A DNA stretch of 64,000 nucleotides from contig OZ296649.1 of the NCBI GenBank assembly GCA_965655095.1, positions 56,358,001 to 56,422,000 of the forward strand, written 5' to 3'. The translations under genes and the position numbers were made by a program. Below are positions 1-64,000 of the stretch, in pieces. Below the pieces are notes generated by a model. It was not told the DNA's origin. It saw only the letters and a program-made list of their open reading frames with translations, and searched no databases. The stretch is from Haplodiscus bocki. Lineage: Eukaryota. How positions within the stretch are numbered: position 1 is the stretch's first letter; each line of letters starts with the position of its first letter.

Positions 1-596
1 CGTAGTCGGAAGCCTCTGGGTTCTACAACCTTTGACTCAATTGCTTTCACTTGAACAGGGCTGTTCTAGCTTCAAGGCAATGTTATTAGTTTCTTTTTTC
101 AGAAAGACAACAGATGCGTACGTGTCGCTGACGTTCATTTTGTACTCGTCGAGTTTGTCCTGTATTGCTTGCAGTTTGTGGTTGTTTTCTTCGGGGCGGT
201 TCATTCTGGTGGCGTAGACGTCTTGAACTAGCGTTTCGCATTCATTTTCAGCGCACAAATTGCAAAGAAAGAGCACGTTTCTTGTCACTTCTTGAAAACT
301 TTTGACAACTGAAGTTGAGAAACCAGTACATTCTGGCGCCATGTGGAGTACTGCACCACAAGAGAAGCACCAAAAGCGTTGTGTTGCAGATACTTTCTCA
401 TCGCAAATTTTGCATGTGGTCTTGCCACGTTTGCGGGGTTCTGATGGACTCATTCTTTGAGCTCCCAGTCACCAAGCAACGTCCGAGGTAATTAAATCTC
501 AGGAGTCACGAGGAAGTCAGGAGAACAAAGTTTCGAAACCTGTAGACTTTTCTCGGGTCCCGAGCAATGTCCGAGATAATTAAATCTCAGGAGTCA
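1..596 (-). mobile_element. 5' end of a CR1/L2/Jockey-group LINE with a PHD-finger ORF1 (ORF 453->37), running off the window start
   Basis: ORF 37..453(-) has a PHD-type Cys/His pattern (CKIC...CFSC...H...C...CNLC) followed by a coiled-coil-like stretch, the usual ORF1 layout in these clades. Confidence 0.7.
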
Positions 597-925
597 ACAA
601 TTGCTGATATGCAGTGCTCGTAGTGTATGAGAATTCGCTGTAGCTGCTTTGGCGTCAATCGGGTGTTGAATTTTGAAGGGTGTCTGGAGAGGGAATTGTT
701 GACAGCGTCGTGCCAGATGATAAATTTTTCCTTCTTGGAAATCTTTGACAGTCTTCCTTTTGACAGCAATGTAGGAATAACCTTGAGGTCGTTTTTGTTG
801 TTCTGATTGAACGAAAGACCAGGGATTGCTGTTATTGTTTTCTTCAGGGTTCGCTTGGATTTGTAGTCAATTTTTTTTCATGACTCGGGAGAATAATGAG
901 GCGCCAACATTATGGACCATTTGTC
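587..925 (-). pseudogene. Truncated SGNH/esterase-like ORF, probably TE-borne
   Basis: Translation HNVGASLF...ITAIPGLSFNQ...FIIWHDAVNNSLSRHPS...SAIV aligns by eye with the ORF at 8353-8917. The fold assignment is inference. Confidence 0.45.
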
Positions 926-1175
926 GTTGAGGGGAAAAGATTAGGGGGCCGCCACGGCTTCCCCAGTAATTATATTCCTGAAAAGACACATAATGAGATG
1001 CATTGACCCATCATTATTGCTTTCATTGTCTGTGAAGCAATGTTGCCGTGCTTTGTTGGACATATTTCTTAAATCAAACTATTTAATGATTTAATTTACA
1101 ACAATTAGGCTCACAACATTTGTAGCACGAACTATTTTTTCACTGAAATAGCTACTTGCTACCACCAAAATATTA

Positions 1176-1371
1176 GCGGGCCAAAAGACCAATTGCAACT
1201 TTCTTACAAACATTACTAAGTGCGCTCTTGATAGCCAATGGTGGATTGCTTCGTTTTGAACGGCTGTAAAATTTCACTTCAATATGAAGTTCCATTCCTT
1301 TTATTACCGAAAGGAAATCAAGTTGAGAGAAACATTGTCGAGTTGGCAAAAGTTTCCAATTAATGGCCCGC
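1176..1371. mobile_element. Candidate MITE with TA flanks (Tc1/mariner-type)
   Basis: Imperfect terminal inverted repeats TA|gcgggccaaaagaccaattgcaacttt ... aaagtttccaattaatggcccgc|TA, about 200 bp, non-coding. Confidence 0.45.
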
Positions 1372-2124
1372 TAGAGTTAGCCTTACCAAACTGAAAGTCT
1401 TTATTTATTTCAGCGTAAGTGCTGGTGGTCATCTAACGTTGCTTTCAGTCTATAACTCAGTCAAGTTCCCTGAAACGCTATACCCACCACTTTGGTTCAT
1501 ATCCCTATTATGGAAATAGCTAGCGTTTTCATCGAATCGTGATTTTCGGAGATCATTATTTCGGATTTGACGAGTCCAACTCGTGCTATCCGATAAATTT
1601 GAGGTGGTTATTAGGCAGTAGTTAGGAACTTGGCATTTTTTATATTAGTTTTTCTTGCGTTCTGGTTGCTTTTTATTACAGCCACGAAACTGGTTTTCAA
1701 ATTCGTCCATGACACAACGAAAGTTTCTTTTGGGTGAAAGGTGATGTATGTTGGCAGGCACGCCTTTGTTAAGATGGTTGAATTCTCCTTTGTGAAGTAG
1801 GAAACATTTCTAGGGCTGGTTCGACTGATCGAATTGAATGGAGTTCGAGCTCACTATCCTTAATTATCACTTGATTAAGTTGTAAACGTTGGTAATTAGT
1901 TTGGAAAATGGCTTGGCCTGACTGACCAAAATAGCTTATTGATCTGAAGTAAAGTCAGCACATCAATCAATGACGTAATAATCTTAGAGGAAGAGTTGAA
2001 GTAAATAGTACTCAGTAATATGTTCCTTTCAGATTTTTTTGTTGCCTCTGAACACAGAATCCGATCAGAGCAACTAATTTTGATGGGACAGTGGCATCTT
2101 CAGATGATAAAAACTGAATTCTAA

Positions 2125-2284
2125 ATGTCCTTGAGCAACGGATTGGAAGATAGCGAGCATGCATCTCTAAATGGAGATGTTGGGCGAGATGATGATGAGC
2201 CAGTGCTTTTACCATCTGGTAAAAGACTCGTCGTCTATCCCATTGTGTATTCGGATTTGTGGAGTCTCTACAAAAAAGCGCAAG
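2125..2284 (+). CDS. RRM2: R2 exon 1
   Basis: MSLSNG...[29 protein letters not shown]; donor caag|gtttta, phase 1. Confidence 0.9.
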
Positions 2285-5200
2285 GTTTTATTTGTGCTCT
2301 TTTTGTTTGAATGGTTTCTCGTGATTTTGTTCAATGTAGATGTGTGTGGGTCTTTGTAGCATAAAATATGTTTTCAAGTAATTCTAATCTCTATCAATAA
2401 AATTTACCAGATGTGCTTCATCAAGAACTGCAATTCGTTAAAGAAAAGTGTTGCAAAAAATCGTTTACTTCAACATCGTCTATTGCTCTAGCTACTTATT
2501 TTCAGCCATCCTTAATTTTCGCTGAAACTCTTTCGGCGGACCAGTCTGACTTGTCGAACAAGAATGGACGTTTACATAGAAGAATTAATTTGATGGCAGT
2601 GAACAGCTCGGCAATTCATGACAATTCGAAGAGCAATTGGGTTTGAGCGATTGAAATCATGGAACGGTAAAACAAAAGCAGATGTAAGGCGTCGATTTTG
2701 GAGTGAACATGCGAAGTTACAAGACTGAAAATGATTAGCTGTCGAAAAAGTTTCGGTGAACTTACAATTTAGGGCTTTTACAAGTTATGTATAGACTTAC
2801 AAGCATGATTCCTTAGTTTGGGCAACTTCTTTCGAAAAATCGCCAGAGAATACATATCGAGACATTCGATGCGAAATCTGTTTTTTCGGACTTACTTGAG
2901 AAATTCGAACGAACAAAAATATTATAGATTTAAGGACACAGTGATTAAGTTCGACGCCCAATATACACCACTCACCTTGATTCTTTGGTTTTTGTCGAAA
3001 AACATCTGAACAACTTAAGTGAGAAAACTGTTTGTCTTCTTAAAAATGAAATGAACAGTAAATGTTGAGCTCAAATGTAACAATTTTAATTGTAAATTTT
3101 CAGCTGGATTTTGCTTCCCTATTGATGTTTTGCTTTTAACAAAGTAATCACTGTAAACATGATAAACTCGATCTAGAGTTCATTGCAGAATGCAGATCTA
3201 TCGTTCAGTTACAAACACTACATTTCCCACTTCTTTTTCAGTGGTCCATTTTGACCATTCCTGAAGCTACGTTCGTTTTCTTTTAGCCAGCGTTTCCAAA
3301 AGCTTTTGTTTTTGAGGCAATTTCATCCACCGTGGACGGAAAATATAGCAGCGCTGCTGGGCCTCTTGTTAAACTTTTGACTGACTTTCATCTTACAGCC
3401 TTTCTTGTTTCTGACCGTTAGTTCAGACATAATGCTTCCAAAAACGAAGCAGTATGTTTTGTATTTGGGCCCATCTCCCAACAATAGAGCTTTCTTGAAA
3501 TCTCTTTCATTCATGGAAAAGTACTCCAAAATCTTTCCACTTGTTCGGCTTGCCGGTTTGAGTATAGTTTGGTCGTGTGTGTCATCGGAGAGTTATCTGT
3601 TGGACCTTGAATTGAATGCCTTATCGATTTCACAAAACAGAATTAAAAGCACTTCAAAACTTGCTCAATCTTGAAAAGGCTCTCATTCTTTCTTTTGGAA
3701 GTTCTTCGATTCAAAGGGGTTCAAATTTTAACTTGAAACGATTGAACGTAATGATAATAATCAATGTTTTGCAGAACTGGTTTTCTCCAGGCAGGAATCC
3801 AGTCATGGCTTCGATTTGCATCGTAGTTTGAATTGTCGCGCCGTGCATAGTTGCGAGATCAGCATCCGTTATCACTAATCATGCCCAATCTTTTTTTTTG
3901 AGGAACGATGTGAGGATTTTTAATTTCCTAAGGGCCCAAGTTTTGGGTAATTCTGTCTCAACTCAATGTGTCTGGACAATTTTTCAAGTCCGCAGTCACT
4001 GAACTTCGAGATTGTGGAAGCGAACAAGAATTGAAAACGTAATCTTGCAGCTTAGGACTTACCAAGAGACAATCACTGTGACGTTCCTGATCTTGTTTTT
4101 GCGCCTGCATCAAAAACAACCCTGAGTTTTGCCGTTATGTTATCTTTTTCATGAACCCAATGATGAAGAATACAGTAGCCTTGGGATTTTTCTATTTATC
4201 TTTGGGGAATTTTTTGGAGATGGACAAAGTTCATAACTTTTTGCATTCTCTCAGCGCATTGTTTGTGCAATTCAGGATTACAACGTGATTTTCTCCATCG
4301 TTTCATCGCATTTTTATTATTATTAGGGATTTACAGTCTTACCCATGATAAAACTGAAGGGTTTATTCAACCCAAACTAAAGATTTGTTTAGCACCTAGT
4401 TTGGCGACATGTTGGACAAAGACATAGTTTGCGCCAGGTACAAGGGACCTGGGGATTGTATGTGTCCTCGAAGTGCTTCCAGTAGTGGTCCAGAAGACCT
4501 GCTTTAAGGCCTTCTGGTTGAGACAGGTTTGTCATCGGGTGTAAAAGATTTGCAAGCTTCGCGCTTCGATACCAAAAGTTTTGGCGTTGCACGTCATTTG
4601 AAATAGGCATTAGGTCGAAAAGCTGGTTTCGTCTCTGTGATGGTTTCAGGAATGGTTGCCAGTCAAAGTCAATTTTGTTCGATATGATATTGGAAAGAAG
4701 TAGAATATCGTTAAATTCTAGATACAGAGACAGGGGGAGGAGATTGAGCCTCTTCAAGGCTACAGTGTAGTTGGGTTCGCCGTATGCGAGTACCCATTTC
4801 ACTGCTTTCCATTGGGTCTGCTCGAGCTTTCTGAGGTTAGTCTTTGAGGCGTACCAGACTGTACTACCATATAGGAGGATGGGCAGAACCATTGATTTCA
4901 CCAATTTGAGTTTCGTGCTGGTTGATAGTCCCTCTACTGTGTTCCGTTTTAGGAAACAGAGGGCTGAGAAAGCTTCGCATGTTGTCTCTTGTATGTGCAC
5001 TTTCTACTTCAGATCATCTGTCACATGAAGCCCAAGGTCTTTGGTGGACAAGGAGAAGGGTACAGGCTCGTCAGCTAGTGTAAGGTTTTGGCATGGGGAA
5101 CCAGCAAAGCACATGTGTGCACACTTTGATACATTGAATTGCATTTTGTGCTTTGAGCACCACTGGTGGATGATGTCGAGGTTTTCTTGAAGATTGCTAG

Positions 5201-8200
5201 CTTCGCATAATTTATGAATGCTCAGTAGTTTGGAATCGTCGGCGAAACTGAATATATCGCAGTTTAATTTTTGTGGCATGTCGTAGATGTATAGCAAAAA
5301 GAGAAGCGGACCCAGTAGTGATCCCTGGGGCACTCCGCTGAGTACCAGGAGGAGATCAGATGCTGTGCCGTTTATTTTGACGTATTGTTTACGATTTGAG
5401 AGGTAGTGTTCGATGATACTCAGCAGTTTCCCTCCGACACCGATGTGTTTGTTTGCTAATGAGGATCGAGTGGTCAATTTTATCGAAGGCTTTGGCAAAA
5501 TCCAACTACACAGCTTCTATGTTGGTGTCAGAAGTTTTGTTGGAGTAGATTTTGCGTGGTAGCTGAGAGATAGTTGATTTTTTTTTGGAAACCGTGTTGG
5601 GACTGGTGGATCAGATTTGTCACATAGGGGAACAAAGAATCGAATATGCATTTCTCCAGGATCTTCCAGAGTCTACATAGGAGGGTGATTTGTTTGTAAT
5701 TATTACAGAGTGATTTGTCACCCTTTTGTTGATCGGCCTAATTTTTCCTGTTTTCCACGCGTCCAGGAACTTGCATTTGTCTTTGATAGCTTTGAAGAGG
5801 TGGGAAATGGACTTGGAGAGGGCCGGCGTTTTCTTGGAGAGAGACGCTAGGAGTTTGTCGTGCCCACAAGATTTGTTTTCATTCAAATATGAGATGATTG
5901 ATAGCACTTTGTTTTCCGAGATGTCGTAGTTCACCAGGGTTGGGCCATTGCTTGCTTCGTTCTGACGTTCTTGGTTGTTTTTTTTGTGAGGACACGGATT
6001 GGAAAAACACGTTGAAGAGGTTTGCAATTTCTATCGGTCGTCGCTGTCGTGTTGTTCCAAAACATGGATGATGGCAGGACTGGTGGCTTTTTGATAGTCC
6101 TGTAGCATTTGAAGAGCTTCTTTCCGTCTCTGCTGGCGGCTAGTAGCGTTTCGTATTGTTGTTGGTCCGTTTTCAGTTGTCTGTCGCATGCTTCAATCGC
6201 TTTTTCTGTTTTGTCGCTGTTTCCAGTTCGCTGGAGGGACTGCACTCGTTTCAGGAGACGGGAACCTTCTTGAGACACTCTTGGTGGAAGTGACTTTCGG
6301 TGCTTGGTTCTGGCTGGCACGGTGGCTTTCATTTTTCCCTCTAGCCAGTTTTGCCATTGGGAGAGGAGGACGTCGGGGTTTGACCAACAGATCCCTTTAA
6401 GGCGGTCTGTAGCAATGCTTCTGTCTAGTTCATCGTAGTCTGCTTTGCAGAAGCTGTACTGCATTATTGAGGGCCAGTGCGCAGCGTGGTGTTCGAAGTG
6501 TATTTCCACCTGGATTGCTTGGTGGTCGGAAGCCGCACGTCCATTAATCGAATATTTCGCGTTGAGGATAGCGTCGTGGTTGGCCTGCACAACAAAATCG
6601 TCTTTGCATAGAAGGACGTCCAGTGTTGCTTGGTCGAACGTGGGGATTCTGATTTCTTTTGACACGTGTAGCTGTTCCAGTGCTTGAAGCACTTCCGTTT
6701 CGTATTGGTTTTCAGAGATGAAGGATTCCCAGTTTGTTTTTGGCATGTTGACGTCACCTGTTATGACGAGTTGGGGATATTGGAGTTCCTGTAGGCCTCT
6801 ACCAAATTTTCCCATTTTGATATTGGCCCGCGGTAGGGACTGTATTCGGGCGGGTTGTAGTCGCACACAACCAGGAGAGTGTCGTCGATGGTGCAGCCAA
6901 CAGCGTCTTCGATGTTGTTTAATTTTTCGTACAGCTTATGTGGCATGTTTTCTTTTATCGCCAGTAGCACGCCTCCGTGTCTGCTTTTTGGGGTGTATTT
7001 TCTATCTGATCGGTATATCTGGTATTCTGTCAGGCCGATCTCGCTGCTAGCATTGTCTTGTGTTAGCCAAGTTTCAGTGAGTGCTAAGATCTCGCTGTTT
7101 GAAAGAAGCGCTGCTTTTGATAGTGTATTTCTTCGTTTTTTCGATATAAGGCTTTTGACATTGAAGCAGCTGATGTGAAGACTTTGGTTGACTAATAGTC
7201 AACTGTCGGCCGATTTGGCTTCTTCGATTTTTCAGTAGGTGCTTGGAGTTTGATTTCTGTACCGTTTACAAACAGTTTGAGGTTACGAATGCGGATGTTA
7301 TCTTTCTTCTCACCGTTTTTAATCAGTTCTCTTCTTTAGGAGTTCGTTTTCTATTTCTTTTTCTTGCTTGGTGAGGGCGGCGGAGATATAGACCCTTGAT
7401 TTGAAATCCTTCAGTAGCTGTGCGCGATCAAGGATGCGCTTCGCATCCCAGCTTGTTGATACCGTCACTAGGGCAGTTCTCGGTCTTTGAGGACTAGGTT
7501 GTTCACTTTTCGGAGCTCGCTTGGGTTTTCCGATGCGTTCAATGAACGAGATGTTGGTTTCGATTCCTAGATGGTTGAAGACCTCCCGTACTTTGCTATC
7601 CAGGTGGTTTGTATCGGACATGTTTGACCCCGGTGTGGTTTCCTCGATTCCGTCGGTCCTGACCTGTGACGAGGTTTGCGTGAGGTTTTCAGCCTTGGTT
7701 GGATTTCCAGATGATGCATGGATTAAGTTGGAGTCTAATGCGTTAGATTTGAGCTTGTCTGGATATGTTTTTGTTTGGGTTTGGAGGGCGCACTTCACCT
7801 CAGTTTGGATGGAGGCTTTTACTTCTGTCCGAAAGGTCTCAAGTTGGCTGTTGATTTGGGACTTGACTTCGGTCATCAGGGAGCCCGGGTCAAGCAAGTC
7901 TTTCAGTTCTTTCCTCAGGTCCGCTACCTCCGTACAAGCAGATTTTTCGTGTTGGAGTAATTGGACTGCCTCTTTGAGAAGAAAGATCAGGTTGGGTTTT
8001 GTGGCCACGGCACTGTTCATGTCTCTCCAGCCGCTGTTGACTTGCCGATTAGTTCTCTGATTGAAGGACAGCATCCAGGCTTAGTGGAAATTTTGTCAAG
8101 ATCAGAATCAGACTTGAATCGAGTTCGCGTAGAATTGCTGAGATTGTCTAGTTGGGATGTTGATCGTTTGGGAGATCGAACGACTAAAACGTTCAGACCA

Positions 8201-11200
8201 GTTGGAGTAGGCGCCGAACGACCGAAACGTTCAAGCGGGAAGTTACGAATAACCACGTTTAAGCAGGTTTGATGTGCCGAACGACCGAACGTTCAGGCAG
8301 AGAGGAGTGATAACAAACGACTACACGTGAGAGGAAAGATGGTACTGACCAGTTAGTAGCGATGAGGTTTCTTCTTTCCTCGTCTCGTTGTAGTTAGAGA
8401 TTTGGGGTTGTGTGCATGTGCTAGAACTGTTCTCAGCCACTGTAGCTCGAGGTTTTCGTTTATGTGCGTTTCCGGGAGTTCTGCCTGGAACTCTTCTGAT
8501 TTGCGTTTTCGATGATTTGTAAGTTTTCGCCGTTCGATCACAATTATTCCGGTTTCCTTATGGAGTTTCAGGAGGTCCGGGAAGATATCAGCAGTTTCGT
8601 CTTTCTGGGTGTACACAATAGCCGAAAATCTCGAAGAGTTTTCTCTGTATTTGCAAGAGCTTTTCACTCGTTATGAGAGAACCGTTGGATGGGTTTGGCG
8701 AAATTGAATTACTAATGACGTCGTGCCAAATAATTGTGGAAAAAGTACTTCTCACCAGGAGTTCGGCAAGGTCCTTGTTGGCGTTGGTCGGGTTTGAACG
8801 ACAGTCCTCGGATGTGACGTTCCTCCGGAGACTGCCCCGTACGGTTGGGTCGTCGATTGATTCGATCGCCCAGTACATTGAACTCGCCGCGTAGATGTGG
8901 GGTTGCCCGTCGGTCATTCACCACATATCCACCTCAAACTATATAATAAGTTTATCACAACAATGAGGCTTTGTACTCACTCCAATTTTGTTACCATTTT
9001 CTTTGGACGGTAATGGGACCACAAGTCGGTCGTCTGTTTTCCTTCTTCCACTTGTGATGTCATAGTATTTTTCGGAAGTTTTCTCTCCATGGGTGATACG
9101 TTGGAACTTTTGCCAGCTCCCAAAACTGAAGTATCAAATCTTCATTGGTCTCATTCGAAGCCACTGAAGAAACGTTTGTGTAATTGAAATCACCTATTAT
9201 ATAGTAAGCAACATCTTTGACTGCACATGTCTCTATCCATCCAACGATTTCCACGGATTGCAACACCATCATATTTAGTTCTTTGTCCATAAAAGTGCCT
9301 TGAGAATGTCGCCATCAAGCAAAATACCCCTTTCTCCTTTTTTTGAGTAAGATTTGCAAGATGAAAATTGTTATGTGTTTCAGTTGTGGATTGTCGATAG
9401 GTGTCGGTCTCCAAGTGTTGGTGATTGTTGGGACTATGCGAAGATATGCGTCGAATACTTGATATATTCTAGTTGGCATCACGCATGATTTTTTAGACTT
9501 TTCCAGCATCAAAAGACCTGAAAGGATTTTGAACATTTCGAAAAGCTTGATGCATTAAAAGATTCGCTTTGGACTCAGTGATAAACCTCCCCTCTGAGCC
9601 ATTGTCTAGAAGTGCTCGCAGCTGTATGCCATTTCTTGTTTTGTCTCAGTTTTTACAATAGCTGTGGAAAGAAGTACATTACTAATGTTTCTAGTGGCAT
9701 GTGGACAAGTGTCTTAGTTTTGGGTGATTTGGTTTGTTTCGCAATGACATGTGATAACTGCGCTATCAGTCTGTTCATTAGGAGCTGAAGTGCTCGAGTT
9801 TACTAGGCTGTTACTAGTTTTTCTTTCTGTAATATCGAACCAGGCTTCAGTTTACATTCTCGTGTAAATTTCGAAGGCGGTACTGACTCCATGGACAATT
9901 TGAAGACAATGGATTATGCTTGCATTCAGCGTGTGTATTTCAGTCTGAGGGGATTGCAGACAAGTGAAAAAATTGGGCAGGAATGTAATTTGTGCTTCTC
10001 ATGGCATGTGTCTTTACATACGTCAGGTGCAGAGTACTTTTGAATAGCTCCTTGGCTGCTTGGTGCTTGTTTCGAATGTGTTATTGATTCTTTACTGTAG
10101 CTCGAGGTTTTCGTTTATGTGCGTTTCCGGGAGTTCTGCCTGGAACTCTTCTGATTTGCGTTTTCGATGATTTGTAAGTTTTCGCCGTTCGATCACAATT
10201 ATTCCGGTTTCCTTATGGAGTTTCAGGAGGTCCGGGAAGATATCAGCAGTTTCGTCTTTCTGGGTGTACACAATAGCCGAAAATCTCGAAGAGTTTTCTC
10301 TGTATTTGCAAGAGCTTTTCACTCGTTATGAGAGAACCGTTGGATGGGTTTGGCGAAATTGAATTACTAATGACGTCGTGCCAAATAATTGTGGAAAAAG
10401 TACTTCTCACCAGGAGTTCGGCAAGGTCCTTGTTGGCGTTGGTCGGGTTTGAACGACAGTCCTCGGATGTGACGTTCCTCCGGAGACTGCCCCGTACGGT
10501 TGGGTCGTCGATTGATTCGATCGCCCAGTACATTGAACTCGCCGCGTAGATGTGGGGTTGCCCGTCGGTCATTCACCACATATCCACCTCAAACTATATA
10601 ATAAGTTTATCACAACAATGAGGCTTTGTACTCACTCCAATTTTGTTACCATTTTCTTTGGACGGTAATGGGACCACAAGTCGGTCGTCTGTTTTCCTTC
10701 TTCCACTTGTGATGTCATAGTATTTTTCGGAAGTTTTCTCTCCATGGGTGATTCGTTGGAACTTTTGCCAGCTCCCAAAACTGAAGTATCAAATCTTCAT
10801 TGGTCTCATTCGAAGCCACTGAAGAAACGTTTGTGTAATTGAAATCACCTATTATATAGTAAGCAACATCTTTGACTGCACATGTCTCTATCCATCCAAC
10901 GATTTCCACGGATTGCAACACCATCATATTTAGTTCTTTGTCCATAAAAGTGCCTTGAGAATGTCGCCATCAAGCAAAATACCCCTTTCTCCTTTTTTTG
11001 AGTAAGATTTGCAAGATGAAAATTGTTATGTGTTTCAGTTGTGGATTGTCGATAGGTGTCGGTCTCCAAGTGTTGGTGATTGTTGGGACTATGCGAAGAT
11101 ATGCGTCGAATACTTGATATATTCTAGTTGGCATCACGCATGATTTTTTAGACTTTTCCAGCATCAAAAGACCTGAAAGGATTTTGAACATTTCGAAAAG

Positions 11201-14200
11201 CTTGATGCATTAAAAGATTCGCTTTGGACTCAGTGATAAACCTCCCCTCTGAGCCATTGTCTAGAAGTGCTCGCAGCTGTATGCCATTTCTTGTTTTGTC
11301 TCAGTTTTTACAATAGCTGTGGAAAGAAGTACATTACTAATGTTTCTAGTGGCATGTGGACAAGTGTCTTAGTTTTGGGTGATTTGGTTTGTTTCGCAAT
11401 GACATGTGATAACTGCGCTATCAGTCTGTTCATTAGGAGCTGAAGTGCTCGAGTTTACTAGGCTGTTACTAGTTTTTCTTTCTGTAATATCGAACCAGGC
11501 TTCAGTTTACATTCTCGTGTAAATTTCGAAGGCGGTACTGACTCCATGGACAATTTGAAGACAATGGATTATGCTTGCATTCAGTGTGTGTATTTCAGTC
11601 TGAGGGGATTGCAGACAAAAGAAAAAATTGGGCAGGAATGTAATTTGTGCTTCTCATGGCATGTGTCTTTACATACGTCAGGTGCAGAGTACTTTTGAAT
11701 AGCTCCTTGGCTGCTTGGTGCTTGTTTCGAATGTGTTATTGATTCTTTACAAACTCTAAGGATCCACTACGCGTGTCTAGGATTGTTGTTAAATCATGCG
11801 AGTTCAATTGTTTGTCAGGGTTTACTAGCTGTCACTGCTTTCGTGATTCATTGTTGCGGCGTTCAATTACCCAGAACAATGATATAGAGTCCTCTGTGTC
11901 GACTGGTTGCTCTAACTCGGCTGGTGCTCTCAAGTTTTCCTTTGTTGTTTCTCCCATTTTTGTCAGCCCTGCAGGTGGTTGATTCCAGATAGCTTCAAGA
12001 TGAAAATGAAACGGTACATCTTTTTTTCTTAACCTTCAGGGTGCAGTTTCGCTGCTTTTTGATAATTTGGATCGCTGATTGTAACAACTTATAAGTTGAG
12101 CTGTGTCTGCCTTAGGATAAGCTGAGGTAGTTTAGTTTTCTTTCGCTTTAAACAAATCGATATATCACGTCCAATCTGTAAAGGAACCTGTGAAGCTAGG
12201 AAGTTGCAGTTTTGGACGTTTCGTTTTTCTTGTCAAACAAAGACAACGGTGCTTCGTTTAGACCTGAGGAGCGGACTTGTAGCTTTCTATTACGATTAAA
12301 ATTGTGCTATCGACATACTCCCCTTTCATCAAACACCCTGATGGCTTCAATTTGAACTGCTAGTTCGACTTCTATTAATGGTTCATTTTCCGCAGTAATA
12401 GTCAATGGACAAACTAACGAAAAAAATTTTTTGTTTTCGTCTCTTCTGGGAGAATTTCCTTTATGAACGATTTCTGCATAGAAGGTTCTCAAAGCACTTT
12501 CTTGTCCCAAAATAATTTTCAACGAATGATTCTGAAGTTCTCGAGAAGTTCGGAAATTTTTCGTCTGATGGTTTGACAAAACGTGTTTTCGGAGTCTGTC
12601 AAATCTTGTGCTTCTACAAAATTTTTCTGATTGTTGGGGTTATAAGTCGCTGATTGTTGATGAGGGCAGCTGTTCGATGTCGACAAGGGGCTCTAGGGCT
12701 TGAATCAAAACTTTTGAATAAGAAAGAAATGTTCAGCAATTCGTCCCAAAAACGATTTTCGTGCAATTTCGCACTTTTGTTGTCAAAAGATTCTGGAGCT
12801 TCTTGTTAGGGTTCTGAGTAGTGTGAAAAGTTACTTCAGGTATTGCAAATACCTTCCTTTGATGACTTTGCGTACAAAGCTTGGCCTTTCTTAAAAAGCT
12901 TGAGCCTAATATGAAAGACATTGAATGTCAAGCAATCACATCGTAAGGAAACCTCAAGGTTGGGAGGTTTTGACTGATTGGAAAGTTTGCGGGAGATACA
13001 TATGAGGGGGTTGGGGGATGTCACAAAATTTTTTTGTTCATTTCGAAGGTAGGTAGGTTTTGGTATAAAATGTAAATAGAAACTTGGCTTACACTGGGAT
13101 TCAAACCTTTGACCTGTTGTTTTGCTAGATTTATAAGGATCGTATGAGAATTTTTTTTTCGAAAATAGGTAGATTTTTGGTATAGTGTCCGGTATGAAAT
13201 TCAAGAAAATATAGCCTATAACGGGGGTCGAACCATCGATCTGTTCTTCCATAACTCATTTGTCCTACCCACTAGGCCACGGAGATACCATATGAGCATT
13301 AAAATATTTTTTAAAACCAAAACTGCTCCTTTAACAGGGAGGCAGAATGAAGAAAAAAGTCAATAATAGTCGGGTGTTCTATTTATGAAATACCGACTAA
13401 GAACGTGGATTGATTATTCCGGATATAAAGAATGATGATAATAATTGAAGTAGCAATGAAACATTGCACTCCAAACAGATTTTCCTTCACGATTCCGGTT
13501 TTCCTGCGATATCTTTTCTTTCTATCAGAATCACGTCGAAAACCCAAATCAGGATAGGGGAGTGATCCAAGTAAAATTTGAAGTTTCCGCAAGACTAAGA
13601 TTTTTCTCTGAATAGCGAGATTTCGCTATAATATTAATGTCCTATTCGGTGACCGGAGTGGCTGTTAGACACTTTTTGTTTTCTGAGTACTTATTGGTTA
13701 ATGTCATACCCTAACGAAGAGACTCTTTTTTAGTCGATCGAAGTGAGAGCTAAAAATAAATAGACATGGTGTCGTCTAACGTAGCAATGGCTTTTTTGTT
13801 TCAGCAAGTTTTTGGACTGTCGAAGAGGTGGACCTTGGCAAAGATAAGTTTGATGAATTATCTGTAAGTTTTGTTTAAATGCTTCACCACTGTTAAATCA
13901 TATTTTGCTCTGAGATTGTGTTTTTAGTCGGAAGAACGCAGCTTTATTTGCATAGTCTTAGCGTTTTTTGCAGCGAGCGATGGAATCGTGATCGAAAATC
14001 TGGTAGCTAGATTCTCACAGGAAGTGCAAATACCGGAAGCCCGGTGCTTCTATGGATTCCAGAACGCGATCGAGGTAAATGCTGCAACACTTGTTGAAGT
14101 TTTACTTGCTGAATCTCATTTTAAAAGCTGAGATTGAGAGTTGCAATTTCAGCCAAGGTACCAGACACTTTAATAAGTATGATGATTCTTTCGCTCTTCC

Positions 14201-17200
14201 TCTAAGCTTTACTGCCAAAGAACAGCCGAACCTCGTTATAATGCACTTCAACGGGCAATCCATGTGATGTACCACATGAGAACGTCGTCCCTTTACCGAG
14301 GACAATTCACAGGTATAATATGTAAACATCCTTTTTACACTTGCTGAAAAATTCACGTGGTTATACTATAATATAGTTTGCGCCGTACTAACAGTGCATT
14401 ACATCCAGGTTCAACTGTATTGGCTAACCAAACCAAAAAGTTTTGCTTGGCTGCCCAAACCACTCATTCTCACTAATTTTTTTCTACGAATTGCTTTTTT
14501 GTGAAGAGAAAGGTCAATTTTGGTATCTTTTGTTACAGAATGTGCATGCGGAGATGTACAGCTTACTGATTGACACGTACATAGAGGACAGTACGGAGAA
14601 GCATAAACTGTTACATGCAATTGATAACTGTGAGTTAGTTAGTGGCGTCATCAAACGTGAATAGTTTGTTAATGAACTGACTGAAGTTATTTCGGACCCG
14701 CATCTCCGCAAATCAGAAAGTTTTTTGGTCATACCGATCGATTATAAGGGTTATACTAGCAGGGTTGGTCCAAGAGAAAGACTCGAATAATTAAGGTCGC
14801 GGAGTCTTAATCAAAAGGGTATTTCAAATTGAATATTGCGTCACCGTTAATTTGTGCCTGTAGATTTTACTTATTTCTTCCCAAAACGCTGGCGTGATTG
14901 AGCGAGGCTGCGCGCTAAAGTGAACCGGATAATTCTTTAATATTTTATTCTTTTCTATTTACTTACTTTCGCCGCCGCTTCCGCAAGTTGGAGCGAACTT
15001 CTCTAATTACACTTGGATTTCAAGTACCTGATTCAAATGTCTTCAAATCTGTCAGCCTAAATCGCATTTTCTGCTTTTTCAAAATGGTGAGTAATCATCT
15101 CGTCAAAAAGTGTTGATTTACAAAGAGTCGAAAAAATAACTTATCTAAGCGGCAAAAATTGAACGGTAAACCATTGAAAGCGAAATTTCCGACTTTAGTG
15201 TGTAATTTGTCGACGTTGTTTGAATTATTGCAAAATCCCAAGTTTCTTTATCATTTTAAGTTCTTAGCTCTCAGTGCCTAGCTAGGATCCTTGATGCCTA
15301 TGTTTTTTAAATGGGCCCTAATAAAGGGGGAGGGGCTTGTTAATTATTACGATGAGCAGCACCCGGGATCCTCCTATTTATTATTTTTCGCCGCATATGT
15401 AATATGCAAGAAAAATTATTCATTCAGTAGGGTCGTCTTTTTTCAGACCATAATTGCCAACTCTTTTTATTCAAAAATAGATGACAGCAGTAGGCTTAGG
15501 TAAACAAGGTTCTCAAGCAGTAGGTTCGGGTTCGAGTCACTGCGCTGCCAAATATTTTTACGAATTATCCCTAACATTTTTCGATACCCGAAATTAGTGA
15601 AACACTAAGGGGTTCCCCCACAAAAATTTTTGGCACTGTGAGACAAAACATTTTCGACGGAAAATCTTGATACTCCCCCCCCTCTTATCCCTAAACTTTT
15701 TGGCTACCGGAAGTTTTCTGAAACACAGAAAGGTTCCCCTACGAAATTTTGCGGCACTGTGGGACAAAAAAATTTCGACGGAAAATCTTGATACTCCCCC
15801 ACCTCCCCTCTTATCCAAACTTTTTCGATACCCGAAATTAAGGCAACAGTAAAGGATTCCCCTACGGAAATTTTCAGGTTTGTGAGACAAAAAATTTTCG
15901 ACTCCCCTTGATACTCCCCTTCACGCCCCCCTCTTACCCCAACTTTTTCGATACCCCGAAACTAATGCAACAGTATTAATCTGTTTTGTTGTATTAATCT
16001 TGATTTTGAATCTATACTCGTTTGTTAACGCAGCATTGGCATTTCAGTTGAGTGCGTTAAGCGAAAAGCTGATTGGGCGTTCAAATGGATTGAGAGCTCA
16101 GAGGTGAGTTGACAAATTTACAATTGAACAAATTTACACTTTTGAATTTGTTCTTGTGTAAATTAATTGCAATTTGTTTGAATATTTGATCGTGTTACAA
16201 AATATCGAAGAACACTACGCTATGTTCAACTAAACTATCCAAAGATAGCTTGAATGCTCGTTTCGTTGAAATAGATGTAATAGATTTATTTTAATAGATG
16301 TAATAATTCTTAAATAAGGATTATCATGTTTCAACTGGCATTTTTGAAAACGCTAAAACAAGAAACGAGTAAAGAGCTTGATTTTTTTTTTATTTCAGAA
16401 GTCTTTTGCTGAACGACTGGTTGCGTTTGTTGCTGTTGAAGGAATTTTTTTCTCTGGAGCGTTCGCTGCCATTTTTTGGTTCAAATCCAGGTTGGTCAGT
16501 TCGTTTTCTTAATTTCTAGAATGTTCCTCAAGGTGTATCGAAACGGTGTGGTGTGAAATTTATGCTGCAACCTGCAATAAAAATGAAATGCAAATCAATG
16601 TTTAAACTGTCTTCCAACATTTTATTAACACGCAGTTAAAATCCTGAATGGATATTAGAAGCCAGTTAATTTGCGATTTAAATTTGAATCAACTAATTTT
16701 TTCACTGTTTCTTCTGTTACAGAAATTTGCTGCCGGGGTTAACCTTTTCCAATGAGCTCATAGCGCGCGATGAGGTCTGTAGTTGATTCTAAAATCTCAT
16801 CTGTCTCGCTTCTGATGAAGTAAAACATTGCTTTTTGCTTTAGGGTCTTCATTGTGAGTTTGCTTGCGCCCTTTTTAGTCACTTGAAACACCCGCCTAAA
16901 CAGAATGTAGTCCAGCAAATACTTGGGGAAGCCGTGGAAATTGAAAAACAAGTTTGTAACAGTAAAGTTTGAACTTTTCGTCGTAAATTTTGTAGAATCA
17001 GTTTTTATCAAAACCCAAGACATTTGAACACCAGATCCGCAGCTGAGGCTCTCTTTGCTTTGAGCGGAGTTTGGACAAATTTGGGTTGCACATAATATTC
17101 TGTAATTGACGTGACCTCTTATTTTATCGCCTTGTACTTCATGTACAAGTTTCCAGGTTTTATCATTAAAGTCTTAACCGGTCAGCGCTAGTTTGAATTA

Positions 17201-17559
17201 ATAAAATGCTTATTTAAAAAAATCATTTTCGAATTTTTTCCCGGAAAATTCTGTTTTTTTTTTAGTTCTGGCTCGAAGCAGTGCCTAATGGACTGCTCGG
17301 TATGAACTCTAACCTCATGAATCAGTACATCGAATTTGTTGCCGACAAGTTGTCTTTGGATTTGAGATGCTCTATAGTTTTCGGCACAGCCAATCCTTTT
17401 CCTTTCATGGAAATGATCTCAATGGAGGGTAAAGCAAACTTTTTCGAGAGACAAGTGGGAGAGTACCACAGAGTTGGGTATAACAACAGTATATCTTTTT
17501 CCTCGCCTCAGAAGCCCGATTATACTAGTTTTGTGTTTAGAACTGACTTAGAGTTCTAA
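2125..17559 (+). CDS. RRM2: Ribonucleoside-diphosphate reductase small subunit (class Ia R2, RRM2/RRM2B-like), 9 exons, 352 aa
   Basis: join(2125-2284,13805-13863,13928-14074,14539-14629,16048-16103,16399-16490,16723-16774,16844-16951,17266-17559) = 1059 nt. All introns are GT-AG and phases are consistent. Motifs: [27 protein letters not shown] (radical Tyr), [31 protein letters not shown]-terminal Phe. Confidence 0.95.
2780..3009 (+). mobile_element. Possible decayed hAT transposase C-terminal (dimerisation) remnant
   Basis: [10 protein letters not shown]...LFFR...[10 protein letters not shown] resembles the end of the hAT dimerisation domain, but is heavily eroded. Confidence 0.3.
4310..8350 (-). 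mobile_element. Near full-length, frameshifted CR1/L2-group LINE in R2 intron 1
   Basis: ORF1 ~8074-7200 (RPRTALVTV...[11 protein letters not shown]). ORF2 starts without ATG after TGA-CTA at ~7199 and shows APE motifs ([31 protein letters not shown]) and RT motifs ([26 protein letters not shown]). It ends [11 protein letters not shown] at 4389, followed by a short 3' UTR and (TAA)n tail at ~4312-4325. Confidence 0.92.
8353..8917 (-). pseudogene. SGNH/esterase-like ORF, frameshifted; second copy at 10096-10572
   Basis: [12 protein letters not shown]...(IR)GLSFKP...[16 protein letters not shown]...SAIVYTQK...HINENLEL; homologous to 587-925. Confidence 0.5.
8441..11750. repeat. Direct tandem duplication, 2 x 1655 bp (8441-10095, 10096-11750)
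   Basis: The same ORF set recurs at +1655 and only a few substitutions were seen. There is a 2-bp 'ac' microhomology at the junction. Confidence 0.95.
9060..9540 (-). mobile_element. Decayed LINE APE endonuclease fragment, duplicated at 10715-11195
   Basis: ITNTW and YYIIGDFNY motifs, spread over shifted frames. Confidence 0.55.
11200..12300 (-). mobile_element. BEL/Pao LTR retrotransposon gag-protease remnant; 3' part duplicated at ~9545-10095
   Basis: Minus-strand translation gives [17 protein letters not shown] (DUF1759-type gag), LFWVIE..NESRKQ*QL..LDTRS, a Cys/His knuckle [17 protein letters not shown], and protease VLLSTAIV...[15 protein letters not shown]. Confidence 0.8.
13214..13285 (-). 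mobile_element. tRNA-derived SINE-like head
   Basis: Minus strand has an A-box tggcctagtgg and a B-box ggttcgacccc about 35 nt apart, with no intact cloverleaf. Confidence 0.55.
13805..13863 (+). CDS. RRM2: R2 exon 2
   Basis: tttcag|ca agt ttt tgg = (A)[19 protein letters not shown]|gtaagt. Confidence 0.92.
13928..14074 (+). CDS. RRM2: R2 exon 3
   Basis: tttttag|[49 protein letters not shown]|gtaaat. Confidence 0.95.
14539..14629 (+). CDS. RRM2: R2 exon 4
   Basis: ttacag|[30 protein letters not shown]|gtgagt. Confidence 0.95.
15484..15550 (+). mobile_element. tRNA-derived head preceding a minisatellite
   Basis: B-box ggttcgagtca and a ...gcgctgcca end, with a degenerate D-arm. Confidence 0.4.
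15577..15975. repeat. ~120-bp tandem repeat, 3 copies plus a partial; dispersed family
   Basis: Unit ttttcgatacccgaaatta...ggcactgtgagacaaaa..ttttcgacggaaaatcttgatactccccc.ctcttatcc. Diverged relatives occur at ~26940-27040 and, inverted, at ~20810-20930 and ~55310-56030. Confidence 0.85.
16048..16103 (+). CDS. RRM2: R2 exon 5
   Basis: atttcag|(F)[18 protein letters not shown]|gtgagt. Confidence 0.92.
16399..16490 (+). CDS. RRM2: R2 exon 6
   Basis: tatttcag|[30 protein letters not shown](R)|gttggt. Confidence 0.95.
16723..16774 (+). CDS. RRM2: R2 exon 7
   Basis: ttacag|(R)[17 protein letters not shown]|gtctgt. Confidence 0.93.
16844..16951 (+). CDS. RRM2: R2 exon 8
   Basis: ctttag|[36 protein letters not shown]|gtttgt. 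Confidence 0.92.
17266..17559 (+). CDS. RRM2: R2 exon 9 (last)
   Basis: tttttag|[29 protein letters not shown]...[25 protein letters not shown]...FRTDLEF*. Confidence 0.95.
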
Positions 17560-18023
17560 TCAAGTTGCACCTCAAAACAGCAGTTTTATCCTATCAATGG
17601 TCATTTGTTTCAGTAGCCAATTTATTTAATTTTAATTTTTGCTCAGAAGAGGGGAATTCATGGTGGGGCATGTTTTTGAGGCCTTTAGAAATTGCCATGA
17701 AAATTGTTTACCCTTTTCAATACCTCATGTAATATTCTATTGCAAATTTCTTAAGTTTATAAAGTTTCGTTGAATTCTAAAAATTTTTGTATTTATCCTA
17801 AAATTTAGTTTCTTTGAATTAAATTTGATTCTCAACTGGTTTTTTTTCTGTTAATAGTGCAGTTTCCAAGATTCAGTTTTTTGGGTGAGAATTCTTTAAA
17901 TCTGCATTTCAATTATAAGTGACTGAATGAACTGAATCTTGAATTATATTTCGGAAAATATCAAAAAACTAACTGGTTTTTCAGAATTTGAATGTAAACA
18001 CTGACGAAAATGCTGTAAATCAT

Positions 18024-19256
18024 ATGGCTACCGCAAGTGGGTCGGCCAGCAAAAGCGGGTATGACTTCGCATCCGTAAATATCTCTGGTACTTCGTCATA
18101 TGCGAGTTACTTAGAGCAAGAACGTGAACAACTCTTTTCAAGCGCAATTGAAGCCGTGAAACAATGTCAATCCACTTTCGGAGGCAAGTCTCAACTGGCT
18201 GCAGACACCGATACGACTGTCTCGATTCTTCTCATGAGACTGGAGCGCATATTCCATCATGGGTTGAAACAAAAGCTCACTAAGGCTGTGATTGACGGCG
18301 CATTCAGACAGATCACTGAATTTAGCGGTCTAAATCTCAATCACATCAAGCCTGACCTTGCCACAGACATCGTTTTTTGGAACTTTGTCAAAAATTTTTT
18401 GAACAAGGATGAATTGGTCAGATTCGCAGCTTTAAAAAACGTCAAGTCTGATTACGCCAGGGGCCGTGCCTGGATCAGGGCATGTCTAAATGAGCACAAC
18501 TTGGACAAATACGTTCTCATGATTTTGGCAGATAATGGTTTGATAAAGCAATACTATGATCCACATGCTTTTTTTCTGGATACTGAAAAAGCTACGACCA
18601 TTACACAAGCAATCTCAAGTTTGCATAATATTTACTTCGCTTTGAAAATTGATAATTCTGATTTGGAGTTCGGACGTGCGGTGGTCGCTGATAGCAATGG
18701 AGCTCCCTTGAATGTAGACCCATTAGAAGGGGAAATGATGCCCATTGTTAAGCCCATTTTATCCAGGTCAGATTCTGACAGCATTGGATCCACATCAAAG
18801 AAGAAGCGTCATAAGAAGAGATTGGCGAGAATTGAGGAGCTGTCGAGAAACCTTCCAGCGTCATCAAACCTTCCAGCGTCATCTGGCTTAGGTATTAGAA
18901 AACAGGATTCCAGGGATGAGGTATTTGATCATGTTGGGTCACCCGGTCAGCAGCAAGGAGCTCCCGATTTAATTCCTCTTTTCGAGAAGTTTGACATCAA
19001 GCATCCAATACGAGACAAATGTTCTTCTCATAACTCCGAGTCATCTAACCAAGACGGTTCCTTTATCACAGGACAGTCTGAAGAACCAATTGATGAATTG
19101 GAATTGTCAAATTCTGGGTCTCTCGATACAACTACTGCTGCTGGAGGAATCAACCATGAATTTCTGCAGTCTGAGAACTCGGCACCTTCTTTGTCTTTCA
19201 AGCACGGACGTCATCACCGCAGCCATTCGGATAGCATGAAGAAACTGCAATTTGTT
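18024..19256 (+). CDS. SNX29: SNX29-like coding exon 1 (RUN domain); acceptor AG ends at 17984
   Basis: 425-codon open frame; first in-frame ATG at 18024; donor gtt|gttagt. Confidence 0.9.
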
Positions 19257-22200
19257 GTTAGTTGAAAGAATGTTACTGACTGTGTGTTATGGAACTAAGG
19301 AATTGAAGCATTGGACCAATAAGCACGGTTTTAGTTGATTAGGCGGCATTTCAGAACTTACCGTGCCATTGCTAACTAGAACATATTGATCAACTCTTAC
19401 TGAAGGTACTTAATGCCTAAAAGATATTTTAAAAAATCTGTAGGCACTGACGTTCTATAGCATAGCATGACTGTATAACATTACATAACACACCAAAATG
19501 TTTTGGAAGTTATCATATCCTGCATTCAAATTAGATTTCAGTCCCAACGTGGTTGTTTTAGAAAGCTGAGTTGGATCAAAATGTGAACATGCCAGAGTCC
19601 GGATCTACGAGTGCTAGTTTGAGTATCGGGGAAATGAAACAAGCTGCTTTAGACATGATGAAACGAAAAGATGAATTCGAACGGGAGAACAATCTGCTTC
19701 AAGACAGTTTGAGACAAGAGAAACTCTATTCTGAAAGTCTACAGAAAGTAAGGTTTTAGTTCGTTCCGATTAGGTGAAGTTGGCTTGATCAACCTGAAAG
19801 TGAAAACAAATACGAAACTCTACTCATTTATGCAAACTTATGATCTCTTATCAAGGAGAACAGACAGAGATAGCATCTGAGAGCCGGTCGCACTAACTTG
19901 GTTTAAGTGTTAGTGCTGTAAATTGAATTTTTAATGAATTTATTTTGCCAGTGAAATGGCACCGAATGTAATGCATTGAAAAAATTGGTTAAGTTGGAAG
20001 TTTCTGTTCGCACTTGGCGGTGACTAGACATTTCAGTACCGACGTTTTTCGCGGACATAGCTCTTCCAGGCACCCGAGTTTTAAGATAATGAAACATTTG
20101 ACGATCACGTCACCGCGCACACTCGACTCAAAATCTTTGAGGACGTAATTAAAATTAATTACACAAAAAAGATTGACTGGTTTCTTTTCGTACAAATAAT
20201 GTTAAAACCACTGTTTAACGTTTCAACCCCAAAATATCCAAGGCCAAAGTCCCAATAGACCTAAAACCAGCATACCCAAAACTAATCAGCCATACCAATT
20301 AAATAATTAAAAACTTTTTGACATTAAGTACCCAAAATACTTGAATGTTCCATGGTTACTTTATTGATATCGTAATTATGATGCTAAATGTTATTCCTCA
20401 ATACAACGAAATTCTATTCACTATTATAAATACAATGAACAAAATTACTACCTCATCTAGCATCTACTTTGCAATAACTCACTATTTTGGCTCATGCGAC
20501 AATTCGGACCAGAGACAGACAGACAGACCTGGAATCTACCTACCGTAATATTTTCCGTTTTCCAATTTTGTCAAGATGCATTAAGGACCAAGACTTCGTT
20601 AAAAGTTCGCTCTAGAAAATTTTTCTGCAGAATTTTTTTTTCATTTCTCACATAAAACAAAATGTGCCAGAATCGTGCAGTTGGCAAGTTTACGTAAAAG
20701 AACGCATGTGGCCAGTGAATCATTTTTCTTCCATGTTGAACAATGGCCGGAAAACACTAATAAAAGATCGCTCGATTTTGCGTCGAATGCGGAGTAAGTG
20801 GGGTATACTGCAAAAGATGAGGGTATCACAATTTTGTCTCTCGGTGCTAAAAATTTTGCGGGAGGAGTCACAATTTTGTACAGAGGGGAAAATTTTTTGG
20901 GTTACCCTTTAGCGTTTTCAAAAAACTGAAATTATTATTTTTTGAAGGGCAAAGTTCGAAACTTTTTTACGACCACCAAGAGAAATAATGAAAATTTAAT
21001 AATTCCAAACTACAATTTCAGGAACTTTTTGGACAATAAATACGGAATTTTGGAAATGCAGGTTTCCGCTTATTTTTTTTAGCGAAAACTAGTTTTGATT
21101 TTTTTCAAATGTTTTTCTTTGTTCAAGGTAATATTTGTAAATTTTTTTGACTTGTGGTGTTTTAACCTGACACCAACAATATTTTGAAACATTAAACCTA
21201 CGTAATCAGTATTGTTTCTAAACTTTTAGCGTTCAGCCACTGTTAATTATTCAATTAGTATAGTTATTTCACTCTTGAGTATTCTGGAATATTAGTCTTA
21301 GATATTTTGGGTTTGGGTATTTTGTCCTGCCACCCTGTTCAACAACTTATCCCTTCTGTTACACTCAATGCGTTTTTAGAAATGTTCAGCGTAATACTTT
21401 CATTCCTCAATGAGCTATACTAAATACCTTAAAACAAAACGCTGAATATAAATTACTGCACTGCATGCTTTTGAAAGTTTCCAAGCTTGTTCGATGCTCC
21501 GAGTAGTTAAACTTTCAGAATTATGTGCGTTCAATTTCTTGAAATGCTAGAACGAGAAACAAAAATGTTTTAGATAAAGCTATGTATAGGGTTTACAGAT
21601 TTGAACTCTCAAGATCTAACAGTCTTCAAGAAAAGAATTTTTTTAGAGTTGAGTCAAAACTCGTAAACCAATTTATATCTAGATTATCAAACTTTAAAAT
21701 TCTAACCAGATAATTCAAACTAGACTGTAATTGCAAATTATCAGTGTGTTAATCGACCGCTAGATAGACAGACAAAGGTAGACAATTTGATAGGAATAAA
21801 GAATTTATTTCTCCCAATTTTAAGCATAATAATTTATTGTAGACTTGAAATATCGGGACATAAAGTAACATAAATAATATTAGGAAGGCAAAATCGATTG
21901 ATGGAGAGGATAGACTATGGGCTCACTAGGAGCCCACTTGAGAGTCTATTCTGGTTATGCCTATGCTACTAATATGAACTACTAAAAAATGACAAAATAC
22001 CATTTAGATTCGTTTTTCCATTTTTTCTTTTTATACTTCAATTTTTTTTCTTTTGCTGGATGAGGTGTTTGAGCCCATACTACTGAAAAAAATTGGGCAG
22101 AGTCAGGCCTTTAGCAATGACCAAATTGCCTACTTTCAAGAATATGACATCTATCTTTAGTTGAGTGGTATATGCATAGCACCCATCTACGATGATATCA

Positions 22201-25200
22201 ACAAGCCGCCAACCACGACAATGAACTGTGCCAGGAAGAAATGTATTAGCTGCTTTTAGCCCCGGGCAGTCATCGCAGCAGTCATCGACAAGCATCAACC
22301 ATTAAGATAGTCACATTTTTATCTTTCAAAACCAAATTTTATGAGATCACTGTTTGAAATTATCTATAGATCACGGAACGTCTGAACAAAATCCGTTACT
22401 TAGCCGACTTTCAATGAACCAATTTTTTTGGGACCAAACCTTTTCGAAAAAAAGTTCACGAATTTACTTCCTTTGTGCTTGAGCGAAAATGAATGGAACG
22501 TTGATCGCTTCGATGAAATTGTAAAAGTGAGCAATCGAGAACTTCTATTACATTTTTGACCGCAATGGATTTCATAAAATTTTTTGGGAAAAGCAGTGGT
22601 TGAAAGATTATTGACCGACTTGCACACGAATTTTATGAGTATGTAGACGTAGATCTCATGCACTGTTAGAGTTTTAATGACCTCAGAAACTTTGGATACA
22701 CTTTAATGTTTGCTTTTAAAATAGGCCGAAGTATTTTTCTTTGTATTGAAAGAATTGGTTCAAGAACAGTGAAAGAAGTACATCCATAAAATAGTTTGCC
22801 ATATTGAACAATTGGTTTCACATTACAAAAATATTACTTCAGGAAAACGCTCCGTGGGACGTAATGTCTCATTTTAGACATCTCAATGCCTGGCAAGTTC
22901 GAATCTTGTATATCTGACGTGTTCACAAAACTTCAGATTTCCATTGACCAAAAACTCCTAAATACCTACAATAATCTTTGGTATTAATAAAGAGTCATTT
23001 ATTTCAACCTGCAGAGTTGAAGCACTCCTCTTTCTCTTGAAATTAATTATTTTGGACTTGCCGACATTTGCAGATAACTTATTGGAAAAAAAATCAGTCA
23101 TATACATTGGAGAGTTCGTTTTGGAAATTTGGGGAAGACAAACAAACACTTGTAATATTTGTATCGTCTTCAAACAGATACACTTGCGAGAACTGAACTG
23201 CTTTAGAAATGTCATTGTTGTACATAAGGAATAAAAGTACACAAGGAATAAAAGTGTACTAAAACGGAACCTTTCGGAACTGTTGTTATATTTACCCAAT
23301 CGCATGCTTTACCATTAACTTTTAATACTTGATTTCTCTTTGTTAGATAACTTTCCAACCATTTGTTTGCGATTCATCAATCCCCATGAGCCTCTAATTT
23401 ATTTTGCAAAATCGAGTGATATAGAGTGCCCAATGCCTTTTTGGGATCGAGGAATACACTGATAATATAAATCTCTTTGGAGCCCATACGGATAATTTCC
23501 GTTAATTCCGCCGGTGCATCTATGGTGCAATGTTTCTTGCGGAAACCCGAATGTTTGTCCTACAGCAGATGATATTTTTCCAAATAGCTATACAAACGTC
23601 TCTGCATCACCCACTCAATAATTTTACCAAACTTTGGAAGAGAAATAGGTCTGTAGTTATTCAAATCCTTGCTGCACCCAGATTTGTGGAAGAGTTTAAC
23701 TTCAGCATGTCAGGATACACTCCAGATTCAAAAGAAATGTTAATAAGTTCTGAAATGAAAGGAGCGTTTGCCCTTGCACAATTTTTGAGCTTTACATTAC
23801 TAATATTGTGTGAACCAGATGAATGTTTGCTTTTGGGCTGTTGAATTACCTTCAGGCATTCGTTTTTCTGTTCTGAAAAACTGCATTAATTGATGTGCAC
23901 GCTGATCTGTTTTTTGTGTTTTCACAGGCAAAGACTCAGCAAATTTCGGTCCAACATATACAAAATGATGATCGAAAGCATTGGCAATCTCCGTGTATTC
24001 ACATACTTTATATCGGTCTACCTTTAAGCTACTCAATTGCTTTGACTGAACCCTGTTACCACTTACTTCTTTGAATACTTGAAAAACTTGCCTCGAGTCT
24101 CCAATACAGCCCGCGAGTTTCCTAAAAAAGAATTTTTTCTTGGCAAACCTTACCGCTTGATCAACTTTTTTCCTTGCATCAAGAAAGAATCTTATTCCTT
24201 TAGTGTTTGATTCACATGGAGGTCCAAAGACTCTGACGTTGTCTCTACGATTATACTGTTCGAGATTTCCTATTTGCGACATTGAATGTAGACGGGTTCT
24301 CTTCCATTAACTTGAGTTCCTGTTTCACTTCTTTTATGACATCCTCTTTGATGGCTTGCATAGAATCGTCTACTCGAACAGTAACTACTTGAATGAATTC
24401 TTTTTTAGTGCCCCGATGTTCTTGGGCATCATTGCCCTAAATGATCGATGAATCGGTTCTTCAATTTTAATCATCATCAGTTCTTCTGTTTCACTACTAG
24501 GGCTGCTGAGTTCTGCGAAAGGTCTTTTTTGAACGTTTCCTAACCAGAGGGGTTTGATCTTGGTATCGTAACGGAAGAATCTGAGGATCATTGGTAGCAG
24601 GTCTTTTTTGAACGTTTCCTTTAACCAGAGGGGTTTGATCTTGGTATCGTAACGGAAGAATCTGAGGATCATTGGTAGCGTCTGTGGCATTCGTCATTGT
24701 GAACGAGGCCAAATCAAGTAATCTGTGGAAGCACCGTATTGTTTATTCCAAGATTCTGTCGGAAGTATGTTGCGAACTCTTTGCTGCTAAGTTTCATTTT
24801 GAAGGAAGCTCTGAATATCCTGGCAGAATTAATGGATTGTTCGCCACAATTTTTCCCACTGTCTCCAGTACTATCAACGTCTAGACAACTCTCATTATCT
24901 ATTTCAAAAGTTTGACGCAACAATTTTGTGTTTTTATTTTGAGATTGTCCGCCTTTGTTCTGTCCCGTTTGGACAGCTCCCATTTTCTCTGCCTACATTT
25001 TTGACTTTTTTCTCGTTTTGGATTCTCGCAATACTCGGGAGGCTTTACAGTAACCTATTTAGCGAAGTTGCTGTTCATACCTCAACTGCCTTGTTGTTGA
25101 TTTGGTTTTACCGCTTTTAAGGCACTAAGTTGTAAAGCTTAAGGCCTATATATTTTACTTTCTCTACACAAACGCCTGTGTGCCTGGCCAGTTCAGCGAT

Positions 25201-28200
25201 AAAGTGAAACGAATGTTTTTCCTGATATCTATTTTCAAACGATTTTTTAATTTATTTTTTGCTTCCAAAGCTAGAGCTAACGCCACCCTTTGCTATTTAC
25301 TCTTCGATTTCAAGTAATGGTACTTTCAAGTAAGTGAAACATTAGTAATTAATTCGAATATTGTCACTTTTATCAACTCGACGCTTCGTTTTTTGCTTTT
25401 TCGAAATGGTAACCAATTCTCGGTTGGAAAAATTACAAACTCCTCAAATTCGATCGGTAGACCATTGAGGGCTCCGAAATTTTCAACGCTTTGAATTGTC
25501 TAGACTTTGAATTTTTAGACACTTAGAATATTCCACGCGATGGGAGTTTTTGCTCAGTTTGCGCAATTCAATTTTTTTTTGCAAATCGGTGGCATAAATT
25601 AGTTAATTTCATTTTAAAAATAATTTCTTGACGATCAATGTCTAGTATCCTTTTAGCCTATGTTTATTCTTTCGTGACAATTCCAGCTTCAATTTTTGAA
25701 ACCTGAGGCTCGTGGCTAGAGTTACAACGTGGCTTTTCTGTCGAATTATCTTGCATGTGATCGGCAGTTTTTTGCTCACCAGTGTTCTCAGCTATATAAG
25801 TATTTCGAAGGATCTAAGGTTCAATTTAACGAGAACAAATGCGACGTAAAATAAGATTGATCAAATTCCGAAACTGATTGTCATGGCTATAAAGTCAGGC
25901 TTTGCGGTCAATTACAGCGATGGCTAGTTGATGACACAAATGAAGAAAGCCTTAATTGACTTGCATGTCAGGGCTTCTTCTCCATATCGAAGCCGAAGGC
26001 GACGATGTCAAAGGCACTACGTCGACCTGTTTTGCAGATCGGACATGATGGAATCGTACAATTCTGCCTCACTTAACGGTTCCAATCTAAATTGATGCTT
26101 AATCTTGAGTTCCGCGTAGAGTCACCAGAGGGCTTTAACTAATCAACATCAAAACGTAAAAAGCGTGTGTTAATGACGGGGCTGCTGTCAATTTTTCCAT
26201 TTTCCGCTGTCGGAATTAACAAAAGCGCTAAATTTACTTGTCAGTTCGCCCGAATTTTCCTTTATTTTCTCCACAAAGTCAAAAACTGCTGTTTTTGGGC
26301 AGAATGAAACTGAATTATGAATAACGTATAATTTTAGCGGGAAAATGGCAATTTTTCTTGTTTTTTTTTTTACGAAAACGCCCCCAGATTTTTTGATCTT
26401 TTACCTAACGAATCTATCTATCTACGCAACACGCATGAATTTGGAATGTGAAAATTTTGAAATGTTCCTTTACAGATGGAGTTTTCAGTCGGCATTTACT
26501 TAAGTACCCAAGGTGAGAACAGCTCAGAGTCGCCGCTGCCCAGCTCTCGGGCGCGAAAACTTCAGTGAACCATTCGGGGGAGTACAAGGAAAAATAATAT
26601 TTCACAACGCCAAAAAAATCGTAGAAAGCACCTTCTTGTGTCTGTGACTACTTGCCCGTGCTTGTTATAGACTGTATCTGCATGCCTTAAATTAATAAGC
26701 CATTGAAAAAAGTCATGAAAAAAGTAGACTATTAGCTGTGATTTAAACAAAATATTAAGTGACTAAAAGTCTCGGCTTTTTTTACCACAGTAAATGCGCC
26801 GGTTAAAACAGCCGACTTCTTTCAGGTTATTTGAAATCACTACGAATAGTCTACTTTTTTTCTAAATTTTTATTTAACTTTTTGGAATGCATTCAAGTAC
26901 AGTGGGCAAGTACTAAAGGGCCAAAAAGATACCTTTTGGAAGTTTTTTCCGTACTGTGAAACGAAAGTTTTTGTCAGAATCGTGAACCCCCACTTATTGT
27001 ATGCAGTTTTTCGATACCTCGTTTCAGAAATACCAGAATGGCCCATCACGATATCGCTGTTATTTCAGAACAAGAGGCGCATTCGCGCTACGATGTTTTC
27101 CGTCAAAGAGGAGCAATAGTTGATCTGAGGTACCAACAACTTCAACAAAAGGAAAACATTTTTCGCCACATAAAGATCTCGACGCAAACCTTGACGAAAT
27201 TCATGCTAGGAGATTCAGAGAATTGTGTTGAAACTCAGCAAAACAACAATATTGGAAGGACTCCATTTTGAGCCTATCAGGATTTGAATTTGAGGAACAA
27301 AATCAGAGAATATTCAATCAAATGGTCGTTTACTAGTGTAACAAGTGTCAATTCAGACCCTGATCGGAGAATTCAGAACTGTAGTTTCCGAGAAGGTGTT
27401 GGAATATGAAGATCAGCTTGCACTCATAGCACTTTTGGCCGATCAGGATTCTGATCCGAATGTAAGAAAGAATTCTTGCGATTTTTAAACTACAAGTAGT
27501 TATCCTCAAGTAAAAGGCTATTGATTGACTCCTTGATGTAAAAATGAAGCAGGCTGACTTTGGGAAATAAAAATTCGAAGATCGAAGTATTTCAAGAGCA
27601 ACAGCACCTTGTGAGATTTCTGGTACATCAGAATTCCACCGCACGGAACGCAGTCAGTGATTGTAAATTCGACGCTGCAACAAAGGAGGAAAGCTTTAGG
27701 TTGAGACTTTGAAAGAAATCAAGTCATTAGCTACGGAGTAACGCGTCTTTGAAAATGAACATGAGTCCGTTTTAGAATATTTTTGGACGATCAGGATTCC
27801 AATGCAGGGAGCGAAAGTTTCGTTAGTTTTCAAATCCAAGACGCCTTCAAAAACCGAAATAACGTTTTGATTGCGACCTTGGTGGAAGAATTCAAGATGT
27901 AGTTTTGTAGAATTATGAGTTTGAATGTAGGAATTCATCAATAATAATAGCTTTTGTGTAATTGTCGGACTATCAGTATTCCGATCCAAGGAACCAAATT
28001 ATTCGTTTTTAAATCGAGTACTCCAACAGAGACAGAAAGCTTCCTTCGGAATGAGACCTTGAAGCAAGATCTCAAGTCAGTTATGGAGAATTATGAATTG
28101 GAGTATCAACAAAGTGTCAAAAGCGATCGCAGTTTTTTTGACGTTTCCGAACTCGCCGAATTCCAGCACGAGGATCAAACTCTGAATTTTTGAATGCAAA

Positions 28201-31200
28201 TTTCCTCTACAGCTGCAAAAAGTGTCGAATGAATCATTGATGAAAGAAACCTATGTTGTAATGAGACAAATATGAATTTGAGTTTTTCGAATACCAAAAT
28301 AAGTCAAAGTTTTTTTGGGCTTTTTCAGACCACTAGGAGTCCGACGCAAAAAAAAGCAGAATCAAAAGCTTCTTAATCGAGCATTCCTATACAAGTAGAC
28401 AGCTTTCTATTGATACCTTGATGAAAGAAATCAAGCCTGCTGTTTTGGACGATTATGATTATCTGAATATCGAGATTTGTCGATAATAAAAGACTGGCAT
28501 CTTCGAGTGGTCAGATTTCCGATGGCAGGAACAAGGGCGTTATTTCGTTTAGCTTGGCCCCCAGGTGTTTCAGACTTTCGGTTTAATAGTCACTTCGAGA
28601 AATCGAGCCAATGTTTACCGAGGAAAGAGTCTGAAAGTTGCGATCTGTGCACAACTTTCGGCACGTTTTCGGATTTCCGGTGTATGATGATTATGATGCA
28701 AGGAATAAATTGAACTGATTTGATTTTCAACTGAAATGATTTTTCAACAACACTTCTTTACACGGTTAAGACGTCCAATTGAAACTTTCATGCCGTATAT
28801 CAAGCTTGTAGTTGCGGACAAGGATGACTTTTTGAATACCAAGATAAATCGAAATTGATAGCTGTTTTTGGATATTTCAGAGTGTCAGGATTCCGATGCT
28901 CGGAACAAAATCGAATCTATTCATTCGATCACTTCACAATTAGATCGATTTTGATTGAGACGTGGAAGGAAGAACTCACGCCTGTATTCACAGAGAAGTA
29001 CAAGTTTGAGTTTCGAGATAAATCAATCTTACTAGCACATTTTGGACTATAAGGTTTTCAATCGACGGAAAGAAATCGATGAATTTTCAGTCAAGTAGTT
29101 CGTCACAAGTAGAAAACTTTGCAGACTTTGATGGGAGAAACCAATCCTGTATTTTTGGAGAAATAAGAATTGGGATATCGAGATAAATCATTATGCAAAG
29201 CATTTTTTGAATTTTTTGGAATATCGGTATTCCGACCTCATCATGGCATTTTAGTTGCATCTGCCTTCAAATGTTCGAAATTGTCGATTGAGAACTTGAT
29301 GGAAGATATTGGGCCAACATTTATGGAGACATGAAAAGTTTGAAATTGTAGATTTTTCAGAACTTATCGCAGTTTCTCGCGTTTCCGGTTTATCAGGAAT
29401 CTGATACAAGGAACAAAATGAATGAATCTTCAATCGAATACTCCTCTTCAAGTAGAAGACTTTTGATTGAGTCCTTATGATAAAGTAGGACCCTGTGTTT
29501 TCAGAGAAATGTGGTTTTCATCGTCGGCAAAATTCAAAACTAATTGCGGTTTGTGGCATTCCCTCATTGTGGCGATAACAGAACGATATTTTCCAGCAGA
29601 ATAATACGAAATAAGGGTGTACTTTTTTAACCCGGAGAAACTACAATAGCAAACAAAACTGACATGAAAAAGCCCAAAATTTTTCAGAAGATGTTTTTGA
29701 TTAATTTCAAGAAATTTACAAATTTTTTTCGGCGTTTTAGGAAAATCAGAAAATTTTTTCAAAAGCATTGAAAAAGTCCAATATCAGTTTTGTCGGAAAA
29801 CAGTTACTTTTTCAGAAAATTGCTCATTTAGAATCAACTCTAAGTGTTGTCGAAAGAAAAACTCGAAAGTATTAAAAAAAAACGTGGGCCACAGCGCGAT
29901 TCGACCCCGCTACCTGAGGGAAACCTGACCGCGTTGCCACCCTACATATGTAATATGGAAGCCGCCAACGGTTCTGCAGACATGAAATCTGCGCGTCATG
30001 GGCATTTTCATGAAAATTAAAAAACTCTCATTATTGAATTGAATATTTTCATTTTGAAGATTTTTTTACCGGGTTAAAACTTTCGACGTCTTTTTGTGAT
30101 ACCCCACTCTATAGGACAAATGAGCAGCTCGGATTGTGAGCTGTTCTCAGCTTGTTAGATTTTCAAAGTTAGTCAGAATTAGCTAATTTCCCGATTTTCC
30201 CCTGGATTTGGCACTTCTGTCAATGCCAATTTTTTAGTTAATAGTTAAAACCAATACGATAGAGAAGCACAAATGTAGCAGAATTCAGCGCAGTGTTCAA
30301 AAATACTCTACATGGCTAATTTCTATTTGGGAATTTATCTTCTATTTTTTCTTTTGCGTTGAAAATTGTTCTGAAACGAAAAATATGGCAATATTACCGC
30401 AAGATTTTGAATTTTGTTTTGAAATAGTAGGCTTTAATGTGAATGTTTCAGAATTCAAGAATATTTTTCCGTAAAATTTCTTCGATTAACAGTTGCTCTG
30501 GTAATTCTAAACGTGTCAATTACGTCCGACATCGTTATATCAAATAAACTGTTTTTCCGGTCTTTAATTTCATTGTCATTGTTTGTGACATTGGATCGTT
30601 CGGTTTTTCTGTTCAGGATGTGTTACGATGCCTCCTCTTCGCCTGTGTTTGATTTTTGTTTAACAAGAGGCGCAGCAGCGTTGCGATATTTTCCGTCGAC
30701 GTTGGTTCAGAAATGGCTCAAAAATGAAATTGCTGAAAAGTTGAAGAAAAAGATAGGCATCGTCATGTGCTCGCTCTTAGCTCAGTATGTACAGTTTTAG
30801 ACAGAAACGGAAGTCTTTCGCAGTTTTGGCTTGGTGTTCCCAAAAAGGGTTTCCAAGTGTCCAGATGGACGTTTAATTTAGCCAGCAAACGTTTTTGAAG
30901 CTTTTGAAATTTTCTAGTTTTTTTCGACTTTGAGTGGAACCAAACAAGGGTTTGGTTAATGTTCTCAAAACTGATTTCTACGTGTCCAGAGGAACCGTTT
31001 GGGGAAAAAATGGAAAAAAAGAGATGATTTATACGTTTTTTTTTGGACTTTGAGTGAACATTTTTGGCCTAAAAGCTGAAAAATTTTGGTGGGGTTGTCA
31101 ATTGCGTTCTATTTGTCCAGAGGAACGAACAGTTTAGGCAATTTTTTCCCAAAAATTTTATTTGACGCAGCCAGGAATGGCAAGTCACCGGAGAAGAAAA

Positions 31201-34200
31201 GTCTACCTAATTTGAGAGCGATTTTTCTATCGAAATTACATTACGGCATGAAATAATAATCCGATGATATTCCTCGAAGTTGGAGAAATTTTCGGGTGTG
31301 TTTAATCAAAACCTTCCTTACACTATCAATTTAATTTGAATTTCCGAAACAGAGTCACAAAAACAGTAGTGCTGAATAAGCGTTGTATCAAAGATATTAG
31401 GGTTTTAATTTGACCTGAGGGTTTGATACTAAATTGTCTGCTGTTATGGTAAAGAGAATTATGTTTTGGACTGAAATTTGTGCAGATTGAATGGTCCGCA
31501 CGTGGAATTCGGATTGTATATCGATGTTCTGAATTATATTGAGCACTATCTGATTTGTTATATCGACGAGTTGCTAACACTCGTTTGGCACATGAGTTGA
31601 ATGAAAAGTGATTTCAAGTAGCGTTTTTAGTCGGAGCGTGTCAACTGTAAAATTTGTTTGGTTCAGGTTTCGTGTTCTCTATGGTTGGCTCCTTGAAACA
31701 ACTCTTTCTTGCTTCCTCAATATTTAACAAGCCGGAAAAGGCTCAAGTCTGCTCGGTATGTGTCAGTTTGATTTAACTCGAAGAATATATTAGATGCTAC
31801 GAAGAAGATGTGATGCTTCAGAGGGTCCTCTAACAGATTTGATAAAATTTGATTTGCTTCAAAGCATCAAAGTCTGTCATTACAAGCGGCTCGAAAAACG
31901 TCATACCAATAGTCGGGGTTGTTACACGCGCCCTGTAAAAATATAGACATTAAGGAGCTTAATGCTGGGCTCGCGGCAACAGTTTTTCAAAAAAAGCAAA
32001 AAAAAGTGCCATCACTTTCCACTTGACGCCTCGGGGTCTCAAGAATTTGATCTAACTTGAGAACTTAAATTCAACGAGGTTTCTTCAAAAGAGAAGGGTT
32101 TTCGAGCTTCACCATAGAACCTATTCGAAAAATTGCTTACCGCAATGAAAATGTAGTATATGATGAATTGGAGTCGTTTCATTTTGCCTACACAAAATTG
32201 AAGTACTTTGAAGACCTATGGGCCAAAATGACTGACTTCAAATGAGTAAAAGTTTTCGAAATACCTAAAAATTACTTGGTTTTTGCGTTTTTTTGGCAAA
32301 AAAAACGATTGAAAAAAATTCGCTCTTGAACAAAATTATGAGCTGTAGATGGAATGGAGTCTCTTTTAAGATTTTGCACATTATACATGATTTCGAGGCC
32401 TGTATCCGAAGTTAAGCGACTCTATTAGTACAAATTATAGTCAAAGTAGCGATGGAACCTTTTGAATATAAGTCGGACCGCAACCAAAATTTAGCATGTG
32501 GTTGTTTAGAGTCTTGTAACTTTTCGCAACAATCCAAAGTTCTGTCAAATAGTACAAAAAGTACTGAGCTTTGAACCAAAAATATCGAATTGAAAATAAA
32601 ACGGGAAAAAATTTGCGGTTCTTTTCTGTTGATAACCCCCCCACCCACCCACACACACACACACCATAATGGATATCCAAAATGCGAAATAATCAGCGGC
32701 GTATTGTTTTAACTCGCGCTCGAGTGAATTTTAGCCAATTAGAGACGAGTTCGCTTCTGTGTGTGTGTGTGTAGGGGGGGGGGGGGGGGGGGAGAGGGTG
32801 ACTGGCGAGTTAAAAAAAAAGATCCAAATGTGCCACTGAATTTTCCTATGTAAAGGGGTCCTAAATAGGTTTCGCTTCTTTATTGGTCTGGTCGCCTGAA
32901 CAGTGCATAGCGCATTCTATATTGTAGAAAATAGGATCTAACGCATAGCTTCGGTACACGTGGACCAGAAAAAATTTGGTAAAAATTGTGATATCCGCAT
33001 TTTTTTCATGAAAAACTTTTTGAACGATTAAATGTTCCCTACTGATTTTTTTAGCACCGTGCTACCACGATAAAGCGCCCTACAAGTTTTGCCTTGAGAC
33101 AAAAGTTCTGGAAAAACTTGATTTTTTTTGACAATGAATATTTTCAAAGAACAAACGTTTTCGAAACGTCTGAAGGCTGCCTTGAATATTTCGAACCGAG
33201 GACCGCGCCTCCTTGGGTCGTGCGCGGCTTTTTAAAATTAATTCCTACAAGTTGAGTTGATATTTTTGAAGTATTGATAATTTTGAAAGCAGAGAATGGA
33301 GTCCTTTGTTCAATTTATCACTTGATTTGAAATGAGACAACCTTCAAAGAAGTTGTTTGTCTCAGGCTGTGGAAGAACACAAAGTGGAGTTGGAGAGCGT
33401 GAAGCAGCAGGCAGCTGAAAAAGAGGCGAGTCTGAAAAGAGAGGTGGACCTACTGAAGAGTCAACTTAAGAGATACATCAGTGCAGTAAATACTTTGAAG
33501 AATGACAGAAAGCATACCAAAACAGAACTCGCATTTGAAGGTGATTATCATTGAACACCTCAATTATGATATTTTCCTAACCTGTTTCATTACACCAACT
33601 TTTAAATTTTGAGTTGATGCGTTATGCAGCTAAGCAATTACACCGTTTCATATTTTTCCTCATTTTTGGCCCTTTTATTCACTTTTAGGTTCTACAATGG
33701 CGGAATTGGACGTCTCGCCTCTAGATGGAATTGACGGGGAGTCAAACAGTTTAGAGGCTTCAGATGAAGCTACAACGTATGAAGCTAAGCTGGTGGCCAT
33801 GAGTGGACTTCATGCTGAGTTGTTGGAACTGAACGAACAACTGCAGAATGAGTTGCTTGCAAAAGACAGAACAATCCACCACTTGCGAAACGAAGTCAAC
33901 GTTCTCAGGGGACCTTTGCCAGGTTAATGTATTAGTATAAAGGTTCTATAACCCATAGTGTATTGTAATAGGCGCAAAAGGTATGTTTAATTATCTTTCG
34001 TGTCAAAATATGACCTTTTCACAAATTGTAATTCAATTTTTTGACCTGCAAAAAATTGTTTTACAAGCATCTTGGAGAATAAATTCCATAATTGAAAGTC
34101 CAAACTTTCACCAAAAAACTATTCGGAACCGTTGTATATTTGATAGGTGTTGATAATATTGATCCGGGCAATCGACATTGTAGTTAATTGTCACTCTCCG

Positions 34201-34735
34201 AAGTGCGTTCTGTACACTTGCTCAAGCAAGTGTCATGAAATCATTCAAAACACAAATATAGAGCCAAATTACGAAGCCATTTTAGGGACTGTTCCTTCAC
34301 TCTTCCAAACAGTTTTCTATTCTAGGAAATGAATTTTTGACAGTTGAAGATTTGGCTGCCATGTTTGTAAACATTTGGATTCCGTCATTTTTCCTGCGAC
34401 AAAATCACCACATATACCAAATATCGATCAGAATCAAAAACGAGGAATGGAAAGTGTTCAAAAGATATCAGCAGTTCTACGATTTTCATTGTTCTCTGAA
34501 GAAAGAATACCCCATTGTCGAAAGTTTTGAGCTACCGCCCAAAAAGACGGTTGGAAATAAAGATGCCAAATTTATTGAGGAACGCAAACGTGGTCTACAA
34601 ATATACCTGCAAAAGACAACTAATTATCTCGTGAGACAACATTCTCGCATTAGAAGCCAGTTATCCAAGGATGTTCTGATCAACTTTCTACCCTTTTTCA
34701 GCCCCGTTCATAATGCCTTCACTGTCAATAGATGA
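18024..34735 (+). CDS. SNX29: Sorting nexin-29-like protein (RUN, coiled coil, PX), 5 coding exons, ~745 aa
   Basis: join(18024-19256,19562-19747,33366-33540,33689-33922,34326-34735) = 2238 nt, GT-AG with consistent phases. RUN motifs: AVKQCQSTFGGKSQLA, LERIFHHGLK, ARGRAWIRACLNEH. Coiled coil: YEAKLVAMSGLHAELLELNEQLQ. PX: VNIWIPSFFL...HHIYQI.IRI...W.VFKRYQQFYDFH...LPPKKTVGNKDAKFIEERKRGLQ. Confidence 0.88.
19562..19747 (+). CDS. SNX29: SNX29-like exon 2
   Basis: ttttag|KAELDQ...EMKQAALDMMKRKDEFERENNLLQ...LQK|gtaagg. Confidence 0.85.
20225..21335. mobile_element. Possible non-autonomous MULE-like element with degenerate long TIRs
   Basis: Left end cccaaaatatccaagg...ccataccaattaaataattaa resembles the reverse complement of the right end (ggtggcaggacaaaatacccaaacccaaaatatctaag...ctatactaattgaataattaa). 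Confidence 0.35.
21790..25130 (-). mobile_element. Decayed, internally deleted L2/Crack-type LINE in SNX29 intron 2 ('locus A')
   Basis: ORF1 motif LEQYNRRDNVRVFG is joined to mid-ORF2. RT remnants include DDTNI, and the C-terminus reads HEIYVYILIKFVCKSVN. The long 3' UTR ends gagaaataaattctttattc. The 5' boundary is approximate. Confidence 0.8.
24520..24679. repeat. Tandem duplication, 79 + 81 bp
   Basis: aggtcttttttgaacgtttcct(tt)aaccagagggg...gatcattggtagc occurs twice. Confidence 0.9.
27250..29550. repeat. Highly diverged ~175-180 bp satellite, about 13 monomers
   Basis: Recurring core tttggac/gatcaggattccgatgc.ggaacaaaatc near 27275, 27442, 27628, 27790, 27972, 28160, 28335, 28510, 28690, 28885, 29050, 29222 and 29392. 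Confidence 0.6.
31380..31900 (-). mobile_element. Possible decayed Penelope-like element (GIY-YIG end)
   Basis: Minus-strand peptides CFKEPTI.., SEHRYTIR...DHSICTNF..H and SIKPSGQ resemble the Penelope endonuclease C-terminus. Confidence 0.4.
32635..32793. repeat. Inverted microsatellite pair: C-rich-(CA)n ... (TG)n-poly(G)
   Basis: ccccccacccacccacacacacacacacc at ~32635-32667 and tgtgtgtgtgtgtgtagggggggggggggggggg at ~32758-32792. Confidence 0.85.
33366..33540 (+). CDS. SNX29: SNX29-like exon 3
   Basis: ctcag|AVEEHKVE...LKREVDLLKSQLKRYISAV...FE g|gtgatt. Confidence 0.85.
33689..33922 (+). CDS. SNX29: SNX29-like exon 4
   Basis: ttttag|(G)STMAEL...YEAKLVAMSGLHAELLELNEQLQ...LRGPLP g|gttaat. 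Confidence 0.88.
34326..34735 (+). CDS. SNX29: SNX29-like exon 5 (PX domain, last)
   Basis: tctag|(G)NEFLTVEDL...VNIWIPS...KRYQQF...PPKK...ERKRGLQIYL...LPFFS...*. Confidence 0.9.
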
Positions 34736-35182
34736 GTAGCCGATCTGTGTTCACATATCATAAATTATCTATTTATGCATTCAAGTAATTTAACAACTCA
34801 GTTGTCTAGCTTTAGAAGTGAAGTTTCAATAGCTTAAATTTTTATTTTGGCAATTTGATAATGAATTGAGATCGTTTTTTTTTGCTAGAATGGAATCAGC
34901 CTAGTTGGAAATGACTATTGTTTCCTGTATATATGAAATGAAATTTTTCGTAGTTTATTGAGATCAGTTCATCAATTATTTTTCGAATGTGTGCCATAAA
35001 CAACGGGTAGTCACTAGTGAGTGTCTGGGAGGCAAAGTGATCACGAAAAATTCTATGCGATCACGAAAATTTTTTTTCTACCGTCCTATGCGTCACAGGT
35101 GCCTATGATTATTAATTCTAACTACTAGCACACAGTATCTTTAATCATTGATCTTTATTTGTATTTTTTGCTGGCTGCTGAC

Positions 35183-35190
35183 TATAAATA
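35183..35190 (+). promoter_or_regulatory. Candidate TATA box of the third gene
   Basis: TATAAATA lies upstream of a donor (cag|gtaaat at 35278) and an acceptor (ttttcag| at 35390), suggesting a 5' UTR exon and a 113-nt intron. Confidence 0.35.
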
Positions 35191-35396
35191 GTGATTCGAG
35201 AACCGATTACGTCAAACTTGTGTAACTTATTTAAGGAAAAGTATAATGTATCAAACGAAGAAGATGTGATTAAACAGGTAAATAATGCGTTTTGCATTGG
35301 GTTATTGAACCAATCGAAGTTATAAACTTGTTTTCAGCAAAGTTTGACGTTAGATTTTTTGCAATAGTAGCGCTTTTTTGATATTTTCAGGTTAAA

Positions 35397-35534
35397 ATGA
35401 GTGGCAATCAGGGCTTAAATAGTATGCGGACTTTATTAAAAGACTTCAACACAATGTACAAAGAACGTTTGACTGCCATTGAGAGTGATGAAGATAGAGA
35501 AGGGGATGGAAATCAGAGTCTACGAACTTACAAG
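35397..35534 (+). CDS. Probable first coding exon of an unidentified (helical/coiled-coil?) protein
   Basis: ttttcag|gttaaaATG MSGNQGLNSMRTLLKDFNTMYKERLTAIESDEDREGDGNQSLRTYK|gttttc. It has a clean acceptor, ATG context and phase-0 donor, but no downstream exon was identified. Confidence 0.6.
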
Positions 35535-36834
35535 GTTTTCTCTTTTGATGAAAGTCTTGTTTACTAATTTGAATGTTTGAATACTTGAAAATGAATAGGT
35601 CCAAATGAGTGAGTTCAATTCATGTTCATGAAAAAAATCAAGGCGCAACTTATTTAGCTTTAGAAGCAAGTAATGCACTGTTTTTTTGTTACTGTTTTAT
35701 ATTTACAAATGGGACCATTCGTTTTCCATGCGTCAAAAGTCGATTTTTTTCTCTTTGCTTCCTTTTTCAACTAACTTATTTGCTGTTATAATACCCTTTC
35801 AATTCACTTTTTAATATTGATTGCTTTTTTCCTAGCCATCTTTGAGTTGCATAAGTTCTAGGTGATCAATTTAAGAAACTGTCGGAAGAGGAGTCATGCA
35901 AGCTTCTGAGAGCGAAATGTTATGAATTCCGTCTATTTTGAGCACTTTACCATGAGAAAGTTTTGGGAAGCATGGCGAGGCTAAGTACAGGCATTGAATT
36001 TAGTAGCCTTAGGTGTAAGCGTAGATTTTTCGAGTTTCTCAGGGCCAGTGTATAGGAGAGTTTGCGGTATATCGAATTTGCTTTATATCGCGATTCAACT
36101 GTAGAAAATCTGTTTGAAAATCCTGAGCTAAAAATCAAAATTAGGTGCAACTGAGGTGAAACGTTGTTGCTTGTTATTGCAGTGGGAGTTCATTTGAATT
36201 TTTATGACTTCGGAAATTTTTAATTTACGAAGTAGTTGTGTAACTGTTTTTTGACGCTTTTCCGTACCCTATTTTGAGACTTCGTCCGACATGAGAATAT
36301 TCGTGCGACAGTTTAAAAAAAATTAAATGAAAACGGAGCAGAGCTTCGTGAGAGTTCCGGAGGGACTAAATGGACCACCATAGCAGCAGTGAGAGCGCTC
36401 TAACCAACAATATTTTGAATTCTTTTCTTGTTTCCCAGTCAATATACTTACAAAAGTTTAAACCCCGGTTAAGAACTTCATTTATCCCAACTTCTGGGGA
36501 AACAGAATAACGGTTAATGGGGGAACGCATGGTTAATTTGAACATTTTCCGAAATCCTATCCGCCTTGGGCGGCTATGTTTGAATCTTGATTACCAAACT
36601 TAGGATGAGTTCTTTAAGTTTCAAGATAGCACAATATTCTGAGTTTCCCGTAGATTTGTGAGCTATTATATTGCATCATGCTTTGTTACCATTGTGTTAA
36701 CGACCTGGAAGCATTTCTATTGATTTTAGCTTGGTCATGAATTTTACGTATGAGATTTTGAAATAGCTTTGAAATTTGACTAATTTGGAGTACGCAATTG
36801 ATAATATCACCTTCACTGAACCAAAGAAGTATTA

Positions 36835-38211
36835 AGAAAGAATGAAAGAATTCATTTCTCCCACTTTTAAGAATAACAATTTATTGCAGATTTGAAATAT
36901 CGTAACATGAAATAACATAATGATATTATGAAGACAAAATCGATCGATGGAGAGGATGGACTAAGAGCTCACTAGGAGCCCATTTGACAGTCTACCCCGG
37001 CTATGTGTATGCTACTAAAATGATTTACTAAAAAATGACAAAATACCATTTAGACTCGTTTTTCGATTTTTTCTTTTATACTTCAATTTTTTTTCTTTTG
37101 CTGGATGAGGTGTTTTTTGAGCCCATACTACTGAAAAAAATTGGGCAGAGTCAGGCCTTTAGCAATGACCAAATATGCCTATTTTCAAGAATATGACATC
37201 TATCTTTAGTTGAGTGGTATATGCATAGCACCCAACTATGATGATATCAGCAAGCCACCAACCCCAACGATGAACTGTGCCAGGAAGACATCTATTAGTT
37301 GCTTTTGACCCCGGGCAGTCGGCGTAGCAACGACAAGCATCAACCATCAAGATAGTCAGATTCTTATCTTTCGAAAACAAGTTTTCAAGATCTATCTTTG
37401 AAAGTATATAAAGATCACGGAACGTTTGAACAAAATCCATTACTTCGCCGTCTTTCATTGAGCCAAATTTTATGGAAGCAAACCTTTTCAACTCAAAAAA
37501 TTCAGAAACCTACTGCCTCTGTGCTTGAGTGAAAAAGAAGGAACGTTGATCGCTTGGATGAAATTGTCAAACTAAAATTGAGCGTTCGAGAACCTCTAGT
37601 ACATTTTTGACCGGAATTGAGATCATAAAAGTTTTTGGAAAAAGTAGTGGTTGGAAAATTATTGACTGACTTGCAAACGAATTTTTTGAGTTCATAGACA
37701 TAGAGCTCATGCACTTAGAATTTTCATGTCCTCGACAACTTTGAATACACTCATGTTTGCTTTTAATATAAGCCGAAGTATTTTTCTTTGCATTGATAGA
37801 ATTGGTTCAAGAACAGTGAAAGGAGTACATCCATAAAATAGTATACCATATTGAACAATTGGTTTCACTTTACGAAAGTCATACTTCAGCAAAACGCTTC
37901 GCGGGACGTAATGTGTCATTTTAGAGATCACGCCCGAATGCCTGGAAATTTTGAATCTTAAATATCTGACATGGTCTCAAAATTTCAGATTTCCATCTAC
38001 CAAAACTCCTAAATAATTACAATAACCTTTGGTATTTAAGAAAGACTCATTTGCTTCAACCTGCAGAGTTGAAGAACTCTTTCTGTTGAAATTAACTAAA
38101 TTTGACTTGCCAACATTTACAGATAACTTATTGGGAAGGAACCAGTCGCATATATAGGAGAGATCGTTTTGAAAACTTGCGGTAGACGAACAAACACTTG
38201 TAATGTTGGTA
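36835..38211 (-). mobile_element. 5'-truncated L2/Crack-type LINE ('locus B'), same family as 21790-25130
   Basis: Collinear but diverged homolog of 21790-23160, truncated at the RT DTNIT motif, with a (TTTC)-rich tail near 36835. Confidence 0.85.
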
Positions 38212-38248
38212 TTCGTTTTCTGATTGAAGATATAGCTGCTAAACTAAA

Positions 38249-41200
38249 TAAAAGATCGCTCGATTTTGCGTCGAATGCGGAGTAAGTGGGGTATGCTGCA
38301 AAAGATGAGGGTATCACAATTTTGTCTCTCAGTGCTAAAAATTTTGCAGGAGGAGTCACAATTTTGTACAGAGGGGAAAATTTCTTGGGTTACTCTTTAG
38401 TGTTTTAAAAAAACTGTGAAATTATTATTTTTTGAAGGGCAAAGTTCGAACCTTTTTTACGACCACCAAGAGAAATAATGAAATTTTAGTAATTCCAAAC
38501 TAAAATTTCGGAAAATTTTTGGACAATAAAAACGGACTTTTAGAAATGCAGGTTTCCGCCTAATTTTTTTTAGCGAAAACTAGTTTTGATTTTTTTAAAA
38601 ATGTTTTTCTTTGTTCAAGGTAATATTTGTAAATTTTTTTGACATGTGGTGTTTTAACCTGACACCAACAATATTTTGAAACATTAAACCTACGTAATCA
38701 GTAGTGTTTCGAAACTTTTAGCGTTCAGCCACTGTTAATTATTCAATTAGTATAGTTATTTCACTCTTGAGTATTCTGGAATTTTAGTCTTAGATGTTTT
38801 GGGTTTGGGTGTTTTGTCCTGCCACCCTGTTCAACAACTTATCCCTTCTGTTGCACTCAATGCGTTTTTAGAAGGAAATGTTCAGCGTAATACTTTCATT
38901 CCTCAATGAGCTATACTAAATACCTTAAAACAAAACGCTGAATATAAATTACTGCACTGCATGCTTCTGAAAGTTTCCAAGCATGTTCGATGCTCCGAGT
39001 AGTTAAACTTTCAGAATTATGTGCGTTCAAATTCTTGAAATGCTAGAACGAGAAACAAAAATGTTTCAGATAAAGCTATGTATAAGGTTTACAGATTTGA
39101 AATCTCAAGATCTAACAGCCTTCAAGAAAAGATTTTTTTAGAGTTGAGTCAAAACTCGTAAACCAATTTATAGCTGGATTATCAAACATTAAAATTCTAA
39201 CCAGATATTTCAAACTAGACTGTAATTGCAAATTATCAGTGTGTTAATCGAACGCTAGATAGACAGACAAAGGTAAACAATATGATAGGAATAAAGATTT
39301 TATTTCTCCCAATTTTAAGCATATTAATTTATTGTAGACTTGAAATATCGCAACATAAAATAACATAAATAATATTAGGAAGGCAAAATCGATCAATGGA
39401 GAGGATAGACTATGGGCTCATTAGGAGCCCACTTGAGAGTCTATTCTGGCTATGCCTATGCTACTAAAATGAACTACTAAAATGACCAAGTACCATATAG
39501 ATTCGTTTTCGATTTTTTTAATACTTCGATTTTTGATTTTTTGCTGGATGAGGTGTTTATGAGCCCATGCTACTGGAAAGAAATTGGGCAGAGTAAGGCC
39601 TTTAGCAATGACCAAAAAAGCCCTTTTCCAAAAAAATGACTATCTTTTGTTGAGTGCTATATGCATAGCACCCATCCACGATGATATCAACAAGCCGCCA
39701 ACCACCACAACGAACTGTGCCAGGAAGAAATGTATTAGTTGCTTTTGGCCCCGGGCAGTCATCGCAGCAGCCATCGACAAGCATCAACCATCAAGATAGT
39801 CACATTTTCACCTTTCAAAACCAAATTTTATGAGATCACTGTTTGAAAGTATCTAAAGATCACGGAACGTTTGAACAAAATCCGTTACCTAGCCGACTTT
39901 CGATGAACCAATTTTTTTTGGGACCAACACCTTTTCGAATCAAAAAGTTCACGAATTTACTTCCTTTGTGCTTGAGCGAAAAGGAATGGAACGTTGATCG
40001 CTTCGATGAAATTGTAAAAGTGAGCAATCGAGAACTTCTATCACATTTTTGACCGGAATGGATTTCTAAAAATTTTTGGAAAAAGCAGTGGTTGAAAGAT
40101 TATTGACCGACTTGCACACGAATTTTATGAGTTCATAGACGTAGAGCTCATGCACTGTTAGAATTTTAATGTCCTCAAAAACTTTGGATACACTCTCATG
40201 TTTGCTTTTAATATAAGCCGAAGTGTTTTTCTTTGCATTGATAGAATTGATTCGAGAACAGTGAAAGAAGTACATCCATGAACTAGTATACCATATTGAA
40301 CAATTGGTTTCACTTTACAAAAGTCATACTTCAGCAAAACGCTTCGCGGGACGTAATGTGTCATTTTAGAGATCACGCCCGAATGCCTGGAAAGTTTGAA
40401 TCTTAAATATCTGACATGGTCTCAAATTTTCAGATTTCCATCTACCAAAACTCCTAAATACTTACAATAATCTTTGGTATTTAAGAAAGACTCATTTACT
40501 TCAACCTGCAGAGTTGAAGAACTCCTCTTTCTGTTGAAATTAACTAAATTTGACTTGCCAACATTTACAGATAACTTATTGGGAAGGAACCAGTCGCATA
40601 TATAGGAGAGATCGTTTTGAAAACTTGCGGAAGACGAAAACACTTGTAATGTTGGTATTCGTTTTCTGATTGAAGGTATAGCTGCTAAACTAAATAAAAG
40701 ATCGCTCGATTTTGCGTCGAATGCGGAGTAAGTGGGGTATACTGCAAAAGATGAGGGTAGCACAATTTTGTCTGTCAGTGCTAAAAATTTTGCGGGAGGA
40801 GTCACAATTTTGTACAGAGGTGAAAGTTTCTTGGGTTACCCTTTAGTGTTTTCAAAAAACTGTGAAGTTATTATTTTTTGAAGGGAAAAGTTCGAAACTT
40901 TTTTACGACCACCAAGAGAAATAATGAAAATTTAGTAATTCCAAACTAAAATTTCAGAAAATTTTTGGACAATAAAAACGGACTTTTAGAAATGCAGGTT
41001 TCCGCCTATTTTTTTTAGCGAAAACTAGTTCTGATTTTTTTAAGAATGTTTTTCTTTGTTCAAGGTAATATTTGTAATTTTTTTTGACTTGTGGTGTTTT
41101 AACCTGACACCAACAATATTTTGAAACATTAAACCTACGTAATCTGTAGTGTTTCGAAACTTTTAGCGTTCAGCCACTGTTAATTATTCAATTAGTATAG

Positions 41201-44200
41201 TTATTTCAATCTTGAGTATTCTGGAATTTTAATCTTAGATATTTTGGGTTTGGGTATTTTGTCCTGCCACCCTGTTCAACAACTTATCCCTTCTGTTGCA
41301 CTCAATGCGTTTTTAGAAGGAAATGTTCAGCGTAATACTTTCATTCCTCAATGAGCTATACTAAATACCTTAAAACAAAACGCTGAATATAAATTACTGC
41401 ACTGCATGCTTCTGAAGGTTTCCAAGCATGTTCGATGCTCCGAGTAGTTAAACTTTCAGAATTATGTGCGTTCAAATTCTTGAAATGCTAGAACGAGAAA
41501 CAAAAATGTTTCAGATAAAGCTATGTATAAGGTTTACAGATTTGAACTCTCAAGATATAACAGCCTTCAAGAAAAGATTTTCTTTAGAGTTGAGTCAAAA
41601 CTCGTAAACCAATTTATAGCTGGATTATCAAACTTTAAAATTCTAACCAGATAATTCAAACTAGACTGTAATTGCAAATTATCAGTGTGTTAATCGAACG
41701 CTAGATAGACAGACAAAGGTAAACAATATGATAGGAATAAAGAATTTATTTCTCCCAATTTTAAGCATATTAATTTATTGTAGACTTGAAATATCGCAAC
41801 ATAAAATAACATAAATAATATTAGGAAGGCAAAATCGATCAATGGAGAGGATAGACTATGGGCTCATTAGGAGCCCACTTGAAAGTCTATTCTGGCTATG
41901 CCTATGCTACTAAAATGAACTACTAAAATGACAAAGTGCCATATAGATTCGTTTTCGATTTTTTTAATACTTCGATTTTTGATTTTTTGCTGGATGAGGT
42001 GTTTATGAGCCCATGCTACTGGAAAGAAATTGGGCAGAGTAAGGCCTTTAGCAATGACCAAAAAAGCCCTTTTCCAAAAAAATGACTATCTTTTGTTGAG
42101 TGCTATATGCATAGCACCCATCCACGATGATATCAACAAGCCGCCAACCACCACAACGAACTGTGCCAGGAAGAAATGTATTAGTTGCTTTTGGCCCCGG
42201 GCAGTCATCGCAGCAGCCATCGACAAGCATCAACCATCAAGATAGTCACATTTTCACCTTTCAAAACCAAATTTTATGAGATCACTGTTTGAAAATATCT
42301 AAAGATCACGGAACGTTTGAACAAAATCCGTTACCTAGCCGACTTTCGATGAACCAATTTTTTCTGGGACCAACACCTTTTCGAATGAAAAAGTTCACGA
42401 ATTTACTTCCTTTGTGCTTGAGCGAAAAGGAATGGAACGTTGATCGCTTCGATGAAATTGTAAAAGTGAGCAATCGAGAACTTCTATCACATTTTTGACC
42501 GGAATGGATTTCATAAAAATTTTTGGAAAAAGCAGTGGTTGAAAGATTATTGACCGACTTGCACACGAATTTTATGAGTTCATAGACATAGAGCTCATGC
42601 ACTGTTAGAATTTTAATGTCCTCAAAAACTTTGGATACACTCTCATGTTTGCTTTTAATATAAGCCGAAGTGTTTTTCTTTGCATTGATAGAATTGATTC
42701 GAGAACAGTGAAAGAAGTACATCCATGAACTAGTATACCATATTGAACAATTGGTTTCACTTTACAGAAGTCATACTTCAGCAAAACGCTTCGCGGGACG
42801 TAATGTGTCATTTTAGAGATCACGCCCGAATGCCTGGAAAGTTTGAATCTTAAATATCTGACATGGTCTCAAATTTTCAGATTTCCATCTACCAAAACTC
42901 CTAAATACTTACAATAATCTTTGGTATTTAAGAAAGACTCATTTACTTCAACCTGCAGAGTTGAAGAACTCCTCTTTCTGTTGAAATTAACTAAATTTGA
43001 CTTGCCAACATTTACAGATAACTTATTGGGAAGGAACCAGTCGCATATATAGGAGAGATCGTTTTGAAAACTTGCGGAACACGAAAACACTTGTAATGTT
43101 GGTATTCGTTTTCTGATTGAAGGTATAGCTGCTAAACTAAATAAAAGATCGCTCGATTTTGCGTCGAATGCGGAGTAAGTGGGGTATACTGCAAAAGATG
43201 AGGGTAGCACAATTTTGTCTCTCAGTGCTAAAAATTTTGCGGGAGGAGTCACAATTTTGTACAGAGGTGAAATTTTCTTGGGTTACCCTATAGTGTTCTC
43301 AAAAAACTGTGCAGTTACTATTTTTTGAAGGGCAAAGTTCAAAACTTTTTTACGACCACCAAGAGAAATAATGAAAATTTAGTCATTCCAAACTAAAATT
43401 TCAGAAACTTTTTGGACATTAAAAACGGACTTTTAGAAATGCAGGTTTCCGCTAATTTTTTTTTAGCGAAAACTAATTTTGATTTCTTTAAAAATGTTTT
43501 TCTTTGTTCAAGGTAATATTTGTAAATTTTTTTGACTTGTGGTGTTTCAACCTGACACCAACAATATTTTGAAACATTAAACCTACGTAATCAGTAGTGT
43601 TTCGAAACTTTTAGCGTTCAGCCACTGTTAATTATTCAATTCGTATAGATATTTCAATCTGGAGTATTCTGGAATTTTAGTCTTAGATATTTTGGGTTTG
43701 GGTATTTTTTCATGCCACCCTGTTCAACAACTTATTCCTTCTGTTACACTCAATGCGTTTTTAGAAAGAATTGTTCAGCGTAATACTTTCATTCCTCAAT
43801 GAGCTATACTAAATACCTTAAAACAAAACGCTGAATATAAATTACTGCACTGCATGCTTCTGAGAGTTTCCAAGCATGTTCGATGCTCCGAGTAGTTAAA
43901 CTTTCAGAATTATGTGCGTTCAAATGCTTGAAATGCTAGAACGAGAAACAAAAATGTTTCAGATAAAGCTATGTATAAGGTTTACAGATTTGAAATCTCA
44001 AGATCTAACAGCCTTCAGGAAAAGATTTTTTTAGAGTTGAGTCAAAACTCGTAAACCAATTTATAGCTGGATTATCAAACATTAAAATTCTAACCAGATA
44101 TTTCAAACTAGACTGTAATTGCAAATTATCAGTGTGTTAATCGAACGCTAGATAGACAGACAAAGGTAAACAATATGATAGGAATAAAGAATTTATTTCT

Positions 44201-47200
44201 CCCAATTTTAAGCATATTAATTTATTGTAGACTTGAAATATCGCAACATAAAATAACATAAATAATATTAGGAAGGCAAAATCGATCAATGGAGAGGATA
44301 GACTATGGGCTCATTAGGAGCCCACTTGAGAGTCTATTCTGGCTATGCCTATGCTACTAAAATGAACTACTAAAATGACCAAGTACCATATAGATTCGTT
44401 TTCGATTTTTTTAATACTTCGATTTTTGATTTTTTGCTGGATGAGGTGTTTATGAGCCCATGCTACTGGAAAGAAATTGGGCAGAGTAAGGCCTTTAGCA
44501 ATGACCAAAAAAGCCCTTTTCCAAAAAAATGACTATCTTTTGTTGAGTGCTATATGCATAGCACCCATCCACGATGATATCAACAAGCCGCCAACTACCA
44601 CAATGAACTGTGCCAGGAAGAAATGTATTAGTTGCTTTTGGCCCCGGGCAATCATCGCAGCAGCCATCGACAAGCATCAACCATCAAGATAGTCACATTT
44701 TCACCTTTCAAAACCAAATTTTATGAGATCACTGTTTGAAAATATCTAAAGATCACGGAACGTTTGAACAAAATCCGTTACCTAGCCGACTTTCGATGAA
44801 CCAATTTTTTTTGGGACCAACACCTTTTCGAATGAAAAAGTTCACGAATTTACTTCCTTTGTGCTTGAGCGAAAAGGAATGGAACGTTGATCGCTTCGAT
44901 GAAATTGTAAAAGTGAGCAATCGAGAACTTCTATCACATTTTTGACCGGAATGGATTTCATAAAAATTTTTGGAAAAAGCAGTGGTTGAAAGATTATTGA
45001 CCGACTTGCACACGAATTTTATGAGTTCATAGACGTAGAGCTCATGCACTGTTAGAATTTTAATGTCCTCAAAAACTTTGGATACACTCTCATGTTTGCT
45101 TTTAATATAAGCCGAAGTGTTTTTCTTTGCATTGATAGAATTGATTCGAGAACAGTGAAAGAAGTACATCCATGAACTAGTATACCATATTGGACAATTG
45201 GTTTCACTTTACAAAAGTCATACTTCAGCAAAACGCTTCGCGGGAGGTAATGTGTCATTTTAGAGATCACGCCCGAATGCCTGGAAAGTTTGAATCTTAA
45301 ATATCTGACATGGTCTCAAATTTTCAGATTTCCATCTACCAAAACTCCTAAATACTTACAATAATCTTTGGTATTTAAGAAAGACTCATTTACTTCAACC
45401 TGCAGAGTTGAAGAACTCCTCTTTCTGTTGAAATTAACTAAATTTGACTTGCCAACATTTACAGATAACTTATTGGGAAGGAACCAGTCGCATATATAGG
45501 AGAGATCGTTTTGAAAACTTGCGGAAGACGAAAACACTTGTAATGTTGGTATTCCTTTTCTGATTGAAGATATAGCTGCTAAACTAATCAAAAGATCGCT
45601 CAATTTTGCGTCAAATGCGGAGTAAGTGGGGTTTCTGGATTTAATCTTCGAAGAGAGTTTAACGAAGTTTCTGAATTATAATTGTTGGTGCTCTTGGACT
45701 CAATGAAACTTTCATCTGTTGCTCGCGAGCTGCCAAATTGCCATTGTCGTTCATACTGTCACTTATGCGGAAAAATATTGTCAAGTTTATCACGAAAAAG
45801 TAGTCTTAGATATTTTGGGTTTGGGTATTTTTTCCTGGCACCCTGTTCAACAACTTATCCCTTCTGTTACACTCAATGCGTTTTTAGAAAGAAATCTTCA
45901 GCGTAATACTTTCATTCCTCAATGAGCTATACTAAATACCTTAAAACAAAACGCTGAATATAAATTACTGCACTGCATGCTTCTGAGAGTTTCCAAGCAT
46001 GTTCGATGCTCCGAGTAGTTAAACTTTCAGAATTATGTGCGTTCAAATTCTTGAAATGCTAGAACGAGAAACAAAAATGTTTCAGATAAAGCTATGTATA
46101 AGGTTTACAGATTTGAACTCTCAAGATCTAACAGCCTTCAAGAAAAGATTTTTTTAGAGTTGAGTCAAAACTCGTAAACCAATTTATAGCTGGATTATCA
46201 AACATTAAAATTCTAACCAGATAATTCAAACTAGACTGTAATTGCAAATTATCAGTGTGTTAATCGAACGCTAGATAGACAGACAAAGGTAAACAAATTG
46301 ATAGGAATGAAGAATTTATTTCTCCCAATTTTAAGCGTAATAATTTATTGTAGACTTGAAATATCGCAACATAAAATAACATAATTAATATTAGGAAGGC
46401 AAAATCGATCAATGGAGAGGATAGACTATGGGCTCATTAGGAGCCCACTTGAAAGTCTATTCTGGCTATGCCTATGCTACTAAAATGAACTACTAAAATG
46501 ACCAAGTACCATATAGATTCGTTTTCGATTTTTTTAATACTTCGATTTTTGATTTTTTGCTGGATGAGGTGTTTATGAGCCCATGCTACTGGAAAGAAAT
46601 TGGGCAGAGTAAGGCCTTTAGCAATGACCAAAAAAGCCCTTTTCCAAAAAAATGACTATCTTTTGTTGAGTGCTATATGCATAGCACCCATCCACGATGA
46701 TATCAACAAGCCGCCAACCACCACAATGAACTGTGCCAGGAAGAAATGTATTAGTTGCTTTTGGCCCCGGGCAGTCATCGCAGCAGCCATCGACAAGCAT
46801 CAACCATCAAGATAGTCACATTTTCACCTTTCAAAACCAAATTTTATGAGATCACTGTTTGAAAATATCTAAAGATCACGGAACGTTTGAACAAAATCCG
46901 TTACCTAGCCGACTTTCGATGAACCAATTTTTTTTGGGACCAACACCTTTTCGAATCAAAAAGTTCACGAATTTACTTCCTTTGTGCTTGAGCGAAAAGG
47001 AATGGAACGTTGATCGCTTCGATGAAATTGTAAAAGTGAGCAATCGAGAACTTCTATCACATTTTTGACCGGAATGGATTTCATAAAAATTTTTGGAAAA
47101 AGCAGTGGTTGAAAGATTATTGACCGACTTGCACACGAATTTTATGAGTTCATAGACGTAGAGCTCATGCACTGTTAGAATTTTAATGTCCTCAAAAATT

Positions 47201-50052
47201 TGGATACACTCTCATGTTTGCTTTTAATATAAGCCGAAGTGTTTTTCTTTGCATTGATAGAATTGATTCGAGAACAGTGAAAGAAGTACATCCATGAACT
47301 AGTATACCATATTGAACAATTGGTTTCACTTTACAAAAGTCATACTTCAGCAAAACGCTTCGCGGGACGTAATGTGTCATTTTAGAGATCACGCCCGAAT
47401 GCCTGGAAAGTTTGAATCTTAAATATCTGACATGGTCTCAAAATTTAAGATTTCCATCTACCAAAACTCATAAATACTTACAATAATCTTTGGTATTTAA
47501 GAAAGACTCATTTACTTCAACCTACAGAGTTGAAGAACTCCTCTTTCTGTTGAAATTAACTATATTTGACTTGCCAACATTTACAGATAACTTATTGGGA
47601 AGGAACAAGTCGCATATATATGAGAGATCGATTTGAAAACTTGCGGAAGACGAACAAACACTTGTAATGTTGATATTCGTTTTCTGATTGAAGATATAGC
47701 TGCTAAACTAATCAAAAGATCGCTCAATTTTGCGTCAAATGCGGAGTAAGTGGGGTTTCTGGGTTTAATCTTCGAAGAGAGTTTAACGAAGTTTCTGAAT
47801 TATAATTATTGGTGCTCTTGGACTCAATGAAACTTTCATCTGTTGCTCGCGAGCTGCCAAATTGCCATTGTCGTTCATACTGTCACTTATGCGGAAAAAT
47901 ATTGTCAAGTTTATCACGAAAAAGTAGTCTTAGATATTTTGGGTTTGGGTATTTTTTCCTGCCACCCTGTTCAACAACTTATCCCTTCTGTTACACTCAA
48001 TGCGTTTTTAGAAAGAAATCTTCAGCGTAATACTTTCATTCCTCAATGAGCTATACTAAATACCTTAAAACAAAACGCTGAATATAAATTACTGCACTGC
48101 ATGCTTCTGAGAGTTTCCAAGCATGTTCGATGCTCCGAGTAGTTAAACTTTCAGAATTATGTGCGTTCAAATTCTTGAAATGCTAGAACGAGAAACAAAA
48201 ATGTTTCAGATAAAGCTATGTATAAGGTTTACAGATTTGAACTCTCAAGATCTAACAGCCTTCAAGAAAAGATTTTTTTAGAGTTGAGTCAAAACTCGTA
48301 AAACAATTTATATGCTGGATTATCAAACTTTAAAATTCTAACCAGATAATTCAAACTAGACTGTAATTGCAAATTATCAGTGTGTTAATCGAACGCTAGA
48401 TAGACAGACAAAGGTAAACAAATTGATAGGAATGAAGAATTTATTTCTCCCAATTTTAAGCATAATAATTTATTGTAGACTTGAAATATCGCAACATAAA
48501 ATAACATAATTAATATTAGGAAGGCAAAATCGATCAATGGAGAGGATAGACTATGGGCTCATTAGGAGCCCACTTGAAAGTCTATTCTGGCTATGCCTAT
48601 GCTACTAAAATGAACTACTAAAATGACAAAGTACCATATAGATTCGTTTTCGATTTTTTTAATACTTCGATTTTTGATTTTTTGCTGGATGAGGTGTTTA
48701 TGAGCCCATGCTACTGGAAAGAAATTGGGCAGAGTAAGGCCTTTAGCAATGACCAAAAAAGCCCTTTTCCAAAAAAATGACTATCTTTTGTTGAGTGCTA
48801 TATGCATAGCACCCATCCACGATGATATCAACAAGCCGCCAACCACCACAATGAACTGTGCCAGGAAGAAATGTATTAGTTGCTTTTGGCCCCGGGCAGT
48901 CATCGCAGCAGCCATCGACAAGCATCAACCATCAAGATAGTCACATTTTCACCTTTCAAAACCAAATTTTATGAGATCACTGTTTGAAAATATCTATAGA
49001 TCACGGAACGTTTGAACAAAATCCGTTACCTAGCCGACTTTCGATGAACCAATTTTTTTTGGGACCAACACCTTTTCGAATCAAAAAGTTCACGAATTTA
49101 CTTCCTTTGTGCTTGAGCGAAAAGGAATGGAACGTTGATCGCTTCGATGAAATTGTAAAAGTGAGCAATCGAGAACTTCTATCACATTTTTGACCGGAAT
49201 GGATTTCTAAAAATTTTTGGAAAAAGCAGTGGTTGAAAGATTATTGACCGACTTGCACACGAATTTTATGAGTTCATAGACATAGAGCTCATGCACTGTT
49301 AGAATTTTAATGTCCTCAAAAACTTTGGATACACTCTCATGTTTGATTTTAATATAAGCCGAAGTGTTTTTCTTTGCATTGATAGAATTGATTCGAGAAC
49401 AGTGAAAGAAGTACATCCATGAACTAGTATACCATATTGAACAATTGGTTTCACTTTACAAAAGTCATACTTCAGCAAAACGCTTCGCGGGAGGTAATGT
49501 GTCATTTTAGAGATCACGCCCGAATGCCTGGAAAGTTTGAATCTTAAATATCTGACACGGTCTGAAAATTTCAGATTTCCATCTACCAAAACTCCTAAAT
49601 ACTTACAATAATCTTTGGTTTTTAAGAAAGACTCATTTACTTGAAACTGCAGAGTTGAAGAATTCCTCTTTCTGTTGAAATTAACTAAATTTGACTTGCC
49701 AACATTTACAGATAACTTATTGGGAAGGAACCAGTCGCATATATAGGAGAGATCGTTTTGAAAACTTGCGGGAGACGAACAAACACTTGTAATGTTGGTA
49801 TTCGTTTTCTGATTGAAGATATAGCTGCTAAGCTAAATAAAAGATCGCTCAATTTTGCGTCAAATGCGGAGTAAGTGGGGTTTCTGGGTTTAATCTTCGA
49901 AGAGAGTTTAACGAAGTTTCTGAATTATAATTATTGGTGCTCTTGGACTCAATGAAACTTTCATCTGTTGCTCGCGAGCTGCCAAATTGCCATTGTCGTT
50001 CTTACTGTCACTTATGCGGAAAAATTTTGTCGAGTTTATCACGAAAAATAGT
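38249..50052. repeat. Young macrosatellite: ~2447-bp units (starts 38249, 40695, 43142) then ~2124-bp units (starts 45589, 47713; terminal partial from 49838); each unit carries an antisense LINE 3' fragment
   Basis: The marker aaaagatcgctc(g/a)attttgcgtc recurs at spacings 2446, 2447, 2447, 2124 and 2125, and the ORF track repeats with the same periods. Confidence 0.95.
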
Positions 50053-50329
50053 TTTCAGCTGTCAAATTTTTCAGAAAAATAGCTGTGAGAGTACCATGGT
50101 GTGTAAAATGAATATTGGAATTTTGTCGGAGCGGACTGGTCGTAAGCTATTTGATGCCTCACTAACGTTAAGCAGATCTGAGCTGACGCCAAGTTTTGAT
50201 GAATCTGATTCTCTTGCTCCTAAAATTTGCGAAACTAAAAGGCTAACTAAAAGGTGAACGTTATTGTTGGTGTCAGGACATTTCGTCCTGAGAAACTTCA
50301 CCCACTGCAGTTTCAACTTTTCCCACGCT

Positions 50330-50800
50330 AAACCGCGTGGCTTTTTCGGCCTTATGCTTATTCAGCCGCTTCAATTACCGAGTAATTTGATCATTTCAGT
50401 TACCAATATTTGATAAAATTGATCCTTGATGAGCAAAATATTTAAATCTGGATTCGATAGAAAAGCGTCATATATTCCGGAAGCAACAATTGAGACATCA
50501 TTATTTGTAAATTTGCACATTTCACACCTAGTCACAGAAGAAATTTTTAAAAAGTTACAGCCATTCGGTCGTAAAGCATTCAATTTCGAATCATCCAGTC
50601 CAACAGGTGTGAAAAATTGTGGTGCACGACGGCCACTTACGAACAATAATCAGAAACCAGAGGCGCAGTCGCACTGCGCTATTTTCCGTCAATGAGGCGC
50701 ATAAAAGATTGATCGAACATAGAACAAAATCACTTTTAGAAAGAAATCCATTATTGTTGCAGACCCTGATGTAAGAAGTCAAACCGGTAGCTTTAGAGAA
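50330..50800 (-). mobile_element. Old LINE ORF2 C-terminal remnant
   Basis: FVLCSINLL...LRPNGCNF...IYDAFLSNPDL resembles the C-terminus of the LINE family in the array. Confidence 0.4.
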
Positions 50801-50869
50801 TTACGAGTTTTAAAATTGACAAACTAAGATAATAGGACTTGTTCTCATGTTTGGCCTATCCACATTTCA

Positions 50870-52050
50870 GTGTAAGCAACAAAATCAGGGATTTCCCCTT
50901 CGAGGAATCATTTCAAAATGTGCCCTTTTCAATTCAGACCTAGATAGAAGAATTCAAATCCGTGTTTTAGAAGTTTGAGTTGGAACATCAAGATATCTCT
51001 AATAGCACTTTGTTACTTTGAGCCACCAAGGAATCCAGTTCCGATGTAGAGAGCAAATTTTCTGATTTTAAGATACGAATAGTCCTCCTCAACTTAAAAG
51101 CTGTTAATTGACAGGTTGATGGAAAAATGAAACAGATAGAGTTACGAAAAATGAGTTTGATTATCGACGACTAAGAGCACTTTCTGGCATGTCTGGATCT
51201 CCAGGATTCCACTGCATGGATAAAACTTAGTAATATCAATCGAATTATCCAACACAAGTAGAGAGCTCTAGTTTGAGACATTAGAGAAAGAAATCAAGTT
51301 AGTGGTTTTGCAAGTGTCAAGTTTGAGAATCGAGTTAAGTTTATAATAGAAATGTTTCTGGTTTTTTGGAATATAAGGATTTTAATGCAGGTATCAAAGT
51401 GAGTGATTTTGCAATCAAATCCTCCTCTTATTGTGTAAAGCTGTAGGTTGAGAGTTCCTTAGAAGAAATGACTGTCGTTTCGGGGAAACCTGAGTTTGAA
51501 AATCGATTTGAATCAATATTAATAGCGCTTTTCGGACTGTCAGACTTTGATGCATGGATCGAAATAAAGGTTTTTTCAACCTAATCAACCTTTACTAGTG
51601 TGATGTTGTTGTTTGAGGTCTTGATGGAAGAAATCAAAGCGGTAGTTACGGGGAAACTTGAGTGCAAATATCGAGATCATTCAATAATTGCACTTCTTGG
51701 AAATTTGGGATTATCAAAGTTCTGGTAAATCGATGAAAATGGTTTTTTTTCAATCGAATGGTTTGTCACAAGTTGATAGCTTTCGAATGTGATCTTGATG
51801 GATCAAATTGTGCCAGTAGTTATGGAGATAAAAAAAGCATGAAACTCTGGATTCTTCTTTTCTCTTGGCACTTTTTTCCTTTAACGGTTCATCATAATTC
51901 TAAGATGAAGTAGAAAACCAGTTATTTTTCAATGCAATAGCCTTTTAAAAGTAGAACGATTGACATTGAGGCCTAGATGAAAGAACTGAAGTTTGTATTT
52001 TTGAACAAAAGTGATTCGCAGCATCAAGAAAGTTTAATACTGTTTGAGCT
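50870..52050. repeat. Second patch of the diverged ~175-bp satellite
   Basis: The same core (tagcactt..ggac..caggattcc.atgcatgga, gaaatcaag..agt.gtt) recurs near 51030, 51203, 51375, 51540, 51710 and 51890. Confidence 0.5.
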
Positions 52051-52859
52051 TTTCGGCATTGCTTCAATTGGGGATCCGAGATTGATATGTTCCATCATAT
52101 ATTTTTTGGACTATTGTTTGTCATTTTTTAACTCTCAATTTTTGTTCGGTTTTTCCAAAGTTTCTCCAATTCCTCGAAAAATTGCGAGAAATATCGATTT
52201 GTTCCAGTTACATCCGAAAATGGATAGTTTTCCCGAGAAAAAAACTGACTCATCAAAAAACCCTGTGTTTTGCTGTTGAAAAATTATGGGTTAGCGAGCA
52301 TCTAAAAATAAGTTGAAAACACGGTCGATAGCGGGATTCGAACCTGTAATCGCTGGGACATGCAACTCATGTTTTATACAAGACACCAACGCTTCTGCAA
52401 AACACTAAGTGTGCGCGTCATTGGCGAAATCAGGTGATTGAAAAAACACTCCTACCGAAGAAATTTTTTTCCAGCAAATCACTATAAAATGTATCCATTG
52501 GCTTGCCCAAAAAGTTACAATTTTTTCCTCGAAACCCAAAGGTGTCATTGGAACGACAGGGTTTCATGGAAAAAAATCAAGACCCCACGATAGTAAATCA
52601 AAAGAAGTTGCGAATGCTATTAGAAGAGCTCAATATTCCCCGCCATTTAATACCGTTGGGTTGCCGAAAAATTGCATTTTCCAACGACCGCAGTTCAGCT
52701 TGCCATGCCTGAAAAGGCATTTTGCCATGAATTGTCTCGAAAAAGGCAAAGAGCGATCTGTTTCACAACACCCCTCTCAGTAGAGCGACATTTGGAATAC
52801 CCTGACGAGTTTGTCCCTTGTTTTTGCACAACATCAGAAAAGATGTCAATGAGCGCATT

Positions 52860-53600
52860 CTAATGGTTGGAGCCGAAAGACTGAAAAGTTGTTGATGGCA
52901 TAATTAATGGCTTGATGAAATATTTGAATTATTACCTGATTTTTACCGCGTTTACGCTATCCACGTTGAGTTACAAGGTGGTTTGTCAACGCCTTGTGTT
53001 TATATATTGCTAGGGAACGAAACAAAGGAAAACTATGTTAGAATGATTGAATTGCTGTGTAAGGTTACCGCTCATTGCGCAAAAATACTTACTTTAAAAA
53101 GACAACCACGAATGCTCTCGATGAAAAAATCCCCGACGTGAACGTTTCGTGCTGTTACTTCCAGCTGACACAAGGTGTCACCCGGTAGTTTTTGAAGTTG
53201 GATTGAAAATGTATTGCGAAGGTTTCCCAGAGTTGAGCTTGGTTCTGCGAAAATTGCCCGATCTTGTACATGTGCCCCCGTCCATTCTAAGCTTTTCTTT
53301 TTGCTTATTTAATAAATGACTGGCTTCAATCAAAGGGATCAATCTGGAGAAAGCGTTGCTGAAGAAGTGAGAGATTGTAGTATTTGCCAAGAGTACCTTC
53401 ATTGATAACCCGGGCAATCTGATTGTAAGCTGCCCTTCAAGTTTGAAACATGGAACCAGTACGACTTAGCGGGCGAGGGGTAGCCCGGACACCAAATTGT
53501 CTGGAAGGCTGGCATTACGGACTGAAGGCAGATTTGTGCAGTTAAACGCGTTTTATGGTCGCTTCTACGGAACTAGCGACCATTGAAAGATGCAAAATTT
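52860..53600 (+). mobile_element. Decayed MULE (Mutator-like) transposase
   Basis: LDEIFELLPDFYRVYAIH (cf. DGTF...FYQLYTIH), PCVYILLGNETKENYVRM, NALDEKIPDVNVSCCYFQLTQ and WNQYD...RTPNCLEGWH occur in the canonical order, with frameshifts. Confidence 0.8.
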
Positions 53601-56600
53601 TAGGATTTCCGGATTTTTGTTCTTGAAACGCCCGTGCCACCAAATTATGCGACGCAGTTACGATTTCGGAACTTTACTACTTTTTCTTTTGAGCACTGGT
53701 AAGTTTTAGGAGTTTGGAATTCGTTTCAGATCAATAATGTGACTGTCTGTACAATTTGATCCAAGAGACACTGTCTCTTGTAACATCGGAATTACGTTTG
53801 AGCTAGGGACTGGCCCAACTTTACAAAAATGTACAAAGTGGTTGACAAGAAATCACATTTCAAGCTGGTTGTCCTAGTGAATTGTAAATTGCATCTGATC
53901 TCTTTTTTAAAGTTCAGAATCGACGTTTTGAAGCACGGGACATTTGGTAGATTGGCCGATATTACGTTCAAAAAATGAGTAAGAGAAGCTGAAAATCATT
54001 TCCTTTTTCGGAATACTTTCGATTTTGCATGGCTCATTTCAAAATTTTTTGATGCTCATTTTCTAACCGGCATTTTGGTAAAGCGTCTGATATTGAAGCC
54101 GTTTCAATAAAGCTGAGTTGACACGTCATTTTTTTTCGAACGTCTTGAAGGAACTGGACAATCTTGAACTCAAAAATAGGTCGAATTATCGGCGGTTGAA
54201 AAAGCAAGCGTTTCAAAAGGAATTCGGTGGAGAAAGCAAGCGGTGGAAAGTGCGAACCGTTGAAACTGCAGCAGTTCAAATGGCGTAGGACAAAATTTCT
54301 TGTAACCGTTATTGTTACCTCACTGCAACCATACTGGGTTGTTGTTGGATGCATTATGGATTAGTTTGTGGAAAGTTCAAGAAATTGACCGATTGCGTTT
54401 CCATATTGAAGGAGTTCTTGAGACAGTTCTTCCTTACCTTGCTACAAGATCTTCATGGCGCTAAGGAGGGCTTGAAAATTATGAAGCCAAAACAGCGGAT
54501 CTCAGTGGGATGTTGTCGATGCGATGAAAAAATTAGCAAATGTGTCTGTTGGTAATGATACTCCAAACAAACACGGTCATATTGGGTTGGCAGTGCTTGA
54601 TGAAAAGTAGACTCGAATCACAACAGTAGACTTCGATTAAACGAATTCCACAAGACCGACAAAAATGATTCGATTAAATATAAACATTCAAACTCGATTC
54701 AGTCCAGTTACAAGAAGAATAACTTAAAGTTGGTTGAAGTATCTTGATGAAAATGAGGACACCTTGTGACAACGGTTTTTTGTTTCGAAAAAGTCCAGCC
54801 AATATACTTTTTAAGTCCGCGATTTTTGAATGAAAAACCCGATTATTACAGTGGATATTGTTTTTTAAAGACCTCTCTATAACAACTCTATAGAGAACAA
54901 AACTCTATAAAAGACTACCGCCTAATATGAGACCGCTTGGCCTTCTGCCATCATGGAAAGGACTCAAAGCGTGGAAACGTAAAATAATCGGTCAAATATC
55001 CAAAAAAAATACCAAGAATGGCCAGAGTCGGCGCGCCCTTTGAGGCTCAAAATACTTGTAAGGGGAGCCATTGTTTTTTTTCAAGAAAATTTTATATACC
55101 AAAGAAAAATATGATAATCCCTTCAATTTCTGCCACCATTCGCGCAGCATTTTTGGGCGCCTAATAAAATCCGGATTCAATTTTCAACCATCTTAGTTTC
55201 AATAATGAAACTTCCAATGCTTTTATCATTTTGCCAAGTCTCGCCTTTATTCAACTCAATCAAAATTATTCACTGTAAGTTGGCCAAACTCGGTAAGTTG
55301 CCGATAATCGGGGGATAAGTGGGGGGGGGGGGGAGATCACGGATTTTCTTGTCTTGGTGTTTGATTTTACAAAAAATTCCGGTGATGCTTTTTGGAAAAT
55401 CAGTTATACGCGAGGGCTATTACAAAATTTTGTCATCGTGTTTTTGAGAAAAAATGGAAAATTCGAAGGTGGTGCCATGAAAAATTTTTCGTGTTTGCAT
55501 TCCGAAAAAATTCCGGTTTTTCTAAAAGTGTATCTGGAATTTTTGCATGTGTATACTTCCCTCCGAAAATTAAATGCAAGGGGGTGAACTTGAATATTTT
55601 CCGACTTTTAGAAGCTATGGTACAGTTCGTAGCATTCAGACCACCAATTTATTCAACTCTGATTTGTGGATTGATTCTAAGTAAGGTCTGTTGTCTTACG
55701 AAATAGAACAAGCGAAGAGCGGCCAAAGTCGGCTAATATACTTTTAAGGGGGCCTTGATGTTTTGAATAGTTTTGCTTTTTTTCTCAATGGAAATCGGTA
55801 TACCGATTGAAAGCGTACCGCACCTCAGTTTTCCGCCGTATCGAGTGGCGGATAATGGAGGGATAAATAGAGTGGCAGATAATCAACGGATAAATGGGGG
55901 GGGGGGGCATCAGAAAGTTTTTGTTTAAAAATGCAAAGGGTCGCCAAAAGCATGCATGGTTAGTTGGCAGGTAATCAAAAGATAAATGGGGGGGGGGGTA
56001 TCACGACAATTTTTGCTTCCGGAAAAATTTTCCGCTATACGCTAAGGGAGGATTGCGAAAACTTTCCTCGTTTTTTCACGAATTTTTTCTGGCATACGCA
56101 GAGTGTGTATCACGGGCATTTGAAACGTTGGGCACTGTTTGCGAGGAACAGTCACAACAAATAATGCATCATCAGCTATGTCCGAATTGGATCAGATTGA
56201 TGTATAAAAAGTCGGTGTGTCATATCCTTCTGACTTTTCAGTCAGAAATAAACAGCAAACTAAAAGAGGAGTGACTGTAAATAGCTGACACCTTTTCAGT
56301 AAAAGACGCCGACTAAAAAGCGCGTCATACAAAAACATTTTTGTCCAGACTCACATTTGAAAAAGGTAAATTGAAGTTTTATACTGGTTTTAGTAAGAGT
56401 ACGAAAACACAACGTGTCACTAGTCTGTATGGTAGGAAAATCATTGGATTTGAGTCATAGTTACGGATTCGGGACGTTATAACTCCCTAAATTTTATCCC
56501 TATTTTTGGATGCCTTGACAAAAAACATTCGTGATACCTCAGTTGAGCAATTTTCGGTAATCAGTCCCGAATGTTTTCCTGATGCCCTATTTTGGTGTCA

Positions 56601-59600
56601 TGTTTTTTTTGGTAAAACTGAGAATACCAGAAACTTTCGTGATACACATTACATTTTTAGCCCTGCAGCTAACACCTACTTGAGTTTTCAGCGCTTTTTG
56701 CGGCTAAAGCGAGGACTTTGTACGGTGGACGAAAAAATACCCAATCTGGAGAAAGCCTCATGGAAAAAGTAATCAACGCCGTCTCGAGTGAAAAAAATTG
56801 AAACACCAATTTTAGGAATGTTCCACGATTGATTCAAAAATTTTACATTAATGCGGCTGAATGTGAATTTTTATCAAAAAGCTTGCAACTCAAAAATAGG
56901 CGGAAAAGTAGAAAAAGATTTTTCATTGAGAGACCAGAAATATTACCGAATTTTTAGGACTAAACTTTTCGGAATTTTGGATATGCAAGTTTTTTGTGTG
57001 TGTGTGTGTTTAATTTCGTTCGTCACCAACCAAACTTTTGAACTCTGCCGGTTAAGAAAAATATTTTGAACGAAAATTTCGAAACTCTGAAGAATCGATC
57101 ACAATTGGTCGCGAAGTTTTATTGCGAGAGATATCCTTTGTGGTAACTTGAGGTTCGTGAATTTTTCAGTGGCGTCTTCCAATTATGTTTTTCTCAAATA
57201 GCATCTGTTGAATTGAAGCCATCTTGTGCTCATACAAAACGCCCCCAGGTAAAAAAAAACGTTGAAGAGAGGAGATCTTGATTGCTAACTTGTGTGCAAC
57301 TTATATTGACTTGCGCTTCGGAACTGGAGAATGTATTTGCTTTTGTCCACTTTGACTCGGTGAAAAAAAGTATTAGAGATCGGCTTTTGAGTAGTTTTTT
57401 TAACCTGTCCAAAACTTGCATTTTGTTACGTCATCAGAGCGTCTAGTCATTTAGTGTAAACAGTCGAAAAGGGACCTTTTTGAAACAGTTTGGCAGGTAC
57501 TTGTTCATTTTCGCGTTCTAAAATGAGCAAAATTGATTCAAAAAACAGCGTTAAGAAAACTTCTTCAAATAACAATTTTTCAATGAGACAGTGTAGGAAG
57601 TGTATCATGTGTCCCCCAGAAAACGTCACATGAAAATTTCGAGTTCCGGGACTTCTTAATAATAGAAAACAATTCATCGGAACTTTTGTCAAGTCCACAC
57701 ATACCGCTTGCCAGTCATCAAAATTGACACCACTCAATCTCACCTCGTTTAAATGGCCACTTTAGGTTCAAATTTCGAAAGTTGTTAAACCTAATAAGAT
57801 TAGAGTTAAGCAATTTTCTTGATGTTTCCCCAAAGAGTCAAGTCATCATGCTTGGTCAGATAAATTTTTTTCAAGCTGTTTTGATTTTTTACTAATATGA
57901 GCCTTCTTGAGAACTCGAAGTATTTTCACATAAAGCTTTTTGGGGCCCACAGTTTTGTTCAATTTTTGGCGTTGTTTCCTGTGTTGGTTTTTTAAAAATT
58001 GGGCCGCAAAATGGTGAGTCATAAAAGAAATGACTGACAGATCGACTTTTGGGTATCAGAAACTGTGACAGGGTATTGTCGTATTTTGATTTCTTGGAAC
58101 AACCTCTCTATAGATATCTGGTGGAGTATTTGTAAAAGCGTCAATGACGTATCCAATTTAGTTTCAAGTGTCTTTCAAGGCTCTTAATCTGAAAACATTA
58201 TCTTTGACTTGAACTGATGTCAGAATGTGCTGCGAAGTTTCGTTTCGCTTCTATGTTCTAAAGTGTTTTTCTCCCAGTATATCGTCCACCAGTCAAGCTC
58301 CCAATTACTAGCCAACCATCATTCCTGCCGAATCACAGCTGCTCCTCTTCCTTTAAATTTCCACGGATTTTCTCTGATGTTTAAATGAAGTTAGAATACT
58401 TTGAGTTCCGTCTTCTTTCAAAAGTTTTTTTCGCATAACTGTCAGACGGATAAGGACCACGTAGTGCGCATTGAAAAACTCGCCTCGTGGAGCTTTTGCA
58501 TGCTAGTTTTTGCATGAGTTTTCCAAGTATCGTGATATGTTATACGAGCATCGAAATTTTTCTGTTAGGACCCTCTTCAACTTGCGTGTTTTTTTTTTGT
58601 CGTAGCGTTCACGACTCGCATTTGCCGTTTGCTGCAAAAGTTAATTGTTGTGCTGCTCATATAACCGCCTATAACTCAACCAGCAGTTACTTCTTAGCGT
58701 AGTGGTTATTGACGGCCATATGCGCTCGGTTACTGGGAGCATCCTGTTTTGGATTCCATCTGGACCGATTTTCCTTTGCGTTCAATATCATATTTTTCTC
58801 TGTTTCGCACCTTTTTTCGAATAAAAACTCATTTTACCAATTGGGAGAGACCTGTGTACTGCTTTCAGGGTTTTTCGCAAATTGACTCCAAATTGAAGTT
58901 TTGTGGAATCTTCCGACTATTTTCGCTGTGGTTTGAAATGTTTTTGAAAAAACTAATGTATCATTTTCCGAATTGATCTAAAGTTTTCAACATTACTTTT
59001 CAATTTTGTTTAATTCGCTCGACTTTGGGTGTTTCCACTTGAAGCTTAATAGCAAAGATAATACCAACGTCTAGTGTCTGGGAGTTTGTGTTCCTTGGAA
59101 AAATTAAAAGAGCAAAAGTTCATGTTTTTGGTACAGAATGATACAGAACTAAATTTCGCTATAATTATCGCAATTTTCGCACTTTTGCTCTACGAATATT
59201 GTTTTTGCTACGCCTGAAGCATAGACCAATACGAAGTGTCAAGTCTTCTAAACTTTCAAAGTTCTTCCATACAGAAGCAGAAAATTAACTCAATACAGCA
59301 CGACTTGTTCTTTAGTGGGGTTGTGAGTGGTTCAAAGGTAACGATGATTCGCTAATTTTTCAACTTTCGAGGAATTTTCCATTTTTTTGGCCTTCTATGG
59401 GAGCTTTTTAGCCACTAGTGAATCAAAAACCAATACGGGAAGACATAATCAGCATTTATACGTAAAATGATAAAGATGTGGTTTAAGGTTGTCGTTTTGG
59501 ACCTTTAACCGTACAAATCAACTACACATCTTTCTAAATTAAAATTATAAAGTATGAATTTTGAGAAATGTTTCAAAATGTTGACAAGCTCCTGAAATAG

Positions 59601-61499
59601 TTTTCGTGGTGTCCCAAAGACATCCAATAACTGTTGAACGTCGCTATTTTCTTCAAATAAATTCACACTCGCTACTTCTCGCAGTCAAAAACTAGTTGGC
59701 CTTTGACAAAATCCCAGAAACAACTTCTCAGAAAAATTTCAGTTCGACAACCCTCTCTCGGTGTTTACTGTTAGTACTGCTCCGATATTCCCAAAAACTG
59801 GAGATTTTGTTTTGCTAGCTTTGCGAAGCTAGCTCCACTCCGCCTCTGTGTTAAGCTTGAAAACCGCCATCTGATCACGGTCCCCGCGCCTCTGATTTGC
59901 CATGATAATCACAACTCCGACAAGTTGAATGGGCAAAACCAACTTCGTCCGCTAAAGTCAACTTTGGCGCGCTAATCAGTGAACACTTCTGCGCTTCGTT
60001 AGTGCTACCGTCAGGGTTCGAATCCCTTTGCGGCAAAATCTTTTGGATATTACCCCTTGTACATTTTGTGGCAAAAATAAAATATTCATTGCAACCCGCC
60101 TATGCCCATCTCGTTCACTTCTCATCTACTGTATATAGTTGAAAATGTTCTATTTTGAGACAGTTGGCAGGTACTTGTTTACTTCGGGGGTCTAAAAAGT
60201 TAATTTTTAAACAACACTTTTATTTAAACCATAGTTTGATTACTGAACAACAGCATCCTAAAAGTTCATGTTTCACAAAGCTATTGATTGAACGGGCTGA
60301 GTGGTCGGCACTTTTTCATGTTAACTTTGCAGAATCTGCGTGAATTTACTATACATTGAGCTTCAAAATGACGTTACCTAAAAGGACATGATTGGTAGAC
60401 CAACGTTTCGACTATGTGACAGCTACGTGTCTCAATTCGTTTTTTTTTTTGGATGATACTTCTGATTAACAACTGGTGTAGTATTCTCTGATCATGATTT
60501 GATATGTCCTTCAGTATCTTTGATCTTAAGCTGAGAATTCAGAATGTGTTTCGAAATTCGGCTTCGCCTCTGTATCCTCAATTTTGGTATCATTTGCAAA
60601 ACTAAATTCAATTGGGGGGAACTTGTTTTCTGCTTCGAGGAACTCTCTCGAAATTGTTTCCAAACGGACACTTTTTAAAATTTAGCTAGCTTTATCTCTA
60701 GAATATCTACTTTTTATAAGGATTTTGAAAGCGAGCTGAAAATTCTGGCCTAAGAAATAAATTTTCCTATTTTCAACCAAACTTTCGGTAACTTTCCTTC
60801 CATATATTTTTTATGCTGAATTTGACGAAATTAAAGCCAACATGTAATTTCCGAAGCGCTCTGCTGTTTTTGTGATAAAACCAAGTTTTTGTGTTGTAAG
60901 CAAGTTAGAACGGCAAAATTTTGCTTCTTTTTCGCAAACTTCGTTCTTTCGCCATAGGATCACCTTTTTAACTTTGCATTCATCATGAATCGATACGAAA
61001 TGTTACGATTTGAACAATTTTTTCATCGTTCGAAAGATGGTGTCCAAAAATGTTGACTTCAATGGTTCTGAAGTTATTTTAACCCAGCTAATTTCACGGT
61101 CTTCCTCGAACTTTGGACTTTTGCCTTCCAGATGAACGTTGGCAGCTAGATGAGATTATTACAATTGAGAAGAACAGTAGTTAAATGAAGCGCGAAGCTC
61201 AAAATTTGTTAAATGTCGAAATTTTCCGGTGCTTTAAATTAAAGGAATGGATAATTTTTTGACGTCTGCGGAATTTTCGATCTTTTTTCTTGTAAGCCTA
61301 TTTTTTGGCTCCAAGTGCATTGAAAACCAACAGGAATGAATATCTTTTGCCACTATCTTAGAATATAAATTGTTTTGAATATCTTGCCTGAAACTGGTGG
61401 TTTTCGGCGTTTCTTAATCGGCGAAATTAGCTAATTTTTCAATTTTTGCTTTTTTACTTTCGAGATAATTATTTGAACTAGGTATCCAGTTGAATTGGA

Positions 61500-62200
61500 T
61501 TGGAAGTGCTGCATTTCTAGAATGTTTTAGTTTCAAATAAATCCTTCAAAAGCCGTTAAGTTCTGCCCCAGGCTCAGTCAAAAGCTGCTGAAGCTGGCAT
61601 TTTTGCGTAGATTTCTTCGTTTGAGATTCAAGTCAGTGTTTGCCTACAATTGCCTGGGACGGGAGGAAAGTTCTCACGCCACTGCTGTGGGGAATATCTT
61701 TAGGTTCCATTCGTGCGAAAGTTGTTTAGTTGGTCCAATGCAAGCTTGTAGCGTACTTGGACGCCTATATTTGTTATAGTTTTCGAAGATCATTTAGTAA
61801 CCCCATGTGAGACCGTTCGCTTTTTCTGGAATATCACCTTCTCGCAGCTCCCCAAAGTAAAATACTTGCAGTTATTAGCGAGTATCCGGGTAATGGATTT
61901 TTTAGACTCAGCCTGGCAAGTTTCATTTTTGCGGTTTTTTTCGATAACTTTGGAAGATTCCATATTACTCTCGACGGAATTTTCTGCCATTGATGGGTGC
62001 TGCTGTTCTGAACATGCCGAAAACTGGAGGATTTTTTTTCGCAGCTCCTCTTATGGTATTACATTTGTGTCAACCGAGTGTTTGTATCAGCTCTTCATTA
62101 TTTCACTAGTGACAGTGTGGCAGAGATTATCTGGTTTGTTCATCTTAGTTTACAAACACAAGATTGAAAAGCAAACAGAACGGTAAGCAGTGAACTATGA
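61500..62200 (-). mobile_element. Possible old LINE RT remnant
   Basis: ESSKVIEKNRK...AESKKSI....CEKVIFQK resembles RT domains 0-1, but is very eroded. Confidence 0.3.
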
Positions 62201-64000
62201 AACAAAGATAAATGTTCGACTTCAACAATGGTGTCGATTACTCGACGATATTTGACTCAATTGTTTTCTTGATTGTTTTGCACTTTTGTGCATTTTACAA
62301 GCAGAAACTGAATGAATTAAATTTCTCTAATTGTTCAATCAGGATTTTTCGTTGTGCAGTGGTGCCTTCAAAAATCAGTTATACGTGTTCGATTTGTTCA
62401 CTGGTTTTCCGTTGGCATGAGTGATGTGAAGGCCAGCTGCGCCTCTGTGTAAAAAGTATGCAATACAAGCCTGGAAGCCTTATGTTACTTTTAAGCTGAA
62501 AGACTTTCAGTTTTATGAAAATTTTTCGATAGATTCCTTTCGGAGGGTGTTTCTTGAAAAAAAATGCGATTGTGAATTCCAAACACTTTTGTCTCACTAA
62601 TAGCCCACTGGGATTCTAAAGCAGAAATTATTTTCGGTAAAATTTGTCTTTTCGCAGTGCGGTTGACCAAGAAAACGAGGCACTGTAATAGTAGGATATT
62701 TTACCTCATAAAAGACGACAAAATATACAATCTCAGTACCAATATCCTGATATGTTGTGTTGCTTGTGCGATTTTCGTAAACTAAAGTTTTAACCCTTAT
62801 TTTAGTGCAGCGACAAAACTTGATTTGCTAAAATCTTTCCCTTTTACAGTACAGATGTGGAAGTTCGAGTCACTCTGTTTCTTCCTTCCACAATTTTAAC
62901 TCTAACACTCTTGGATATTCTTCCAGTTTCATTTGGTTTACTGGTGCTTTCAAATTTGAATTGCATGCTTACATTCGAATGCAATTGCTGGAACTGTACT
63001 TTTTTGAGCACCTCTTTTCCCCACTGACAGAAAATTTGAATTTTTTTCATTGTCATCTTGAAGGTGTGTGGCAGTTTTTAAAGAAAGTTGCCGTGACGTT
63101 TTCTTCCTATTTATGCGTCAGCAACATCAAGTGTTTGATTTTCGAAAAGCTTTTTTTCTGTGTAGCAACTGTTACGGAGCAGAATCGTCAAACACTTTTT
63201 TCCCCGATCCGTTTAAAACCGGCGTCGACCGTTCAGATGTTCACTAATACGCTAGATCAAATTTGGCGGGAATTTCACTTTGCTTGTTGCTTCAGTTTTT
63301 TTGCAAGCAGTCAATTGAAATGCAAATAAACGGGGAAGCAATTAGCTATCAAACAAATATAATTTTATAACTTCAGTAGTTGTTCAACAATTGACAATTG
63401 TTGATTTTAACTAGACTTTCTGCTTATTTGTGTTTGGACATTTGTTTTTCGGAGAGCATTCTTCCACTGGTGAATGAAAAGTCAACAAAATGTAGAAAAT
63501 TCAGATAGGCGAAAACTTCCATTCTGGTAATTTTTTAATGCCGAAATGTTTACTGTGTAATTAATAAATTCAGAGAAAATTTTCTGTCTTTCTGCTGAGT
63601 TTTTTTTTCTCGAAGACGAGTGTTCGTATTTTGACAATCCAATGCCCATTCGAAGTCTTGCAATATGGAAGAACTGTTGTAGCAGCGATGCCTCATTTCA
63701 TATTTTTAGGGCTTTTTTCTTTCACTTTTTAGTCTGAAATTCAATTCTGCTTGTGTAATTTTCAAAGAATGCTGCTTGGATTGCAGCTATGCTATGCTCA
63801 TTCAGAAGCTCAATTTATGAGGAATCGGCGAAGAAGCGGGGATGTACATTTTCATGCTCAGTGAGAGGTATCTTGGCCTATATTCCGCAAGTAAAAGTCG
63901 AAAAGTTTTCACTTGCCTTTTTTCCACTATTGTTTTTCTCAAAGACGGCCGATTGGATTGCGGCTCTCCACTGTGCACTTGCAAGCCCGTTATGTCCAGT

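What the first reader, a model, noticed from the sequence alone, without database searches (positions are those of the whole stretch)
20759..50052. The macrosatellite unit is a recombinant of two loci ~15 kb apart, and its origin can be read from the sequence
Seen: (i) Each 2447-bp unit begins with sequence matching SNX29 intron 2 (20759 to ~22700: a 46-bp motif, a satellite/MITE piece, a spacer and the LINE-A 3' end). (ii) About 1.95 kb into the unit (~40190-40210 in unit 1) diagnostic bases switch from LINE-A type (e.g. gtaaaagtgagcaatcgagaacttcta) to LINE-B type (e.g. gagatcacgcccgaatgcctgg, gggaaggaaccagtcgcatatatagg). The unit then ends with the LINE-B truncation point and flank. (iii) The 46-bp motif aataaaagatcgctc(g/a)attttgcgtc(g/a)aatgcggagtaagtggggt exists at both 20759-20804 and the right flank (49836-49881); units 1-3 carry the locus-A alleles. 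Inference: either a ~17.5-kb tandem duplication via the 46-bp motif (transiently duplicating SNX29 exons 3-5 and the next gene's first exon) was followed by LINE-LINE recombination deleting ~15 kb, or a double template switch or circular intermediate formed the unit. The chimeric remnant was then amplified. This is a clear snapshot of a satellite arising from ectopic TE recombination.
Basis: partly seen in the sequence, partly recalled or inferred. Interest (0 to 1): 0.7.

Follow-up and report, generated by a model that had tools for sequence, protein, structure and literature searches.

The report
Tandem array with a two-parent unit
A 13-kb block of five head-to-tail repeats, next to a sorting-nexin gene of an animal genome, has a unit stitched from two nearby stretches of DNA through two old copies of the same jumping gene (a LINE); it is a well-resolved but mechanistically ordinary case of how repeat DNA starts.

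Summary
Window 36840-50052 is a real tandem array. Its unit is a mosaic of locus A (20756 onward: 46-bp motif, MITE-like repeat, unique spacer, 3' part of LINE-A) and LINE-B (36840-38242).

- **Switch:** all five units share one clean A-to-B switch. Polarised against 29 other LINE copies, 43 A-derived states lie left of U1 40168 and 44 B-derived states lie right of 40212.
- **Parents:** no third locus in the 1.5-Gb assembly is a better parent, and the composite unit is not dispersed.

- Only three units are 2447 bp. Two are 2124 bp and come from a later duplication (43678-50052, three copies) across the array's right edge.
- A 175-bp tract (A 21994-22168 = U0 37040-37217) is 98% identical between A and B but 87% to the units. 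This fits a later B-to-A gene conversion.
- The units are homogenised in the LINE part and star-like in the MITE part.
- The event is not fresh: units differ 3-6% from their parents.
- The 46-bp motif is unique to these loci genome-wide, so it may not have pre-existed at B.

Two-step unequal exchange, template switching and a circle cannot be told apart here. The scan has already noted many LINE-derived arrays elsewhere in this genome.

The parts
18237..18653 (+). RUN-domain coding exon of the host gene (context)
   Evidence: PF02759 match at G000:C2:56376237-56376653, E 1.8e-18, in an open frame of 430 aa
20756..20804 (+). 46-49-bp motif, locus A copy (G/G states)
   Evidence: The 46-mer with up to 3 mismatches occurs only here and in the array in 1.5 Gb
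20805..21336 (+). MITE-like dispersed repeat with internal ~40-bp repeats, locus A copy
   Evidence: Unit positions about 49-590 match many loci at 70-80%
21337..21793 (+). Unique spacer of locus A
   Evidence: Unit positions 590-1042 match only A and the array
21794..24194 (-). LINE-A: 3' 2.4 kb of an endonuclease + reverse-transcriptase LINE, (AAAG)n-type tail at its left end
   Evidence: A full ~4.5-kb relative, L066, has a 991-aa frame with RVT_1 and Exo_endo_phos
21994..22168 (.). Tract in LINE-A that is 98.3% identical to LINE-B (37040-37217) but 87% to the units; inferred B-to-A gene conversion after the unit was born
   Evidence: Five derived states shared by A and B only; binomial p 1e-7
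22677..22719 (.). Crossover interval on the A parent
   Evidence: Last state derived with A at U1 40168 = A 22676; first state derived with B at U1 40212 = A 22720
34337..34735 (+). PX-domain coding exon lying between the two parents (context)
   Evidence: PF00787, E 4.7e-16; PX domains of KIF16B, SGK3 and sorting nexins in the PDB
36840..38217 (-). LINE-B (unit 0): 5'-truncated copy of the same LINE family, about 86% identical to LINE-A
37726..37766 (.). Crossover interval on the B parent
38218..38242 (+). 25-bp stretch after LINE-B that ends every unit
   Evidence: Only LINE-B and the units match it genome-wide
38243..40688 (+). Long unit 1 (2446 bp): motif + MITE + spacer + LINE-A part + LINE-B part + 25 bp; crossover interval 40169-40211
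40689..43135 (+). Long unit 2 (2447 bp)
43136..45582 (+). Long unit 3 (2447 bp)
45583..47706 (+). Short unit 4 (2124 bp): B-type motif + 169 bp of right flank joined to unit column 620
47707..49832 (+). Short unit 5 (2126 bp)
49833..50052 (+). Array end: B-type (A/A) copy of the motif plus the 169 bp that continue into unique right flank
43678..50052 (+). Secondary tandem triplication of 2124 bp (copies start at 43678, 45801, 47925) across the right edge of the first array; junction has TAGT microhomology and one extra G

Best explanation
This is a one-locus, nested tandem array with no sign of a function of its own.

**Shown**
- Two old copies of one LINE family lie in the same orientation about 15 kb apart in and beside an SNX29-type gene. 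They are LINE-A (21794-24194) and the 5'-truncated LINE-B (36840-38217).
- The unit was made once. All units share a homologous exchange inside the LINE copies that joins the left part of LINE-A to the right part of LINE-B. This is the deletion-type chimera, with the crossover in U1 40169-40211.
- All units also share a second joint. It puts the 25 bp after LINE-B in front of the 46-bp motif that precedes the MITE, the spacer and LINE-A at locus A.

**Inferred**
- The 2447-bp unit was then copied to at least three units. This is most simply by unequal exchange, using LINE-B and the chimeric LINE as register-shifted homology.
- Amplification came early, because the MITE part of units 1-3 is star-like.
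- A 2124-bp segment running from inside unit 3 into the right flank was later duplicated through a 4-bp microhomology, and then triplicated.
- LINE-B later converted 175 bp of LINE-A.
- Gene conversion keeps the LINE part of the units near-identical.

**Not decided**
- Which route made the two joints. It fits the motif states in units 1-3, which have the B-type extra A at the left edge and A-type G/G further right.
For: - Periods and coordinates.
- Mosaic identities.
- Same breakpoint in all five units, chi-square 97-108 against a permutation maximum of 21.
- Clean partition of 43 A-derived and 44 B-derived states.
- Parents extend beyond the chimera.
- No better donor anywhere in the genome. 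A-part: only A at 92-95%. B-part: LINE-B 95%, next 89%. Tract: next 87%..
- Motif and spacer unique to these loci.
- Secondary duplication junction.
- Conversion tract 98.3% against about 86% elsewhere, with five derived states shared by A and B only.
- Variable sites among units 1-3 fall from 12-15 per 200 bp (MITE) to 0-3 per 200 bp (LINE), while fixed A-versus-unit differences rise.
- Short-read contigs of two samples hold the unit sequences at about 2x and 4x the depth of the LINE-B-specific part.
Against: - All structure comes from one assembly. The reads available were short contigs, and none bridges a joint by 31 letters on both sides.
- No target-site duplication was found for LINE-B, so its native 5' flank is not fixed independently.
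- The motif at B is as similar to A's (2 CpG transitions and 1 indel in 49 bp) as the units are to A. It is unique in the genome, and the flanks share nothing else. It may therefore be a product of the event, or the stump of a deleted unit, rather than a pre-existing homology.
- A 46-bp homology is short for unequal crossing-over.
Confidence: 0.85

Rival explanations
1. The unit was made in one step by replication template switching. A nascent strand leaving LINE-B and its flank jumped back 17.5 kb to the motif at locus A. It copied the MITE, the spacer and part of LINE-A, then returned by LINE homology to LINE-B. No 17.5-kb duplication ever existed. This rivals only the pathway, not the chimeric origin.
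For: - The end product is the same as observed.
- It avoids an intermediate that would have doubled the PX exon.
- The region is prone to local duplication: a 1657-bp tandem pair at 8439-11750 and the 2124-bp triplication with microhomology.
Against: - Nothing in the sequence separates it from the two-step route.
- It also needs the motif at B, or an extra partial round, to explain the motif copy at the array's right end.
Confidence: 0.3
2. The A-to-B interval was excised as a circle and reduced by LINE-A x LINE-B recombination to a 2.4-kb circle. That circle was copied by rolling-circle replication and re-inserted at LINE-B as a concatemer ending 46-49 bp into a unit. On this view the motif at the right end is the last, partial unit and was never native to B.
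For: - The MITE part of units 1-3 is star-like, as if the copies were made at once.
- The motif is unique genome-wide and no older than the units.
- The flanks of A and B share nothing beyond the motif.
Against: - No circle or concatemer can be seen in a genome sequence.
- The model needs one non-homologous end joint.
- The motif states in units 1-3 (left edge B-type, rest A-type) fit an exchange inside a pre-existing motif at least as well.
Confidence: 0.15
3. The unit is a dispersed composite mobile element or was copied from a third locus, and A and B only resemble it.
For: The LINE and the MITE-like parts are each dispersed families.
Against: - No locus outside C2:56.378-56.408 Mb joins the parts.
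- The spacer, the motif and the 25-bp flank are unique to these loci.
- The best foreign LINE copies are 87-89%.
Confidence: 0.02
4. The array or its mosaic is an assembly artefact.
For: Only one assembly exists, and tandem repeats are error-prone.
Against: - Units differ at many sites in a consistent nested pattern.
- Unit-specific and shared variants appear in short-read contigs of two samples. At 38510 the unit-1 letter and the unit-2/3 letter are read at about a 1:2 depth ratio.
Confidence: 0.03

Closest known systems
Deletion-type chimeric repeat from non-allelic homologous recombination between two dispersed repeats in direct orientation (as in Alu-Alu or LINE-LINE events)
   Same: - Two same-orientation copies of one LINE family.
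- A single switch from the left parent to the right parent inside the homology.
- A later short conversion tract between the same two copies.
   Different: The 15 kb between the parents is still present, so the chimera sits in an extra copy beside parent B rather than replacing the interval. A second joint, at the 46-bp motif, is needed.
Transposon-derived satellites and tandem TE arrays (three routes in McGurk and Barbash 2018, PMC5932611: LTR-LTR exchange, rolling circle, double insertion; then unequal exchange)
   Same: - A small tandem seed holding TE sequence that can grow by unequal exchange.
- Copies are head to tail at one locus.
   Different: - The unit is not one TE.
- About 1 kb of it is a motif, a MITE-like piece and unique intron DNA.
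- Its LINE part is a hybrid of two separate insertions.
- No target-site motif sits in the junction, so it is not a double insertion.
Composite macrosatellites such as human D4Z4 (from my own knowledge, not checked here)
   Same: A kilobase-scale unit built of unrelated repeat pieces, arrayed at a specific locus.
   Different: - Only five units.
- No coding content seen.
- Both parent sequences are still next to the array.
Other LINE-derived macrosatellites noted by this scan in the same genome (s1-356337, s1-354063 and others; AI notes, not checked by me)
   Same: A piece of a dead LINE, sometimes with neighbouring DNA, copied head to tail in place.
   Different: Those are described as 22-65 copies from one parent element. 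Here there are five units with two identifiable parents and a mapped crossover.

Membership tests
Locus-specific macrosatellite / tandem array | Head-to-tail copies of a kilobase-scale unit | tested here: met
   Three units of 2447 bp and two of 2124 bp plus partial end units, 36840-50052
Locus-specific macrosatellite / tandem array | Confined to one locus, not dispersed | tested here: met
   Whole-genome searches with the unit, its first 1048 bp, the motif and the right flank hit only this array and locus A
Locus-specific macrosatellite / tandem array | Copy number varies between individuals | tested here: inconclusive
   Contig word depth of unit sequence is about 2x the LINE-B-specific depth in sample S1 and about 4x in S2. 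The tool warns that depth is not copy number
Chimera by homologous exchange between two repeats | Two parental copies in the same orientation, each extending beyond the chimera in its own type | tested here: met
   LINE-A continues to about 24194. LINE-B has its own tail and left flank at 36840
Chimera by homologous exchange between two repeats | Significant single switch of parental states, identical in all copies | tested here: met
   chi-square about 100, p<0.001 by permutation. Derived states are 43 A-type on the left and 44 B-type on the right with no exception
Chimera by homologous exchange between two repeats | No third sequence explains the parts better | tested here: met
   best foreign copies 87-89%
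Dispersed composite mobile element | Several genomic copies with the same termini and target-site duplications | tested here: not met
   No other copy; no duplicated flank found
TE tandem by double insertion (McGurk and Barbash 2018) | Complete or like-truncated elements head to tail with the target site kept in the junction | tested here: not met
   Junctions hold about 1 kb of non-LINE DNA, and the LINE part is a hybrid of two differently truncated copies
Rolling-circle / eccDNA-derived array | Circular intermediate of unit length | not testable with these tools
   Needs circle sequencing or population long reads

The most novel reading that the evidence does not exclude
The two joints, the star-like early copies and a genome-unique motif that ends the array would all come from one replicative event: template switching, or a 2.4-kb circle copied as a concatemer. 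The same process would lie behind the many LINE-containing macrosatellites that the scan has noted in this genome. This small array would then be the rare case where both templates are still readable.
Probability: 0.15. Interest if true: 0.6.

Novelty: new member of a known kind. Interest (0 to 1): 0.38.

Why it matters
Satellites and macrosatellites are usually seen long after their birth, when the parent sequences are gone. Here both parents, the crossover interval (about 43 bp), the second joint, a later duplication layer and a later conversion tract can all be read from one 30-kb stretch.

That gives a worked example of ectopic exchange between dispersed LINE copies seeding a tandem array beside a gene. 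It also shows homogenisation acting on only part of a unit. The mechanisms are standard, so this is a teaching case and a possible marker locus for copy-number variation rather than a new principle.

Tried and rejected
- **Third donor or dispersed element.** Searched the whole 1.5-Gb assembly with the full unit, its first 1048 bp, the odd 211-bp LINE stretch, the B-like 571 bp, the 46-mer and the right flank. Nothing was better than A and LINE-B.
- **Repeat of constant ends.** I first read the LINE matches ending at unit position 2416 as a 1.37-kb element with fixed ends. The alignment of 29 copies shows they continue past that point, so B really is 5'-truncated.
- **Target-site duplication.** Looked for one around LINE-B and LINE-A to fix the native flank of B. 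No shared word of 8 or more was found.
- **Older paralogy of the A and B flanks beyond the motif.** Local alignment scores equal shuffles.
- **Coding content.** Pfam on frames of LINE-A and LINE-B gave nothing. The LINE class came from a longer relative.
- **Reads.** Only short contigs of one study were on offer. They confirm presence and variant mixtures but bridge no joint and show no empty allele.
- **Gene model.** It was not assembled.
Full report
**What is there.**
- A self-comparison of the window shows two overlapping tandem periodicities.
  - 36840-43185 matches 39289-45632 at 95.8%, period 2447.
  - 43678-47928 matches 45801-50052 at 98.4%, period 2124.
- Locus A, 20756-23171, aligns to a whole unit at about 92%.
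- Tandem Repeats Finder cannot see periods above 500 and reported only two small arrays.
- The window has no N.

**Anatomy**.
- A long unit (starts 38243, 40689, 43136) has five parts:
  - a 46-49-bp motif;
  - a MITE-like repeat with internal ~40-bp repeats (unit positions about 49-590, dispersed in the genome at 70-80% identity);
  - a unique spacer (590-1042);
  - about 1.38 kb of LINE sequence on the minus strand, beginning at the element's (AAAG)n-type 3' tail;
  - 25 bp that follow LINE-B.
- Locus A has the first four parts in the same order, and its LINE runs on to about 24194.
- LINE-B (36840-38217) has its own tail and left flank. It stops where the other 29 aligned copies of the family continue, so it is a true 5' truncation.
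- The family is an endonuclease plus reverse-transcriptase LINE of about 4.5 kb. A relative, L066, has a 991-aa frame with RVT_1 and Exo_endo_phos.

**The mosaic.**

| Alignment columns | Units vs A | Units vs LINE-B | A vs LINE-B |
|---|---|---|---|
| 1125-1985 | 92-93% | 84% | 86% |
| 1985-2549 | 84-86% | 95.5-96.6% | 85% |

- Maximum chi-square places the same breakpoint in all five units (U1 40127/40133, A 22635/22641, B 37686/37692). Chi-square is 97-108, against at most 21 in 1000 permutations.
- I then polarised each A/B difference by the majority state of 29 other family copies.
  - All 43 states that the units share as derived with A lie at or left of U1 40168.
  - All 44 shared as derived with B lie at or right of 40212.
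  - The mixed sites in between are private changes of one parent.
- The crossover interval is therefore U1 40169-40211 (A 22677-22719, B 37726-37766).
- One breakpoint in all units means one founding event.

**Not a third locus and not a mobile element.** Whole-genome searches of the 1.5-Gb assembly gave these results:
- The full unit matches only locus A over its length. Other hits are LINE copies at 79-87%.
- The spacer and the motif match only A and the array.
- For the B-like 571 bp, the best match outside the array units is LINE-B at 95%. The next-best LINE copy reaches 89%, and only LINE-B and the units match the 25-bp flank.

**Second layer.**
- Units at 45583 and 47707 are 2124 and 2126 bp. 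They begin with the A/A form of the motif and 169 bp that, at 49882-50052, run on into the unique right flank. They join the unit at column 620, inside the MITE piece.
- The simplest reading is a tandem duplication of the segment from 43678 (inside unit 3) to 50052-equivalent, followed by a third copy.
- The junction shows the four letters TAGT common to both sides and one extra G.
- Before that event the array was LINE-B, three long units, then motif plus flank.

**Conversion tract.**
- In A 21994-22168 = B 37040-37217 the two parents are 98.3% identical, against about 86% on either side. The units are 87% to both (binomial p 1e-7 for the core).
- Five states there are shared by A and B but carried by 0-3 of 29 other copies, while the units keep the family state.
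- Sixteen further states are private to the units.
- No other copy in the genome is closer than 87% to the units' version.
- The economical reading is that the units keep LINE-A's original sequence and LINE-B later overwrote 175 bp of LINE-A.
- At 1.7% divergence this is younger than the unit's birth (3-6%).
- It shows that the two LINE copies have exchanged sequence at least twice.

**Age and homogenisation.**
- A differs from the units by 3-6% in the MITE, spacer and A-type LINE parts. LINE-B differs from them by 3.4-4.5% in the B-type part.
- Among units 1-3, variable sites fall from 12-15 per 200 bp in the MITE part, to 6 in the spacer, to 0-3 in the LINE part. Fixed A-versus-unit differences rise in the same direction.
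- The MITE part therefore looks like an early, nearly simultaneous amplification without later homogenisation. The LINE part evolves in concert.
- This is inference from one haplotype.

**Is the motif native to B?** Points in favour of a pre-existing motif at B:
- The motif ends the array (49833-49881).
- Units 1-3 have the B-type extra A at its left edge and the A-type G/G further right, as an exchange inside a pre-existing motif would give.

Points against:
- The 46-mer is unique to these loci in 1.5 Gb.
- The flanks of A and B share nothing else.
- The two differences are CpG transitions, so the B copy is no more diverged from A than the units are.
- No target-site duplication fixes LINE-B's native flank.
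- A terminal partial unit of a concatemer, or the stump of a deleted unit, would look the same.

I leave this open at about even odds.

**Pathway.**
- The chimera is of the deletion type (left of A, right of B), yet the 15-kb interval survives. A simple A x B unequal crossover therefore cannot be the whole story.
- Double-strand-break repair by synthesis-dependent annealing does not give it. This follows from the order of motif and LINE at the two loci and is inference.

**Gene context.**
- A RUN-domain exon lies at 18237-18653 and a PX-domain exon at 34337-34735, both on the + strand.
- This architecture fits SNX29.
- Locus A lies between them. The PX exon lies between the parents, so a 17.5-kb intermediate would have doubled it.
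- I did not build or join a gene model, and I did not check exon numbers or the 'next gene'.

**Reads.**
- Four runs of one study (two samples) hold 38-46% of the sampled words.
- Laid on 36700-42699 they are short contigs.
- They carry the unit sequences, including the letters of other units at positions where unit 1 or 2 is private.
- At 38510 the unit-1 letter and the unit-2/3 letter are read at about 1:2.
- Unit sequence has about 2x (S1) and about 4x (S2) the word depth of the LINE-B-specific part. The tool warns that this is not copy number.
- No contig bridges a joint with 31 letters on both sides, and no empty allele was seen.

**Comparison with what is known.**
- McGurk and Barbash 2018 (PMC5932611) list LTR-LTR exchange, rolling circle and double insertion as routes to TE tandems, followed by unequal exchange.
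- This array fits the general two-stage model but none of those three seeds exactly. The seed here is a hybrid of two LINE insertions plus intervening unique DNA.
- The scan has already noted many LINE-derived macrosatellites on other DNA of this genome. I did not test those notes.

**Verdict.** The kind of thing is known, and its value is the unusually complete record.

Noticed in passing
window 8439-11750: A perfect-register tandem pair of 1657 bp (8439-10095 and 10094-11750) at 99.76% identity, upstream of the RUN exon. It is a very young local duplication in the same gene region.
   Followed up: no
window 15565-15975: A 121-bp satellite of 2.8-3.4 copies at 76-78% identity. Its unit contains, in reverse orientation, the ~40-bp internal repeat of the MITE-like element found in the unit.
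   Followed up: partly
window 24520-24679: An 81-bp tandem pair at 97%, about 330 bp beyond the 5' end of LINE-A.
   Followed up: no
window 38243-45582 (units 1-3): Divergence between units is graded along the unit: about 7% variable sites in the MITE part, 3% in the spacer and under 1.5% in the LINE part. Divergence from parent A is roughly even. This indicates gene conversion confined to part of the repeat.
   Followed up: partly
L066 (G000:C8:27084800-27092800), 674-4694 minus strand: A copy of the same LINE family with long open frames (991 aa with endonuclease and reverse transcriptase, plus 365 aa upstream). The family may have been active fairly recently.
   Followed up: partly
L004 and L005 (G000:C11:8560770-8562141 and 8575240-8576611): Two copies of the LINE 14.5 kb apart with near-identical sequence and identical flanks. 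This is probably a segmental duplication on another chromosome.
   Followed up: no
window 20702-20761: The left flank of locus A, just before the motif, matches a piece of locus L039 (521-577) at 83%. It may itself be part of a repeat.
   Followed up: no
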